From the IMG/VR virus record IMGVR_UViG_3300033992_000526: DNA of 59,667 bases. One strand, given 5' to 3'. The stretch's first letter is position 1. Each line of letters starts with the position of its first letter. Shown here one piece after another: positions 1 to 59,667 of the stretch. The position numbers and the translations under genes were made by a program. Source of the DNA: an uncultured virus (IMG/VR IMGVR_UViG_3300033992_000526) (lineage: Duplodnaviria; Heunggongvirae; Uroviricota; Caudoviricetes). The notes beneath the pieces are model-generated. The model was given only the letters and a program-made list of their open reading frames with translations, ran no database searches and was not told the origin of the DNA.

Positions 1-11
1 GTGCTCATCTT

Positions 12-2741
12 TTATTCAACTAGTAGTGCGTTTCCATCAGAGTCAGTAATAATGATACCGTCTGGACCAGCCAGCACATTTAATGGTTGTACATCATCAA
101 CATTCTTAATTGGGAACTTGAGATATTTATCGCCACTGTAATCTAGTGTTTGATCAATAATTAATCTATCAACTTCGAAATCAATTAACTTAAAGTCAAA
201 TCCATTAAGCTCAATCTTTCTTTTAATTTTATAGCCTTCGCCGGGTAATGCATAACAAATTGGCATCGCTTTAATAAATCCTAAAGGTGCTCCAGTTGCC
301 TGTTGAATAGTACTCATAAATCTAGGACGTAAATATTCGTCTACTTTAATAGTTTCGCCGTATATTTGAACGCTTTCTAGACTCTTTTGCCAGTTTTCAA
401 CGCTATTACTGTATAAATTAACCAGTCCCTGATTAATCAAGAAACTGATATTATCCGGACTTTTCCCTAATGTATTACTTTGGCTGTCAATAATGTCAAC
501 GTAGACAAAGTCGTAAACATAATTTCCTTGAGCGTCTTCTGCAGGAATTGTCTTGACATCTCCAAAATAGAATCTCTTATTGTAGAAATAATTCTGTAGC
601 CCTAAAACGTATTCAGCTAAGTTTAATCGCTCAATGCCGTACTCTAAAGTCATTCGAATATCTTTTTGTAGCCCGAATGCTGGATCCGATGGTCGGTATA
701 ATACCTTTGGATCGAATACATCTCTATTGTTAATAAAATCTCTATAGACTTTTCTTCTATGTCGTGCCATGAACGGTCTCATGTACACGCTGCTAAACGG
801 AGTTGGATCGTTGTCTCCAATAAGAATTGTAAACTCTTGATCAATTGTTGCCAGTCGATAGGCATTAGTAGCTTCTACTGTAAACGTATATGCACGGTCA
901 AATGTAGTTCCGCCACCATCGATGGTAAATTCTGTAGGTTGGTAGTAATCAACTTCAGTAGTTCCACCATAAGGAATTTTCCCCACAATACTTCCGTCAT
1001 TCTTAAATTCTAAACCTGCAGGTAATTCACCTTGTACAAATCTGTATTGAATTCCTAAGTCGGGTAAATTTTCATGTTGTGCTACTACTGATAGCTCACT
1101 TTGATATCCTGCTGCAATTGTTCCTACGGTAGAGGTAGTAATCCATTGTAAATCAGTGTTTACACTGCCTTGTAGTCTTAATTGAAATACTCTATCGCTT
1201 TTACTTTGATCTCCGGTCTTAGGATCAGTTTTAATCATCCTAATAGTAAATTTGTAATCTTCACTATATGCAGGTATGTACGGAATTTGTCCGTATAGGT
1301 CTCCAGACGTTTCATTTAAATTAAATCCGGGCGGCTTTTGACTCTCACTTCCAACGAATAGAATAGTATTATCTGGAATGTCGTCTCTTAGTGTAGTGTC
1401 ATATACTACCGTATCGCCTACAAGTACTGGACTATGTTTAATACCAACTACACAAGTTGAAGTAGTTCCTGTCACTGAACTGATTGTATAAGTAGTATCG
1501 TATATTGCATCGGGCACATATGTGTCCAATCTAAGCAATTGTCCAACTTGAGGCAAGCTAGACAAGCTCTTTAAATGCACCTCACTCATACCAGCACGGT
1601 TATACTTAGGTAAGAAGTCTGCACTTTCCCAATCCGTTCCGTTCCACACATAGCTAACAGTTTCATCTACTACATTGTACAAATCACCGATGGTATTAAC
1701 TAACGGTAACTCAGCAAACGTATCAACTACACCTCTTACAGTTACAGGTAAGCCACTTGGTCCTGTATTGTACTGAGTATCAGCAATAGCTCGTACTTCC
1801 GGATTTACACTAATATTATCCCAGATCCAATTAACTGCACCTAGTTCAGGGTGCGGATCATATGTTTGTATTCTAACAATTTGATAGTTCGCGGCACGAC
1901 GAATACCCAAGTTCGCCGGACTTAGCCAAGCAGGTGCATACAAGTAACTGTCGCCTGCTTGAAAACATCTTGCATCTGCTGAAATATACCCAGTGTCTGC
2001 ACGTAAGCTGTTTACATCAACAACTTGCAATTTAAATAATTTACGACTGCTATTAAAACTGTCAGTGGCAGTTACATAGAATTGATAAATTTTCTTAATG
2101 TATTTTGGACGATTAGTTTTATTTTCAATAATGAAAGCACTATCATACGGATAACGGTCATATTTTTCAGTGTCGTATCCGTTGCCTGAAACTCCAACCG
2201 GCTCTTCTTGCACAGTTATTTCATCAATAACGCCAGTTAATCTACCGTCTTCAGTTAATTTAATCCCTTTGGGTAGTTGCCCGTCTCCGTCTGCAATGTA
2301 ATATCTTAGTTTCATATTTTCAAACAAGACATTAGCTACAGCAGACAATTGATAATCTACAATATGTTCGTTTACTGCAAAACACTCACCACTGGTTCCT
2401 ACTGCTAGGAATCCGCTAGGAGTTACCCATACTGGATCTTGATTGCTAGTTACATCTACTGAAAACGTACGGTCAGCTACACCCTGTGCATTTTTTGCAC
2501 GAACTACAAATTGACTTCTAATTGTAGAAGGCACGCTCATAGGGTTTCCAATAATAAACCCAGTTGTAGTAGTCGACGTAGCAGTAGTTACTAATTGTAA
2601 AACCATTCCGTCCGGAAGCTTCCCGCTTATAACACTGAATGTAGATCCAGTGCCTTCAACTGAAAATGGTATATTAATAGCAGTTCGTTCTGTTAACGTG
2701 CCCAGGAACCCCGCATTGGTAATCCATACTGGTGCTGTCAT
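12..2741 (-). CDS. Virion structural protein with repeated putative Ig-like domains (baseplate wedge-like)
   Basis: 909 aa ORF with repeated 'LP.G..L...G.l.G' putative-Ig motifs (LPKGIKLTEDGRLTG, PPGFNLNETSGDLYG, LPAGLEFKNDGSIVG); co-oriented with adjacent baseplate/fibre genes. Confidence 0.65.
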   Translation of the reverse strand: MTAPVWITNAGFLGTLTERTAINIPFSVEGTGSTFSVISGKLPDGMVLQLVTTATSTTTTGFIIGNPMSVPSTIRSQFVVRAKNAQGVADRTFSVDVTSNQDPVWVTPSGFLAVGTSGECFAVNEHIVDYQLSAVANVLFENMKLRYYIADGDGQLPKGIKLTEDGRLTGVIDEITVQEEPVGVSGNGYDTEKYDRYPYDSAFIIENKTNRPKYIKKIYQFYVTATDSFNSSRKLFKLQVVDVNSLRADTGYISADARCFQAGDSYLYAPAWLSPANLGIRRAANYQIVRIQTYDPHPELGAVNWIWDNISVNPEVRAIADTQYNTGPSGLPVTVRGVVDTFAELPLVNTIGDLYNVVDETVSYVWNGTDWESADFLPKYNRAGMSEVHLKSLSSLPQVGQLLRLDTYVPDAIYDTTYTISSVTGTTSTCVVGIKHSPVLVGDTVVYDTTLRDDIPDNTILFVGSESQKPPGFNLNETSGDLYGQIPYIPAYSEDYKFTIRMIKTDPKTGDQSKSDRVFQLRLQGSVNTDLQWITTSTVGTIAAGYQSELSVVAQHENLPDLGIQYRFVQGELPAGLEFKNDGSIVGKIPYGGTTEVDYYQPTEFTIDGGGTTFDRAYTFTVEATNAYRLATIDQEFTILIGDNDPTPFSSVYMRPFMARHRRKVYRDFINNRDVFDPKVLYRPSDPAFGLQKDIRMTLEYGIERLNLAEYVLGLQNYFYNKRFYFGDVKTIPAEDAQGNYVYDFVYVDIIDSQSNTLGKSPDNISFLINQGLVNLYSNSVENWQKSLESVQIYGETIKVDEYLRPRFMSTIQQATGAPLGFIKAMPICYALPGEGYKIKRKIELNGFDFKLIDFEVDRLIIDQTLDYSGDKYLKFPIKNVDDVQPLNVLAGPDGIIITDSDGNALLVE

Positions 2742-2742
2742 A

Positions 2743-3267
2743 TTATAACCTAAACAAACTTACTTGAGCACGCCAAGAAATTACATTAGTAGCAGTTAGT
2801 CCGGAAACATTATAGGCCTGTACTCTCACTCGATTGTCATAGATTGATGTATCTACAATGTCCCAGTTGGCATTATTGGTGCTACCGTTTTCAAATAAGC
2901 TCACAATTCCTGTACCTAACACATGACTGGTAGTGCTATTCCAGGTTACCATATAGCTACTTCCGGAATCCTGTGTATCAGTAGTTTGGTTCTCTGCTAG
3001 AATATCTATGCTAGCACCTCTATATATTCTTTTATCAAATTCAAAAAGTTGCACAGCCGTAGAGTTGTCGCCCGGTAAGGTAAATGTGCCACCAAATGAT
3101 TGTAGTTCAATTGCAGGCACTTCACCACTATCGCTGATAACAACAGATGACGTACTGGAACTTTGAACTTGTGAAAAGTTTTGATTAATTTTGTGGAATG
3201 CTACTCGGAGACTATCACCGTCTCCTTTGTTTGCACTTGTTCCAGTGTTGATGTATTGTAATGCCAT
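2743..3267 (-). CDS. Baseplate/fibre-associated protein with T4 gp9/gp10-like N-terminus
   Basis: N-terminal INTGTSANKGDGDSLRVAFHKINQNF resembles the gp9/gp10 N-terminal motif. Confidence 0.65.
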   Translation of the reverse strand: MALQYINTGTSANKGDGDSLRVAFHKINQNFSQVQSSSTSSVVISDSGEVPAIELQSFGGTFTLPGDNSTAVQLFEFDKRIYRGASIDILAENQTTDTQDSGSSYMVTWNSTTSHVLGTGIVSLFENGSTNNANWDIVDTSIYDNRVRVQAYNVSGLTATNVISWRAQVSLFRL

Positions 3268-6200
3268 TAAATTCTCCCTACTACAACTTCAATGACGCCA
3301 ATTGTTTGACTATCATAATCTTCTAATGCTTTGCCAATTACTGAACCCATTGCAGGATTCTTTTCAGCAGTTGCAACACCCGGAGCACCACTAGAAATTA
3401 ACATATCGCCTTTGCGTACTTTACCTACAACTTTACATGGAACACGACCAGTAAGTGCAATAAAGACGCCACCTTCTAGTTCGGCATTCATTTTGAACGC
3501 CGGATTAGTTGCAACCACGCCGGCGATCCTGCGGTCCATGAATTCTACCGCAGCAGTAACTTCTTTTGCACCGCCAAATACTACAACAGTACCTGGCTCA
3601 TAATGTGCATCTGGCAAATATTTTTCTGCCAAGTCACCGTATTTTGCATAGTAAGCAGTGCCATAAACTGTTCCAAACAAGTTATCACTTTGACCAATGT
3701 CGCCAGTTCCGTTAGTGCCGCTCTTTGTGATGCTCGGAACAGTCGGAGTACCGGTTATGTTACCGCTAAATGTTGCAGTAACGGTCCCTGCACTAAAATT
3801 GCCACTACCGTCTCTAAAGACCAGTGTACTTGCACTATTAGAACTTGTACCGTTTGAAGTAACGGTGAATGTTTGAGTTTCTCCTGTTGTGCTACCGCTT
3901 AGACCATATCCGCTAGTTGCACCAGTAGATACATAATCTCCAGTTGTATCAGTACCTAATGCAACACTATTGTTTGATATAGTAGTCACAATGTTGATAC
4001 CACCTGCACCAGAGAAACTAGCACTACCAGTAACATCACCGCTAAGTTGAATAGTTACCGCAGCATCTAAGCTCTGTGCAGTAGTTGCAGTACCTTGGAA
4101 TCTGTTCGCATAGACATTAACGTATCGCTTGCCATTTTCACCAATGTCGTATGTTAAGTTAGCACTAGGTTCTAACTTTTGAGTAACTAACGTACCTACC
4201 ATAGTGTCGCCACTGGTATTGATATAGTTTAGGTTAGCCCATTGTCTGTTAACAGCATCTTTATCAGCTGCTGGATCGGCCATATTAACAATACGGTTGT
4301 CGCCCATCTTGATAGTATCGAGCATTTCTAAAACGCCGCCACGATCTAAGAATCCATTACCGATTGGACTGACACCTGCGGTAGTATTGTTTCTGTTTAG
4401 GCCTAATCTACTATTAACATATGTTTGTATAGCACGTTCAGTTGGAACGCTGTTATTACTGTTGCCGCCTAACGTACCGTCTACGCTAAACACCTGTACA
4501 AGAGTCTGCCCACGTTTAAAGCTAATGCCATCAACGTTAGTTAAACTAATCGGAGCACTGATACTCACAGTACCGCGACCTTGGTCTACGCTGAAGAACT
4601 TACCAACTTTAAAGTTACCGTCTTGGTCAGTAGTGGCATAGTATACACGACCTTTTCCTACCTCTTGAGTTTCTAATGCCGAGTCTGGAGGATTGCTTGG
4701 AGGGCCGTATAAATCGTTTGGATACTTACTGTCAGCATAGCCTCCTGTACCTACGTTCAACATGTCGTGTCCGGTAACACGCATTGTAGAAATACGTACA
4801 GTAATATCACCCGGTTGATTAGATGTAATACCTGCTTTTAATGCTGTAGCCAAAACTTGATGTTGTAATGTAGCACCATCACTAACTCTCTCAACAACAA
4901 TTTCTCCCCATTCATTATAAGTTTCGTCGCTGTTAATATAATCTGTAATTTTATACAAATTACCTGCATGACCAAATATATAATAGTAAGGAGTACTTGC
5001 AGTTAATCCCGCACCTATCCTTGCCTGATCATCTGCGTCAAGGTCTACAACTTTGATCCTGTTATTACCAGTTTCGCCATCTGGGTAAGCTGTTACAGTA
5101 GCTGTGGCAGATCCTCCAGTAATCGTGATATTACTAACACTGGTTCCGGCGTAGCCTGCACCCTGATTAGTTAAAATAACTTTAAAAATTTGTCCACTGC
5201 TGTTAGCCTTGCCGTAACCAACTGCCTGTGTTCCGGAGAATGTTAGGCCAGTACTGTTAGGCCATGTCCATGTTCGGTCAACTCTAATCTGTGTAGAACT
5301 AGAATTAACCCAAGTTACATAAGTTGCAGCACCGTTAGGATCAGCACCACCAGATGTTAAAGTTACACGACTACCTATCATTATAGTGCCGCTTGCACCA
5401 CTGATAGTAATTAAATCAGTATCTGTTGCAGTGCCATTAACTGATGCAGTTCCTGCGGTACTTGGTGCAGGAATTGTTGCAGTATAGTTTGTGGTAGTCG
5501 AACCAAATCCAGCACCGCCGCTGGTAATTGTTAATTTGCCTAAGCCTTGTCTGTATAAACCGTTACTCTCAGTCCACGGAGTTAGGTTAATATAGTTGTA
5601 AGGAGTATCACTTTCTGCAAGTGCAGTATCTCCGCCAAGGTCTGAATATTTTAATACACGATATACGTATGTTGGATCTTCGTCTAAAGTCAATACAGTA
5701 CTAGGACGGCTTAATGTTGCTGCATTTACATCTAATAATTCTTGATTGTAGTATATGCGTAACGTGGCTTTCTCACCGTTTGCAATAGCTGCCCTTAGTC
5801 CCTGTCCTTGCCCGTCATCTAATGATAGAGAATACACGGTACTATCAAATGTATCTTGTACTGCACTCTTGACATTATAAAGGACAACAGTTCCACTATG
5901 GTTAACTTCAAGTTGACTTTGTGCAATAGGTGCATAAGACAACCCAGTTACATACAAGGTTGCATCTTCAGCTTTGTTTGTGTATGTGCCTGCTGCGGTA
6001 ATTGTGGCAATCTGGCTAGTAGAACGTTTGTTTCTAACTGCAATTGGAACCTCTGTTGGATCGCTCCCCTCTGACTTAAGACCATTTAGACCGTAGGAAG
6101 TAGAACCAGCAATACTACGACATTGAGCACCATTTAAAGAATAGTACGCACTATAGCAGTAGTAAGTAAACATGGAAACGTTTTCTACTAAACCGCCGTT

Positions 6201-9200
6201 AGTTGCAAAAATACCGTAGCCTAAGTCGTTGATCTGTGTGAAGTCGTTAGCCAACATACTTCTATTACCAGCTGTGATTAATGTGATCTCGCTTGGTAAA
6301 GGATGTGCTGCGGTAACAATGAATCCAGGTTTAACTGTGGCCACATATGCTAACCCAGTACCAAATGTTACTGCCGGATCTGAATTATAGCCGCTGCCTG
6401 CTGTTCCAATAGTAATTGCAGTAATTGTACCATTGCCGTCTACACTGGCCACTGTTGCGGCAGCACTTGTACCACCGGAACTTGGGAAATTAATAACTGT
6501 GCCAACTGCGTATCCAACACCACCGTCGATAATTTCGTAACCAGTAATTGCACCTGAACTATTTCTAGTCCAACTAATTCGAGCACCACCAATAACAATA
6601 TTTGGGCAACCTTGAGTAGTTCCGAACGTGAATAATCCGTTTGTATACCCTGATCCTGGGAAGGATACAGAAACACTAGATACATTACCCGAAACTCCAA
6701 TCACCGCAGTACCTGTTGCATTTAGACCACCTGCCTGTGTCGGAGCACTGAATCTTACAGGTACTGTTCCTGCGTTAGCTTTAAATCCTGTAGCAATGTT
6801 TCCTGCATTAGTAATAGTGGCAATACCACCTGGACGTAACGGATTTAAGTTTAAACTACCTGTACCGTTTGTTGGATTAAAGTTACTAACAAAGCTGACT
6901 TCGTATGTAACACCGCTATGAACAAAGAAGCAAGGCACTTGGGGACGAATATATCCTTCACCAGGCACAACACTCGGACGTCCAATGCTGCCAGTAGTCA
7001 ATGCTGAATTAATTCTTACTGGATAGCCTGTTCCTGATGCAGTAGTAATGCTAGCAGGAGTCATCTTAGTATTGCCGGAGAATCCGTCAATAAACATACC
7101 ACCTGCAAATACGTGCCTGTTCTTGCTCTTAGAGAAGCTAGAAGCAGTTTGAGTATATGGGGACTTGGCAAGAATTTGACCGTCTGGGTCAAGTACTTTC
7201 ATGAAGCCGCCGTGTCCTTGACAACTAATATATCGATTAATTGTTGCATCGTTCATCAAGAACACATCCATTTGATCGTTATACTTGGGAGGATTAAAAT
7301 CAGGATCGTTGTTGACAATGCGTGAGCAGGCCTGCACTAAGTCTGCTAAGATTAAATCAGACCCACTACTAACTAGTGTACCACCAACTGGGTCAGTGAA
7401 CACTTGATCTTCGACCGCTTGATAAGAAGTAACAGGTTGTTGATTCTTAATAATTCGTTGACCAATAGTGTTAATATAGTTAATAGCCGCAACAGTCTCT
7501 GCTAGTTGGGATCCTTTAACTACTGCAACATTTCGATAGCTATCGCCTGCATTAATAGTTCTATTATTTCCACCGTTAGTTAAATCGTATGCAATTGAAT
7601 CAACAATAATACCGATGTCTCTTGCACATTTATCTTCATCAAATACAAAACTAGGGTATGTAGCATTTAGGAAGCCAATACATTCTGCTTTGATAAATTC
7701 TCGGTTGTCTAGTAGAATAGAACCGGCATTATTATAACCACCACTGTTAGTCTGAGTAGTTAATGTGTTAACTGGACGACTAGCATCTCTTAGGTAATGA
7801 TATCCGTATTTGAACGGTTCATATATATGCCATGCACCGTAAGCAATAGTATTGCCTACTGTATAATTGTAAGCACTCTTTTCAAAATTAACTTCGTTCT
7901 GTGCTAGAGAAACTGCAAAAGTATTGCTACTTACGGCTCGAACTTCACCTTGTGCAGAAACTGCACCGGTAGTTTTGAAAATCTTTCCAATCCAATTGGT
8001 GCTAACAACTCCTGCATCTACAGTAACAGTAACAGTTTGTGTAACTGAGTCATTATCAGTTGAGCTGATAGTAATACCTGCTGCACTTGCATAATCAGTT
8101 GCAGTGTTTAATTGTGTTACAATAATACCGTCAATTTGGGCATCTCTAAAGAAGTATGTATTAGCCCATTTAGAACTACTAATACCTGGAAGTCTTGTAC
8201 CTTCTAAAGGTGCAGGTTTAATAACACTTCGGCGGAATTCATCACCACGGATAGAACAGTTTTCCGGAACCTTAATTGGGTATTGATCGTTATGCTCACC
8301 CGACTCTACCATAATAGTAGATTGATTCTTGTTCTGTTTTTGGCCCCATTGTAGCTCTTCGTTTAATTCAAAGTCGGCAGCATAGACGTGCCACTTATCA
8401 TAGTCAACAACATCGCCATTTTGTAATCCGAGACCATCTCTAAACTCAACAACAATAGTGTCTCTAACGTTTTGATCGTCGTCTAGTTCTTGAATAATTC
8501 GAGAAATATATCCATAGCTTATGACACCGTAACTAGAATTAGTGATGACAAATTTGTAACCAATCCAAAAATCTGGAATGTCAATGCTGTCTGCTACGTC
8601 TAATAAGAACGCTACTTCGGTAATTTCACCACCACTGGTTACATACGCATTATAGCTGAACGGCTCTGGTTCAACTGCCATACGATATGGTTTAGCGTAA
8701 TCAACTGGAGTAATATCATAGTATTCATAGCCATTCACGTCATCGAGTGTAATAGCTTCAACTAGACCTACTGCTTCACTGCTTGCACCAATGATGTAGT
8801 TTCCTGGGAAAATACTTTTATTAATAAAGGGATCTGATCCAATATTAAAACTAGCTGGATCTAGTGTTAATCTTAAGCGGATACCAAAAGAGCTAGTGTC
8901 TAGCAATGTACTAGTGGTTATGTTAGTAACAACAGGATTTGCTGTGCCGTTACTCATCGAAACAGTTTTTTGGTACGGTCCTAGTACAATTTGACTTGCT
9001 GCAATAAATTGTTCTGCTGCTTCTGCGGCACGATTAACAGTTTTAAATGCATAGGCAAAGGCCCGCCCACGTTTATAGCTAGGTAAAGAATACTGATGAT
9101 CGTCACCACTTAAACTAACAAAGAAGTTTTGGCGACTTGCAAAACCACTGTTGTCAACAAGTTCGTCAACATATCCTTTGTTAACAATGTGAGTAGAACT

Positions 9201-9752
9201 TGTAGGACTTACTAATAATTCAACATTATCCCGAATCGTACTCATTCCGTCATATATGCTCTCACTTACACTAGTGTTATCATATCTAGTAATACCGTCA
9301 CGGTTAACAAAGTTCTCATAAACCCACTTACGACTAACTGCATCCCAATCTGCATGTGGACCTGTGTTATCCATGTTAATGATACTAAATGCATTCTCAC
9401 CGCTGATGTCTGCTGCTAGTGTTGGATTCTTATCACTTGATAGGCTAGATGCAGTATTAACGATCCTGATTTCAGTTGAACTTGTAACAAAGTCAATGTT
9501 AATACCTGTGCCAGCTACTAAAATTTTATTAAGAAATTTATTACCTTCTGCGTTAACTTGTAAAATAGCATTGGGTCTTAATGTGCTAGGAGCTTCCTTT
9601 AGTCTTAAAAAGCTGAATCCAGCACCAAAACCTAACAATGTATAGATGTCTGTAAAGTTAGAGTTAACTTTCTGAAAAGCTGCATAGACGCTGTCGCCTG
9701 TTCCATCGTTTGGTTCGCTACCGATATTGATAATCTGTTGATTTAGTGGCAT
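3267..9752 (-). CDS. Giant tail fibre/spike protein (gp10-like N-terminus, beta-helix-like region, C-terminal intramolecular chaperone-like domain)
   Basis: 2161 aa; N-terminal INIGSEPNDGTGDSVYAAFQKVNSNF; G.GY repeats; C-terminal GDLAEKY...YEPGTVVVFGG...ALTGRVPCKVVG typical of phage fibre C-termini. Confidence 0.75.
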   Translation of the reverse strand: MPLNQQIINIGSEPNDGTGDSVYAAFQKVNSNFTDIYTLLGFGAGFSFLRLKEAPSTLRPNAILQVNAEGNKFLNKILVAGTGINIDFVTSSTEIRIVNTASSLSSDKNPTLAADISGENAFSIINMDNTGPHADWDAVSRKWVYENFVNRDGITRYDNTSVSESIYDGMSTIRDNVELLVSPTSSTHIVNKGYVDELVDNSGFASRQNFFVSLSGDDHQYSLPSYKRGRAFAYAFKTVNRAAEAAEQFIAASQIVLGPYQKTVSMSNGTANPVVTNITTSTLLDTSSFGIRLRLTLDPASFNIGSDPFINKSIFPGNYIIGASSEAVGLVEAITLDDVNGYEYYDITPVDYAKPYRMAVEPEPFSYNAYVTSGGEITEVAFLLDVADSIDIPDFWIGYKFVITNSSYGVISYGYISRIIQELDDDQNVRDTIVVEFRDGLGLQNGDVVDYDKWHVYAADFELNEELQWGQKQNKNQSTIMVESGEHNDQYPIKVPENCSIRGDEFRRSVIKPAPLEGTRLPGISSSKWANTYFFRDAQIDGIIVTQLNTATDYASAAGITISSTDNDSVTQTVTVTVDAGVVSTNWIGKIFKTTGAVSAQGEVRAVSSNTFAVSLAQNEVNFEKSAYNYTVGNTIAYGAWHIYEPFKYGYHYLRDASRPVNTLTTQTNSGGYNNAGSILLDNREFIKAECIGFLNATYPSFVFDEDKCARDIGIIVDSIAYDLTNGGNNRTINAGDSYRNVAVVKGSQLAETVAAINYINTIGQRIIKNQQPVTSYQAVEDQVFTDPVGGTLVSSGSDLILADLVQACSRIVNNDPDFNPPKYNDQMDVFLMNDATINRYISCQGHGGFMKVLDPDGQILAKSPYTQTASSFSKSKNRHVFAGGMFIDGFSGNTKMTPASITTASGTGYPVRINSALTTGSIGRPSVVPGEGYIRPQVPCFFVHSGVTYEVSFVSNFNPTNGTGSLNLNPLRPGGIATITNAGNIATGFKANAGTVPVRFSAPTQAGGLNATGTAVIGVSGNVSSVSVSFPGSGYTNGLFTFGTTQGCPNIVIGGARISWTRNSSGAITGYEIIDGGVGYAVGTVINFPSSGGTSAAATVASVDGNGTITAITIGTAGSGYNSDPAVTFGTGLAYVATVKPGFIVTAAHPLPSEITLITAGNRSMLANDFTQINDLGYGIFATNGGLVENVSMFTYYCYSAYYSLNGAQCRSIAGSTSYGLNGLKSEGSDPTEVPIAVRNKRSTSQIATITAAGTYTNKAEDATLYVTGLSYAPIAQSQLEVNHSGTVVLYNVKSAVQDTFDSTVYSLSLDDGQGQGLRAAIANGEKATLRIYYNQELLDVNAATLSRPSTVLTLDEDPTYVYRVLKYSDLGGDTALAESDTPYNYINLTPWTESNGLYRQGLGKLTITSGGAGFGSTTTNYTATIPAPSTAGTASVNGTATDTDLITISGASGTIMIGSRVTLTSGGADPNGAATYVTWVNSSSTQIRVDRTWTWPNSTGLTFSGTQAVGYGKANSSGQIFKVILTNQGAGYAGTSVSNITITGGSATATVTAYPDGETGNNRIKVVDLDADDQARIGAGLTASTPYYYIFGHAGNLYKITDYINSDETYNEWGEIVVERVSDGATLQHQVLATALKAGITSNQPGDITVRISTMRVTGHDMLNVGTGGYADSKYPNDLYGPPSNPPDSALETQEVGKGRVYYATTDQDGNFKVGKFFSVDQGRGTVSISAPISLTNVDGISFKRGQTLVQVFSVDGTLGGNSNNSVPTERAIQTYVNSRLGLNRNNTTAGVSPIGNGFLDRGGVLEMLDTIKMGDNRIVNMADPAADKDAVNRQWANLNYINTSGDTMVGTLVTQKLEPSANLTYDIGENGKRYVNVYANRFQGTATTAQSLDAAVTIQLSGDVTGSASFSGAGGINIVTTISNNSVALGTDTTGDYVSTGATSGYGLSGSTTGETQTFTVTSNGTSSNSASTLVFRDGSGNFSAGTVTATFSGNITGTPTVPSITKSGTNGTGDIGQSDNLFGTVYGTAYYAKYGDLAEKYLPDAHYEPGTVVVFGGAKEVTAAVEFMDRRIAGVVATNPAFKMNAELEGGVFIALTGRVPCKVVGKVRKGDMLISSGAPGVATAEKNPAMGSVIGKALEDYDSQTIGVIEVVVGRI

Positions 9753-9913
9753 AATTTCCTCTGTACTACACCATATTTATTCTGGTAAAATTCTGTCAAA
9801 ATAACAGCAGGTAGTATTCTACAAGTATTTATTTTAAGTTACTCAAAGGGTGTTAAATGAAATTCCTGTAATAGTAAATAAAGTATCGAGTTAATACTTT
9901 TAAGGAGATATCG

Positions 9914-10258
9914 ATGTTTAAAACAATTAAAGAATTCTTCCTAGGCAAGCCAGTTGAAACACCGGCAGCACCCAAGGTTGAAGAAACAAAGCCTGTACAT
10001 GCAAATGATGTGGTACTACAACCGGTAGTTGAGGAAGTGCAACCAGTAGTAGAAGCTAAGGTTGATCCGGTTTCAGTCGCATTAGATTTAGAACCAATGG
10101 ATTTTGCAACCGCTACTACTCCGGTAACTGCTAAGACGCCGCGTAAACCACGTGCTCCTAAAGCTGTGGTTGCAACTCCGGCAAAAGCCACAAAGCCTAA
10201 AGCAGAAAAAACTGCACCAAAAAAGGTAGCAGTAATTAAAGCAAAGAAGGTAAAATAA
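9914..10258 (+). CDS. Small protein with acidic middle and Lys/Ala/Pro-rich histone-like C-terminal tail
   Basis: AAGGAG SD before ATG; C-terminus KTPRKPRAPKAVVATPAKATKPKAEKTAPKK. Confidence 0.7.
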   Translation: MFKTIKEFFLGKPVETPAAPKVEETKPVHANDVVLQPVVEEVQPVVEAKVDPVSVALDLEPMDFATATTPVTAKTPRKPRAPKAVVATPAKATKPKAEKTAPKKVAVIKAKKVK

Positions 10259-10283
10259 AAAAGGGCTCCGAGAGCCCTTTTTT
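10257..10283. terminator. Bidirectional intrinsic terminator
   Basis: AAAAAAGGGCTC-CGA-GAGCCCTTTTTT between convergent genes. Confidence 0.85.
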
Positions 10284-11298
10284 AATTGGTTAAACTGTAA
10301 TCGTACAGTGTTTTAGAAGCTAGGTTTTTAGCTTTAGACTCGCACATAATGTCAAAGTCTTTTCTAAAAGTCAATGCCCAATCATTAACAGACTTGTTCC
10401 AATAGAAGTTGCTGTGTGCTCGCATCTTCTGTTTTTTGTAGCCGTTCTCTAGCAATAATGCATGATCAGGTAACGTAATTGGACAATGCCCTATTAACAC
10501 ATCTTCTCGGCTGACTGAATAATGAATAACAGGACGAACGCCACGCCACGATTCAATCACACGCTGACATCTATCGTCGGTGGCTTGAATGTAGTCTCCT
10601 GTACGGATCCAGTGGTGGTGTATATCAAGTACGAGGGCACAATGTTTTGCGAGTTCGATACTTGAGTCGATTCCCCAACAGTTTTCGTCGTTTTCGATTG
10701 TGATGCAGTTTCTTGCTTCTGGGGATAACTTTCCCAATGCGTCAATGATGCCTTCGGGGCCGCGTTTACCCGAGATGTGAACATTGATTTTAAGATCTTG
10801 GAAGGTCTTACCGAATCCCATCCAGCGGGCCATATCCACATGATATTCAAACTCCTCAATTGAACGTTCTACAATGCCGGGATTTTCACTAGCCAGCACA
10901 GTAAACTGACCAGGATGAAATGACAAGCGAACGTTATTAGTGCGAGCCAAAGCACCCACTTGGGCGAAGTGCTTTTCCGCATAAGCACGAACGTCTGGTA
11001 GACGCCAAAAGTAGCTATAATCAGGTTGGGTATAGACAGGAAGTATATCACTGCTAATACGTACCATTCGGAGAGATTCATCAAGTGTGCCTACTTTTTC
11101 TACTAGTTTGCGTACAGCTTCAATGTTGCCTTTCATTAGGTCCCACAGTTTTTCTTCTGCTACCTGTTGGCTTTGACGTTTGAGCCATGCCACAGTAGTA
11201 GAACCTGTGTTGTATTGTTTAGCATCGTCTGTAGGCTTAATACCGTCAATTTGTGCAGGATTATCAATCCATTTACATGCAAACCCAATCTTACCCAT
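10282..11298 (-). CDS. uvsE: UV damage endonuclease
   Basis: KIGFACK N-terminus, RISSD, RLSFHPGQF, TIENDE, LDIHHHW, HYS, AHS motifs; start moved to MGKIGF at 11298. Confidence 0.9.
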   Translation of the reverse strand: MGKIGFACKWIDNPAQIDGIKPTDDAKQYNTGSTTVAWLKRQSQQVAEEKLWDLMKGNIEAVRKLVEKVGTLDESLRMVRISSDILPVYTQPDYSYFWRLPDVRAYAEKHFAQVGALARTNNVRLSFHPGQFTVLASENPGIVERSIEEFEYHVDMARWMGFGKTFQDLKINVHISGKRGPEGIIDALGKLSPEARNCITIENDENCWGIDSSIELAKHCALVLDIHHHWIRTGDYIQATDDRCQRVIESWRGVRPVIHYSVSREDVLIGHCPITLPDHALLLENGYKKQKMRAHSNFYWNKSVNDWALTFRKDFDIMCESKAKNLASKTLYDYSLTN

Positions 11299-11299
11299 T

Positions 11300-11470
11300 T
11301 TATTCTTTCTTAGAAAGTGAAAAACCACTGTCGTTATAATCTTTCCAAACTAGTACATCACCGTAGTCCCACCCCATTTGAGCCAATAGATCAGGAGGGA
11401 AAGGCATCATTAATTTTCCAGGATGCTCCGGATCTCCCTCTAGAGTAACAACCTGGCTAGTATCAGTCAT
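11300..11470 (-). CDS. Small AbrB/SpoVT-like protein (56 aa, absent from ORF track)
   Basis: Manual translation MTDTSQVVTLEGDPEHPGKLMMPFPPDLLAQMGWDYGDVLVWKDYNDSGFSLSKKE; similar to N-terminus of the neighbouring 11463-11933 ORF. Confidence 0.7.
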   Translation of the reverse strand: MTDTSQVVTLEGDPEHPGKLMMPFPPDLLAQMGWDYGDVLVWKDYNDSGFSLSKKE

Positions 11471-11933
11471 TTACTTGTTCTTTCCAAGTTGTAAAAAAGT
11501 TTTTGATTTTTGTATCTTCATCCCAAGAAGTACCATAGTCGTTGTCTTTATCGCACAACGCCAGTGCTTCTTCCTTAGTAACAACACGATGAGACACAAT
11601 TTGTTCGCCGATATGTTCTTGGCTAAATTCTTTAGCTTCGTTCATTGTTACAGTATCTAATGCCCATAGAGTTTTATCTTTACCGTACTGGTCTACACCT
11701 ACTGGCACTTCAACCATATAGCGTTCACGAAATGTGCTAACACATTCAACTAGCACCCATTGAGTTGGTTCTTTCTTTTTAAGTTCCCAAGAACCGTCTT
11801 TACGATCAATCCACTCTATCGTGTCCCCTTCTTTCCATCCTGCCTTCTCTAGCAGTTCTGGAGGGAACATTAGGATAGCATCTCCTGTTGCGGGATCTTC
11901 TTCTATATTAAGTGTCCAGTGTTTCTGTTCCAT
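11463..11933 (-). CDS. Protein with N-terminal AbrB/SpoVT-like domain
   Basis: EEDPATGDAILMFPPELLEKAGWKEGDTIEW swapped-hairpin-like pattern. Confidence 0.6.
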   Translation of the reverse strand: MEQKHWTLNIEEDPATGDAILMFPPELLEKAGWKEGDTIEWIDRKDGSWELKKKEPTQWVLVECVSTFRERYMVEVPVGVDQYGKDKTLWALDTVTMNEAKEFSQEHIGEQIVSHRVVTKEEALALCDKDNDYGTSWDEDTKIKNFFTTWKEQVND

Positions 11934-12216
11934 GATCTATTAATTTAACGGTTAGTACACGCATAGTTTTGAAACTACGCCATTCTTGTTTGTCTGTATC
12001 AAAAACCGGAACGGTTTCTAAATCTAGCAGACGGGTTTGATGATGTTCGCGAATTGCTTCACTAGGCATCCAATCTTTATGAAGCGTACACTTCATGACT
12101 CGAAGCTCGCCACTTACTTTAGTAAACTCAACTTCACAAACACCTTGATAGAGGATGTCTTTAATAACTTGATACTGTGTTTCCACAGGGTTAGAGGTAC
12201 CTGCAAAGTCAATCAC
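11908..12216 (-). CDS. WYL_2/Sm-like SH3 barrel phage protein
   Basis: VEFTKVSGELRVMKCTL...VFDTDKQEWRSFK pattern. Confidence 0.65.
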   Translation of the reverse strand: MIDFAGTSNPVETQYQVIKDILYQGVCEVEFTKVSGELRVMKCTLHKDWMPSEAIREHHQTRLLDLETVPVFDTDKQEWRSFKTMRVLTVKLIDHGTETLDT

Positions 12217-12395
12217 ATTCTCACCTTTGAAAATTTATAGTTAACGTATACAAGAGCAAAGTTAACAAGTGCCCAAATGTAGTTACCGCGAGCAATACTA
12301 TCAATGCCGGCAAAAGTCAGCCATCCAATAATAAACCAAGTAATTTGATCTTGATTATAAATGTACCAATTACGAAATGAATTCCACATAAACAC
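12213..12395 (-). CDS. Small membrane protein
   Basis: Two hydrophobic segments; directly downstream of a sigma70 promoter. Confidence 0.6.
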   Translation of the reverse strand: MFMWNSFRNWYIYNQDQITWFIIGWLTFAGIDSIARGNYIWALVNFALVYVNYKFSKVRM

Positions 12396-12412
12396 CTTTC
12401 TAGTAATATCTT

Positions 12413-12441
12413 ATTGTACAGGATTTATGTAGCATTGTCAA
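12413..12441 (-). promoter_or_regulatory. Sigma70-type promoter
   Basis: TTGACA-N17-TACAAT on minus strand. Confidence 0.75.
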
Positions 12442-12612
12442 TCACCAATGTCTAATAACACCAGCAATAATGAACAAATTGGTTATCATGTACACAGATA
12501 CAATTAGTGTACGAATAAGGGCAATACGATCAGCTTCTCGATCAGTATCGCCCATTTTTTCACCTAGGGCCTTGGCCCAAAGTCTCCATACTTTACGCAA
12601 ATAGATCTTCAT
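12442..12612 (-). CDS. Small membrane-anchored phage protein
   Basis: WRLWAKALGEK...ADRIALIRT plus C-terminal hydrophobic helix; start uncertain. Confidence 0.6.
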   Translation of the reverse strand: MKIYLRKVWRLWAKALGEKMGDTDREADRIALIRTLIVSVYMITNLFIIAGVIRHW

Positions 12613-13099
12613 TCCATTCACGATGACCTTCACGGAATGCCATGTTACTTTGGGTTTCACGTACTTCTACACGATAACACCAAAGACGTTTGCTTTCACC
12701 GTCACCCCACATGTCTGGAATGTAAACACCATTCACATACTTGTACAGCATATCGCTCAGTGCTTCGCAACCTAATGCTGGCAGTATTGTTAGCTTTGCT
12801 AACTTACGGCGTTCCATCTCTTTATAGAATTCTAGTTCTGGATCGTCGGCACTAACTAGGGTAGTGTGATCAAATTGATCTTCTAAGATTTTTTTAAGTT
12901 CTTTTAAGCCACCGTAGTCAGCCGCCCAATTACGAACGTCTAGGTCGTTAGTTCCAAAATAGAACTTCATTGAAAAACTGTATCCGTGATTTAGGTTACA
13001 GTGACTATCGGCTCTCCATTGGCGATATGCACATGGAAAAGCATCGTGATACTCTTTTGTCGAGGTGTACTTATATTGTACGGGTTGTAGATTTGCCAT
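12593..13099 (-). CDS. queD: 6-pyruvoyl-tetrahydropterin synthase / QueD-like
   Basis: C..RQWRADSHCNLNHGY, DYGGLKELK..LEDQFDH, CEALS, VEVRET motifs; AAGGAG SD. Confidence 0.85.
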   Translation of the reverse strand: MANLQPVQYKYTSTKEYHDAFPCAYRQWRADSHCNLNHGYSFSMKFYFGTNDLDVRNWAADYGGLKELKKILEDQFDHTTLVSADDPELEFYKEMERRKLAKLTILPALGCEALSDMLYKYVNGVYIPDMWGDGESKRLWCYRVEVRETQSNMAFREGHREWNEDLFA

Positions 13100-13127
13100 C
13101 TCTAGTCTCCTTTGTAAGGTAGCAAGT

Positions 13128-13178
13128 TTGACGACATGCAGAATTTATAAAGCGGGGTGAAAGTCGTTAAAGACCGCT
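13128..13178 (-). promoter_or_regulatory. Candidate preQ1-I-like H-type pseudoknot riboswitch in queD leader
   Basis: P1 AGCGG/CCGCT, loop ending TTCACC, A-rich TATAAA tail, P2 ACGAC/GTCGT; lies between promoter and queD SD. Confidence 0.55.
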
Positions 13179-13185
13179 AGTAACT

Positions 13186-13214
13186 ATTATATAGGCAGAT
13201 ATTTATTCTGTCAA
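13186..13214 (-). promoter_or_regulatory. Sigma70-type promoter for queD
   Basis: TTGACA-N17-TATAAT perfect consensus. Confidence 0.85.
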
Positions 13215-13218
13215 GTGT

Positions 13219-14298
13219 TTAAGCTCTAATTTCACCAAAATTCTTCCAAGTGCCCGGAGTGCCAGATCTGACACAGACCCAACCAATGAAGCCCTGTGGT
13301 AGAGGATTGTCATTCCATACAATGTCTCCTTGTTGGTAAGCACCTTGTGTTGGAGGTTCAACTCCACGCATCTGTAGCTTTCCGCCAATTCGAACATTCC
13401 CACCAACTTCAAATGCTTCAGTTGGATTCTTCACGTTGATGGCCAGTTTACCGTATGCACGAATAACTGTGCTGTCACGGAGTTCATGTCCAAATGTAAT
13501 ATGGCCCTGTTCATCAATACTTACGCGAACTTGGTCATCTGTAATAATGTCCAGTGCCTTGGTATTCAGAGTACCGATGCGGCCACGGCCTCGATCGTCT
13601 GAATCAATAACTACTTCAACATTATTTGGATAATCGTAAACTGTAAACAATGCAGTAGGAGCATCTTGTCCTAGGCTGAATCTATTAGCAATGGGGTTGT
13701 AAAAAACAAAGTCGTTAAAGTTTACAGCACCACTTACATTTAAGTCACGGAGTGTTCCTACAGTTTTTAAACTGGAATTAACAATGCTACTGCCCAGGCT
13801 TTCGCTAGTAAGTACACTGGCACCACCAATAAGATAGTTTCTGCCTTTGGCAATTTCGATGCTTTCTGTACTAAAGAATCGATCAGGACCAGCCATCAAC
13901 ACCAATTGTTTATTGTAAGGGGCACCTGGCCATAACAATCCTGTACCTACGTTTGTACCGCTTTCTCCGTGTGCAAACTCTAGATATTGCTTTTCATAAA
14001 TCTGATTTGTGATAATTTCTGTAGTACGAACAAATCCTGCATCTAGTACACCATAGATTTTAACATCCCCTCGGAATGTAGTGTTACCTTCGATGTTCTT
14101 TACATTCAGTGTCTGTACTGTAATTTTATCATCTTCTACAACTAACGTCTGTTTTGTAGCAAGATCTTTAATACCTGTGCTACCAAAATTGGTAATTGTT
14201 CCGCCATCAATAACATCGCCGCTAAAATCGTTTTCTACAATTAATAAGCTGCCGCGTGGAATATTTTCTAGATTACCTGCATCAAATGTCTTTACCAT
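13219..14298 (-). CDS. Putative virion/fibre-like protein
   Basis: Beta-rich, SSLKTVGTL.DLNVSG and GDIVWNDNP...IGWVC motifs seen in phage fibre proteins; TAAATA upstream. Confidence 0.5.
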   Translation of the reverse strand: MVKTFDAGNLENIPRGSLLIVENDFSGDVIDGGTITNFGSTGIKDLATKQTLVVEDDKITVQTLNVKNIEGNTTFRGDVKIYGVLDAGFVRTTEIITNQIYEKQYLEFAHGESGTNVGTGLLWPGAPYNKQLVLMAGPDRFFSTESIEIAKGRNYLIGGASVLTSESLGSSIVNSSLKTVGTLRDLNVSGAVNFNDFVFYNPIANRFSLGQDAPTALFTVYDYPNNVEVVIDSDDRGRGRIGTLNTKALDIITDDQVRVSIDEQGHITFGHELRDSTVIRAYGKLAINVKNPTEAFEVGGNVRIGGKLQMRGVEPPTQGAYQQGDIVWNDNPLPQGFIGWVCVRSGTPGTWKNFGEIRA

Positions 14299-14321
14299 GG
14301 TGTTGTTCCGTAAATGTGAGA

Positions 14322-14360
14322 AGCCCCTAAGTGCTTTTGTGTATTTAGCACATAGGGGCT
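14322..14360 (-). terminator. Stem-loop after clpP (possible terminator) with TAAATA in its loop
   Basis: AGCCCCTA...TAGGGGCT outer stem, GTGCT/AGCAC inner stem; weak U-tract. Confidence 0.45.
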
Positions 14361-14377
14361 CTACAGTTTAGGAACGA

Positions 14378-14998
14378 TTATACGGGTCTATTTTCCACTA
14401 CTTGATCAGCAAGACCGTGCTGTACAGCCTCTGCGGCACTTAAAAATGTGTCAAACTTCATAGTTTCGAACATTTCTTCGTATGTTTTCCCAGCAGTATT
14501 GTGTTTGACATACAGCTGAGTCAGCCGTTCGTTTACTCGTTTAGATTCTTCAAAACTACGTTTAGCATCTTCAAATTGCAGATCTTGTACATGAACTGAT
14601 CCGCTTGTGCCCCGTGTTCCTGAACTAACACGATGGATCATTGTTCGAGCCTCTGGAAGTACAAATCGTTTACCCCTGGCACCTGCTTGTGCAAGGAAAG
14701 AGCCCATAGAGCAGGCTTGTCCCATAACATAAGTGCAGACATCTGGTTTGATAAACTGCATAACATCGTAGATGCTAAGTCCAGCGGTGACTACTCCGCC
14801 AGGACTGTTAATGTAAAAATGAATGTCTTTGGCTGCATCTTGACTTTCAAGATGCAGCATCTGTGCCACAATCAAATTGGCACTATGGTCATCAACTGGA
14901 CCATTTAAGAAAACAATTCGTTCGTTCAGCAGTCGACTAAAAATGTCAAATGCACGTTCTCCCGAACTTGTTTTTTCGATTACCATTGGTACTAGCAT
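14378..14998 (-). CDS. clpP: ATP-dependent Clp protease proteolytic subunit
   Basis: MLVPMVIE...[28 protein letters not shown] (catalytic Ser), MIHR; AAAGGA SD before 14998. Confidence 0.95.
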
Positions 14999-15029
14999 AA
15001 TTTTTCCTTTGTTTATTGTAGCAGATTGT

Positions 15030-15806
15030 TTATTTGTTTGCAACTAAATTTTTATCTAAAAATTCTTTTGTTCGTTTTCTTGAGAGCCTGTCTGCTTCTG
15101 AATTATACTCCATGTAATATCCGTATGCAACTCTTGATGGAAAATTCATATCAAACGCATGGGTGGCATTTTTATACATGTGTGATTCATATTTCTCTAT
15201 ATTTGTACATAATTCTGGCGGCGTCCATGTGTCCTTATCTCCAAAATGTATCTGCACAGGAAACTGTGGTCTTGACCAATCTCTTCCTATAAAATTGAAA
15301 TACTTATTGTAACAGCTCGGATAATATGCTATTGCGGCATCTACTCCGCTGACCCGATCGTTATTTGCTAGATTTAACACAGTACTGCCTCCGTGGCTAA
15401 ATCCTATTACTGCTATTTTTCCAGTATGCCAAGTTTGTTTTTTAATATAATCAACTAACTTGCCAATATCGTATGCCCGTAATTCGGGATTAACTGCATA
15501 TCCTCTATGACAGAGGTTAGAAAAACCTCTTGGCAAAAAAGAATCTACCATAACTCCATTGTAACCCCAACGACTAACTTGTACTAACCATTCTTTATAG
15601 GACTGATTTTGAGTGCCGTCACACCCGTGTGCAATGATAACAGTTGGCCTTGGAGTATTTTTTACTTCCTTAAAAACATACTTTTCCTCAATAGGAATTC
15701 CGTTAGTGTGATAGTTAGTGTCCTTTGTTGGATAATATGACTCAGGAACTGTAGTACATCCAACTGCCGCAGAGGCAAGACACATTATTAAAATAATATT
15801 CTTCAT
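15030..15806 (-). CDS. Dienelactone hydrolase-family alpha/beta hydrolase, lipoprotein
   Basis: Lipobox-like AVGC; HGCDG, GFSHGG nucleophile elbow, GDKDTW, ATHAFD. Confidence 0.8.
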
Positions 15807-16021
15807 TTAGTTACTTTAATTTTTGTCGTACACGCATCAATTACTTGTACTACTACAGGTTTTAATCGAGGGCTAATTTCAAAACTTTCTTGAACTTCTT
15901 TACATATAGTCACACATCGATTGTTAGTTAACTCCACAGCCATGTTAATGTATTCTAGCTCTGGTCCAGTGTTTAAGTCAATGGAGTATTTCCTCCACAT
16001 AACTGTTTCTACAACATTCAT
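15803..16021 (-). CDS. Hypothetical protein
   Basis: ORF overlapping neighbours by 4 nt in the same orientation. Confidence 0.5.
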   Translation of the reverse strand: MNVVETVMWRKYSIDLNTGPELEYINMAVELTNNRCVTICKEVQESFEISPRLKPVVVQVIDACTTKIKVTK

Positions 16022-17232
16022 TTAAACACCTTTAAAATCATAATGTCCACATTCATACGCCCGTTCATAATAGTCTCGGTAGCTTTAATCTTACCAAACC
16101 AATCTGTAACTCGTCTCTGAGTGTTCTGTTCTTTAAACTCACGTAGTTGATCTGCCGGCTTACGCAGAGTTTTCTGGAAGCTCTTTTCAGTAAACTCAGC
16201 AATACTAGTACCTTTGACACTCAGCCCGGCTGATGTCTTAGCAATATAGATACCAATTTTTCGAGTCTTGCTGTTGTAAATAACTGCCGCCTGTGCTCCG
16301 ATCAAGCCCGCAGCCGGCACTGACACTACACCTAGTTTATCGTCAATAGGTTTAAATTTGAGTTTTGCCACTAGCTCTTCTGCTGGCTTAACTTTCTTAG
16401 CACGTGGCTTCTTTAGAATTTTCTGTTCGGCGGCAATCTGTTCACATGCAGCCATAATCATTTCGTAGAACTCAATCAGTTTCTTAACATTCTTTCGACT
16501 GTTGTGCTTATACGCTTCACGCAACTGTTCATCGGCATTACCACTAGCCAGTTCGGCTAGTTCATCAAAGTTTCGCTGAAAATACTGTTTAATAAAACGT
16601 GAGTGGGCGGCCTTGGCACCTTTACTACGCAACAGATTAATAATCTTGATATCCTTGGGATTGAATGCTTCTGGGTCTAAGATCCAGCTGTCGATGGCGG
16701 CATCGAGTTCTTCGCTCATTGTGCCAGCAGCCTCACGCATACGATCTTGAATAGTAGGTTGTGCTACTGTAATTTTTGCAGATTTTATTTCTTTGTCATC
16801 TTCAACTTCGTCATCAGCACCTTGCTCAATTACCTTGGCAATTTCGTTTCGCAACCATTGTGCAGTGTCTCGACCTTGATTAAAGTCTTCATGAACTTCT
16901 GGCATACCACGAAGCAGGCAAGCGGCAACACTGCCCATAGTTGTACCGCAACGACTGTCCTTAGTGTCTTTAAATGCTTTGATGTCTGACTTGTCGTAGC
17001 CGTTTGCTGCCATCCAGTTGATAACTGCTGGCTTAAGATCCTTATTAGTCTTTTCCAAACGGTAGTAGGCCATAGCACCACGGAAGTGACGATTAAATTC
17101 TTCGCCAGTTAGCTCTGCGGTATTGTCCCACTTTGGGCTATAGTCACGTTTGGCATTCTCACGAATGCTTTGGCTAGTGATTTTTTCTTTTTTAACTTTG
17201 GGTTTGATCTTGATGCCTGCAACTGTTGCCAT
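16018..17232 (-). CDS. Conserved-looking early phage protein, function unknown
   Basis: 404 aa, AAGGAG SD, own sigma70 promoter. Confidence 0.75.
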   Translation of the reverse strand: MATVAGIKIKPKVKKEKITSQSIRENAKRDYSPKWDNTAELTGEEFNRHFRGAMAYYRLEKTNKDLKPAVINWMAANGYDKSDIKAFKDTKDSRCGTTMGSVAACLLRGMPEVHEDFNQGRDTAQWLRNEIAKVIEQGADDEVEDDKEIKSAKITVAQPTIQDRMREAAGTMSEELDAAIDSWILDPEAFNPKDIKIINLLRSKGAKAAHSRFIKQYFQRNFDELAELASGNADEQLREAYKHNSRKNVKKLIEFYEMIMAACEQIAAEQKILKKPRAKKVKPAEELVAKLKFKPIDDKLGVVSVPAAGLIGAQAAVIYNSKTRKIGIYIAKTSAGLSVKGTSIAEFTEKSFQKTLRKPADQLREFKEQNTQRRVTDWFGKIKATETIMNGRMNVDIMILKVFK

Positions 17233-17263
17233 GTGTCGCTCCTTTGTGTTTCAGTATGTTATT

Positions 17264-17292
17264 ATTATATAGCCAATTGGGGGCTTTGTCAA
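17264..17292 (-). promoter_or_regulatory. Sigma70-type promoter
   Basis: TTGACA-N17-TATAAT. Confidence 0.85.
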
Positions 17293-17567
17293 GAGTCGGT
17301 AATACCAGTTTTGTCCAAATATTCACTATATTTCAGCAGAAACATGGTGCGTTTTGGCTCGTTGTAAAAATCCAAGTGTATAGATTCTTTCAGGTATTTG
17401 TGTCCAAAATCTGAATCCGTTTTCCATACTGCATGTCTCCTAACAGTAAATCCTAAAACAGACTTCATCTTATCTCGAATAAGCATTACACTGGGAGGGG
17501 TATCTTTAGTCAGTTGAGAATGCAGACGGAGCCATTGCTCCAAATTTAATACAATTGGTTTGCTCAT
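17289..17567 (-). CDS. Hypothetical protein
   Basis: ORF in tightly packed minus-strand run. Confidence 0.6.
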   Translation of the reverse strand: MSKPIVLNLEQWLRLHSQLTKDTPPSVMLIRDKMKSVLGFTVRRHAVWKTDSDFGHKYLKESIHLDFYNEPKRTMFLLKYSEYLDKTGITDS

Positions 17568-18103
17568 TAGAATTCATCATTTTGGTCCACGACTATCCAA
17601 CCAAGTCGTTTTAGGTCTTCTCGAATCTCATCAGTAACTACCTTTTCCGGAACATATCCGTTTGGGAACTTGATGTTTATTTCTGGATCATAATTGCCGT
17701 CGTTTCGAATACCCGAACAATACCAATCGATGTAGTCGCCCTCTTGACGCATATCTGCAATAATGCCCCCAGCCGATCTCCAACTGGCACTCCAAGTTTT
17801 TTCAGTTAGGATAGGAATGACTGCTAACTTTTGGAAATCGTTGTTGCAGATTGCGGCATAAAGATTTTGGGCATATGATTTGTTAGCACGAACTTTTGCC
17901 AAAATCCAATCAGTGGTTACTAGATCGTATTCCATGTTATCAATCTTGGACTCTGGAGTTTGCCATTTTAGATCAGCTTCTTCTAAAATCTTTTGAAACA
18001 TGTCCAAGTAGTCTTGACTAGGTTCTTCGCCTTTTTCTTTCATACGTTCGACATATCCTTCTTTTTGAAAGGTATGTCGGTCTGGACTTTTACTAGGTTT
18101 CAT
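17567..18103 (-). CDS. Hypothetical protein
   Basis: YAQNLYAAICNN...SWRSAGGIIAD...DYIDWYCSG; packed ORF. Confidence 0.65.
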   Translation of the reverse strand: MKPSKSPDRHTFQKEGYVERMKEKGEEPSQDYLDMFQKILEEADLKWQTPESKIDNMEYDLVTTDWILAKVRANKSYAQNLYAAICNNDFQKLAVIPILTEKTWSASWRSAGGIIADMRQEGDYIDWYCSGIRNDGNYDPEINIKFPNGYVPEKVVTDEIREDLKRLGWIVVDQNDEF

Positions 18104-18291
18104 ATAGTTACTTGTTTTGAATCTGAACGAATCTTACGGCACTCTTCTTTAACCGCAATCGGGTAATCGGGATGAAACTCTGCAATTTCGCAGTTATAAT
18201 AATGCACTCTAGGCAACCTATTATTGACTAAAATCAATATAGGAATGCTTAGAACTATTGCAATAGTTATTATTCTTAGGATCATGTCCAA
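18100..18291 (-). CDS. Small membrane protein
   Basis: N-terminal TM, YNCEIAEFHPDYP..VKEECRK. Confidence 0.55.
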   Translation of the reverse strand: MDMILRIITIAIVLSIPILILVNNRLPRVHYYNCEIAEFHPDYPIAVKEECRKIRSDSKQVTI

Positions 18292-19118
18292 AGACTGTCA
18301 CGTGCCTTGATCAAACGGATCATCATGGCTTCGTCTTCAGCCGTATAGTCAGCTTCGATCTTTTGCAGTAGTTCATGTGAACGTGTGCTGAGTTCTTCAA
18401 GTTCGGGAGTCTTCTTGCTGCCAAAGAGTCTGCCATCGTTAAGTAACCGAGACTTTTCGCAGTATTCTGTCCAGCCACTTACATCGTAGGGGTCAGGACG
18501 ATTGCGATAGGTTACAGTCCACCAAACATAAAGCTCTTTAAGCTCTTTGGCACGGATAGCTTGTCCAGTGGGCTTGCCAAAGTTTAGATTGTCTTCTTCC
18601 ACACCCCAGTCTGAGCCCATGGTCAATGTCATGGCCCAGTCAAGGTGATCAAGGCCAGCTTGGGGACAACGCCAAGTTCTCCAACGCCACCAACCACTTG
18701 CATAGAATGGAGGATTGTATTTGGCACGAGCTTCTTTGTCGCCCCAAGCAATATGACTCCACGCTGATTCTATCTCAACAAAATCAACCAGCTCATTGAA
18801 TAGGCAAGGCAGAAAGCGGTTCCCCACGTCTTGCCACTGGCCAGGCTTAATATCCCGGGGATGAGCGGTAAGACTATGAGTCCGACTAACCCAACGGTTG
18901 TTAATGTAGTACTTGATAGCATGTAGTTTGTCCGGAATAAAATAAACAATTTTTTGTAAGTAATCTAAACCTTCTTCTGCTAACCAGTAGCGGAAGTTGT
19001 GTCGCATTTGTGCAGTAGTAGTCCATTCGTCCCATTCTTCTGATGTGCCAGCCTTGAGTTTGGCTGTGCCGCGGATCCAATCCGCAAACTTTGAGCATGT
19101 CCAATAGTGATTACGCAT
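18282..19118 (-). CDS. Trp-rich hypothetical protein
   Basis: 278 aa packed ORF. Confidence 0.65.
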   Translation of the reverse strand: MRNHYWTCSKFADWIRGTAKLKAGTSEEWDEWTTTAQMRHNFRYWLAEEGLDYLQKIVYFIPDKLHAIKYYINNRWVSRTHSLTAHPRDIKPGQWQDVGNRFLPCLFNELVDFVEIESAWSHIAWGDKEARAKYNPPFYASGWWRWRTWRCPQAGLDHLDWAMTLTMGSDWGVEEDNLNFGKPTGQAIRAKELKELYVWWTVTYRNRPDPYDVSGWTEYCEKSRLLNDGRLFGSKKTPELEELSTRSHELLQKIEADYTAEDEAMMIRLIKARDSLWT

Positions 19119-19422
19119 TTACTTTTCCAAACTTTAAATAAAATTCTGACAGTTTTTTCTTTTCTAACTCAGCTATTATAGCATATTCGTGTCCCATTGT
19201 CAAGTGACTAATGTTCCTATGCCATTCTGGTTTATCTATAGCGTGTTCCATTACATATTGTCCAGCTTCGCTTTTTTCCCATTCCCATAATGGCTGAGCC
19301 GCATACAAGTCTGGGTCGTCAACATCACCCATCATAAATCGGTGTACTACTACTTTATGTATTTCTACTACTCGGCTAGTACCGTTTTCTTCAATAACTT
19401 GACATCTTACTGACATGACCAT
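19111..19422 (-). CDS. Hypothetical protein
   Basis: GDVDDPDLYAAQPLWEWEKSEAG; packed ORF. Confidence 0.6.
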   Translation of the reverse strand: MVMSVRCQVIEENGTSRVVEIHKVVVHRFMMGDVDDPDLYAAQPLWEWEKSEAGQYVMEHAIDKPEWHRNISHLTMGHEYAIIAELEKKKLSEFYLKFGKVNA

Positions 19423-19754
19423 TTTAAATTGAATATGGTTAAAAATTTATCGGCGTCTTCACGTTTCCAAAACTTCCATTCTTGATAACTAAGGCGATTA
19501 ACTAACTTCCAATCTTTTAGTTGAGTAGCAGACCATTCGCATCTTGTATCTAAATTGCCGTAATCTGCTGTGTAATAAAGATACTGTTCGTCATCAGATA
19601 CGTGTTCCCAATCTTCTTCGATTCGCACACGCCATGCTAGATTAACTTTACGCAATACTAGTCTAATCTTAGGTGCGTGTTCTGACATATACTTAAGGTC
19701 TTGATAATTGGGCTCTAATTGCTCAAGGACACCAATCCAGGGATCACTATTCAT
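19407..19754 (-). CDS. Hypothetical protein
   Basis: Packed ORF ending F.LKW. Confidence 0.6.
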   Translation of the reverse strand: MNSDPWIGVLEQLEPNYQDLKYMSEHAPKIRLVLRKVNLAWRVRIEEDWEHVSDDEQYLYYTADYGNLDTRCEWSATQLKDWKLVNRLSYQEWKFWKREDADKFLTIFNLKWSCQ

Positions 19755-20236
19755 TATTTTTTCTTTTTAAAGTATCTACGCTTAGGTTTATCTGTTTTTA
19801 AATTTAGAGGTTGGTGCTCAGTGTCTTTTAAACTCTTATCAAGTGCTGCATGAATTTCTTCAATAGTTGGACCTTCGTCATTTCTAGCAAGCTCACTATT
19901 AATTTCATTGGCAATATCTTCAAGAGGATTTGGTCCATCTACTGGCATCTTAATGCCTACTTTATTCAAGTATCGTTGATTCTTTAGGATATCAGTTTTA
20001 CTATTCCTAAACAAATTAATGGGACCTCTAGCATCAGGACTAATCTGATCGTAATCTCTAACTTCGTAAACGTCGTCAATTCCTGTTTTAAGTTCGATAA
20101 TGTATAGTTCACGATCGGAACTATGTCCTTCTTTTAAATGTACTAGGTCAATAATTTCCACCACTCTACCTTCTACAAGTTTACGTTCACCTAAATGAAT
20201 CCAAACTCTGTCTTTAATGTTATATTCTTTTTTCAT
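19754..20236 (-). CDS. Hypothetical protein (SH3/KOW-like N-terminus)
   Basis: YNIKDRVWIHLGERKLVEGRVVEII; packed ORF. Confidence 0.55.
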   Translation of the reverse strand: MKKEYNIKDRVWIHLGERKLVEGRVVEIIDLVHLKEGHSSDRELYIIELKTGIDDVYEVRDYDQISPDARGPINLFRNSKTDILKNQRYLNKVGIKMPVDGPNPLEDIANEINSELARNDEGPTIEEIHAALDKSLKDTEHQPLNLKTDKPKRRYFKKKK

Positions 20237-20589
20237 ACTATTAGTACTGCTACAATTACTAGGTAAACTAGTTGGTGGGCCATTTGGTCAAGTCCTAGAT
20301 GATTCCAGAACTGAGGAGTGGTGATGTCTCTATTGCCTTTATTCATTTTAGTCCAGTCAATATGATAATGCAATACGAAATCAATAAACCCCAATAAGAT
20401 TGCCCAACTTACTGGAGTGAATAAGAACAAGATAGCCGCAGTAGCAACTCCGTGTTTAAGACTATGCTTAACACCTAACCAATTAAGGTAAATTCCTTTG
20501 TGCTGTACTTCTTCAGTTGTTTGGTTAACAAAGTCGATGTACCAATGCTTGATCTGTAACAATGCCAATATGATTAATACTTCGATCAT
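20233..20589 (-). CDS. DUF3307-like membrane protein
   Basis: KHWYIDF.NQ, HSLKHG, HYHIDW.K, LGLDQMAH. Confidence 0.7.
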   Translation of the reverse strand: MIEVLIILALLQIKHWYIDFVNQTTEEVQHKGIYLNWLGVKHSLKHGVATAAILFLFTPVSWAILLGFIDFVLHYHIDWTKMNKGNRDITTPQFWNHLGLDQMAHQLVYLVIVAVLIV

Positions 20590-21590
20590 GAATTACTCGC
20601 TAGTTCTTTGTAAAGGTCACTTGAATACCATTGAATAGCATCTTCTATAATTTTTTTAGCACTACTCATTTTTGGCTCCCAATCGAGAATGCTTTTTGCC
20701 TTGGCAATGTCTGCATAATTCATAGGGATATCGCCGGGCCTTCTTGGCGTTATGTTAACAGTGATTGCTTGGTCTTTTTGGTCTTGGTATTCGATTAACA
20801 TCTCTAAGACACTCTTGCCGGACCCTGCACCTATGTTAACTGCATCAGTTTTTCCGCCTGCATCAAGATACTGCAATGCTTTTAAATGTGCATCTGCAAT
20901 GTCCCATATGTGAGTAAAGTCACGAACAGCACTACCATCCTTTGTAGGATAGTCTACTCCGTAAATATCAAACGCATCCTTTTTTCCGTCGTATACATTT
21001 TGTATGCTAGGAATCAAATGCGTGGGTCTGTTACGAAATTCTCCGATCGTACCATCCGGACTAGCACCGCTGGCATTAAAATATCGTAAGCTAACTGACC
21101 TAATATTATGTGCTATGTCTACATCTCGTAGCATACATTCAACAGCCCATTTACTTGAGCCGTAACTAGTAACTGGAGTTTTAGCATGATCTTCTTTAGT
21201 AGGAAGATTATTGATATTGACCTCTCCGTAGACACTACTTGTAGAACTAAAAATAACTTTGGTTACGTTATGTTTTGCACAGGCTCGCAACAACTCGGCT
21301 GTTCCGCCTACATTGTTTTGATAGTATCTTAATGGATCAGTAACACTCGCACCAACTTCGCTACTAGCGGCAAGGTGTATAACTGCATCAAATTGCCACT
21401 GTTCAAATAACAAGTCTAATGACCATTTGTTGTTTATGTCTCCGCAAACAGCAGGCCAATGGGGACTTGCCCACGGCCTTGCTTTGGCCTGCATGTCAAA
21501 TACAACAGGAAAATACCCATGCTCGAAAAGCATTTTTGCAACATGACTACCTACGTAGCCACTACCGCCAGTGACTAAAATAACTTTCAC
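20586..21590 (-). CDS. galE: UDP-glucose 4-epimerase
   Basis: TGGSGYVGSH, HLAA, FSSTSSVYG, YGSSK, LRYFNASGA, DGSAVRDFTHI. Confidence 0.92.
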   Translation of the reverse strand: MKVILVTGGSGYVGSHVAKMLFEHGYFPVVFDMQAKARPWASPHWPAVCGDINNKWSLDLLFEQWQFDAVIHLAASSEVGASVTDPLRYYQNNVGGTAELLRACAKHNVTKVIFSSTSSVYGEVNINNLPTKEDHAKTPVTSYGSSKWAVECMLRDVDIAHNIRSVSLRYFNASGASPDGTIGEFRNRPTHLIPSIQNVYDGKKDAFDIYGVDYPTKDGSAVRDFTHIWDIADAHLKALQYLDAGGKTDAVNIGAGSGKSVLEMLIEYQDQKDQAITVNITPRRPGDIPMNYADIAKAKSILDWEPKMSSAKKIIEDAIQWYSSDLYKELASNS

Positions 21591-21745
21591 TTTACGTTGG
21601 CTACCTTAGTTTCTAACAATTCTTTGATGAATTTCAAAGCCTTGCGGTCAGTATCGTATACAAACTCTTTTTCGTTGTTCTCGTCATCTCTGATTAGAAT
21701 AACAATACCGTTCTCGACTTTTCTCAATTCAATACTTTCGAACAT
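21587..21745 (-). CDS. Hypothetical 52-aa protein (absent from ORF track)
   Basis: Manual translation MFESIELRKVENGIVILIRDDENNEKEFVYDTDRKALKFIKELLETKVANVK; fills the gap, stop overlaps galE start. Confidence 0.65.
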   Translation of the reverse strand: MFESIELRKVENGIVILIRDDENNEKEFVYDTDRKALKFIKELLETKVANVK

Positions 21746-21757
21746 GGTGATCTTTCT

Positions 21758-22456
21758 TTATTTAGGCACACTTAGGTTATAGTTGAAGTGGAATATGCCG
21801 ATGTGGCTTATTTCACGACTCAACTCTTGATCACACCAAACTTCATAACCTGCCTTCTGTGCCTGTTGACAGAAATAGATATCTTCACCGATCTCAAGAT
21901 TGAGCTCAGGAATATATTCTTGCAAGTAGTGAGGTTGAGGGATTTTTTCATAAACTGAACGATGTACTAATACACATCCGTGCGGTAGGACATCAATCAA
22001 TTCCATTGGAGGGCTATCATCTCTAGTTTCAAATTCACGGAACTGACCATTAGACCCTAGCATACCTGTAAAGTTAGCATTAGGGAAACGGCGTCGACGA
22101 TAGTTTACCCCGACAATTGGTTTGTTTCTCTTGAGCAAACGAATAGGTGCATCAATAGGAAACTTCATATCTGAGTCAACCCACCAAATATAATCGAAGT
22201 CGCTCTTGAGAAAGATATCAGTTAAGTTACGGCGAGCAATAGTAATAACTGAACCAATGTTGAATGCACAGTTAATCTTAATTCCGTTGGCAACAAGATT
22301 AGCTGCCGCCATTGCTAAGTGCTGTGCAAATTCAGCATTGACCATTTCCATTGCTGGAACAGCGATCATAATGCTAGGTGCTCTACCTTGTTGTGCCGGT
22401 GCAGCCGCAGGTGCTGCCTGTGCCGGCTTAACATTGAACTTGGGTTTGTTTTTCAT
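21758..22456 (-). CDS. GT-A fold glycosyltransferase-like protein
   Basis: ARRNL, WVDSDM (DxD), HGCVLVHRSV, GEDIYFC, SHIG. Confidence 0.75.
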   Translation of the reverse strand: MKNKPKFNVKPAQAAPAAAPAQQGRAPSIMIAVPAMEMVNAEFAQHLAMAAANLVANGIKINCAFNIGSVITIARRNLTDIFLKSDFDYIWWVDSDMKFPIDAPIRLLKRNKPIVGVNYRRRRFPNANFTGMLGSNGQFREFETRDDSPPMELIDVLPHGCVLVHRSVYEKIPQPHYLQEYIPELNLEIGEDIYFCQQAQKAGYEVWCDQELSREISHIGIFHFNYNLSVPK

Positions 22457-22517
22457 GGGATCCTTTGTTTTATTCTTTTAATTATCTAAGATCAAGCACC
22501 TGCTATTACGTTCTTGA

Positions 22518-23114
22518 TTATCGACGTGCTTGATCTAAAACTTCAGTAGCAGTTTGATCTAGCGTTTTGCCGCCAACCCTACCTTCAAGTTTTACCTGCT
22601 TGTTTTGATCATAAGTAGCTGCCATGGCCTTAACATCTTGTTGACTAATTTTTAGCATAACAAATACTCTGAAGTTATTTGCTTCTGGATTAAAGATGAC
22701 CATCTTCTTTTCAACGCCGTAAGTACGTACTACACTTTCGGCGATCAAATTTACAATTACATCTTGGCTCTGAGCCCGACCTGATGGACGATCTGGGGAA
22801 CCGGATTCGTCGTATCGAATAATTGTACGATTATTCATTTCACCGTTAACTCGATCTGCAATTTTTGCTTTTGCCTTAAGTGTAGCTTTCTTCATGGCCA
22901 TTTCCATTGAAGGACTTACATCTTCGGCTACTGCATAATACATACCGTTTTGATCCCACGGCTTATACCATGCTTTCATTTCCGATCCTACATCAACATG
23001 ATCGATATACCAAGTAGGTACAGTCTTTTTCTCTAAATTCTCAGTCCTCAGTTCTGTCATAGACGAACATGCAGACAACGCTAGTACTGCTAGAACAATT
23101 GAAATACGCTTCAT
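22518..23114 (-). CDS. Lipoprotein (LPP20-like)
   Basis: Lipobox LSAC; VPTWY; MAMKKATLKAKAKIA. Confidence 0.65.
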   Translation of the reverse strand: MKRISIVLAVLALSACSSMTELRTENLEKKTVPTWYIDHVDVGSEMKAWYKPWDQNGMYYAVAEDVSPSMEMAMKKATLKAKAKIADRVNGEMNNRTIIRYDESGSPDRPSGRAQSQDVIVNLIAESVVRTYGVEKKMVIFNPEANNFRVFVMLKISQQDVKAMAATYDQNKQVKLEGRVGGKTLDQTATEVLDQARR

Positions 23115-23239
23115 TTTACATTCTCCTGAATGATAATTTTAGTTTGATCGACACCTCTGTCGATAATTTTTGCAATGCCAGATGCTCCAGCAGTGGCTAG
23201 GATAATTCCAAAGATTGTTCCTACAATAAAGTTTGTCAT
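23111..23239 (-). CDS. Small membrane protein (42 aa, absent from ORF track)
   Basis: Manual translation MTNFIVGTIFGIILATAGASGIAKIIDRGVDQTKIIIQENVK. Confidence 0.6.
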   Translation of the reverse strand: MTNFIVGTIFGIILATAGASGIAKIIDRGVDQTKIIIQENVK

Positions 23240-23259
23240 AACTACTCTTTCTGTGTGTG

Positions 23260-23838
23260 TTAAAATTTATCAACTATGATCCATTTTGTAGGACCATATC
23301 TGCAAACAATTCCTTGAAACTGTGTAATGTCCTTGCCATTCCAGCCAGTTTCGAGATACCATCTACATTCTTCTCCGTTGTGGTAAAATGCATTGGGATA
23401 ATTTATATGGGCTCGTAATCTACGAACATCATCTATAATTGTTCCAATCTTAGGATTTAAAAGAGGTCTATCTTTTTCTTCCTGCTCTTTACAAACTACG
23501 AACGTCTCACTTGTTATTGTACTTGAATATAAGCCTGTGAGCAAATTTTTCTTTGCCAATTCAGTTGCGGCACCACAGGCTTTGGCATGACTATAGTCAC
23601 CTGACCAAATAAATTCACCTTTACCTTGATGCCACTTCCCGCCAGTATAGCCCTCTAGACTAGCTGTGCATTTGTATTGTCCTTTGCCAAACGGATTAAC
23701 TTCGGCTACTACATTTTTAATTTCATGTATCCGTCCGATTTCTTTTGATGTTGTTCGCTCTTTCATAATGCAATCTTGTGCGATCGCAGAATTAGTAAAG
23801 AGTACAGCAGTTAGTAAGATTTGTGTCGAAAGTTGCAT
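23260..23838 (-). CDS. Secreted Cys-containing hypothetical protein
   Basis: Signal peptide (SAIA-QD), paired cysteines. Confidence 0.6.
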   Translation of the reverse strand: MQLSTQILLTAVLFTNSAIAQDCIMKERTTSKEIGRIHEIKNVVAEVNPFGKGQYKCTASLEGYTGGKWHQGKGEFIWSGDYSHAKACGAATELAKKNLLTGLYSSTITSETFVVCKEQEEKDRPLLNPKIGTIIDDVRRLRAHINYPNAFYHNGEECRWYLETGWNGKDITQFQGIVCRYGPTKWIIVDKF

Positions 23839-24167
23839 CTGTAGTAAATCTCATCAATGTTTGCGTCAATCAAATAATCTATACGACCGTTTGCAATCTC
23901 TTTGTTTTTGGCAAACTCTTTAGAAAACCCACCCCAAGAGGTTACCTCAAGATAAGCGTCTCGACGCTCATGTAGAGTTGGCCGAATACTGCGTAACCAT
24001 TCAACCTGTTCTTTGGCAATGGTGCAATCTGGTTTAAAACTACCTAGAGTATGCGACGACGGCAGAATACGTTGCGTAGTGCTTGCACACCCTACTAGAC
24101 TAGCGGCCGTTGCAATCAGTACGAATTTGCCAAATTTTGTGCTTAATAGCGTTAATGCTGGCACCAT
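23811..24167 (-). CDS. Putative lipoprotein
   Basis: Lipobox LVGC; start uncertain. Confidence 0.55.
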   Translation of the reverse strand: MVPALTLLSTKFGKFVLIATAASLVGCASTTQRILPSSHTLGSFKPDCTIAKEQVEWLRSIRPTLHERRDAYLEVTSWGGFSKEFAKNKEIANGRIDYLIDANIDEIYYRCNFRHKSY

Positions 24168-24342
24168 TTGTTTTTGCATCTTTCTCTGCAAATTGCAGTT
24201 GTTCAGTTAACCATCCGTTGATTCGATTTTTATTCCAGCAATCAATTGGAATATTGCTAACTTCCGTAGGAGTTAGAATTCTATAGCTGGTAGTAGAACA
24301 GCCAGCTAACAAAATGATCACTAAAGAAAAAACCTTAAACAT
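24100..24342 (-). CDS. Putative lipoprotein
   Basis: MFKVFSLVIILLAGC lipobox just downstream of a promoter. Confidence 0.6.
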   Translation of the reverse strand: MFKVFSLVIILLAGCSTTSYRILTPTEVSNIPIDCWNKNRINGWLTEQLQFAEKDAKTNGASINAIKHKIWQIRTDCNGR

Positions 24343-24348
24343 GTGTAT

Positions 24349-24377
24349 ATAATACAGCACATTTAAGGTTTTGTCAA
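24349..24377 (-). promoter_or_regulatory. Sigma70-type promoter
   Basis: TTGACA-N17-TATTAT. Confidence 0.65.
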
Positions 24378-24393
24378 GTATCGACTTTACCAA

Positions 24394-25119
24394 TTATCTG
24401 TTTAAGCGATCTAAACTTTTATAAACTTTTTTGATTAATTTACGTAAAACTGGATGATTTACATCTTTGGAAAATGCGTTAACATATGCCCAAAGATTAA
24501 TACTGTCTTCAATTGCAATGTCTTTAACTTTGTTTAATTTTTCAATTACTTGTGGATAACTATTTCTATCTAACAATTCGTTGGCAATGTTATATGCATA
24601 GGCATTAATCTCATCTGGGCTACTTAGGTACCAGCGATTTTCTTCTGCTTCGTCGTATTCGTCATCGCCTTCTTCGTAGGCTGTTTCAAAGTCCCATTTT
24701 TCAACTTCTAAGAAATCTCTTGCACGGAATTGCTGCATATGGATAACTTCATGACTTAAGGTATCTGCAATTTTTCTTGTGATAATATCGAATTGAGTTT
24801 CGTCAATTAACATGACGTCCTGCATTGGGTTAGTAACTAGGTATATCTCAATAGCAACATCGCCGGCTTCATCTAAGCCGCCATCGTAGTATCCATTGAG
24901 TTCAATGTCATTTTGATCCACTTGGGTAGCTTCTGCATGTTTAACATCGATATTAAAACGCTTTCCAATGAATACTCCGAGGTCTTGAATTAGTTCATCA
25001 ACTGCATAAAATTGGTTAACTATTGTAGGTTTAATATCATTAAATATTTCAAGGACTTCTTTTCTTGTTGGGACTACTACTTTTTTATCTAACTTTGGGC
25101 AGCAGTTGAATTTTTTCAT
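24394..25119 (-). CDS. HExxH zinc-metallopeptidase-like protein
   Basis: ADTLSHEVIHMQQFR and YLSSPDEINAYA; paralog of 25134-25871. Confidence 0.6.
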   Translation of the reverse strand: MKKFNCCPKLDKKVVVPTRKEVLEIFNDIKPTIVNQFYAVDELIQDLGVFIGKRFNIDVKHAEATQVDQNDIELNGYYDGGLDEAGDVAIEIYLVTNPMQDVMLIDETQFDIITRKIADTLSHEVIHMQQFRARDFLEVEKWDFETAYEEGDDEYDEAEENRWYLSSPDEINAYAYNIANELLDRNSYPQVIEKLNKVKDIAIEDSINLWAYVNAFSKDVNHPVLRKLIKKVYKSLDRLNR

Positions 25120-25133
25120 TTTTGTTCTTTTAC

Positions 25134-25871
25134 TCACTTTTTTAACCAATCAGATGTTTTATAAGGCTTTGCTATTTCCTGGGCATTAGGAATATAATTC
25201 ATTACCTTCTTTTTTAATTTACGGATTACTCTGTGACTGTGATTGTGATCAAATGTATCTAGATACATTCTGAAGCCGTCCTTTTTTAATCTCCTATCAC
25301 GGAGATCAGTGTTTAGATAATTTACTATAGATGTTTTATCTTCCCCAAATCTGTCAAGCAGCTGACACGCGATGTTAAAGCTGTATGCATCAATCTCGTC
25401 CCCATTTCCTAGATACACTTGTTCGTTGCGTTTTCTTGCCAAATTAGCAGAACTTTCATATCCGGGAATGTCTTTATAACCTCGTCTACGATATTGTCGC
25501 ATATGAATAACTTCGTGCATTACTGTGTCTGCTATTGCTATACAGACTCTGCGAAATAAATTTTTATTTGCTTTGATAATTACGTCGGAGGAATGATATT
25601 GGATACAAAGCGTGATGGACGTTTTGCCCTCTTGATCTAACACACTGTCGTATAATCCACCTACCCATACAGAATTTTTTTCTGTTTTAGTATTGTAGCA
25701 GGATCTAACCTTGACAGGTATTTTAAAAAATCTTAAGATTTCTCGTAGTTTGTTAGAAAAGCTAGTCGGAGATAAGGATTTATCCACAACATTGTAGCTT
25801 ATAAAATTTACCATTTCTGTTATTAGATTTCTATCTAACGCAGACCAATCAAAAGTAGCAGCTTTAGTCAT
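25134..25871 (-). CDS. HExxH zinc-metallopeptidase-like protein
   Basis: ADTVMHEVIHMRQYR and YLGNGDEIDAYS. Confidence 0.6.
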   Translation of the reverse strand: MTKAATFDWSALDRNLITEMVNFISYNVVDKSLSPTSFSNKLREILRFFKIPVKVRSCYNTKTEKNSVWVGGLYDSVLDQEGKTSITLCIQYHSSDVIIKANKNLFRRVCIAIADTVMHEVIHMRQYRRRGYKDIPGYESSANLARKRNEQVYLGNGDEIDAYSFNIACQLLDRFGEDKTSIVNYLNTDLRDRRLKKDGFRMYLDTFDHNHSHRVIRKLKKKVMNYIPNAQEIAKPYKTSDWLKK

Positions 25872-25932
25872 AAACCCCTCAGCTATTTTACATAATTATT
25901 CGTAAATCAGTCCACGTTATCAGGGTAGTTAA

Positions 25933-26871
25933 TTAAGATAAAATGTTAACCCACTTGTCAATAACGTGCTTCCAATCGTAACTTTTAGCATGTTCTTGAA
26001 TTTCCAAGCATCGTTGTCTGTACTTGTTAGGGTTATCTTTATAATAACTTAAAATTTCCACAGTTTTTTCTAAGAATTCGTCTTCTGCTACAGGCACAGC
26101 ATATCCGCCTGCATCACCAATTCTCTGAGCCCAGTGTCCAACATTAGTACCAATTACCAGCTTGCCCGCTGCACCGCCTTCCATAACAGGTAGTCCGGCA
26201 CCTTCTTCTGTACTGGCTGCAATAACAGCATCTATGCCTTTGTAGAATCCTGGCATAGTGATAAAACTATTATGGTATTGTTGGGCAACTCTAAATTCTA
26301 ATCCGGCACGTTTCACTGCTTCTTCGACTAACCAACCACGTTTATGATACTTAGGTTGTGCTAAGTCACTCGCAACCATATCCTGTGCAAATTCTTCTTT
26401 TCTGTGGAAGCTGCCTGTATATCCTACAACTTTTAAATTATCGTTAGGTGTACTGTAGAAGGTATTGTAATTGATTGCTACTGGCGTTAGTTCAGCCGGG
26501 CGTTCGATACCTAGCTCTTTGCTAAGATCAACTAGCCATTGACTGACACAACCGTATCTACGGAACCGTTTAAAATCCTCATATCCGTGATGATGAATAA
26601 GTTCAGTCATGTCTAATTTAGCGTGACTTATAATAACACATTGTTCAGGTGCAACAGTTCCGTAATTATATCCTAAGAATCTCCATCCGTGCGGGGTAGT
26701 TACAAAAATATCAGTTGTGGAATTTAATTCCAACATTTCTTCTCGAGTGTAACTTTTATTCCAGGGTAACAGATGACAGTTAAATCCGTGTCCCCATAGA
26801 TATTTGAACAGCTCGTAATGCACTGTGCCGAATGCCCAATTGGGCTCAAAGTAAAAAACTACTCTTTTCAT
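25933..26871 (-). CDS. GT-B (family 4-like) glycosyltransferase
   Basis: [27 protein letters not shown]. Confidence 0.8.
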
Positions 26872-28025
26872 TTCTTGTCCATTGGTGGATAGTACTTACG
26901 CAACCAATCAAGGTTTTCTCTTTCTGGGTGATCCTGGTACCATCCTTTGCCGCTATGCACATCATACACCATCTGGAAGTATTCTTCATACATCGGTGCT
27001 ACTCGTTCTAGGCTAAAGTTCTCACCAAACGCACGACATGCAGCCGGATCGATCTTATCAATGTTTTCAGCGGCCCAAACAAACTGATCAAATGTTCTGC
27101 AACGATATCCAGTGACACCGTGTACATTGTTCTCTGTAAATGATCCCCAATCTGTTGTGATAGTAGGAGTACCACTCAACAACATCTCTACTTGCACACC
27201 ACCAAACGGTTCGGTATATAGACTAGGAACAAATGCTCCTTTGGCACGGCTCATTAATTTCTTACGAGTTTCAACATCTGCATACCCTACAAATTCTACG
27301 TGGCTTGGAGTTTCTGCGTAACCCATTGATGCCAGGTTATTCTGACCAGCCATGATTAATTTTGCACCAATCTTTCTAGTCACTTCAATGGCAAGGTGTG
27401 CTCCTTTGCCTTCATATACTCGACCCAAGAACAGGAAGTAATCTTCTTTCTTTTCCGGCTCATAGGTAAAGTCTTCTAGGTCAAAGTAGTTAGGAACAAC
27501 ACCGTGATACCAATCTTGATTACATGTACCCACACTTTGTAATCCAAAGAAGGCGTGCATAATAGCATAGCTTTCAAAGATCTTCCAACGTGCCCAATGA
27601 CCTCCTGCGTAGCCAATACCCGGCTCAACAACAATTAGGTCGTTGTGTGCATCACATACTGCACGAACACCAGATCCCCAGAATGGTAAGATAAAATCTT
27701 TAGGTTGTTTGCGTAGTCCAATTTCTCGGATAGCATTTGCATAGAATGTTTGATATGCATGATCGCCTGTATCAAACTTAAAGAAGTTTTTACGCCAGTC
27801 ATAGCTGCCGTAAGCAATTTCTAAGTCTTTGTTTGTAGTGACCGTAACATGCTCGTCGCATACTAGGTCGCTGTCTTCATGTCCGTAGTGGATAACATAA
27901 TGCCCACGCTCTTTCATCATCTTGCCGAATTTAACGACTTTCTGAGTATAAGCACAGGCATTATATTCTTTACTGGATACTGTGTGGGGCAAGCCCAATA
28001 TGTGGAATCTGAATTTTTGGCTCAT
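26868..28025 (-). CDS. GT-B (family 4) glycosyltransferase
   Basis: [39 protein letters not shown]. Confidence 0.85.
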
Positions 28026-28037
28026 AATTTAATTAGT

Positions 28038-28113
28038 TGGTGCTGCCTGTCGGAATCGAACTGACGACCTTCGGATTACAAAACCGGTGCTCTACCAACT
28101 GAGCTAAGGCAGC
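28038..28113 (-). tRNA. tRNA-Thr(UGU)
   Basis: GCTGCCT acceptor, GCTC-AGTTGGTA-GAGC D arm, loop TT-TGT-AA, TTCGA T loop, encoded CCA; two mismatches in anticodon stem. Confidence 0.85.
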
Positions 28114-28161
28114 AATGTTTTATTTAAGTAGCTACTATATTAGCGTTATTAGATCTGAATG

Positions 28162-28800
28162 TCAAGTTTCTCTGATCTCTTTGAGCTTACTCCAGTATTG
28201 AACAGTGAATCTATCGTACTCTGGATTTTTATCTTTTTTCACTACAGGAGTTACACAGTGGTAGACTCTGCTAGGAAAGATGACTAATCTATTATTTTTA
28301 AATTGAATAGTTTTAAGAGGTTGTTTAGTTTCCCAATCGCCGAACACAAAATCCCCACCTGTAAATTTAGATGGGTCTTTAGCAAACATATAGTTCATTG
28401 TAGCAGTGGGATTATAATCTCTATGCCAACTGTAATGATCTTCGTGGGTATATTTGCTCATTAGCATCTGACTAGAATCAGTATATAACATACTAGTAAA
28501 GAGAGAATCATTTGCTTCAAGTAATATCTGCTTAACTTCGTTGGACCAAATTCTCTGTTCAAGGTAAGTTGAAATTTGAAAATTGTTTGGTCGGGCAGCG
28601 TATTGCTGGAACAGCCACATATTCTTACTGCTCTTCGAGCCGGGACTAATAACAATGCCTTGATTACTGTTGACCTTGCTAGTAATCATTCCAGGAATTA
28701 ATCTACAAGCTTCGTTGATAATCTGCAAATTGTACACCCATGGTACAAAATCATCTATCACAATGTGGACAAATGGTTCTTTAAAAATTTCGTACTTCAT
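28162..28800 (-). CDS. 2OG-Fe(II) oxygenase (prolyl 4-hydroxylase-like)
   Basis: YSWHRD, FTGGDF, NRLVIFPS..YHCVTPV, RFT. Confidence 0.85.
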   Translation of the reverse strand: MKYEIFKEPFVHIVIDDFVPWVYNLQIINEACRLIPGMITSKVNSNQGIVISPGSKSSKNMWLFQQYAARPNNFQISTYLEQRIWSNEVKQILLEANDSLFTSMLYTDSSQMLMSKYTHEDHYSWHRDYNPTATMNYMFAKDPSKFTGGDFVFGDWETKQPLKTIQFKNNRLVIFPSRVYHCVTPVVKKDKNPEYDRFTVQYWSKLKEIRET

Positions 28801-29528
28801 TTAGGATACATGTATAACCAGATCATTGTGCTAGGCCTTGCTTCCACACATAGCAACATTTTATCATAATCATCTAAATCGTCAATTAACGGCATATAGG
28901 GATTTTTATTTCCTTGCCTAATCAGTTTAATATTGTGTGTTTCTGCAAATCGTGCAACTAACTTATCAGTTAGGCCAGGCCTATTACAGTCATGACTTTC
29001 AACCATTACTGCGGTCTTGGTTAGTTCTGGCATCACATTGAGGTCAAGTATTTCTTCTTCTGCACCTTCGCAATCCATAAAGATAAACGGATTATTAGCC
29101 GAAGCAAGGAATGATCTATAGTTGTCTATAGTGCAGTCTGTACTGAATAGAATTTTGTTTACACCGTTGGCGGCAGCATTTTCTCTTGCAATGTCCACAG
29201 CAGTTTTGTTTACATCAAACACTATGGTTTTTGTCTGTGTTCTTTTTGCCAAACCAATACCATAGTAACCTTCAGCACATCCTATGTTTAAGATTAGGTC
29301 GTGCGGTTGATTAATAACTCGTTCAATGTCTTCAAATAGTTCACATTCATATAACCCTAGTAATTTGCTAGCACAGTCGCCATCGCCCCAGCTAAACTTG
29401 TGCAAAATTTTCATTGCTTGAAATGGACCTCGATGTACGAATCCCTGTGTTCGTTGATACACTAATTCTGTAAGTTCTGCTCTACGTGCCCATGAGGCTT
29501 TGATATAGTTGTTTTTAACTTCTGACAT
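28797..29528 (-). CDS. SAM-dependent methyltransferase (FkbM-like)
   Basis: LNIGCAEGYYG, FMDCEGAE, VESH. Confidence 0.75.
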   Translation of the reverse strand: MSEVKNNYIKASWARRAELTELVYQRTQGFVHRGPFQAMKILHKFSWGDGDCASKLLGLYECELFEDIERVINQPHDLILNIGCAEGYYGIGLAKRTQTKTIVFDVNKTAVDIARENAAANGVNKILFSTDCTIDNYRSFLASANNPFIFMDCEGAEEEILDLNVMPELTKTAVMVESHDCNRPGLTDKLVARFAETHNIKLIRQGNKNPYMPLIDDLDDYDKMLLCVEARPSTMIWLYMYPK

Positions 29529-29529
29529 T

Positions 29530-30225
29530 TTAAGAATTCTTTTTTATTAGGTTAATTAGTTCGGGTGCTAAGATACTGTCAAAGTCTAGGCCTATGTTCA
29601 TTCGAATACCAGTGCTAAACTTATGTACACTATGCCACTCGAGATGATTGAACACATACCAATACCCTGGCTCTATTTGGGCACTGACCACATGTTCGAT
29701 TTTATCTAAGTCTGGTATTCTAGTAGTGTGAATAATCTCGAATGGCTCTTTTTCTCGATACCATCTAGTCTCTTCTCCGTTACCTTCGAGTAGCATAAAC
29801 AGAGAACTTTTTCTTTTATGACCTTTATGGGGCGGCAGGATTTCTCCTCCGTGGCTAATTTGGAATATAGGAACTGGCTCGCCGGGAGTGGGTTCTTTTA
29901 AAAAGTCCGGAGTTAGTGAAAGGAATTCAGAAGTATCATGTTCTGTAAGAAAATATTGAGTAAAGTTAATAACATTACTTTCTGTAAAGTATTCCTTGAT
30001 TTGCCTGCCTCGTCGAATCAATTCTCTTGAATCTTCAATTCCTATTAAATTAAAAGTATCTCTTGGGTTATTTCTAGGGTCGTTGTAGTTATTTCTAAAA
30101 ACAAGATTGTCTATGCTAAGTTTAACTTGACCTAACAGATCCTGACAAAAATCATCTGCAAATTTTAAATTTGTTTTGTATATGTATTTGTCAGCATCAA
30201 CACCTGATATTATAGTTTTAATCAT
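29530..30225 (-). CDS. Cupin/2OG-oxygenase-like protein
   Basis: LPPHKGH...WYVFNHLEWHSVH...R. Confidence 0.55.
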   Translation of the reverse strand: MIKTIISGVDADKYIYKTNLKFADDFCQDLLGQVKLSIDNLVFRNNYNDPRNNPRDTFNLIGIEDSRELIRRGRQIKEYFTESNVINFTQYFLTEHDTSEFLSLTPDFLKEPTPGEPVPIFQISHGGEILPPHKGHKRKSSLFMLLEGNGEETRWYREKEPFEIIHTTRIPDLDKIEHVVSAQIEPGYWYVFNHLEWHSVHKFSTGIRMNIGLDFDSILAPELINLIKKNS

Positions 30226-30238
30226 ACTTTACTAAATT

Positions 30239-30339
30239 TGGTACGGTCGGTAGGCTTCGAACCTACAAGGGCGTCGTCTAGGACCGTGCCCGTTCCCCTC
30301 AGTGGACCTTGGGAGCTTTTCCAATTTGCTCACGACCGC
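30239..30339 (-). tRNA. Atypical 101-nt tRNA-like RNA (Leu-type frame, non-canonical anticodon arm)
   Basis: GCGGTCG/CGACCGT acceptor, A73, encoded CCA, GTAGG-TTCGAAG-CCTAC T arm, AGC-AAATTGGAAAA-GCT D arm, long extra arm; no 5-bp/7-nt anticodon hairpin. Confidence 0.7.
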
Positions 30340-30341
30340 AA

Positions 30342-31136
30342 TTAATTATAACTTATTTTCTTCTCCGACGCAAGTCCTAGAAATATCAAAATTTGGATAA
30401 CGTATCGACCGGGGTCAAACTGCCACCATTCTTTTCCAATTTTCCAACTTCCGGGAGTAGTGTGATGGTTATAGTGCCAACCTTCGCCAAATGTTAAGTA
30501 CGACCACCACCAAACATTATGTGACTGATCTCTATGGTCGGTTGCAACGCGAGTACCAAACATTGGGCTATGATCAATCCAGTTGCTCAACCTAGAAGCC
30601 ATCGTGTTAAAAAATACAGGAATAATGTAGAGGAACACAGCAATTATTGGATCAATTGCTACCAATACTGCTACAACCAATAAGACTATCGGCATATAGT
30701 ATTCGTGCATAAATCTATGAACAGGATCGTTGATAATATCTTTTACAGACCATTTGTTAAATTTGCCGCCGTAGTTACCAACAAAAGCACCTATTGGACC
30801 TAGTACTACTGGGCTGTGTGGATCGCCAGGCTTATCTGCAAATTTATGATGTTCTCTATGTACAAAAACCCATCCTACTGAGCTACCGGTGCAGCCTAAA
30901 TTTCCAAAGAAGCTAAACAAATACTCTAAGGGTTTCCAAAGTCGATATGATTTATGAGTCAGCAATCTATGAAATGTAACTGTAATGCCTAAACATGTAA
31001 TTAAAAAATATCCAAATAGAGCAAGCAACCAATTGCTCCAACTAACGGTTGTAGTTAGTGCCCACACAAACACTCCTGCAGATACGAGTTGCATTAAGAT
31101 AAAAAACCATTCCCTTGGATAAAAATACTGCTTCAT
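30342..31136 (-). CDS. Membrane fatty-acid desaturase (delta9/OLE1-DesC type)
   Basis: His boxes HRLLTH, HREHH, HYNHH; GDPHSP; GEGWH; start moved to MKQYF (31148 is an alternative). Confidence 0.9.
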   Translation of the reverse strand: MKQYFYPREWFFILMQLVSAGVFVWALTTTVSWSNWLLALFGYFLITCLGITVTFHRLLTHKSYRLWKPLEYLFSFFGNLGCTGSSVGWVFVHREHHKFADKPGDPHSPVVLGPIGAFVGNYGGKFNKWSVKDIINDPVHRFMHEYYMPIVLLVVAVLVAIDPIIAVFLYIIPVFFNTMASRLSNWIDHSPMFGTRVATDHRDQSHNVWWWSYLTFGEGWHYNHHTTPGSWKIGKEWWQFDPGRYVIQILIFLGLASEKKISYN

Positions 31137-31149
31137 TGGATACCCCATA

Positions 31150-31161
31150 TATAAATATTTA
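31150..31161. promoter_or_regulatory. Overlapping divergent T4-late-like promoters
   Basis: TATAAATA on + (31150-31157) and TAAATA on - (31156-31161) between divergent genes. Confidence 0.55.
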
Positions 31162-31173
31162 ACCGTTTTTAAT

Positions 31174-31791
31174 ATGTCTGAATTTATTTTAATTGCCTTT
31201 TCGTCTTTGTCGGAGCAACAACGTCTATACTTTTTTGATTTTTGCAAAGCTGCTAGCCTAGAATCTGATCAACCTGCAGCAACTAACATGTGGGACGATA
31301 ATTGGGAAGAAGCTCCACATACCTTACCGCATGTGTTACTAAAAACTGATCGATTTTCAAACGGCAATGGTGAATTTTATGTACTAATTAATGGAGAAAC
31401 TATTGCTGCTTGCGGTGGAGTTTATCTAAGTGAATTTAACAAAGGCATCAGTTTAGCTGGAACTCGCACATGGACTGCAAAACAGTTTCGACATCGTGCG
31501 TTAATTAGAGATTACATTCTCCCCAAACAAAAAGTATGGAGTATGAATAAAGGCTGTAAACAGGTAGCATTATGCTTTAATGATTACAATAAAAATATAA
31601 AGAACATTTTTTACAGAACTCGCCTTGGAGAACAAACAGGTCGAGTATTTCAGAGATCCCCGGAACATTTATTCTTTTCTAACATAAACGAACTACCCTT
31701 CCTTGTAAATATACAGTACACTCCGCAATGGGTGCTGTACGAAAAAATAGACGCAACCTGGGAGTTTGATTGGTCAGTGCTCAAAGCATAA
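31174..31791 (+). CDS. GNAT-like hypothetical protein
   Basis: FYVLINGETIAACGG...GTRTWTAKQFR pattern resembling GNAT motif A. Confidence 0.45.
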   Translation: MSEFILIAFSSLSEQQRLYFFDFCKAASLESDQPAATNMWDDNWEEAPHTLPHVLLKTDRFSNGNGEFYVLINGETIAACGGVYLSEFNKGISLAGTRTWTAKQFRHRALIRDYILPKQKVWSMNKGCKQVALCFNDYNKNIKNIFYRTRLGEQTGRVFQRSPEHLFFSNINELPFLVNIQYTPQWVLYEKIDATWEFDWSVLKA

Positions 31792-32228
31792 TCTTTGGTA
31801 TAATATATTTCCTAGTATGGACGCTACTGCTATACTGGATGCATCGTGCTGCCCATGTAGTACCATTCCTAAAAACCTATCATGTTGGACATCATCAGTT
31901 TATCGTTAATAATGAACCAACCTGGCATTGGACTAATATTTTTATTTTTCAGGATAACAAAGTCAGTACTATAGATGTTTGGTTAACTGAAATTATACCA
32001 ACTCTATTGTTTTGCTATATTACAGGACAATGGTGGATTGCTGTGATATTTTATATATGGTCTGCATTTATTCAAGAAGCAATCGAACACAATCGAACCT
32101 TTGATATCTTTCCATTGAGTACTAGCGGAAAGTGGCACCTAGTTCATCATTTTAACGGACCGTATAATTATGGGATATTTCATCCCTTCTGGGATATATT
32201 ATTTAGAACTTATAAGACTGTACCGTGA
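31770..32228 (+). CDS. Sterol desaturase / fatty acid hydroxylase family
   Basis: YWMHRAAH, HVGHH, HLVHH, NYG..HPFWDILFRT. Confidence 0.8.
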   Translation: MVSAQSIIFGIIYFLVWTLLLYWMHRAAHVVPFLKTYHVGHHQFIVNNEPTWHWTNIFIFQDNKVSTIDVWLTEIIPTLLFCYITGQWWIAVIFYIWSAFIQEAIEHNRTFDIFPLSTSGKWHLVHHFNGPYNYGIFHPFWDILFRTYKTVP

Positions 32229-33448
32229 AAATATTAATTCCGTCATTGAATGCAAATCTGCTGTGCTGTCTACAATCTTTAAATGATTTGTTAATAGAGT
32301 ACGATGTTGTTATCGCTACTGACAACACTGAATTTGACTTTCTTATTAGAAAACTAAAAGGACTTATTCCTCAAAACAATATTAAAATTTATAATAGTGA
32401 ATTGACCTACGATTCTACTACCCATAGTAGGTTTGAAATATTTCTTAAAGAATTGATTAAAGTTGAAGAGTACTGTTACATATTGCCTACTATGCCTGAT
32501 TATATTAATCATGTAATTGCATCATTAAACTCAAAATTTAATTTGCCAGGGATAAAACTAGAACAATCAGCACTGTGCAATAAAGAAGCATATTATAAAA
32601 TTTTTGAAACTATTGGAATACCGTATCCTAAAACTTTTATAGATAACACTTCGTTAAAATTTCCTGTAGTTGTTAAACCGTCAGCAGGAACAGGTAGTAT
32701 AGGTGTTAAAGTAATTTTTAATAATGAACAGTTGACGCAATTTTTTGATATTGATAAACACGCTTTACCAAAAATTGAATTCTGGAAGCAAGGCTACTTT
32801 GATTTTAATAGCAACTATATTATACAAGAATTTATAGAAGGTGAGTTAATCACAGTTTCTGGTCGAGTAGTTGGTAGTCAAATTACGTTTGATTCAATTT
32901 TTGATATAGAATCATCTCCCCCGCCGTGGTGCACAGAATTAGTGTTTCGATTTCCTTCTAAAATTTCTCGTAGTGTTATTGAAAAAATTAAAGAACAAGC
33001 AGCCCAATTTTTACAACATATTCAATTGAATGATTCACCTTTTTTATTTGATGTGATTATTAGTGATACTGATTTTTATTTTATTGATTTTGGTATGAGG
33101 GTCACAAACAATCCCCAAAAACCATTACATTCTTTGTGTAAAGAATACACCGGGTTATGGGTCATTTCTTTACTAAACAACCAACAGTACCAGCCAATAT
33201 TTGACGGTGCTTGCATTTATCATAATTTTAATTTTCCTGCAGGAACAATATCAAACATAGAATGCAAAAATAACACTGCTAATGAATTAGTATTACCAGA
33301 TATCGGAAAACGAATATATCCGTCTAGACACGATATGCTAGCGAACGAGAAAGGTTATTTTATTATTGCAGATAAATCGATCACTGAAGTATCTAATCGT
33401 GCTAACAAATTGTTACAGTCTATCTGCATAGAATATAAAAATGATTAA
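32225..33448 (+). CDS. ATP-grasp domain protein
   Basis: FPVVVKPSAGTGSIGV, IIQEFIEG, YFIDFGMR. Confidence 0.85.
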   Translation: MKILIPSLNANLLCCLQSLNDLLIEYDVVIATDNTEFDFLIRKLKGLIPQNNIKIYNSELTYDSTTHSRFEIFLKELIKVEEYCYILPTMPDYINHVIASLNSKFNLPGIKLEQSALCNKEAYYKIFETIGIPYPKTFIDNTSLKFPVVVKPSAGTGSIGVKVIFNNEQLTQFFDIDKHALPKIEFWKQGYFDFNSNYIIQEFIEGELITVSGRVVGSQITFDSIFDIESSPPPWCTELVFRFPSKISRSVIEKIKEQAAQFLQHIQLNDSPFLFDVIISDTDFYFIDFGMRVTNNPQKPLHSLCKEYTGLWVISLLNNQQYQPIFDGACIYHNFNFPAGTISNIECKNNTANELVLPDIGKRIYPSRHDMLANEKGYFIIADKSITEVSNRANKLLQSICIEYKND

Positions 33449-34094
33449 TAGATTTTTAGATCCAGCTAATGTTGATGATGTAAAGCAACTAAACGAAATA
33501 CTCGATCTTTATTTGCAAGGAGAATTTCAACGAACTAATCCTATATACGCATATAAGAATCAAGTAGGTGTTGTTACATGGATTAAAGACACGTTTAATA
33601 AAGCATCTCAAAATGATTTTATTATAACAGGACAGTTTATCAATGGCAGATTAGAACAAATATTTGTTGCGTACAAGTTAGAAGTAGTTTGGGGCATTAA
33701 AGAAAGTTACTGGCCTTATTGGTGCGTAGGGTTAGTATATTTCAGAGAAACATCCTGGGCTACACCTGCTGATAAAATTTTATCAATAGAAGCATTATCT
33801 ACTTCATTCTTTGAAGCACAAGGATATTATACTGGGTACATGGTAATTAAAGCACCGAAGGGTTTAGTAAACATGACTGATTTTTCTAAGGCAGACGAAT
33901 ATATTGACAAAGTGTTTACAAAAACTATTCCGGGGCTGACTCATAATTTTAGAGTAGAACAGATATTTAGATCTCAACAAGATTTAGATTCTTTTAAATT
34001 TAAAGGTCTTAGTTTTATTTTACCAAAGTCTATTTTGGGCCCGGTAGTTTTATTATCATTCACGCTTAAACACCAATATCGACTGTGCCGGTAA
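33441..34094 (+). CDS. GNAT-like hypothetical protein
   Basis: ITGQFINGRL...FFEAQGYYTGY; similar to 36793-37410 and 43615-44187. Confidence 0.45.
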   Translation: MINRFLDPANVDDVKQLNEILDLYLQGEFQRTNPIYAYKNQVGVVTWIKDTFNKASQNDFIITGQFINGRLEQIFVAYKLEVVWGIKESYWPYWCVGLVYFRETSWATPADKILSIEALSTSFFEAQGYYTGYMVIKAPKGLVNMTDFSKADEYIDKVFTKTIPGLTHNFRVEQIFRSQQDLDSFKFKGLSFILPKSILGPVVLLSFTLKHQYRLCR

Positions 34095-34102
34095 ATAGCA
34101 GC

Positions 34103-34887
34103 ATGTTTAATCCTATCCTTAAAAACTTGAAAGAAGTGCCTAACCTTCTGCTAATATTAACACCGACTTTGCTGTTAGGTATGTGGGCCTGCTATGATAT
34201 TGTTGCAAACTATGAACATATTAAACTAATATATTTCTTGCTAGGATATTTTGTAATCAACATTATCGGAGTGACTGCCGGACTTCACAGGTATTTTAGT
34301 CATAGAAGTTTTAAAGCAAGTAAATGGAAAGAACGCCTCATGTTGTGGGCCGCAGTGATTGCAGGACAGGGTAGTCCTGTTTGGTGGGTAGCGTTACATA
34401 GAGGATATCATCACCGGTGCAGTGATACTGAATTAGATCATCATAGCCCTATACATGGGTTTTGGCATAGCTTTATCCTTTGGATGTACCGCATTAAACC
34501 CTCCGCAGTTAATTTTAAATATGCAATCGATTGCCTTCGTAATCCAGATGTAGTACTCACTATAACAAAGTTTGGGTAGTTTCTAATTTGATATTTTTAA
34601 TTATCAGTTGGGATTTCTTTTTATATTTCTCCATACTGGCTGCTTTTGTTACCTTAATCACGTATAATATTACTAATAGTTTAAATCATACACCTGGCTT
34701 TGGATATACAAATTTTGATACTAAAGATAATAGTATGAATGTTTGGTGGCTCTGGCCATTTGTATTCGGGGAAACATGGCACAACAATCATCATGCCAAA
34801 CCTGGAAAAAGCTACCTTGGTGTTAAATGGTGGGAAATTGACCCAGCCGGAACATTTATTAAGATGTTCCAAGATCGAAAAAAATGA
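34103..34887 (+). pseudogene. Fatty-acid desaturase split by a frameshift near 34555
   Basis: HRYFSH and HRGYHH in the first frame, HNNHH/WWEIDP in the second; HYNKVWVVSNLIF continues in the second frame from 34558. Confidence 0.8.
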
Positions 34888-36785
34888 AAATCGGATTTGT
34901 ACATCTACCTATCAGCAACAACCTTATACATTATCCCTTATCCTGGCTAATAGTTAAGACCACTGTTGAAACTAAATCTAAAAATAAATTTAATTTTCTA
35001 GATCCTATAATACACAATCACGAAATAGATGACGCTTATCTAAAAAATAGTGACATCTTGATGGTTAGTCTCTATGCATGGAATAGAAATTTAACAATGA
35101 AGATTGTTGATAGGTACAGAAATTTAAATCCTAAGGGTGTGATTATTGCTGGTGGCCCACATACATTGGAAAATGATACAGAAATATTTGAGTTTGTAGT
35201 TACTAACGAAGCAGAAACATGCATTCATTTAATTGTTGATAAAATTAAAGGGGAACCAATTGATAGAATTCCCTGTACTAAAAGCAAATCATTATCAGAA
35301 TATTTCGTAGAAAAGATAACTGATTTTTCTGTTAGTGCATATCTATTCCAAAAAGACACAATATTAGATCTAAAAGAAAAATTCAGTAGCTTTAATATGA
35401 GCATAATTTTAGAAACTAATAGGGGATGCCCCTATGGATGTACATTTTGTGATTGGGGATCTTCCACACTATCAAAAATTAGACAGCGGCCTTTTGATGT
35501 AGTTAAAGCTGAAATAGAATTTATTGCCAGTTTAGATCCGAACTATGTTTATCTAGCTGATGCAAATTTTGGTATCCTTCCTAGAGATGTTGAAATTGCA
35601 AAGATTATTGCAGATGTAAAATCTAAAACAAATCAGCCAAAAAATATGTATGTCAGTTATAGTAAAAATAATTTAGATAGGAATTTAGAAATTGCAGACA
35701 TATTATTTTCAAGTGGTGCAACTAGTAACTATACGTTCAGTCTTCAGCATACTGACAAAGAAGTCTTAGAAATTATTGATAGAATTAATCCGCATATCGA
35801 TAAACTTAGAAAACTGTCCGATAAACTTTTAGAAAAAAAGATACCTACATTTACACAGCTAATAATTGGCAACCCGGGCGATACTCCTAAAAAATGGCGT
35901 AAGTGTTTGTATGATGTGTTTGAACTAAACTTGCACGAAGAATTAAGGATGTACTACTTCTGTGTCTTGCCAGGAAGTCCAGCAGCAGATAAAAACTATA
36001 TAGATCAACATGCACTACAGTTTTCAACAGTAAACTACTTTAATCAGTCCTCGAAAGAGAAAGACCCTGATCAAATGTCTGATATTATAATCGGGTGCAA
36101 AACATTTGATTCAGATGACTGGATTAAAATGAATATTTTTGGTAGGCTCATTCAAGCTCTACACGATTTAGGGTTAGTTAAAGTTATTGCCATTTATCTA
36201 CATAATAAAAAAATTAAAAGCTATCAAAATTTTTATGATGATTTAATTGCTAAACTTGAAGAGAACTTTCCTGAGTTGTTTAAAGATTTAACTTTAGCAC
36301 TCAATGAATGGATCACTACAGATAGAACAATTTTAAATTGGAATCCAGACGGAGTTTCTGGTCTTGAGATAGAAGAAAAGTTATGTTTTCATTTTGTAAA
36401 AAATAAAGATAAATTCTATCAATCTGTGATAGAGTCACTACATCCTATATTAAATTCTAAAATTGAAGATTTAATAAAGTGGCAAAATAATAAAGTTATC
36501 GATATGGAGTATGATCCTACTTCGGGTAAATTATGTTCTTCCCTGTTTGATTGGGACAATTGGTTTGACAATAGAAATTGGTCAGCATCAATTTCATTAA
36601 GAACTAACAAATATAGATATGTTGATAAACAAGTAGGAGTTAGTGACTGGGATAAACAAGAGATAATCTTTTACAGAATACCAATGGAAAAGAGACCACG
36701 AATGTTTGCATATCAAATGTTCACCGGAGTCTCTCAAAGAAAAAACAGACTCTTTCTTAAAGAGATAGAAATTGTAAAAAATTAA
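34884..36785 (+). CDS. B12-binding domain radical SAM protein
   Basis: SLYAWN, IAGGPH, ETNRGCPYGCTFCDWG, LADANFG, LIIGNPG. Confidence 0.9.
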   Translation: MKIGFVHLPISNNLIHYPLSWLIVKTTVETKSKNKFNFLDPIIHNHEIDDAYLKNSDILMVSLYAWNRNLTMKIVDRYRNLNPKGVIIAGGPHTLENDTEIFEFVVTNEAETCIHLIVDKIKGEPIDRIPCTKSKSLSEYFVEKITDFSVSAYLFQKDTILDLKEKFSSFNMSIILETNRGCPYGCTFCDWGSSTLSKIRQRPFDVVKAEIEFIASLDPNYVYLADANFGILPRDVEIAKIIADVKSKTNQPKNMYVSYSKNNLDRNLEIADILFSSGATSNYTFSLQHTDKEVLEIIDRINPHIDKLRKLSDKLLEKKIPTFTQLIIGNPGDTPKKWRKCLYDVFELNLHEELRMYYFCVLPGSPAADKNYIDQHALQFSTVNYFNQSSKEKDPDQMSDIIIGCKTFDSDDWIKMNIFGRLIQALHDLGLVKVIAIYLHNKKIKSYQNFYDDLIAKLEENFPELFKDLTLALNEWITTDRTILNWNPDGVSGLEIEEKLCFHFVKNKDKFYQSVIESLHPILNSKIEDLIKWQNNKVIDMEYDPTSGKLCSSLFDWDNWFDNRNWSASISLRTNKYRYVDKQVGVSDWDKQEIIFYRIPMEKRPRMFAYQMFTGVSQRKNRLFLKEIEIVKN

Positions 36786-36792
36786 ATAAGAC

Positions 36793-37410
36793 ATGCAAGA
36801 GACGAGAATTTTAACTGTAGATGACGCTAACGCATTGTCTAATATCTATCATCAAATTGAGCCCTGGCGTTCAGAACATCAGCCAAAAGAAAAATTTGAC
36901 TTTTGGAAAAATTTAGAAAATGTCGAAAAAACATTGCTCGATAAGTCAGGAACTTATATTGGAACTTTTCAAGATGGGCAGTTAATAGCATCATTACGTA
37001 TGACTTGGTGGAAAAGTATGCCGCATTGGAGTCTTGGTAATATTGTAACTAATATTAGAACACTAACAATTAATCTAGAAAAAAATGGTGTTGCAGCGGC
37101 CATGAAGCTAGCACTAGACTTAGCAGAGTCAAAAGGATATTTTAGGTTCTACACCTCAATTAGTGAACGACAAATGAGCCAAGAAATTTTTGATCTATGG
37201 CCTAAGTATGTTCCTGAACTAAACGATTATCTATACGTTGTTGAATTTGAGCATGATGGAGTCGAATCAACTGGGTTTCCTGTGTATGACATGTTACTCG
37301 AAAGTGCGAGACTTCCTCCTCCCTATAATTCAAAATACTACATTAGAAGTGCGACTGCAAAAAACAGTCGACGAAAACTTAAGATTCTCAAGGACCTAAA
37401 TGAACATTAA
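36793..37410 (+). CDS. GNAT-like hypothetical protein
   Basis: YIGTFQDGQLIASL...ALDLAESKGYFRFY. Confidence 0.5.
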   Translation: MQETRILTVDDANALSNIYHQIEPWRSEHQPKEKFDFWKNLENVEKTLLDKSGTYIGTFQDGQLIASLRMTWWKSMPHWSLGNIVTNIRTLTINLEKNGVAAAMKLALDLAESKGYFRFYTSISERQMSQEIFDLWPKYVPELNDYLYVVEFEHDGVESTGFPVYDMLLESARLPPPYNSKYYIRSATAKNSRRKLKILKDLNEH

Positions 37411-37639
37411 AGAAGAATTGCTAGAAATTATTTCTTATCAAACGGCGGTTACAAAACATACTATTACTAGTAGTCAATCTTGGAAAGAGGCAGGAATAGA
37501 CAGCTTAGACACCTTAGAGGTTATGCTAACTGTTGCAGAAAAATTTGGTGTAACTATCGAAGAAGAGGATGAAGAAAAGCTGGTAAATTTTAACGAGCTG
37601 TTATTATATCTTGAAGGCAAAATCTCGGATAAATATTGA
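37400..37639 (+). CDS. acpP: Acyl carrier protein
   Basis: 79 aa acidic; GIDSLDTLEV phosphopantetheine site; EKFGVTI. Confidence 0.88.
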   Translation: MNIKEELLEIISYQTAVTKHTITSSQSWKEAGIDSLDTLEVMLTVAEKFGVTIEEEDEEKLVNFNELLLYLEGKISDKY

Positions 37640-37656
37640 ATTATAGGAAGCCAGAT

Positions 37657-38016
37657 ATGCACCACATAGTTACTAAATTTTTTCACATCTCCGATCCCGA
37701 TTTTAACCCGGATAGCGGTGAAAATTATGTAATCTTATTCTACAATTACATGATTCAGACGGGCGTTTTTTCTGCACCCGTTGTAGCAGTAGAGAATTTT
37801 TTACCAAAATTAAGACAAGTCCGTCAACAGTTTATCAATGATAATAAACTGTTAAACCATCTTGCAGAATTTACTGATGAGAGAAGTTTAACCTGGATTG
37901 GAATTTTTACAGATGAGGCTGCATATGACGAATATAGGGCAACATTGTTAACAGAATTTGGAACAGATTTTCACATCGAATTCGAGTCGGACAAGGCATC
38001 ACTTACATTAGCTTAA
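37657..38016 (+). CDS. Hypothetical protein
   Basis: ATG with AGGAAG SD and upstream TAAATA. Confidence 0.6.
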   Translation: MHHIVTKFFHISDPDFNPDSGENYVILFYNYMIQTGVFSAPVVAVENFLPKLRQVRQQFINDNKLLNHLAEFTDERSLTWIGIFTDEAAYDEYRATLLTEFGTDFHIEFESDKASLTLA

Positions 38017-38017
38017 C

Positions 38018-38758
38018 ATGAACTATGTGCTTAAAGGAATACATTTTTTAAATCACGTTGCTTTGGTAGTATTTCTATTATACTATCAGCAATACTGGTT
38101 ATTATGTGTTTCCTTTATAGTATATCAATTTTTATTAGTAGTAGGAGTATCGGGCGGTCTTCATAGATACTTTACTCACAAAAGTTTTCAAACTTCCCAA
38201 GCATGGGAAAAGATAATGTTATTTGCTAGTGTTCCGGCAACAGTTGGTACTCCAATAGGGTGGATCGGTACCCATAGGTTACACCATGCGTATTCTGATA
38301 CTAAAAAAGATCCTCATAGCCCTGTATCAATAGGTTTTTTACAAAGTTATTTCCATATTTGGAAACCATTTGTTATTCCCAGTAACCTTGTAAAAGATTT
38401 AATGCAAAACAAAACAGCAGTGTTTATTCACAAACGATATATGGAACTACTGTTAGGATTTATTGTACTCTTATATATAATAAATCCAATGATCGGAATA
38501 TTGATCTATAGCATTCCGGCAGTATTAATGTTTCATAGTACTGCAATTACAAATGCAGTTAATCACAAGGTCGGTTATAGAAATTTTGCAACAGACGATT
38601 TAAGTACTAATATGTTGTTAGCTGGGTGGTTAATAGGAGGTGAAGGGTTTCATAACAACCATCATAAGAATCCGTCCTCGCCGAGTTTCTCAACTAAACC
38701 TTTAGAGTTTGATTTAACTTGGCAATTTATAAAGTTAATAAGGAAGAAAAATGATTAA
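38018..38758 (+). CDS. Membrane fatty-acid desaturase
   Basis: HRYFTH, HRLHH, DPHSP, GEGFHNNHH. Confidence 0.9.
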   Translation: MNYVLKGIHFLNHVALVVFLLYYQQYWLLCVSFIVYQFLLVVGVSGGLHRYFTHKSFQTSQAWEKIMLFASVPATVGTPIGWIGTHRLHHAYSDTKKDPHSPVSIGFLQSYFHIWKPFVIPSNLVKDLMQNKTAVFIHKRYMELLLGFIVLLYIINPMIGILIYSIPAVLMFHSTAITNAVNHKVGYRNFATDDLSTNMLLAGWLIGGEGFHNNHHKNPSSPSFSTKPLEFDLTWQFIKLIRKKND

Positions 38759-39509
38759 GTTTGATGTTAGCACCACTGAGGGGGCAGATTACTATAAAGA
38801 TTGGTACACGCCGTTCACTGAGTGGAAACCTCAATCAGTTAAGTGGAGACAGCTGCCAGAATATTATTCTTTTGATTTAGAAAAGTTACGTGCAGACTTA
38901 ACTAGGGTTAGAGGTGATTACGACTTTAAACCTTTCGTAGTTTCTAAAAAAGGAAAAATACGAACTACTTATCAAGGTATTAGTTTAACTTCTAGAAAAG
39001 AAAGTGAAGATCCTGAGTATGATGGATTAAAATTATTCGGATATCAAGATGGAAAAGAAGTTGAATTAGACATTAATGATACGTTTGCTAAGTTCGGAAA
39101 CGATCAAACTACTGAGCTAAATGAAAAGATCTTTTCTGAACCGACTCAAGCATACTCGGGATATTTTGCCGAAGTCGTTAATAAATTTCATAGTATTAAA
39201 ACTAAGTGCAGAATTTTAAATTTAAAGCCAAGAGGAGTTATTTCTCCTCATGTTGATTTTCCTTATTACAGGCAAATTAGAGTTCATGCGGCATTGTATA
39301 CTAATGACGATACATGGTTTGAAGTAGAAGGTGAAAGATTTCAGATTCCCGCTGATGGCAATTTTTATTGGTTCGATGTAGGCCGAGATCATGCAGTATC
39401 TAATAACGGTACTACTGATAGAATAACTCTTAGTGTTAATTTGTCAGTATATGACCATTTTAGTTCTAGCAATGACTTAATGACCTTAATGGATAACTGT
39501 AAAATTTAA
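38751..39509 (+). CDS. Aspartyl/asparaginyl beta-hydroxylase-like 2OG oxygenase
   Basis: RILNLKPRGVISPHVD, RVH, HAVSNNGTTDRI. Confidence 0.8.
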   Translation: MIKFDVSTTEGADYYKDWYTPFTEWKPQSVKWRQLPEYYSFDLEKLRADLTRVRGDYDFKPFVVSKKGKIRTTYQGISLTSRKESEDPEYDGLKLFGYQDGKEVELDINDTFAKFGNDQTTELNEKIFSEPTQAYSGYFAEVVNKFHSIKTKCRILNLKPRGVISPHVDFPYYRQIRVHAALYTNDDTWFEVEGERFQIPADGNFYWFDVGRDHAVSNNGTTDRITLSVNLSVYDHFSSSNDLMTLMDNCKI

Positions 39510-39510
39510 G

Positions 39511-40389
39511 ATGGAATATTTTGAATATAACCCGGAGGATAGTTTGTTCTATTCTGTTATTGCAGACGTAACACATCGATGCAATATGGAATGTGCTAAT
39601 TGCTATATTCCTAATCGAGATATCCCTGATATGGATATTGCAAAGCTGGAAGAATGTATTAGTAAGTTTCCTAATAGGACTGAAGTTAGACTAATCGGTG
39701 CAGAGCCAACAGTTAGAAAAGACTTACCCGAAATAATCAAAATGATTAGACGAGTAGGGCATCGGCCGATGCTAAACACTAACGGTTTAAAACTAGCTAA
39801 TGCAGACTACGTTCGTCGACTATTTGATAGCGGGTTACGTACACTTTCTATTAGTATGAATGGTGCAGACCTTGACCATTTGTATCTTAAAACAGATAAT
39901 ATGTTGTGTGCTAAACGAAAAGTTAAAGCATTAGAAAACTGTGTCAACATGAATATGTTCGTTAACATTAACTGTCTAATAATGAAAGGAGTTAATGAAT
40001 CATCTATCCCGAGATTAATCGACTTATGTAAAACATTTAATAAAAAAGTTGTCATTAGATTTAGGAATATTGGACAAATAGGACGATATACCCTTGAGAA
40101 AGATGAGAACTATTCTTTTAATGATCTAATTGATATTGTATCTGCTGCAAGCGGTATGCCTGTTGAGGAGATTAACAAGCATCATAATGTCGACGGTTAC
40201 GACGAAGAACACAATGTATTGTTTCCTATTCCTAATACTGATAATAAAATTTGGGTTAAAATTACAGACTGGTCTCCTGAAGATAGTGATATTCCCGACC
40301 CCGGTAGTGTTCGACGTGGACGCATTACACAAGACTTTAAAATAGCCCCATTCTTTGAGCATGTAAAATTAAACGAATTTCAATATTAA
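39511..40389 (+). CDS. Radical SAM protein (MoaA-like core, no C-terminal twitch cysteines seen)
   Basis: CNMECANC, IGAEPTVR, NTNGLKL, GVNE. Confidence 0.85.
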   Translation: MEYFEYNPEDSLFYSVIADVTHRCNMECANCYIPNRDIPDMDIAKLEECISKFPNRTEVRLIGAEPTVRKDLPEIIKMIRRVGHRPMLNTNGLKLANADYVRRLFDSGLRTLSISMNGADLDHLYLKTDNMLCAKRKVKALENCVNMNMFVNINCLIMKGVNESSIPRLIDLCKTFNKKVVIRFRNIGQIGRYTLEKDENYSFNDLIDIVSAASGMPVEEINKHHNVDGYDEEHNVLFPIPNTDNKIWVKITDWSPEDSDIPDPGSVRRGRITQDFKIAPFFEHVKLNEFQY

Positions 40390-40390
40390 A

Positions 40391-41827
40391 ATGGACATCC
40401 TTTTATTAACCACAGTATCTGGTTTAGTCTTTCAACGATCGTTAGGGGCATATCAACTTGCACATAATTGCAGGCAGCACGGTTTTAGTTGTCAAGTTAT
40501 TGATTTTATACAAGACTTTTCAGAGCAGGAATTATATGATACTGCTAAACAATTTGTTTCCACAGATACATTGTGTTTAGGAATATCAACTTCGTTTTTT
40601 AACGAGTTTAAAATGATGGTTGACAACAAATCAGTCTTGCCTCTTTCAATTCCTGAGAATGTATCTAATGTGTGTATTAGATTAAAAAAAGAATTTCCTA
40701 AATTACGTATATGTCTCGGCGGAGCAAAAGCATTGCACGGAGTAGATTACGTATGGGTAGATGATATATTTCAAGGTTATTCAGAAGATCAATTTTTAAA
40801 ATACTGTGAAAATCTTAAAAAAGGTAAGACAGATAAGTTTATTAAAACAGTGTCTGGTAAAAAGATATATGACAAACAGAATTCTTCTTTTGATATCCAG
40901 TCCCTTAATCATAAGTTTTTACTAGAAGACTGCATTTTAGAAAAAGAAGTACTGCCAATTGAGATTAGTAGGGGTTGTATTTTTAAATGTAAATTTTGTG
41001 CATTTCCTCTTAACGGAAAACGTAAACTAGATTACTTGAGAGATATTGAACAAATTAAAGAAGAACTAGAATATAACTATAAACATTTCGGAACTACTAG
41101 ATATTTCTTTAATGACGACACCCTTAACGACAGCGTATTTAAAATTGAAGAGCTGCATAAAGTTATCACATCATTGCCGTTTAAAATTGAATTCAGCTGT
41201 TGGATGAGATTAGATCTTCTTTATAAGAATCCAGAAACTATCAACATGCTTAAAGAGATGGGATTGTCAACAGTATTTTTTGGTATTGAATCATTTAGGC
41301 AAGATACATTAAAAATAATTGGAAAAAGTCTAAAGCCTGAAATTGTTAAACAGTTCTTAATTGATTTATATAATGTACATTGGAATAAGGATGTTTCAAT
41401 ATTCTTAGGTATGATAGTCGGTCTCCCGCATGAGACTGAAGAAGATATTTTTAACAGCGTTAGTTGGTTAAAAGAAACTCCTTTTAGTTTTCATTTCGAG
41501 CCATTGAGATTGAAAGATTCCGGGGGAACATATTATCAAAGTGATTTTGAAAAAAATTATAATAAGTATGGATATACTGTCAAAGATGATGTATGGTGCA
41601 ATGATGTTATGACACAACATACTGCTGAAAGAATTGCATCAATAATTAATACAGAATATGCGTATGGAAAGAATAAACCTTCAGGTTCTTATCTCTTTGC
41701 AATTTTAAATCACTTTGAACTAGACGAAATTAAAGATCTTACAATTAAAGATATAAGCTATAAAAAATTGTATTCTTCTAGGAAGAAACTTATTTCAAAA
41801 TATAAAGAAAAAATAAAGAGGTTATAA
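40391..41827 (+). CDS. B12-binding domain radical SAM protein
   Basis: CLGGAK, EISRGCIFKCKFC, DDTLND, FFGIES, IVGLPHE. Confidence 0.9.
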   Translation: MDILLLTTVSGLVFQRSLGAYQLAHNCRQHGFSCQVIDFIQDFSEQELYDTAKQFVSTDTLCLGISTSFFNEFKMMVDNKSVLPLSIPENVSNVCIRLKKEFPKLRICLGGAKALHGVDYVWVDDIFQGYSEDQFLKYCENLKKGKTDKFIKTVSGKKIYDKQNSSFDIQSLNHKFLLEDCILEKEVLPIEISRGCIFKCKFCAFPLNGKRKLDYLRDIEQIKEELEYNYKHFGTTRYFFNDDTLNDSVFKIEELHKVITSLPFKIEFSCWMRLDLLYKNPETINMLKEMGLSTVFFGIESFRQDTLKIIGKSLKPEIVKQFLIDLYNVHWNKDVSIFLGMIVGLPHETEEDIFNSVSWLKETPFSFHFEPLRLKDSGGTYYQSDFEKNYNKYGYTVKDDVWCNDVMTQHTAERIASIINTEYAYGKNKPSGSYLFAILNHFELDEIKDLTIKDISYKKLYSSRKKLISKYKEKIKRL

Positions 41828-41828
41828 G

Positions 41829-42710
41829 ATGTTTCTAGCACATAGGTCAGATATACATAAGGACGGGTTGCGTCCACTATCTCAGTGCGACAATAAATTA
41901 GTGTTGGTCAATACAGACTCTCCTTATATGCAAAGCAATATTTGTCCGCATCAAAAGAGTTTAATCTCTACAACAGAACAGCAAGGCATTAGAGTATGTC
42001 CGTATCACGGTCTAAGTTTCGACTTTGCCGGCACGGTGATAGTAACAGAGCGTGCTAATAGACTCTGTCCAAATCACACTGCATTAACAAATACAGATGC
42101 ATTTGTCTGGAAGGAATTAATATTTTCTAATCAAGTTGAATGCGAAGATTTGAATTTTATTGACTTTAAAAATTTTAGTCTAGTAGAGCAACGGGTAGAT
42201 ACTGTTAACAGTAATTTTAAAAACGTCATGGATCTATTTTTAGATGTCGACCATATTCCAATAGTACATTCAGGTGTTTATGATCGAATAGGATTTAAAT
42301 TATCCACCGATGTCATTTGGAAATATTATTCGTTTGGTAATCTTCAATTAGTAAAGAATGATAGTCAGTGTCCTGAATTTGCGGGTACATTACTAGACGA
42401 AGATAAAAATAATCCTTATAGGGCAGCATGGCTTTCTATATATCCAGGAACAATGATTGAGTGGCAACCGGGTGCGTTGTTTATCACAGTTGCTACAAAT
42501 CAAACTTCGTCTCAGGCAAAGGTGCATGTTTTTAAATACAGAGACAATAGATATAATGACACGAATTGGAAAATTAATGAAGAAGTTTGGGAACTTGCAT
42601 GGAAGCAAGATAAACAGCAAGCTGAATTATTAACCGAATTTAATCAAGACAACTTAGAGAAATCTAAACAACATTTTAGAGACTGGCTACATGACAAGCA
42701 AATGGAATAA
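41829..42710 (+). CDS. Rieske 2Fe-2S oxygenase (ring-hydroxylating-like)
   Basis: NICPHQ...CPYHG Rieske ligands; DVDHIPIVH mononuclear Fe site; QD. Confidence 0.8.
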   Translation: MFLAHRSDIHKDGLRPLSQCDNKLVLVNTDSPYMQSNICPHQKSLISTTEQQGIRVCPYHGLSFDFAGTVIVTERANRLCPNHTALTNTDAFVWKELIFSNQVECEDLNFIDFKNFSLVEQRVDTVNSNFKNVMDLFLDVDHIPIVHSGVYDRIGFKLSTDVIWKYYSFGNLQLVKNDSQCPEFAGTLLDEDKNNPYRAAWLSIYPGTMIEWQPGALFITVATNQTSSQAKVHVFKYRDNRYNDTNWKINEEVWELAWKQDKQQAELLTEFNQDNLEKSKQHFRDWLHDKQME

Positions 42711-43623
42711 ATTTAACTTAGATGTTAATGGCATAGGCCAGGATAATTGGATCAAATATCATTTTAACGGAAATCGAACTAGAGTAAATCCCAAAGATAA
42801 TTTTGAAGTAACATTTACAAAGAAAGCAACATCTGCTCCTACATTTAATACTGCTTGTAAATTAGTAGCAGAAGAGCTTTATGAACTTAATAGACACCAA
42901 ACTATATTTGTTCCAATGAGTGGTGGGTGTGATAGCGAAACAGTTGCAGATACCTTTTTGCAGTTAAAGATTCCGTTCACTCCTATAATACACGAAGTTT
43001 GGTCATTGGGACTTCAACTAACTTATGCAGATTCTTGGTGGGCGTATCGTTGGTGCAAAAAACATAATATCACTCCGATTGTAAAAAATACAACTACGTT
43101 GGAAATGTTTGCAGATATTAAGCCATTAATTGATAAAATTAAAGGAAGAAAATTATACCCTGCACAAAATATTATATTGTCAGAGTTTGCAGTGCAACAC
43201 GACGGTGTTGTGATAAACGGTCAAGCATTTCCTGAATATTATCCCGACTACACATTAGAGTATTTGATAGATATTGTTAATGACTCTGGATTTTTTAATG
43301 AAGACGGTACAAAAAAATCAGGTTGGTTATTACACGAAGACGACTTCTATGTAGATATGTATAATCCTGGTTATCATACCTATAACTTTTTAAGCTGGAA
43401 TCCTGAGATTGTTCTTGCTTACATTAAAGAAAGAGATATGTCGTTAAACAGCGAAGAAAACAAATTTAAGATAATGAAAAAAGATCCTCGTCCTAAGATC
43501 GGTGCTCCCGATGCAGTGTGGCATTTGTTAAAAGAATATCAACACAAGCTGAAGAAACAGTACGGGACCAGTGAGTTGTCGTTTATTGGAACTCACGAAG
43601 AAATGTTTAATATTTTAACGTGA
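42691..43623 (+). CDS. PP-loop (adenine nucleotide alpha-hydrolase-like) protein
   Basis: VPMSGGCDSE. Confidence 0.6.
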   Translation: MTSKWNKFNLDVNGIGQDNWIKYHFNGNRTRVNPKDNFEVTFTKKATSAPTFNTACKLVAEELYELNRHQTIFVPMSGGCDSETVADTFLQLKIPFTPIIHEVWSLGLQLTYADSWWAYRWCKKHNITPIVKNTTTLEMFADIKPLIDKIKGRKLYPAQNIILSEFAVQHDGVVINGQAFPEYYPDYTLEYLIDIVNDSGFFNEDGTKKSGWLLHEDDFYVDMYNPGYHTYNFLSWNPEIVLAYIKERDMSLNSEENKFKIMKKDPRPKIGAPDAVWHLLKEYQHKLKKQYGTSELSFIGTHEEMFNILT

Positions 43624-44187
43624 TCTAAATTCTAATTTAAGAACTCGCTGTTTAATTAGTGTTGCATCGGGTTTTAATTCTTCCCCCATTAACTTCCAAT
43701 ACAGTGATTGATCGGGTTTAGTATTTGGGGGGACAACATCTAATGTTGATAAGTGATACCTTCCTACCTGCATAAAAGAATTCTTTTGCCACTGTTTGTC
43801 GTATACTCTTGATATCTTTTCAGATATTGCATAGTAGTATGTATAACAATTTTTAGACTCTGCAATTGCAAATGCTTCTTTAATCATCATACTCAAATCT
43901 GGATGGTTAAAACTAAAATACGATTGTTGCCGGCTAGAAAAAAAACAAGGGACTACCCAAAATTTTCCTCGTAAGCTACTGTCATATATTCCCATCGATA
44001 TCCAACTCACTAAATCATTATTTTCAAAATAGCCAATTGCAAAATTTGTATCATTTGATTCGAAGAACTTCTGATATCCTTCTATAAATGATTGGTCACT
44101 AATTGCCACTGTTCCGCCAATTTTTGGTCGTAACTGTTTGATTTTTAAACAGGCATCAAAGTGTTCGGGGCCTAATATCTTTATCAT
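43615..44187 (-). CDS. GNAT-like hypothetical protein
   Basis: AIGYFENNDLVSW...AFAIAESKNCYTYY; start moved to MIKIL to avoid overlap with the divergent gene. Confidence 0.5.
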   Translation of the reverse strand: MIKILGPEHFDACLKIKQLRPKIGGTVAISDQSFIEGYQKFFESNDTNFAIGYFENNDLVSWISMGIYDSSLRGKFWVVPCFFSSRQQSYFSFNHPDLSMMIKEAFAIAESKNCYTYYYAISEKISRVYDKQWQKNSFMQVGRYHLSTLDVVPPNTKPDQSLYWKLMGEELKPDATLIKQRVLKLEFRSR

Positions 44188-44220
44188 ATCAACGTACTTA
44201 TCCTTCAAATAAATACCAGT

Positions 44221-44979
44221 ATGAAAATCTTCTCCGCATCTGCAGATACTATTACCAAGGTACAAATTACTACAGGAATTTTATCAATTATTGGACTGTT
44301 TTATTTTGATTTTACAATGACTAATATGTTCTTAATATTAGCATCGTTTTATGTATACGGAGTTTTTGGTATTGGTATTACACTGCACAGATACTATACT
44401 CACAAATCATTTGAATTTATTCATCCTGCAATTAAATGGCTCTTTACATTGTTTGCAATACTGGCTGGTAGAGCAAGTGTACTAGGTTGGGTATATGTTC
44501 ATCGATTGCATCATGCATATTCGGACACTGATAAAGATCCCCATGGACCTAAAACAATAGGATTTAAACCATTCGGCTTTAAACATATTGAATCTAACAG
44601 CGGTAAAGTTAACGTGTTCATGATAAAAGATTTAATGAATAAAGAGCAAGTGTTCATCAACGAATACTACTATGCAATAATTATTGTATGGTTATCCATT
44701 CTAGCAATGATAGATATCAATCTCGTTTACTTTACATGGATAGTTCCCGTCTTTCTAGTACAGATGAGTCAGAATATCTTTAATTATGTTGGTCATAGTT
44801 ACGGATATAGGAACTACAAAACAACTGACACTAGCACTAATAACGCATTACTATGGCCTTTAATTATGGGAGATGCGTGGCATAATAATCATCACGGTAA
44901 TCCTAAATCAGCTACTACTCACGAAAAGTGGTGGGAGATTGATCCTGCAGGTATTGTGATTAAAGCTATTTCTAAATGA
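44221..44979 (+). CDS. Membrane fatty-acid desaturase
   Basis: HRYYTH, HRLHH, DPHGP, GDAWHNNHH, WWEIDP. Confidence 0.9.
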   Translation: MKIFSASADTITKVQITTGILSIIGLFYFDFTMTNMFLILASFYVYGVFGIGITLHRYYTHKSFEFIHPAIKWLFTLFAILAGRASVLGWVYVHRLHHAYSDTDKDPHGPKTIGFKPFGFKHIESNSGKVNVFMIKDLMNKEQVFINEYYYAIIIVWLSILAMIDINLVYFTWIVPVFLVQMSQNIFNYVGHSYGYRNYKTTDTSTNNALLWPLIMGDAWHNNHHGNPKSATTHEKWWEIDPAGIVIKAISK

Positions 44980-46430
44980 AGGCAATTATATTTGGGGATA
45001 ATTTTATCCCCGCAGGTATACACAGAGTAGGAATTGCTAGGACAACTGGGGCTCATAGAGTTGCTACGTTACTGAGAAAAAAAGGTATTGACACAGAAGT
45101 AGTTGATTTCTTTTTAAGTTTTAGTCTAGATGAAATATTTCAAATACTAAGCCTGTATGATAACGATTTAAAATTTATAGGGTTTAGTGCCAGCATCACT
45201 TATTATCCTAAAGGCAAAATAGATTCAGTAGTTAAATTTATAAGAAAAAATTTACCGTGGGCAAAAATTATAGTCGGCGGAACTAATGTCTATGCAAAGG
45301 ACGCACCCGGGGCCGACTTATATACAGAAGGATTTGTTGAAGAAGCAATAGACGATATCGTTAGATTTGTAGAAGATCAAGTACATTCTATGCAAATTGA
45401 ATCGTTTAATGGAAAGCCTACTGTAAAAGTCACGCATACATATCCATTGGTAAACAATCAAAAATTAGAGACTATATATCAAGCTAGCGATTTTATTTCC
45501 CCTAATGAGACATTAGTATTAGAATACTCTAGAGGATGTATTTTTAAATGTAAGTTTTGTGATTTTCCGTTAATAGGCAAAAATAAAAACGATTATCTTA
45601 GAGAAGATGAAGATATATTAAAAGAACTTATCAGAAATTACAATCAATGGGGAACAACACACTACATTATCTCAGATGATACATTTAACGATAATGAATT
45701 AAAAGTCGATAGCTTATTAAGAATATCCAAACAACTTCCTTTTAAATTGTCTATCATGGGGTTCATTAGAGCTGATTTAATGCATGCCAGAGGCACTACT
45801 GTTGATAAACTAGTAGAAGCAGGATTTAAAGCCATGCATTTTGGAATAGAAACATTCCATCCCGAAGCTAGTAAACTAATAGGAAAAGCATTTAGCGGAT
45901 CTAAAATGAAAGAATATTTAACTAGTGTTAAACAAAAACATCCTAACTTGTTCTTACATTCTAGTTTTATTGTTGGGCTACCATACGAGGATGCACAATG
46001 TTTAGAAGATACATTTAATTGGTGTGATACTTCAATGGTATTAGATGCATGGTCAACATATCCATTGAATATCCCTGCAAAAAGCGGAATGGTACTAACT
46101 TCATATTTTGCAGATAACTGGAGATTGTACGGATACAAAAAAATTGAAGAAGATGATATACGTATTATTTGGGAAAATAAACATTTTAATACATATACTT
46201 CTGAAAAACTATCAGCAGAGCTCAACGCAAAAAGATACAATAACAAAAAGATAAATCCGTGGTCAGCATTTTCAATTACTGTACACGGATACGATATAGA
46301 TCAATTACTAAAAGAGAATAAAAATAATTTAGATGTTCCTGATCTTATAAACAAAGCCGCTAAATTTGTAGACGTTTACAAATATAAAAAATTAGAATTT
46401 TTTAAAAATAAATTTAATCTGCAAAAATAA
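44976..46430 (+). CDS. B12-binding domain radical SAM protein
   Basis: IIVGG, EYSRGCIFKCKFC, DDTFND, HFGIET, FIVGLPYE. Confidence 0.9.
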   Translation: MKAIIFGDNFIPAGIHRVGIARTTGAHRVATLLRKKGIDTEVVDFFLSFSLDEIFQILSLYDNDLKFIGFSASITYYPKGKIDSVVKFIRKNLPWAKIIVGGTNVYAKDAPGADLYTEGFVEEAIDDIVRFVEDQVHSMQIESFNGKPTVKVTHTYPLVNNQKLETIYQASDFISPNETLVLEYSRGCIFKCKFCDFPLIGKNKNDYLREDEDILKELIRNYNQWGTTHYIISDDTFNDNELKVDSLLRISKQLPFKLSIMGFIRADLMHARGTTVDKLVEAGFKAMHFGIETFHPEASKLIGKAFSGSKMKEYLTSVKQKHPNLFLHSSFIVGLPYEDAQCLEDTFNWCDTSMVLDAWSTYPLNIPAKSGMVLTSYFADNWRLYGYKKIEEDDIRIIWENKHFNTYTSEKLSAELNAKRYNNKKINPWSAFSITVHGYDIDQLLKENKNNLDVPDLINKAAKFVDVYKYKKLEFFKNKFNLQK

Positions 46431-47019
46431 CGTATTCTTGATACCGTTTTGCATTCTCGGTTATGATGCTTTGATATGCATCTTCTTTTGGTTTTCCAAA
46501 ATATGTGATTAAAATTTTACTGTGTCCAAAATACCAATCAGTTCCGTGTTTTCTTTTGTGGTCCCAATAAGCCCAAGTGTTTGTATCCGAAGGTAATAGT
46601 TGATATTCTCTTTTAGTATCTTTTAGGTAATAAAAATTAGGACGCACATTATTATCATATACTAGCGACCTTACACTTAAACTTTCTGAATCATAATCGG
46701 TGTGCGGAAGTACTGCTCCCATGCTAGAAACAAATCTTACTACTTCTATATCAATAGGAAACTTGTCTAGATTATCAAAGATAGATGGAAATAGTTCTGG
46801 ACAGTTTAAATTTTTAGATTTGTATTTTGTAGTTTCTTCTGCGTCAACTCCGGGCTTTACCCAGATATCAAAACCTCTCCATGGTGCAGCATTAGTATTG
46901 TGATTAGTTTGTATTTTTTGTACAGGCTTAGATTCTTTATACCATAGTGACCACCAATTATCCCAATTAATTGGTTCAATCCTGGGCATGTGTAACGGAG
47001 TTGAAAGTATATTCTGCAT
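46414..47019 (-). CDS. Cupin/2OG-oxygenase-like protein
   Basis: VLPHTD...LPSDTNTW...KHG; similar to 47019-47651. Confidence 0.5.
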   Translation of the reverse strand: MQNILSTPLHMPRIEPINWDNWWSLWYKESKPVQKIQTNHNTNAAPWRGFDIWVKPGVDAEETTKYKSKNLNCPELFPSIFDNLDKFPIDIEVVRFVSSMGAVLPHTDYDSESLSVRSLVYDNNVRPNFYYLKDTKREYQLLPSDTNTWAYWDHKRKHGTDWYFGHSKILITYFGKPKEDAYQSIITENAKRYQEYVIFAD

Positions 47020-47651
47020 TAATTATAGATAATGTAATCTTTGTACTTTTCAATACTTCTAGACATAAGTTCTAAATGTTTATCAGTATCTAATCTTCCT
47101 GCAATGAACATGGTAATTTTTCTATATTCTGCAGGTGCTATGAAAGATCCATGATAGCCTACATGGTTGTTTAATACAAACCAATCAGTGTCATTGGGTA
47201 GTACAGGAAACACAGGTGATAATAAGTTTCTAGGTCTTTGATCGTATTGTACAATATCGGGATTAGATGACGTTGGCAGCACATAGAATGTTTCTAACAT
47301 GTCACGCATTACTAAATTTTTATAAGCAGTGGGTCCTAATTCTCCATCAGCTAACGATTTAGCTATTGGATCTTGGTGCGGCTTATTATTGACTATCTGC
47401 TCTCTAAAATCAAAATGTCCATTATTTTCATAATCTAACAGCGGCAATGCTCTTAATTTTTCATCAAGGTCGGGAAACAACTTTAGCAGATCCGGGTCTA
47501 TTGGCTTGTTCATTGGTTTAAAATTTACCCAAGCCCAGTCTTGATGAGGTAGCTTTCTTGCGTCAAAGTATTCCAAAACTTTCTGTCTATCTAAATTTAA
47601 CTTAGGCAAATCAATAGGCATTAGTATAATATCTTTTAAATTCATCTCCAT
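47019..47651 (-). CDS. Cupin/2OG-oxygenase-like protein
   Basis: PIDLP, KPHQD...LPNDTDWF...YHG. Confidence 0.5.
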   Translation of the reverse strand: MEMNLKDIILMPIDLPKLNLDRQKVLEYFDARKLPHQDWAWVNFKPMNKPIDPDLLKLFPDLDEKLRALPLLDYENNGHFDFREQIVNNKPHQDPIAKSLADGELGPTAYKNLVMRDMLETFYVLPTSSNPDIVQYDQRPRNLLSPVFPVLPNDTDWFVLNNHVGYHGSFIAPAEYRKITMFIAGRLDTDKHLELMSRSIEKYKDYIIYN

Positions 47652-49069
47652 CCTCGATTTATTATTGTTTTTAATTTTTCTTTATATGTAGAAATAAAAG
47701 GATCTTTCCTTGCCATTACTAACATAGCCCAATCTTTCCAACCGTATTGTTTAATTTCTTCCTTAGTATACCCTAATGAATAAAGCGAAGAAGTATAAAA
47801 TCCAGTCATAGGCCAAGTCGGTTGCAAGATATCATTAAACTCGTGTGATAGTGCTTCGTGCAGTTCGTGATTATTTTTGGGGTCTCTAGTATCTTCCCAC
47901 CCCATGACTTCTGCATCTCCAGATTGATCGTCAGAATTTTTCCAATATGCTTTCTTTTTTAGAAAAAACTTTTCGGGATTATTTGCAAACTCAGATTTTG
48001 GCAATATGACAAGTCCTCGAAAATATCCTCTTATAAAATTATTCTCTTTAATCCAATCTACTGTTGATCTAAGATGGGGTATATCTTCTCCAGGTAGTCC
48101 TGAAATAAAACTTGCTTCGATACCTACTTGATTTTTCCAGAGATCATTGTGTAATTTAGGTAAGTAATCTTTTCCGTGTTTAGCATTCCATCCCTTTCCT
48201 ACCTTTCGAGCAGCTTCTGGATGAAAACTCTCCATGCCAAAGTATACCTGGTCTACTCCGCTTTCCAACATTAGATTGTGATTTTCATGGCTCCATATCA
48301 AATCTGCACGTACAAAGCCAGACCATCTAATTTTATAATCAAGTTGTTTGTTTATATTAGCAATCTCAGCTATCTTATCTTGATCTTCGTTGCAGGTATC
48401 GTCTAAGAAAACATAGTTAGTAGTTCCAAATACATCTCTGTTTCGTAGCATTTCATTTAATAAGTATTCAGGTTTCCTAATATATGACCCTTTAGATTTA
48501 CCTAGATTTGGATACGTACAGAAACTGCACTTAAAAATACACCCTCGACCTAATTCTATAGGAACTGCTTCATCGGGCATAATACAATCATCTTCGTGAA
48601 ATGTATGATCGTTTTGAGTTATATCAAAAACAGAATTTGGCAATGCTACTCCCATACTCTGTTCTTGACACCATTTTAGAAATTGGTCTTCACCTTCCCC
48701 GACAAATGCACGATCTAACATCTTGTAATTGTTAGAGTACGGCCCACCTCCTACAATTGGAAGATTTGGAAATTTCTTTTTAAAATACTGTATTGCTATC
48801 ATAATAGCCCCGGGCGGATAAGAACTATCTGCGTTCCAAAATACTGTAGTGAGTGCAATACAAACAGTGTCTTTAGTTATTAAAGGCTCTGTAAATTCAA
48901 TAATTTCTTTAGCAGTAAAATGTTGTAAGAAATCTATAACCTGACATTGAAATCGATTCTTCCGCATCCAATGAGCTAACGCATATGCGGCCATTGGACG
49001 CTGCATAGTTGGCAGTTTTTCGTAAGTAAAATTCGGCCAGACACCGCTCCAAAATATTATATTTCTCAT
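47642..49069 (-). CDS. B12-binding domain radical SAM protein
   Basis: VGGGPY, ELGRGCIFKCSFC, LDDTCN, YFGMES, FISGLPGE. Confidence 0.9.
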   Translation of the reverse strand: MRNIIFWSGVWPNFTYEKLPTMQRPMAAYALAHWMRKNRFQCQVIDFLQHFTAKEIIEFTEPLITKDTVCIALTTVFWNADSSYPPGAIMIAIQYFKKKFPNLPIVGGGPYSNNYKMLDRAFVGEGEDQFLKWCQEQSMGVALPNSVFDITQNDHTFHEDDCIMPDEAVPIELGRGCIFKCSFCTYPNLGKSKGSYIRKPEYLLNEMLRNRDVFGTTNYVFLDDTCNEDQDKIAEIANINKQLDYKIRWSGFVRADLIWSHENHNLMLESGVDQVYFGMESFHPEAARKVGKGWNAKHGKDYLPKLHNDLWKNQVGIEASFISGLPGEDIPHLRSTVDWIKENNFIRGYFRGLVILPKSEFANNPEKFFLKKKAYWKNSDDQSGDAEVMGWEDTRDPKNNHELHEALSHEFNDILQPTWPMTGFYTSSLYSLGYTKEEIKQYGWKDWAMLVMARKDPFISTYKEKLKTIINRGWR

Positions 49070-49120
49070 ATAACGTATTTAAACAGTTTGGTAACCTATG
49101 TTAACTTTTCTATAAGCTAG

Positions 49121-50044
49121 TTAATCTGGTCGCTGAAAGTATTTCAAAGATACTTTAGAACTTTTTAATTCTTTAATAAATTCAAAGTAAGGAATAAGCA
49201 CAGCAGTCTTTCTATACAAATTTCCAACAGTTAGTTTTAATTCAGGATTAGATGGTTCGTTTTTCATAAAAGGAACATTTTCCCATCCGCCAAACTTTGG
49301 GAAGTATAATAATTCGTCTTTCCAATACTTTCCATAAATTATTGGTTTAATATAATAGTCCCATCTATCTACACTATCTAAGTGAAAGTTTTCCTTGCAC
49401 AGCCCATTTCCGTCAAAATATCTATGAGTATGCATTGCCGATTGATAAACATCATCATTTAAAATACTATAAAGAAATTCTGATGGATCTCCGTAAGGTA
49501 TATACTTTCCTTTTCTTTTTAATAACTCCATTGATCGCATTCTCGCTACCTCGGGACTGTGATATCCTTGATAAAAATAAAACTTATTGTCCGGAGTAAT
49601 ATGTACAAATGGATCATGAATCATTTGAATGACATCGGCGTCGTCAGGTAAAAGTCTAGTAAAAATACTCTGCATTACTTGCACAGGATGGATACATTGA
49701 TCCTGTGCAATTTTCATTACTTGTTCCTCGTACTGTATCGGATCTAAATCAATAATATCGATGCGTACACCGTACTTCTTCTTAACTAATTGCAATTGTT
49801 CGTATTCTATATCATTATACCCCGGCATATAATAAAATACACAGTCGAGCGGAATGCCTTGAGTAAAGAAACTGTGTAATACACTCTGACTATCAACACC
49901 CGAACTCATTCCTAAAATCAACTTGTGATGATTTTCTGCAAGTTTTCGAGCCCTTCTATCTGACTCTTCTCGCATGTTTCCTGGCACCCTAGTTAATGCT
50001 GGGAATTCTACATAAAATTGATTGTTTTCGAAGCCGTAGTTCAT
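49121..50044 (-). CDS. PP-loop-like protein
   Basis: LGMSSGVDSQ; C-terminal PKFGGWE. Confidence 0.55.
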   Translation of the reverse strand: MNYGFENNQFYVEFPALTRVPGNMREESDRRARKLAENHHKLILGMSSGVDSQSVLHSFFTQGIPLDCVFYYMPGYNDIEYEQLQLVKKKYGVRIDIIDLDPIQYEEQVMKIAQDQCIHPVQVMQSIFTRLLPDDADVIQMIHDPFVHITPDNKFYFYQGYHSPEVARMRSMELLKRKGKYIPYGDPSEFLYSILNDDVYQSAMHTHRYFDGNGLCKENFHLDSVDRWDYYIKPIIYGKYWKDELLYFPKFGGWENVPFMKNEPSNPELKLTVGNLYRKTAVLIPYFEFIKELKSSKVSLKYFQRPD

Positions 50045-50059
50045 GATGATATTTAAGTC

Positions 50060-50086
50060 AAAAAAATACCCGCCGAAGCGGGTATT
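50060..50086 (-). terminator. Intrinsic terminator of the DUF2828 operon
   Basis: AATACCCGC-TTCG-GCGGGTATT followed by a T run. Confidence 0.9.
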
Positions 50087-50101
50087 GGATCTACAATCCT
50101 A

Positions 50102-51517
50102 TTACAGATCGTAGCGTGGAACCATGATGGTTTTCATCATAATGCCTTCTGGAGTGAATTGTTCAGTGTCCGCACTCAAGACCGCTTTCACGATGCTTGG
50201 GCTAAAACCACTAACCAATGCCGCTCCACGTGTGTCATATTTGACAGGCACGTTGTCGCTAGCGTTCAAATTCCAGAATACAATGTTTGGAACATCGTAT
50301 CCGGCGTCTGTGAACTTACGCTTGATCATCTGCATAGCAGAGTCATCGTACTTTGCACAGGCGTCAAACTGCATGTCGCTCAAGATCAACAGCATCTTTG
50401 GCATGTCTTCTTGTGGAACAGCACCATTAACAGCTACACTAAGGATCTTGTCCATAGCCTTAACCAAGTTAGTGTTCATATCCCACTTAGACTTAACCAT
50501 TTGTTCAGCCTTTTGAACCACATTACCCTTCAGAGTCAACAGTTCTGGTGAACCGCTAAATGTTAGGAATGTGTCCTTGAACACACCTTTGTTCTTATCA
50601 GCAAGGTACAAGCCCAAGCTGACAGCAACATCCATACAAGAGAAAGAACTTCCCTTACCTGCTGGTGTGCTCATAGAGCCGCTAACGTCTACCAATGGTA
50701 GGATGCTAGCATCACCGACAAAGTTAGGCAGTGCTTCCCACTGTGCTACAATGTGGTCCAGTTCTGTCTTGTTGAACTTGACACCACCGTAGTGGTTGAT
50801 CACGCCCTTCAAGACATCGTATGGGTAAACAGCTCCGGCGTTAACCTTGACACCTGCTTCACCCTTAGCCAATTTAGCCACGTATTCCGCAAACTTTTCA
50901 GTATGACGGCCGAAGGCCTTCTTGTAACGTGCTGCCGCAACGGATGGCACGTGGTTGAAGTTGATGTTATCCCAGTCGTTGGCACACATTTGTGTTTCAA
51001 CAACTGTAGTCATTGCTACCAATGACTTACGGTATTGCTTAGGAGTCATACCAAAGAAATCACGGATTTCTGCGGCGACTTTACCCTTACGAGGAGTCCA
51101 CTTTGCAGCCAAGCCATTGCGAGCACGAAGTGCATCGCCTAGCAGTGTGAAAGCCTTAGCCTTCAATGCTTTGGACTCAAATACAAACAAGTCGTCCCAA
51201 CGACCAAGTTCTGGGATCTTGTCCATCAGCACTTCTGCGGCTGCTGGATCGTGCTTTTCCAGATACTTTAAGATGCTACGGAACAGTTCACGTTCACCGG
51301 AACCTCCACGAACGTCTCGTGCCCATTGTGCAACACGCAGGGCTAGATCTTTGTCTTCCACATACGCGGCAACAAAGTCCTTAGTGATGTCCTTACCACG
51401 GCTTGCACCGATCTTGAAGAACAGATCAACTACTGCGTTGGCAGTAGATTTGCGAGCCTTCATGCCATTGGCAGTACGGGCTTCTTGGTTTTTAACGGCT
51501 TCTACAAATGCGTTCAT
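50102..51517 (-). CDS. DUF2828-family protein (TROVE/Ro60-like helical region plus vWA domain)
   Basis: ARDVRGGSGER, GRWDDL, LAAKWTPR, VPSVA, MIDAS DVSGS, LILSDMQFD, IVFWNL, LVSGFSP; GAAGGA SD before ATG at 51517. Confidence 0.85.
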   Translation of the reverse strand: MNAFVEAVKNQEARTANGMKARKSTANAVVDLFFKIGASRGKDITKDFVAAYVEDKDLALRVAQWARDVRGGSGERELFRSILKYLEKHDPAAAEVLMDKIPELGRWDDLFVFESKALKAKAFTLLGDALRARNGLAAKWTPRKGKVAAEIRDFFGMTPKQYRKSLVAMTTVVETQMCANDWDNINFNHVPSVAAARYKKAFGRHTEKFAEYVAKLAKGEAGVKVNAGAVYPYDVLKGVINHYGGVKFNKTELDHIVAQWEALPNFVGDASILPLVDVSGSMSTPAGKGSSFSCMDVAVSLGLYLADKNKGVFKDTFLTFSGSPELLTLKGNVVQKAEQMVKSKWDMNTNLVKAMDKILSVAVNGAVPQEDMPKMLLILSDMQFDACAKYDDSAMQMIKRKFTDAGYDVPNIVFWNLNASDNVPVKYDTRGAALVSGFSPSIVKAVLSADTEQFTPEGIMMKTIMVPRYDL

Positions 51518-51529
51518 TTTCTTTTCCTT

Positions 51530-51600
51530 CAGGTTAAATGTGGGCTTTGTTGTTCCCACGGGTTTTAATGATACAATTTAAAATTGCTGTAATTAACCTA
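51530..51600 (-). ncRNA. Y-like structured RNA, unit 3 (71 nt)
   Basis: 5' TAGGTTAA-TTA-CAGCAA ... TTAACCTG 3' terminal stem; internal GTGGG/CCCAC hairpin. Confidence 0.7.
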
Positions 51601-51607
51601 ACTACAA

Positions 51608-51863
51608 CAGGATGGCTGAGACGGATTTTTATTTTCTGCTTACCCCCATCCCCAGTATATCGGTTCAAGTCTCGCAAGCCTAGCATACAATTCATGTCGC
51701 CTAGATTGTGTTGTGTCTGTACAATCATCATACAAAGTCTTTCCAATGTGTCGTCTATTCCTTCGAGTCTAGTTTCCTAGAACAGTATTTCTACTGTGTC
51801 CTGCGACCATCTTCTATAGCAGTTAGTTCAGAGTTTATTGTTTAAGTTGCTGAATCCATCCTA
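51608..51863 (-). ncRNA. Y-like structured RNA, unit 2 (256 nt)
   Basis: 5' TAGGATGG-ATT-CAGCAA ... CCATCCTG 3'; GAAA tetraloop hairpins ACAGTA-GAAA-TACTGT and CTAG-GAAA-CTAG. Confidence 0.75.
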
Positions 51864-51871
51864 GGATTTAA

Positions 51872-52037
51872 CAGGTTAGTTGTTGACTGCTTTTATTTTA
51901 CACAGGCCATCACTCTGTGCTCGTTAGTCTTGCTTCAATAGACCCCTTCAACGCTCGGTGTTTTTACGCACTCTGCTCCAGTTTCTACCACAGTGTCTAA
52001 CAGTTCATAGTTAATGAATGTTGCTGTACCTAACCTA
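51872..52037 (-). ncRNA. Y-like structured RNA, unit 1 (166 nt)
   Basis: 5' TAGGTTAG-GTA-CAGCAA ... CTAACCTG 3'; inner ACTGTT/AGCAGT stem. Confidence 0.75.
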
Positions 52038-52074
52038 AAACTTCTTAGCTTGCATTACTGCTTGCTATGTATTA

Positions 52075-52103
52075 ATTATATACTAATTAACTCTTGTTGT
52101 CAA
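52075..52103 (-). promoter_or_regulatory. Sigma70 promoter of the ncRNA-DUF2828 operon
   Basis: TTGACA-N17-TATAAT perfect consensus. Confidence 0.9.
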
Positions 52104-52134
52104 CAAATTTTTTAAGTTTGTTATCCAAAATGTC

Positions 52135-52224
52135 TGGCAGTGGGTAAGAGATTCGAACTCTTGTGCCGCTTTCGCAACCTGCACCTTTCCAAGATGTGCC
52201 AATAAACCGCTCTGGCAACCCACT
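52135..52224 (-). tRNA. tRNA-Ser(GGA)
   Basis: AGTGGGT/ACCCACT acceptor, loop TT-GGA-AA, long variable arm, TTCGAAT, G73, CCA. Confidence 0.88.
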
Positions 52225-52227
52225 ATT

Positions 52228-52455
52228 TTATCGACGCTTCGGTGCCCCAATACGACTGGCTTTGTTCCAATCGTATGCAACACCGTCCGGGCACTTGCCG
52301 TCTTTCACACTGTCAACTCCGAACATGCCTACAATTTCAAAGTCAGGACCTTTAATTGTTACAAACATGCCAACAGTTTTGGCAAATATCATTGCGTCAC
52401 TTAATGTTAGACATTCATTTAATGTCAATTTATTTTTGCTTATTACTTTATACAT
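52228..52455 (-). CDS. Hypothetical phage protein
   Basis: FEIVGMFGVDSVKDGKCPDG..YDW.K; sits between tRNAs. Confidence 0.65.
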   Translation of the reverse strand: MYKVISKNKLTLNECLTLSDAMIFAKTVGMFVTIKGPDFEIVGMFGVDSVKDGKCPDGVAYDWNKASRIGAPKRR

Positions 52456-52496
52456 TGTTAATTTTACTTTCTTTTCTTACTCATCACAACAACGTT

Positions 52497-52571
52497 TGGT
52501 CCCACCAACAGGAATCGAACCTGTATCTGAGACTTAGGAGGTCCCCGTTCTATCCATTGAACTATAGCGGG
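52497..52571 (-). tRNA. tRNA-Arg(CCU)
   Basis: GTTC-AATGGATA-GAAC D arm, GGGAC-CT-CCT-AA-GTCTC, TTCGATT, CCA. Confidence 0.9.
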
Positions 52572-53081
52572 TTATAAAAACTTTTCTAATATTTTCTCTA
52601 ATTCTAAATGATCCGATCTTATACTGATAATATTTTTAAATTGATCTGTAGAATTTACTACAGTATGCCAATAATTGTACGCATCAAAAATACAACTGCC
52701 ATTTTTCATACTCCATTGGTCAACTAATTTTGCGTTATTTTCATCTAATAAAGGTATAGAACTTTTATGAAAATTTTGATGAAAGGTATTAGTTGTATCA
52801 TTTATCTGGTCAAAAATTTCTATCGAAACATCCTCATGACCTATTGGTGCTACTACTAATGACCAACGAACTCCCGTACCGTCTAGCCGTTGATCTTTAT
52901 GTATTATGTCTTTCGAGTTTGGACTCAACCAAATAGAAAGGGTATATACATCATCGACTAAATCTTCCAATCCTAACATTTTTAAATAAGGCGAGGAATC
53001 TACAACACCCCAAAAATTTCCAACATTTGGATTTAGATGATATGAAAATACGTTTTTTGTAGTTATTGGAATAAAATACAT
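52572..53081 (-). CDS. Cupin/2OG-oxygenase-like protein inserted between tRNAs
   Basis: IIHKD...YWHTVVN...ISIR; start moved to MYFIP to avoid overlapping the tRNA. Confidence 0.6.
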   Translation of the reverse strand: MYFIPITTKNVFSYHLNPNVGNFWGVVDSSPYLKMLGLEDLVDDVYTLSIWLSPNSKDIIHKDQRLDGTGVRWSLVVAPIGHEDVSIEIFDQINDTTNTFHQNFHKSSIPLLDENNAKLVDQWSMKNGSCIFDAYNYWHTVVNSTDQFKNIISIRSDHLELEKILEKFL

Positions 53082-53085
53082 ATAT

Positions 53086-53160
53086 TGGCCGGCCATGCAG
53101 GAATCGAACCCACACCGCTTGTTTCGAAGACAAGCATGATATCCATTTCACTAATGGCCG
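53086..53160 (-). tRNA. tRNA-Arg(UCG)
   Basis: CGGCCAT/ATGGCCG acceptor, CTTGT-CT-TCG-AA-ACAAG, TTCGATT, CCA. Confidence 0.9.
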
Positions 53161-53164
53161 CATT

Positions 53165-53238
53165 TGGTGCTCCAGGCTGGGAACGATCCAGCTTCTCATC
53201 CTTACCAAGGAAGTGTACTGCCTTTATACTACAGGAGC
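53165..53238 (-). tRNA. tRNA-Thr(GGU), atypical T loop
   Basis: GCTCCTG acceptor, loop TT-GGT-AA, T loop ATCGTTC, CCA. Confidence 0.8.
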
Positions 53239-53278
53239 AAATCTTTTTCTTTTAAATATACTTTAATTATACAACATT

Positions 53279-53899
53279 ATGGAAATTCAGTCAAGGATAG
53301 ATGGTAAACAGATCGTTGTGAATTTACAACAGAATACAGCTTACGGGTTAATGATGTCCGGAGGACTAGACAGTGCAGTATTGCTCTATCTAATGCTTAA
53401 AGATTGTCCTACTGCTAGCATCCAACCTTTTTATATTGCCAAACACGACGGCTCGTATGCGTACATTGACGGTATCATTGAGTACATAAATCTACTGTTT
53501 AATATTCGACTACCTGACCCTATCAAAGTAGGGTCACCGGATATTCATCATACCCAGATTAATCAAACAGGCATTAGACATGTTCTAATAAAGTATCCAG
53601 AAATAGAAAAATTGTTTATAGGCATCAATCAAAATCCGCCACAACCTTGGGGAGATCCAAAATGGCAGTTTCCTAACAGGCCTATATCTAATAGTAATCC
53701 TAGAATAGAGATGCCTTTTATGATGCTGTACAAGACACACATAGTTGATCTTGTTGATCAACTTGAAATTCAGGCACTCGCAAATCTAACGCATACCTGT
53801 ACTGAACAAGTAACAGGTAGATGTTTAAAATGTTTTCAATGTAGCGAAAGAATGTGGGCATATCAAACACTCGGTCTAACAGATCACGGTAAACTCTAA
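53279..53899 (+). CDS. QueC-like PP-loop ATPase with C-terminal Zn site
   Basis: MSGGLDSA; THTC...GRCLKCFQCSER. Confidence 0.7.
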   Translation: MEIQSRIDGKQIVVNLQQNTAYGLMMSGGLDSAVLLYLMLKDCPTASIQPFYIAKHDGSYAYIDGIIEYINLLFNIRLPDPIKVGSPDIHHTQINQTGIRHVLIKYPEIEKLFIGINQNPPQPWGDPKWQFPNRPISNSNPRIEMPFMMLYKTHIVDLVDQLEIQALANLTHTCTEQVTGRCLKCFQCSERMWAYQTLGLTDHGKL

Positions 53900-54771
53900 T
53901 CAGGAGTTTCGTAACTCCACTTCCAAGTGCGGCCGTCTTCCAATCCTAATTGTTCACATAGCTCGTCAGTAAACGTTCCGTCAACTCTTAAAGTATATCG
54001 AAATACTGGTTCTGGGTCAACTCCGTGGTAGTCGCGGTTATTAAAGAAGTAGCTACGAGCGTCACTATCTAGATAAATCTTTTTCTTAGCCTTTTCGTCC
54101 CAAATAAAACTAGGGCGACTTCCACTTGCAAAAAATAAATTGATATTGTGATCACTGTGTTCAGCCATAACACTGTCTCGATGTGTTACTACTCCGGCAT
54201 TTGGGTAAGTTGTAAAAAATAAAACTCGACCAATTGTCTTAAACGGCAGTTGGTTAATGTACTCAACTACATTAGGAAACAATTTTGCAGCTTCGGTCCA
54301 TTGCCCAAAGTCCTCTGTTTTCTTTCCAAAATCATTTTTCTTTAAGTACAATGCAAAGAACCACGGAATAACTGCACCCATGGCAAAATAAGCATATTTG
54401 TACATTGCCTGCATTTCTTTTCCGGGACTTCGATCAATAACTTCTTTAAGAGCTTCTCGATGCACTCCTGTTGGATCGTACTTATGCAGTTGCTGAAGCA
54501 TCTCACTCCAACAATCGTGTCCACCAAACCTGGCAACTTCTTCTGGGGGTAATGCTCCGTAGGTCATCCCCATTTTATATTCTTCGTTTAATGCAAGACC
54601 TTTGCAACATTCGATATGAAGTTTTTGGTCTTGACTGTGATCAATATATTTGTCCATTGACAAAATAGGGAGTCGATTCTTACCGACTCCCTTAATGCCG
54701 TATTCTGCATAAGGATACGACACTATATTCTGTGTGTGAAACTTTGAGGATGTGTGTTGCTGATCTTTCAT
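53896..54771 (-). CDS. Cupin/2OG-oxygenase-like protein
   Basis: GRVLFF...VTHRD...FFNNRDYHGV...YTLRVDG. Confidence 0.55.
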   Translation of the reverse strand: MKDQQHTSSKFHTQNIVSYPYAEYGIKGVGKNRLPILSMDKYIDHSQDQKLHIECCKGLALNEEYKMGMTYGALPPEEVARFGGHDCWSEMLQQLHKYDPTGVHREALKEVIDRSPGKEMQAMYKYAYFAMGAVIPWFFALYLKKNDFGKKTEDFGQWTEAAKLFPNVVEYINQLPFKTIGRVLFFTTYPNAGVVTHRDSVMAEHSDHNINLFFASGSRPSFIWDEKAKKKIYLDSDARSYFFNNRDYHGVDPEPVFRYTLRVDGTFTDELCEQLGLEDGRTWKWSYETPD

Positions 54772-55238
54772 TAGTCTACACTTCTAAAAGTTCGCCAATC
54801 ATCAATGTTTGGCTTTTCATCTGCATCATATGTCCAGCCTAATGACTTCATCATGCGATGCTTAACTAGTAAGTTAGGACTACGGAAGCGGCCAGTGTCT
54901 TCAAAGCCCATCATGACTCCGAGTTCACACACAGCACCACTACGGCAAACACCTGCATAGCAATGAACAACCACGTTCATCTTATTTTCCAGTGCATGTT
55001 GCAGTAATCGAACAAGCTCTGCGGCCTGCTCATGACTACACTTCATAGCTTCTTCCAGCACCTCATCCTTTTCTTCGACGTCCAAAAATTCAAAATTGTG
55101 AATTTCTTTGAACTTGTGTGCAGGAGTAGGTCGCCAGCTTGCTGGATCAACAATGCTGATCAGCATACTGTTCTCACCTGCCTCGTGATGAAATCTCTTC
55201 GGAATATCATCTGCGGCTACATTTTCAATCCATGGCAT
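54771..55238 (-). CDS. Protein-tyrosine/dual-specificity phosphatase-like protein
   Basis: VHCYAGVCRSG CX5R motif. Confidence 0.8.
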   Translation of the reverse strand: MPWIENVAADDIPKRFHHEAGENSMLISIVDPASWRPTPAHKFKEIHNFEFLDVEEKDEVLEEAMKCSHEQAAELVRLLQHALENKMNVVVHCYAGVCRSGAVCELGVMMGFEDTGRFRSPNLLVKHRMMKSLGWTYDADEKPNIDDWRTFRSVD

Positions 55239-55247
55239 GATTGCCTC

Positions 55248-55454
55248 CTAACATTCGATATCTATATTTCTGCCCTTGTCCAAATCTAAACGAAGATTTC
55301 TTGCTACTCGTTCTGCTATGATTTGATCAAGCCTACGTTCTTCAATTTTTTTTGCGTAATCTTCAGTTCGTTGTTTTTCCAAGCGAGTCTGATCCAGACG
55401 ATATTGTTCTTGATTGTACTTTATAACACTTTGTTCTGCTCTTGATATTTGCAT
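55248..55454 (-). CDS. Hypothetical coiled-coil protein
   Basis: Ends DKGRNIDIEC; packed ORF. Confidence 0.55.
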   Translation of the reverse strand: MQISRAEQSVIKYNQEQYRLDQTRLEKQRTEDYAKKIEERRLDQIIAERVARNLRLDLDKGRNIDIEC

Positions 55455-55639
55455 TATATTTGCTCCGAATTTAGCCGTTCAATTTCGTTGGCGGCTTCTT
55501 CTAAGAGATCCGCAATACGATCCGGCTTGCCTTCTTCTACGCTTTTACGTCCTTGAATCTGTCTGCGGATCTCTGCTCGTTTACGTAAACGAAATATCAA
55601 GCTCTGTTCTGCAACAGGTAAATGGCCTTCATCTTTCAT
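55454..55639 (-). CDS. Hypothetical protein
   Basis: RLRKRAEIRRQI..RKSV...KPDRIADLLEEAA. Confidence 0.6.
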   Translation of the reverse strand: MKDEGHLPVAEQSLIFRLRKRAEIRRQIQGRKSVEEGKPDRIADLLEEAANEIERLNSEQI

Positions 55640-55749
55640 ACTGTCTCCACAATATAGTATCCTGAATTAGGGTATGTTTCTTTCAACCATTCCAACATGC
55701 CCGGTTCATTGGGCAGTCGGATTGATTTAAATTTATTTGTGATATACAT
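55636..55749 (-). CDS. Hypothetical 37-aa protein (absent from ORF track)
   Basis: Manual translation MYITNKFKSIRLPNEPGMLEWLKETYPNSGYYIVETV; overlaps both neighbours at start/stop. Confidence 0.55.
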   Translation of the reverse strand: MYITNKFKSIRLPNEPGMLEWLKETYPNSGYYIVETV

Positions 55750-55955
55750 TATTTTCGTCCAATCTTTGTTACAACATCGGCCTTGCTCTGTAGCAGTTGG
55801 GCACGGAAGCGACGATATACTCGCAATGCGGCAATGCTCATGGGATCTTCCTTGCCTTCTAACTCTGCTATCTTAGCATCCAGTTCGGCTTCGTGAGCAC
55901 GATGACGTTCGACATCTGCCTTGAGCCCTTTCGCATCGCCCCAAAAGAATTTCAT
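55749..55955 (-). CDS. Hypothetical protein
   Basis: Packed ORF. Confidence 0.55.
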   Translation of the reverse strand: MKFFWGDAKGLKADVERHRAHEAELDAKIAELEGKEDPMSIAALRVYRRFRAQLLQSKADVVTKIGRK

Positions 55956-55956
55956 A

Positions 55957-56250
55957 TCATCCCCACTTTAACATAAAGAACGTAGCGTCCTTTTCATTTT
56001 TAAATCTATACTCAAAAGGTCCAGGACTCCAACGAGGATTGTTATATCCATTGTTTCTGTGTCCAAACTGCTTCGAGCACCACTCTGTCATCTTATCTTT
56101 TTCTTCCCACCAATCACCGCCCGAAAAATACACAGTGTATTTCTGAGGAGCAAGATCTTCTCGAACCCGCAGTTCTAAACTACGGGGGCGTTTAGTAAAC
56201 CAGTTCATAGGAGTATGCGGATAAAAACTATTAACGTCTAAATCAATCAT
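55957..56250 (-). CDS. Hypothetical protein
   Basis: EWCSKQFG...RFKNEKDATFFMLKW. Confidence 0.6.
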   Translation of the reverse strand: MIDLDVNSFYPHTPMNWFTKRPRSLELRVREDLAPQKYTVYFSGGDWWEEKDKMTEWCSKQFGHRNNGYNNPRWSPGPFEYRFKNEKDATFFMLKWG

Positions 56251-56783
56251 ACACCTACGAACCGGCTGGCTTCGGCGTGCAACCCACGATCACCTCGAGT
56301 CATTACTTCTAACATCAAACGCTTTTCTTCTAAGTAAGTCCTAGCAAAAGCAGGATCGTGTGCCATGATGCTACGACTGTTGGAGATCAAATCTGCCAAC
56401 TTAACAGTCTGTGCTTCAGCAGGTGCTTCAGCAGTGTGAGCACGGTCCATGGCCTTGCGATGAGCACGATTGCCATCTTCTGGCTTTGACACGTCAGTTA
56501 ACCAACCAACTAACGCCGCAACCTCCGGACCAAAATTCATATGGATGTCAGTGGCGGTAACTCCGGTATCTTCTACTGTATCGTGTAACCAAGCAGCCGC
56601 TACCATTTCAGCAGTACTGCCAGGAACCTCTGCCACAATCCTTGCAACTTCTGCAGGGTGAACAAAGTAAGGTTCTCCGGTATACTTACGCTTTTGACCC
56701 ACGGCACTGTGAGCAGCAATAGCGAAAACTTGGGCCTTATGGACCAAATCCATCCCAGTTAATTCCATAGTAAATTCTTCCAT
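56247..56783 (-). CDS. HD-domain (p)ppGpp hydrolase-like protein (SpoT/MESH1 type)
   Basis: AH..VGQKRKYTGEPYFVHP, AAAWLHDTVED, VKLADLISN. Confidence 0.85.
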   Translation of the reverse strand: MEEFTMELTGMDLVHKAQVFAIAAHSAVGQKRKYTGEPYFVHPAEVARIVAEVPGSTAEMVAAAWLHDTVEDTGVTATDIHMNFGPEVAALVGWLTDVSKPEDGNRAHRKAMDRAHTAEAPAEAQTVKLADLISNSRSIMAHDPAFARTYLEEKRLMLEVMTRGDRGLHAEASRFVGV

Positions 56784-56808
56784 GCTACTCTCCTTGTTAA
56801 TAAGTTAT

Positions 56809-56837
56809 ATTATAGCATGGTTTTACCATACTGTCAA
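56809..56837 (-). promoter_or_regulatory. Sigma70-type promoter
   Basis: TTGACA-N17-TATAAT with extended TG. Confidence 0.85.
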
Positions 56838-57385
56838 CCGGTATGATGTCCTTTAATCACATTATCTTTGATCATACGTACAGCACGATCCATAGATATA
56901 ACAATTTCTCCGGTTGAATCCATTCCTACGTCCAACGCACGATACTGTTCGATTCCACTCTTACCACCATGTAAGTGACCATGAAAGTGTAATGCACCTC
57001 TGTGCATTTGGTCCCATTCGGCAATTGGATAATGAAACATCACGCACTTGTGGCCGTCATAGGTAATATCCAAATACTTGTGTATTTCCTTAAATGCACT
57101 ACGGAACGTTTCGTCCATTAGTGTCTTGCGATCGTGATTACCTTCAACTAAAATTTTATCACCATTTAAGCGATGCATCATTCGGCCTGCATCACTGCCT
57201 GACATAAATGCTACATCTCCTAAGATGTAAACCATATCCTCGGGAGCGACCTTAGCATTCCATTCTTCCGCCATTGCATTATTCATATACGCAACATCGT
57301 CTCTAAATCGTGCTCTTGTCTGTGGACAGAACTTCATAATGTTCTTATGTCCAAAATGTAGGTCGCTAGTTATCCATATTTTCAT
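56834..57385 (-). CDS. Calcineurin-like metallophosphoesterase
   Basis: SDLHFGH, LGD, GNHD, HYP, HGHLH. Confidence 0.88.
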   Translation of the reverse strand: MKIWITSDLHFGHKNIMKFCPQTRARFRDDVAYMNNAMAEEWNAKVAPEDMVYILGDVAFMSGSDAGRMMHRLNGDKILVEGNHDRKTLMDETFRSAFKEIHKYLDITYDGHKCVMFHYPIAEWDQMHRGALHFHGHLHGGKSGIEQYRALDVGMDSTGEIVISMDRAVRMIKDNVIKGHHTG

Positions 57386-57558
57386 CAATACGTCTCTTTT
57401 ATAATATCATATAGTTCAGCAGGCCATGCAGCCTTAAATTCTTCAGTCTTAACATATTCATTGTAGGATTTAGCTTCAAAGAACACCTTCTTGAATACGC
57501 TCATATGCTTGCCCTTAGGCAATATTGTGAGATAGATTGATTTTGCTTTGCCTGCCAT
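57385..57558 (-). CDS. Hypothetical 57-aa protein (absent from ORF track)
   Basis: Manual translation MAGKAKSIYLTILPKGKHMSVFKKVFFEAKSYNEYVKTEEFKAAWPAELYDIIKETY; AAGGAA SD. Confidence 0.65.
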   Translation of the reverse strand: MAGKAKSIYLTILPKGKHMSVFKKVFFEAKSYNEYVKTEEFKAAWPAELYDIIKETY

Positions 57559-57586
57559 GATGTTTCCTTAAGTGTAGTAAGTACAT

Positions 57587-57615
57587 ATTATACAGTCAAA
57601 AGAAAGCCCTGTCAA
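57587..57615 (-). promoter_or_regulatory. Sigma70-type promoter
   Basis: TTGACA-N17-TATAAT. Confidence 0.8.
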
Positions 57616-57622
57616 GCAGGGC
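57598..57622 (-). terminator. Intrinsic terminator overlapping the -35 box
   Basis: GCCCTG-CTTGA-CAGGGC-TTTCTTTT. Confidence 0.7.
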
Positions 57623-57627
57623 AGTAA

Positions 57628-58092
57628 TTATTGGGCGAACCAAACTTCCTTAAAGCCTTCCTCTACAGTAGGCTCTTCCCAACTGGCAATCATGCTGGCG
57701 ATAACATGCTCTGGAATGTCTTTGCCTGGGCGACTCCATAACCGTCTAAACAGTTCTTTATGTTCCGGTGTCTTAAACACCACAGCAATATGCTCGTAGT
57801 CAGGCAACATATTAAACTTACGAATACGGCTTACTAGAGTAGTACTGGTTTGATCCCATATAATGTCCTTGCCAGCTTCACGTGCTTGTACAACTTTGTC
57901 AGCCATTAGATTTACAGCCGTCGGCATGTACTCTACAAATACTTCCGAGTAGGTCTTGCCTTGTTCTACAGCATAGGCTTCAACAAAATCGTCAGTACTC
58001 ACTACTACGCAGTCAGAAGCCCAATCTTGTTCTTTAATCCAAGTGCTCTTGCCCGAGGCAGGCACTCCGACCAATTGATAACATTTTGCCAT
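57628..58092 (-). CDS. P-loop kinase (AAA_33, polynucleotide kinase-like)
   Basis: GVPASGKST, VSTDD, IWDQT. Confidence 0.8.
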   Translation of the reverse strand: MAKCYQLVGVPASGKSTWIKEQDWASDCVVVSTDDFVEAYAVEQGKTYSEVFVEYMPTAVNLMADKVVQAREAGKDIIWDQTSTTLVSRIRKFNMLPDYEHIAVVFKTPEHKELFRRLWSRPGKDIPEHVIASMIASWEEPTVEEGFKEVWFAQ

Positions 58093-58094
58093 TT

Positions 58095-58844
58095 TTACCT
58101 TACTTTGATGTTTTTAAATTGTTGTCTTGAAATAACGATTACCCTAATATCTGCACCAAGAAGTTCGAGAGGATTAGGAACTTTGTAACCGAGCGATTCA
58201 AACTGAGCCAAAATACTAATACATTCTTTAAATTCTGAAGGAGTCATTAGCCATGCTTCAAAATGAATAACGCTGGGCAGTATAGAGAGATTTATTAAAG
58301 ATTTTAAAAATGAGTAATCAACTCCATCTAAATCCATTTTTAAATATGTACTATTCGGTGCAAGATTAAAAATCTCAACTGCGGCATCATTGCATGTTTT
58401 TGGATTTGCAATTGGAATGTTAACTGTTATATCAGCTTTGGTGGTTGTTCTAATTGAAGAAGTGTTTAATGTATCATCAAGATTTACTGTTAAATGACTT
58501 GGAAATTCTTCACGATCGATAATTGACATTTCGACTATATCTATATTAGCATCTAATTGTTCTGTTGTCAATAGACTTTTTGCAAGATACAGGTATGTAG
58601 GCACAGCATCGATCAGTATGTGCTTGTTCGGATTTACTGCTTTTTTAACCTGTGCTGATAAAACTCCTAGCCAACATCCTAGATCAACAAAAGTATTGCA
58701 TGTGTGTGCAGTGTAAAACTCTCTGATAGTTTCAACTTCTGGATAAGTTGGTATTTTATTATACTCTGTTCGTTGCTGAGAAGCTAATACTTTCTCTAGC
58801 CATCCCGGTATATTTTTTGGTTTTAAGTATTGATCTATTTTCAT
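58095..58844 (-). CDS. FkbM-like methyltransferase
   Basis: FVDLGCWLG, LKMDLDG.D, HFE. Confidence 0.65.
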   Translation of the reverse strand: MKIDQYLKPKNIPGWLEKVLASQQRTEYNKIPTYPEVETIREFYTAHTCNTFVDLGCWLGVLSAQVKKAVNPNKHILIDAVPTYLYLAKSLLTTEQLDANIDIVEMSIIDREEFPSHLTVNLDDTLNTSSIRTTTKADITVNIPIANPKTCNDAAVEIFNLAPNSTYLKMDLDGVDYSFLKSLINLSILPSVIHFEAWLMTPSEFKECISILAQFESLGYKVPNPLELLGADIRVIVISRQQFKNIKVR

Positions 58845-58885
58845 ATTAATTAATGCAAGTATTCACGCATATTGTTTAATATTTA

Positions 58886-59344
58886 TTAGATCATTTTAAC
58901 CATTTGGTAGAAAGCAATATTCATGCCAACTTTTTCTGCTGAAGATAATCGAATTACATTGTTTTTATGTACTTTACTAGAAATAGAATCGCAGTTCATT
59001 TTTTTTGCAAGCATTTCAAAATAATTATGTAACACTGAATAAATGCCGCGTTTCCGGCAATCACTACGTACTGCACTAAGTTCGATCCACAGGCAATTTT
59101 TGTGTAGGTATGCTCTACTGTAGATTATGGCCCCTACTATAACACCATTCTCTTCTGCATAAATGGCTCCACAATCATTGTCATTCCAACTAGTTCGTGC
59201 CATTGCGAACCCGGAATCTATCAATTCGGCCATGTGTCTGATAAAAAATGTATAGACTGGACTATTGGCTATTTGTTCAACGTGTAAAATTTCTAGCTCA
59301 ACGCCGGTCTTATCGACTTCTTTATTAAGATAGATTGGCTGCAT
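58886..59344 (-). CDS. GNAT acetyltransferase
   Basis: ELSAVRSDCRKRGIYS motif A; VHKNN. Confidence 0.8.
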   Translation of the reverse strand: MQPIYLNKEVDKTGVELEILHVEQIANSPVYTFFIRHMAELIDSGFAMARTSWNDNDCGAIYAEENGVIVGAIIYSRAYLHKNCLWIELSAVRSDCRKRGIYSVLHNYFEMLAKKMNCDSISSKVHKNNVIRLSSAEKVGMNIAFYQMVKMI

Positions 59345-59349
59345 GATCT

Positions 59350-59577
59350 TTAATAGTGTTCACTCTTTTTAGGAGGCTTGCGAAGCTTTTCCAAATAATC
59401 ACGTCCCACTTTACCTGCTTCAATTTCTCGAAGTGCAGTGACGTTGAATCCGTTATTACAGGTAACCATAGGCATATGCCCACGCTTTAATTCTCTAGCA
59501 CGAATTGATGCAATCAATACTAGATCAAAACGATTACCTACCATCTCTACCGCTGCTTGTGACGTTAAACGTGCCAT
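59350..59577 (-). CDS. rpoZ: RNA polymerase omega subunit homolog
   Basis: MARLTSQAAVEMVGNRFDLVLIASIRAREL...VTALREIEAGKV; AAGGAA SD. Confidence 0.9.
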   Translation of the reverse strand: MARLTSQAAVEMVGNRFDLVLIASIRARELKRGHMPMVTCNNGFNVTALREIEAGKVGRDYLEKLRKPPKKSEHY

Positions 59578-59608
59578 GTGTTTCCTTGAAGTTAAAGTTA
59601 AAGTTAAA

Positions 59609-59667
59609 CAGGTTCTCTTTTTACGTGCTACCACTACACCAACGTGAAGACCAACTCACGCCCGGGA
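59609..59667 (-). ncRNA. 3' part of a circularly permuted tRNA-like (YrlA-type) RNA, truncated by the window edge
   Basis: T-stem 3' strand CCCGG, 7-bp acceptor closed by a loop (GCGTGAG/TTCACGT), TG, D arm GTGT-AGTGGTA-GCAC, A-rich linker, AGAACCTG end like units 1-3. Confidence 0.65.

Follow-up and report, generated by a model that had tools for sequence, protein, structure and literature searches.

What would a phage make with a carrier protein, membrane desaturases and radical SAM enzymes encoded side by side? The window, a 59,667-nt stretch that matches an IMG/VR viral contig at 100% identity, comes from an uncultured jumbo lake phage and carries such a block of 26 genes at 28162-50044 (~22 kb; coordinates are those of the window, with the strand in brackets). 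Its flanks carry tail fibre, head protease and queuosine-type genes, which indicate phage origin. The original prediction described the block as tightly packed and AT-richer than its surroundings, and both points held: 99.1% of the island is coding, and in a 15-gene plus-strand run that starts with the gene at 31174-31791, adjacent genes either share 4-22 nt or are separated by 1-7 nt. Per-gene GC is 0.30-0.39 in the island versus 0.40-0.47 in six flanking genes, and sliding-window GC is 0.315-0.352 wholly within 31-50 kb versus 0.352-0.452, mostly at least 0.375, outside the island. The coding strand switches four times within the island. A tRNA-Thr(TGT) gene called by ARAGORN (28038-28113(-)) lies 48 nt off the left edge, and the widest intergenic gap, 116 nt, contains a degenerate tRNA-like element (30239-30339(-)) with an acceptor stem, T arm and CCA end, which ARAGORN calls only under its intron and pseudogene options and which has no Rfam tRNA match.

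The acyl carrier protein (ACP) at 37400-37639(+) matches PF00550 (PP-binding) at 29.9 bits (cut-off 20.8), with Ser35 as its attachment site and a D34-S35 motif that is invariant in 9/9 aligned phage ACPs. Its exact sequence occurs on 45 contigs, the longest of 380,947 bp, and 10 more clusters are 65-96% identical. ACP homologues occur in 2/78 metagenome loci and in just 3/161 other viral loci (L004, L005, L140), which we count against an acyl-lipid reading. In the two closest retrievable relatives, L302 and L304, an AcpS-type PPTase directly follows the orthologue of one of the B12 radical SAM genes (PF01648 52.1 and 54.3 bits, cut-off 25 bits), and the same phage has its own AcpS-type PPTase outside the island (G001:33771-34076, 29.1 bits; G001 is the nearest virus record). 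A FabF-like ketosynthase of 408 aa is also encoded in G001 outside the island (Pfam 124 and 107 bits), and its family was found in 8/80 desaturase-centred viral loci. The prediction that ketosynthase, NRPS and precursor peptide genes are missing is therefore right inside the island, where Pfam and NCBIfam profiles detected neither of the first two, but not for the ketosynthase in the phage as a whole. We found no loading enzyme (acyltransferase or AMP-ligase) in G001, a record that is only 65% complete, and this too weighs against the acyl-lipid reading.

Four delta9-type desaturases had been predicted, and the class is correct but the number is not: the total is five SCD-type membrane desaturases, of which Des1 to Des4 are placed here. 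Des1 (30342-31148(-)) has three His boxes and matches PF00487 at 52 bits, Des3 (38018-38758(+)) matches PF00487 at 57 bits and NF049918 at 119 bits, and Des4 (44221-44979(+)) matches PF00487 at 59 bits. Des2 (34085-34887(+)), recognized by Pfam, is split into two ORFs here. The start of Des1 may be 31148 or 31136; a TTG at 31247 was rejected, as relatives align from residue 38. A 35-sequence desaturase profile matched SCD1 (PDB 4ymk) with E 8.6e-40 across 241 positions and has ten invariant His, eight of them in the three boxes, plus an NxxxH consensus, which marks these as true SCD1-type enzymes. The paralogues are 2.7-3.4 tree units apart, while their counterparts in other phage contigs are only 0.46-1.5 away, so they are old, with five to six long-diverged lineages in one genome. 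Known SCD/DesC-type membrane desaturases act on acyl-CoA or lipid-bound chains and not on acyl-ACP, which counts against the acyl-lipid reading. The sterol-desaturase-like gene of the prediction proved to be a small membrane di-iron enzyme of the FA_hydroxylase family (31770-32228(+), 152 aa, PF04116 54 bits) with His motifs and two hydrophobic segments; in the island, such segments are confined to this protein and the desaturases, besides one borderline segment in a 217-aa protein at 33441-34094(+) that has no family in profile searches.

Five radical SAM enzymes are encoded in the island, four of B12 type and one small. The gene at 34884-36785(+) belongs to the TokK/CysS/KedN5 class of cobalamin-dependent radical SAM C-methyltransferases (NF033712, 155 bits); it matches PDB 7kdx with E 7.9e-61 and 9n1b with E 7.3e-35, and it aligns with TokK over ~420 residues, placing W66 opposite TokK W76. 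Only for this gene is the assignment as a cobalamin-type methylase firm. The gene at 40391-41827(+) falls, by Pfam and NCBIfam, into a large phage-borne family of B12-type enzymes (1577 clusters at E<=1e-10), and 44976-46430(+) and 47642-49069(-) are its paralogues (29% and 36%). Because the Pfam B12-binding score of these three is under the cut-off or absent, the predicted B12 domain is for them a matter of family-level similarity; many of their homologues carry PF02310. The predicted MoaA-like enzyme was recovered as a 292-aa protein (39511-40389(+)) whose core most closely resembles those of GDGT-MAS/Tes, MoaA and TrsS. Its structural-database matches include PDB 7tol (E 1.3e-20) and MoaA (E 2e-11), and its NCBIfam scores of 103 (TrsS), 79 (MoaA) and 74 bits (Tes) are all well under the cut-offs. 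The proposed likeness to hopanoid, GDGT and ladderane enzymes does not go beyond superfamily level, with scores far under the cut-offs throughout (HpnR 27/650, HpnJ 72/578, ladderane-type TIGR04072 79/360, Tes 74/450).

The remaining genes include four to five AspH/2OG-type oxygenases, one Rieske oxygenase, two PP-loop ATPases, three GNAT-fold proteins, one ATP-grasp ligase and one methyltransferase, and each gene class that the original prediction listed was found at the position given, by Pfam and NCBIfam profiles or, for the PP-loop and GNAT-like genes, as described below. Several 2OG/cupin oxygenases are indeed present: a P4H/PKHD-like 2OG-Fe(II) oxygenase (28162-28800(-), PF13640 (2OG-FeII_Oxy_3) 44.6 bits, phrog_61), an AspH/LpxO-family Fe(II)/2OG hydroxylase (38751-39509(+), PF05118 (Asp_Arg_Hydrox) 40 bits) with invariant H167, D169, H214 and R224, and two distant AspH-type cupins (46414-47019(-) and 47019-47651(-); hhalign 80%, E 1.4e-5, profile A7 vs A6 for the first) with an invariant HxD...H. 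A 231-aa protein at 29530-30225(-) has no Pfam or NCBIfam family match and is possibly a further cupin oxygenase (hhalign to the AspH profile, 41% over 30 residues); its 50%-identical homologue lies between two B12 radical SAM genes in L223. The Rieske non-haem iron oxygenase alpha-like protein (41829-42710(+), PF00355 34 bits, PF00848 23 bits) has both CxH-x15-CxxH and D-x3-D-x2-H-x4-H motifs. The methyltransferase is of the class I SAM type (28797-29528(-), MTS/Methyltransf_25 27-29 bits), and the ATP-grasp ligase (32225-33448(+), PF13535 51 bits) resembles amino-acid ligases, with weak PylC/Ddl/BacD-type matches.

The genes predicted as PP-loop and GNAT-like have no Pfam match, and we confirmed two of the former by motif and profile A1 and three of the latter by fold. 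The PP-loop ATPases carry SGGCDS (42691-43623(+), with 73% orthologues in L081-L083) and SSGVDS (49121-50044(-)); profile A1 matches MnmA, NAD synthetase, GMP synthase, TilS and QueC, and the family of the second lies near B12 radical SAM genes in 12/78 loci by tblastn and 24/81 by phmmer. The GNAT-fold protein at 31174-31791(+) (AF2 pLDDT 90, all Foldseek matches GNAT) defines the unk205a family, the tightest desaturase partner: 8/15 genes of this family adjoin a desaturase gene and 13/15 lie within 3 kb of one. The second (36793-37410(+); Atlas, AF2/Foldseek) overlaps the downstream ACP gene by 11 nt, and the third (43615-44265(-)) belongs to the same family as the second by a common match (L025:2561-3154) and alignment A2. 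No PF13444/OlsB match or acyl-ACP-using subfamily was found for the GNATs, and their nearest folds in Foldseek are polyamine and small-molecule acetyltransferases, both of which count against an acyl-lipid product.

Random shuffling of gene content among relatives would have spoken against a common function, and a seven-gene order is in fact kept. In L302 and L304 the order and strand are the same from the GNAT at 36793-37410 (51-58% protein identity) through the ACP (56-60%), Des3 (59%), the AspH hydroxylase (66-68%) and the small radical SAM (72%) to the B12 radical SAM (60-66%), with the PPTase closing the cassette; a family-less 126-aa protein (37636-38016(+)) is present in L302 and missing in L304. 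A second group, GNAT(unk205a)-Des4-Des1-PP-loop-Rieske-PP-loop, is compact in L081-L083 and dispersed in this island, and L083 also holds an AMP-binding enzyme. Against the acyl-lipid reading, the strict cassette order was seen in 2/78 metagenome loci and 0/78 IMG/VR viral loci, and B12 radical SAM genes occur in only 9-10/80 desaturase-centred loci. Desaturases lie near B12 radical SAM relatives in 27/78 and 32/78 loci, but 77/120 B12 radical SAM genes are in loci without a flanking desaturase, which also weighs against it. Given this, and given that more distant relatives reshuffle all gene order, we consider the 22 kb a mosaic assembled from recurring cassettes rather than a single fixed pathway; order and strand vary among relatives and the strand switches four times, so it may hold several unrelated functions. 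The island is best explained as an accessory block whose cassettes turn up in many aquatic phages in shuffled order.

The analysis establishes which gene families and catalytic motifs are present, how tightly the genes are packed, that co-conservation is partial, and that one phage encodes a carrier, a PPTase and a ketosynthase; we infer the substrate, order of steps, product and use. Carrier-protein acyl chemistry is the supported, best-fitting theme, and the probable role of the block is to make or remodel an unusual fatty-acyl compound during infection. We put a probability of roughly 0.45 on a membrane lipid as the product, formed when an acyl chain borne by the phage ACP is tailored and a GNAT then transfers it to an amine acceptor. 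The conserved core of the island is the GNAT, the ACP, the small unknown protein, an SCD-type desaturase, an AspH-type hydroxylase, the small radical SAM and a B12-type radical SAM. A phage PPTase would set the pantetheine arm on the ACP, and a fatty acyl group would be built or loaded there, possibly by host FAS and perhaps with the FabF-like ketosynthase, a step that we infer entirely. Radical SAM enzymes may then alter unactivated carbons, the TokK/CysS-class enzyme adding methyl groups to the pantetheine-borne substrate; a GNAT could join the acyl group to an accepting amine, making an amide-linked lipid; the desaturases, FA-hydroxylase and AspH/LpxO-like hydroxylases would edit the chain in the membrane; and the ATP-grasp and PP-loop enzymes may make or amidate the head group. 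The modified-lipid pathway first proposed is partly supported: it has the ACP, PPTase, ketosynthase, SCD1-type desaturases and conserved cassette in its favour, while its analogies are superfamily-level, the cassette is rare and the island is a mosaic. In the literature searched we found no description of such a phage pathway of ACP, desaturases and radical SAM enzymes.

It is somewhat doubtful that the mosaic consists of independent auxiliary genes without any common product, accumulated in a hypervariable region, in which the desaturases directly adjust the fluidity of host membrane phospholipids, like cyanophage vFADs, and the radical SAM, oxygenase, PP-loop and GNAT cassettes have other, unrelated targets. 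The many desaturase-less loci, the small share of desaturase-centred loci with a B12 radical SAM, the four strand switches and the scattering here of genes compact in L081-L083 fit this, as does the position next to tail fibres and glycosyltransferases, a setting like the pelagimyophage hypervariable host recognition cluster, for which PMC7029224 reports radical SAM cassettes. According to PMC5776448, it is proven that vFADs work on their own as delta-9 desaturases of lipids. However, independent genes would not explain the seven-gene order kept at 51-72% protein identity or the close spacing of the 15-gene run, plain phospholipid desaturation has no role for an ACP and PPTase, and five to six diverged desaturase lineages exceed what a fluidity shift needs.

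An unlikely alternative to the acyl-lipid reading is a non-lipid metabolite (amino-acid-, aromatic- or beta-lactam-like) made on the ACP, with B12 methylases, 2OG oxygenases, amide ligases and GNATs decorating it as in carbapenem or cystobactamid pathways, and used as an antibiotic or signal. The long TokK alignment favours this. The substrates of TokK and CysS are not lipids, which weighs against the acyl-lipid reading. The thienamycin cluster has a PP-loop beta-lactam synthetase, a GNAT and 2OG oxygenases alongside three B12 radical SAM enzymes. The island has ATP-grasp and PP-loop amide-forming enzymes, three GNATs and several 2OG oxygenases. According to PMC12846815, the substrate of CysS has a pantetheine tail, a link to carrier chemistry that suits the acyl-lipid reading as well. 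The nearest cellular relative of the B12 radical SAMs, in Enhygromyxa salina, has as neighbours two asparagine synthase genes and one for a DUF3050 iron enzyme. In contrast, the TokK-class gene is rare among relatives (5/78 loci), crotonase/CarB-type, NRPS and PKS genes are absent from the island by Pfam, the PP-loop proteins are nearer to MnmA, NadE and GuaA than to Asn/beta-lactam synthetases, and the most constant partners, membrane SCD-type desaturases, have no place in such pathways.

It is quite unlikely that the island acts with the adjacent glycosyltransferases to remodel the host outer envelope, whether lipid A, LPS or another glycolipid, as a superinfection block or receptor change. 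Glycosyltransferases and a nucleotide-sugar epimerase adjoin the island on the left (20586-28025), LpxO, which hydroxylates lipid A, is a member of the AspH family, and surface alteration is proposed for the pelagimyophage island in PMC7029224, but the GC content and the tRNA gene divide the glycosyltransferase block from the island, the left-arm genes are shared by 0/78 related viral loci, the LpxO score is weak (20 bits, NCBIfam cut-off 500), and Pfam detected no lipid A or sugar-nucleotide enzymes within the island. Hydroxylation, C-methylation, acetylation and ligation of a RiPP-like peptide or of virion or host proteins is very unlikely: AspH/P4H hydroxylases, B12 radical SAM methylases, ATP-grasp enzymes and GNATs each have protein-modifying members, RiPP radical SAM families match weakly (37-46 bits) and rSAM-SPASM genes occur in 25/79 related loci, but the coding density and a largest gap filled by a tRNA-like remnant leave no space for a precursor peptide, and the ACP, the PPTase and the five membrane desaturases are at odds with such a product. 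The split in Des2 results from a 10-nt deletion near 34550; the gene is an intact 275-aa open frame in G001, and contigs from 4/4 lake-water metagenome runs have 10 nt inserted behind 34550.

The block at 28162-50044 is a mosaic, with a core that we read as a carrier-protein unit kept by selection. Listing the ORFs and scanning them for families gave 26 genes and bore out the gene inventory of the original prediction: an ACP (37400-37639), a 152-aa FA_hydroxylase, an ATP-grasp ligase, a Rieske oxygenase, a 2OG-Fe(II) oxygenase, an AspH-family hydroxylase (38751-39509), a SAM methyltransferase, one small radical SAM gene (39511-40389) and four radical SAM genes with B12-type N-terminal parts (34884-36785, 40391-41827, 44976-46430, and 47642-49069 on the minus strand). 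Desaturases were present as predicted, but instead of four we found four intact FA_desaturase genes plus one that is split in two ORFs. Ten ORFs in the island have no Pfam match at all. The block is 99.1% coding, and a plus-strand run of fifteen genes (31174-43623) is packed with overlaps of 4-22 nt or spacings of 1-7 nt. Per-gene values and sliding windows confirm that the island is AT-richer than its flanks, with a GC of 0.30-0.39 versus 0.40-0.47 in six flanking genes. A tRNA-Thr gene lies 48 nt from the left edge. To the right, a TROVE/DUF2828-DUF7788 gene (50102-51559, minus strand; Ro-like, phrog_850 'RNA-binding') sits between the island and four tRNA genes (52135-53238), and its family also occurs near B12 radical SAM genes in 7 of 78 viral loci.

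Genes for tail fibres (12-9752), a head maturation protease, glycosyltransferases (21758-28025) and QueD-like (12593-13099, minus strand) and QueC-like (53279-53899, plus strand) proteins lie in the flanks, the last two pointing to a 7-deazaguanine pathway. A 164-kb viral contig in IMG/VR is identical to the window, and the stretch is present in at least 24 lake-water metagenome runs, each with at least 91% of its sampled words; none of the 24 is listed as an RNA run. The nearest virus record (G001) is 228,849 bp long at an estimated completeness of 65%, and the exact ACP sequence is found on a 380,947-bp contig, so we consider the virus a jumbo phage. The island had no megablast match among 50,697 phage records, and a PF07068 (Gp23) search of G001 gave no match, the search control being equally without one. 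In the left half, where 10000-28161 was searched, the sole nucleotide match to an isolated phage is 27404-28010, within a glycosyltransferase gene (26868-28025), which is 75% identical to Synechococcus phage S-CAM7 along 607 nt.

The ACP belongs to a seven-gene cassette that spans about 5 kb: a GNAT (36793-37410), the ACP, a 126-aa protein (37636-38016), the desaturase Des3 (38018-38758), AspH, the small radical SAM and the B12 radical SAM at 40391-41827. The two closest relatives with enough flank, the metagenome loci L302 (6,070 bp) and L304 (7,341 bp, from a marine assembly), have the same order and strand, with identities of 51-58% for the GNAT, 56-60% for the ACP, 59% for Des3, 66-68% for AspH, 72% for the small radical SAM and 60-66% for the B12 radical SAM; the gene for the 126-aa protein is in L302 only of these two. 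Of the 78 metagenome loci searched, 2 have the strict cassette order, as against 0 of 78 viral loci. Six longest-contig sizes (122,219; 17,751; 138,935; 11,389; 10,392; and 5,955) recur among relatives of the ACP, Des3 and the B12 radical SAM that are 95-61% identical, which hints that the three genes co-occur on those contigs.

With PF00550, the ACP scores 29.9 bits versus a cut-off of 20.8, and its D34-S35 pair is invariant in 9 of 9 sequences. The relatives that we found are on phage-size metagenome contigs only. Orthology to housekeeping AcpP is not supported, as the best AcpP models give 36-41 bits against cut-offs of 66-106. In both L302 and L304, the next gene after the cassette is a dedicated PPTase of AcpS type (97-99 aa, PF01648 52-54 bits), and the window's phage has a 101-aa PPTase away from the island (G001:33771-34076, 29 bits). 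The predicted absence of a ketosynthase holds within the island, but the same phage encodes a FabF-like ketosynthase elsewhere. Given that the phage keeps an ACP with an invariant attachment serine, a PPTase and a ketosynthase, we conclude that it invests in acyl-carrier chemistry. Searches of G001, a record about 65% complete, gave no AMP-binding, Fer2 or CobS_N match and no loading enzyme for the ACP. The ketosynthase lies in an AMG block (G001:C1:54000-70000, L221) with genes for an SPFH protein, a cupin, a cytidylyltransferase, a PfkB kinase, HSP20, ClpS, a haem oxygenase, two ferredoxin-dependent bilin reductases, CsgF, CsgG and a FecR-like protein, a combination of cyanophage-like and pelagimyophage-like accessory genes.

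The original prediction expected co-conservation across relatives. The cassette kept its order in L302 and L304. A second unit is compact in the relatives L081-L083 (PP-loop gene 73% identical), in the order GNAT(31174-type)-Des4-Des1-PP-loop-Rieske-PP-loop, with an AMP-binding enzyme added in L083, while in the window the same genes are scattered across 20 kb. In addition, 77 of 120 B12 radical SAM genes lie in loci without a desaturase, and we conclude that the B12 family is largely independent of the desaturases. In the distant loci L306, L307, L312 and L313, a B12 radical SAM is followed by three tandem desaturases.

We counted companions in three samples of loci. The first comprised 78 of 308 IMG/VR loci found, centred on relatives of 40391-41827, and contained desaturases in 27, the 49121-type PP-loop gene in 12, AspH in 9, the FA-hydroxylase in 8, the small radical SAM in 7, the TokK-class radical SAM in 5 and ATP-grasp in 2, with the ACP, Rieske, methyltransferase and 2OG genes in 0 of 78. 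ORF clustering of this sample, self included, gave AspH-like proteins in 30 of 79, desaturases in 27, rSAM-SPASM proteins in 25 and PP-loop proteins in 21. The second sample, 80 loci centred on hits to a degenerate nucleotide pattern of the third desaturase His box, had 126 desaturase ORFs, along with AspH (15 of 80), rSAM-SPASM (12), the 31174-family GNAT (11), PP-loop (10), B12 radical SAM (9-10), ketosynthase (8), NifU (6) and ACP (1). Among the 78 metagenome loci of the third sample, there were desaturases in 32, AspH and PP-loop genes in 13 each, the small radical SAM in 10 and the ACP in 2. ACP homologues occurred in only 3 of 161 other viral loci searched, and viral-contig scans with the single ACP and Des3 proteins returned the window's own contig alone. 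If the island were a set of independent AMGs with no common product, counts like these would be expected, together with the scattered second unit; the ordered cassette of L302 and L304 and the phage's own ACP and PPTase would be harder to account for, and we consider this explanation unlikely, if well worth keeping in mind.

The named desaturase loci are Des1 (30342-31148, minus strand), Des2 (34085-34887), Des3 and Des4 (44221-44979). Des1, Des3 and Des4 each have the His boxes HxxxxH, HxxHH and HxxHH, and the split Des2 has them distributed over its two ORFs. Ten His residues, eight of them box His, are invariant in 35 phage desaturase sequences; H183 is invariant and the consensus shows NxxxH. 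A profile aligns to the solved SCD1 structure (4ymk) with an E-value of 8.6e-40 over 241 positions (11-252 to residues 51-301). By these sequence features, the island enzymes are membrane acyl desaturases of the SCD type (PF00487), putatively delta-9-specific, on chains that may be borne by CoA, lipid or ACP. They score 85-119 bits with the NCBIfam DesA equivalog against a cut-off of 400. Outside the desaturases and the FA-hydroxylase, the only hydrophobic segment is a borderline one in 33441-34094.

The split in Des2 is either an artefact or a rare variant confined to this assembly. With 10 additional bases, G001 has an open frame of 275 aa, and the deletion at 34550-34556, between short direct repeats, breaks the gene in this assembly only; contigs from 4 of 4 runs over Des2, one of which (X1) is possibly the source sample, carry the same 10 nt. 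A sixth desaturase is encoded in G001 far from the island (L222, G001:3000-17000). In a FastTree phylogeny of 155 sequences, the paralogues are 2.7-3.4 units apart and only 0.46-1.5 from their counterparts in other phage contigs; they represent old, long-separated lineages rather than recent duplications. When Des3 was compared by tblastn with 50,697 phage records, the only matches were to Pelagibacter phage Mosig (33%) and to two records of Acinetobacter phages (24%), none to a cyanophage. Since Des3 matches only 3 of these isolated-phage records, the background frequency is low. One IMG/VR contig (L002, a 17.7-kb locus) has eight desaturase genes in about 13 kb, five of which form one tandem row (11451-15265).

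The known 'auxiliary' lipid genes of phages are single desaturases. Single desaturase genes in phages have been described (PMC5776448; PMC7678222), among them the cyanophage vFAD, a delta-9 lipid desaturase (Roitman et al. 2017, PMC5776448). vFAD resembles the island enzymes as a delta-9/SCD-type, phage-borne membrane desaturase that is an auxiliary gene in aquatic phages. However, vFAD is a single stand-alone gene, while the island phage has five to six long-diverged paralogues together with an ACP, GNATs, hydroxylases and radical SAMs.

All five radical SAM proteins have CxxxCxxC. In the 34884-36785 protein, the cluster cysteines begin at C182 (C182-x3-C-x2-C) and the motif is NRGCPY.C.FCDWGS. 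It matches solved TokK with an E-value of 7.9e-61 and CysS with 7.3e-35, and its W66 aligns with TokK W76 and CysS W75, the Trp beneath the cobalamin. The resemblance to TokK, ThnK, CysS and KedN5 covers the Cbl-binding part, the lower-face Trp, the nearly identical cluster motif and part of the C-terminal domain. With NF033712, the protein scores 155 bits versus a family cut-off of 700, so it is a relative of the TokK/CysS/KedN5 class and not a named member. CysS is reported to bind a substrate with a pantetheine tail, and TokK to methylate a carbapenam three times (PMC12846815). Such precedents would accommodate a non-lipid metabolite borne on the carrier, but unlike the TokK and CysS systems, the predicted methylase gene 34884-36785 is in a phage and has lipid-type neighbours, and we think that a non-lipid product is improbable.

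The three other B12-type genes are not of the TokK/CysS kind and belong to a different, mostly phage-borne family. They are 29-36% identical to each other, and the family has at least 1577 protein clusters at E<=1e-10, of which the best 120 are all metagenomic, on contigs of up to about 363 kb. A tblastn of 40391-41827 against 50,697 phage records gave zero matches. In 185,579 species genomes, there are 94 relatives. Nine loci match at near full length with 28-40% identity and are mostly small MAG contigs, along with two Enhygromyxa salina strains and one Burkholderiales MAG; the others are 21-27% identical, chiefly from Planctomycetota including Kuenenia. The E. salina gene (L224/L226), at 29-30% identity the nearest in a cultured bacterium, adjoins a DUF3050/haem-oxygenase-like iron enzyme and two glutamine-dependent asparagine synthases, and this locus is a possible cellular counterpart of the pairing of radical SAM and PP-loop genes.

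The closest matches of the small radical SAM protein (39511-40389, 292 aa) are the radical SAM core of GDGT-MAS/Tes (7tol, E 1.3e-20), its best solved-structure match, and then MoaA; only residues 18-192, the radical SAM core, align to the 526-residue Tes chain. It is neither MoaA (79 versus 284) nor Tes (74 versus 450) by NCBIfam. The suggested analogies to HpnP/HpnR and to ladderane clusters were not upheld, with scores of 27 versus 650 for HpnR, 24-72 versus 578 for HpnJ and 33-79 versus 360 for TIGR04072. GDGT-MAS/Tes, HpnP/HpnR and TIGR04072 enzymes act on unactivated lipid carbons, but the island proteins score far under the curated cut-offs for all of them. We also noted a radical SAM family of about 411 aa in the relatives (e.g., L025:14075-15331 and L112:14203-15477), absent from the window, in which an N-terminal SPASM domain (residues 11-75) precedes the core (123-276), an unusual order.

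A GNAT fold is predicted for 36793-37410 (atlas TM 0.61-0.70; AF2 pLDDT 80 with Foldseek) and for 31174-31791 (AF2 pLDDT 90 with Foldseek), and the Foldseek matches listed for both models are all GNAT or acyl-CoA N-acyltransferases at a probability of 1.0. The gene at 43615-44265 is probably also a GNAT, by homology through a homologue in common with 36793-37410. An hhalign comparison of the 31174-type and 36793-type families (A4 versus A2) was not significant. The 31174-type GNAT adjoins a desaturase in 8 of 15 genes.

PP-loop motifs are found in 42691-43623 (SGGCDS) and 49121-50044 (SSGVDS). A profile of 24 relatives (A1) matches MnmA (2.4e-7), NadE, GuaA, TilS and QueC, and 7 to 10 of the 24 match PP-loop Pfam families, so the two genes encode PP-loop ATPases of an undescribed subfamily. 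The genes at 46414-47019 and 47019-47651 are of one family with an invariant HxD...H, which hhalign relates to the AspH-like profile (80%, E 1.4e-5). Three proteins, 29530-30225, 33441-34094 and 37636-38016, have no family in Pfam, NCBIfam or PHROGs. For the first, the hhalign comparison with the AspH profile reached 41%, along 30 residues only; for the second, hhalign to the GNAT profile was null; and for the third, the atlas gave weak, ABM/YciI-like leads.

A carrier-based acyl-amide model seems to us the best reading of the island, and we put its probability at roughly 45%. In such a pathway, the ACP-adjacent GNAT would be the natural acyl-transfer step, the TokK-class enzyme would act on a pantetheine-borne substrate, and the membrane desaturases, AspH and the FA-hydroxylase would edit the resulting lipid within the membrane. 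Several points weaken this model: no loading enzyme was found in the ~65% complete G001, the cassette is known from few loci, the B12 family is largely independent of the desaturases, and SCD-type enzymes are not known to use acyl-ACP.

In the ornithine-lipid route, an acyl-ACP-dependent GNAT-like N-acyltransferase (OlsB) acts first and tailoring by OlsC/LpxO and OlsE follows. Ornithine-lipid synthesis and tailoring (OlsB, OlsC/LpxO, OlsE) would be the closest known system in logic to the island, which has GNAT-fold proteins and the PF05118 (AspH) and PF04116 (FA_hydroxylase) domains. However, there is no OlsA, and nothing in that system corresponds to the desaturases, radical SAMs or PP-loop enzymes. 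The island is probably not itself an ornithine-lipid system, as none of the GNATs has an OlsB-type (PF13444) match and LpxO gives 20 bits versus 500. Envelope or LPS remodelling would fit with the glycosyltransferases alongside the island, and less well with this LpxO score, and we give it quite a small chance. Protein or peptide modification, for which AspH-family and radical SAM enzymes might be recruited, is the most improbable explanation: in keeping with the original prediction, which saw no obvious precursor peptide, at 99.1% coding there is no free ORF space for one, as a RiPP cluster would need.

With PADLOC, no island protein matches a defence model beyond the superfamily level; the generic matches are to pVip (52 bits, small radical SAM) and to the candidate PDC-M51A (38-56 bits, B12 radical SAMs).

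In position, the island recalls the host recognition cluster of pelagimyophages and cyanomyophages, which Zaragoza-Solas et al. 2020 (PMC7029224) describe as a hypervariable island with radical SAM cassettes beside the tail fibres. AspH is a core gene of these phages (PMC7029224). Both are large, non-syntenic islands by tail fibres and glycosyltransferases, and CsgF and CsgG are in this phage's genome as in pelagimyophages. The cluster is placed between VrlC and gp14 of a T4-like genome, and our comparison is by the tail-fibre and glycosyltransferase neighbourhood only. An ACP, a PPTase, multiple desaturases or a pathway are not described in these passages of PMC7029224, whereas the island has an ACP and desaturases.

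In full-text literature outside subscription journals, we found no phage combination of ACP, desaturase and radical SAM, and nothing on jumbo phages with radical SAMs and lipids; papers on phage cobalamin radical SAM auxiliary genes, also outside subscription journals, appear to be on other subjects. More speculatively, and we would not expect it to hold in full, giant aquatic phages might have a self-sufficient pathway, with an ACP, PPTase, KS and acyl-transferring GNAT of their own, that makes a lipid class unknown from cells during infection. Several specialised SCD-type enzymes would poly-desaturate its amide-linked chain, which would also be hydroxylated and, through the radical SAMs, C-methylated or cross-linked, for use in the infected-cell membrane or on the virion. 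If true, the ACP, PPTase, GNAT, desaturase, hydroxylase and two-radical-SAM cassette would represent multi-step biosynthesis by a phage of its own compound, and phages would go beyond tuning host metabolism. The enzyme families are large, unstudied and common in lake and marine phages, and the B12-type and companion families may be a reservoir of new C-H chemistry, possibly with new membrane lipids in environmental lipidomes. At about 5 kb, the cassette is small enough for direct expression study.

The word TATAAATA, which we take to be the T4-type late promoter motif, has a single site in the window (31150-31157, plus strand) where 8.3 would be expected by chance in 59.7 kb, and this site is 16 nt upstream of the first gene of the fifteen-gene plus-strand run. 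With only 8 TATAAATA sites in the 229-kb record, the word is avoided across the genome and does not act as a general promoter, and its position before the run may be a chance placement. Scans for sigma-70 promoters and terminators gave counts at or below the shuffled expectation.

The one gap of any size in the island, 116 nt long, contains a tRNA-like element (30239-30339, minus strand) with a 7-bp acceptor stem, a T arm and an encoded CCA. Rfam found neither a tRNA nor another credible family in the gap, and ARAGORN calls the element Arg-ACG with a 17-nt 'intron', only under its pseudogene and intron options. Because tRNA genes flank the island too, the element may be a decayed tRNA that marks an old junction.
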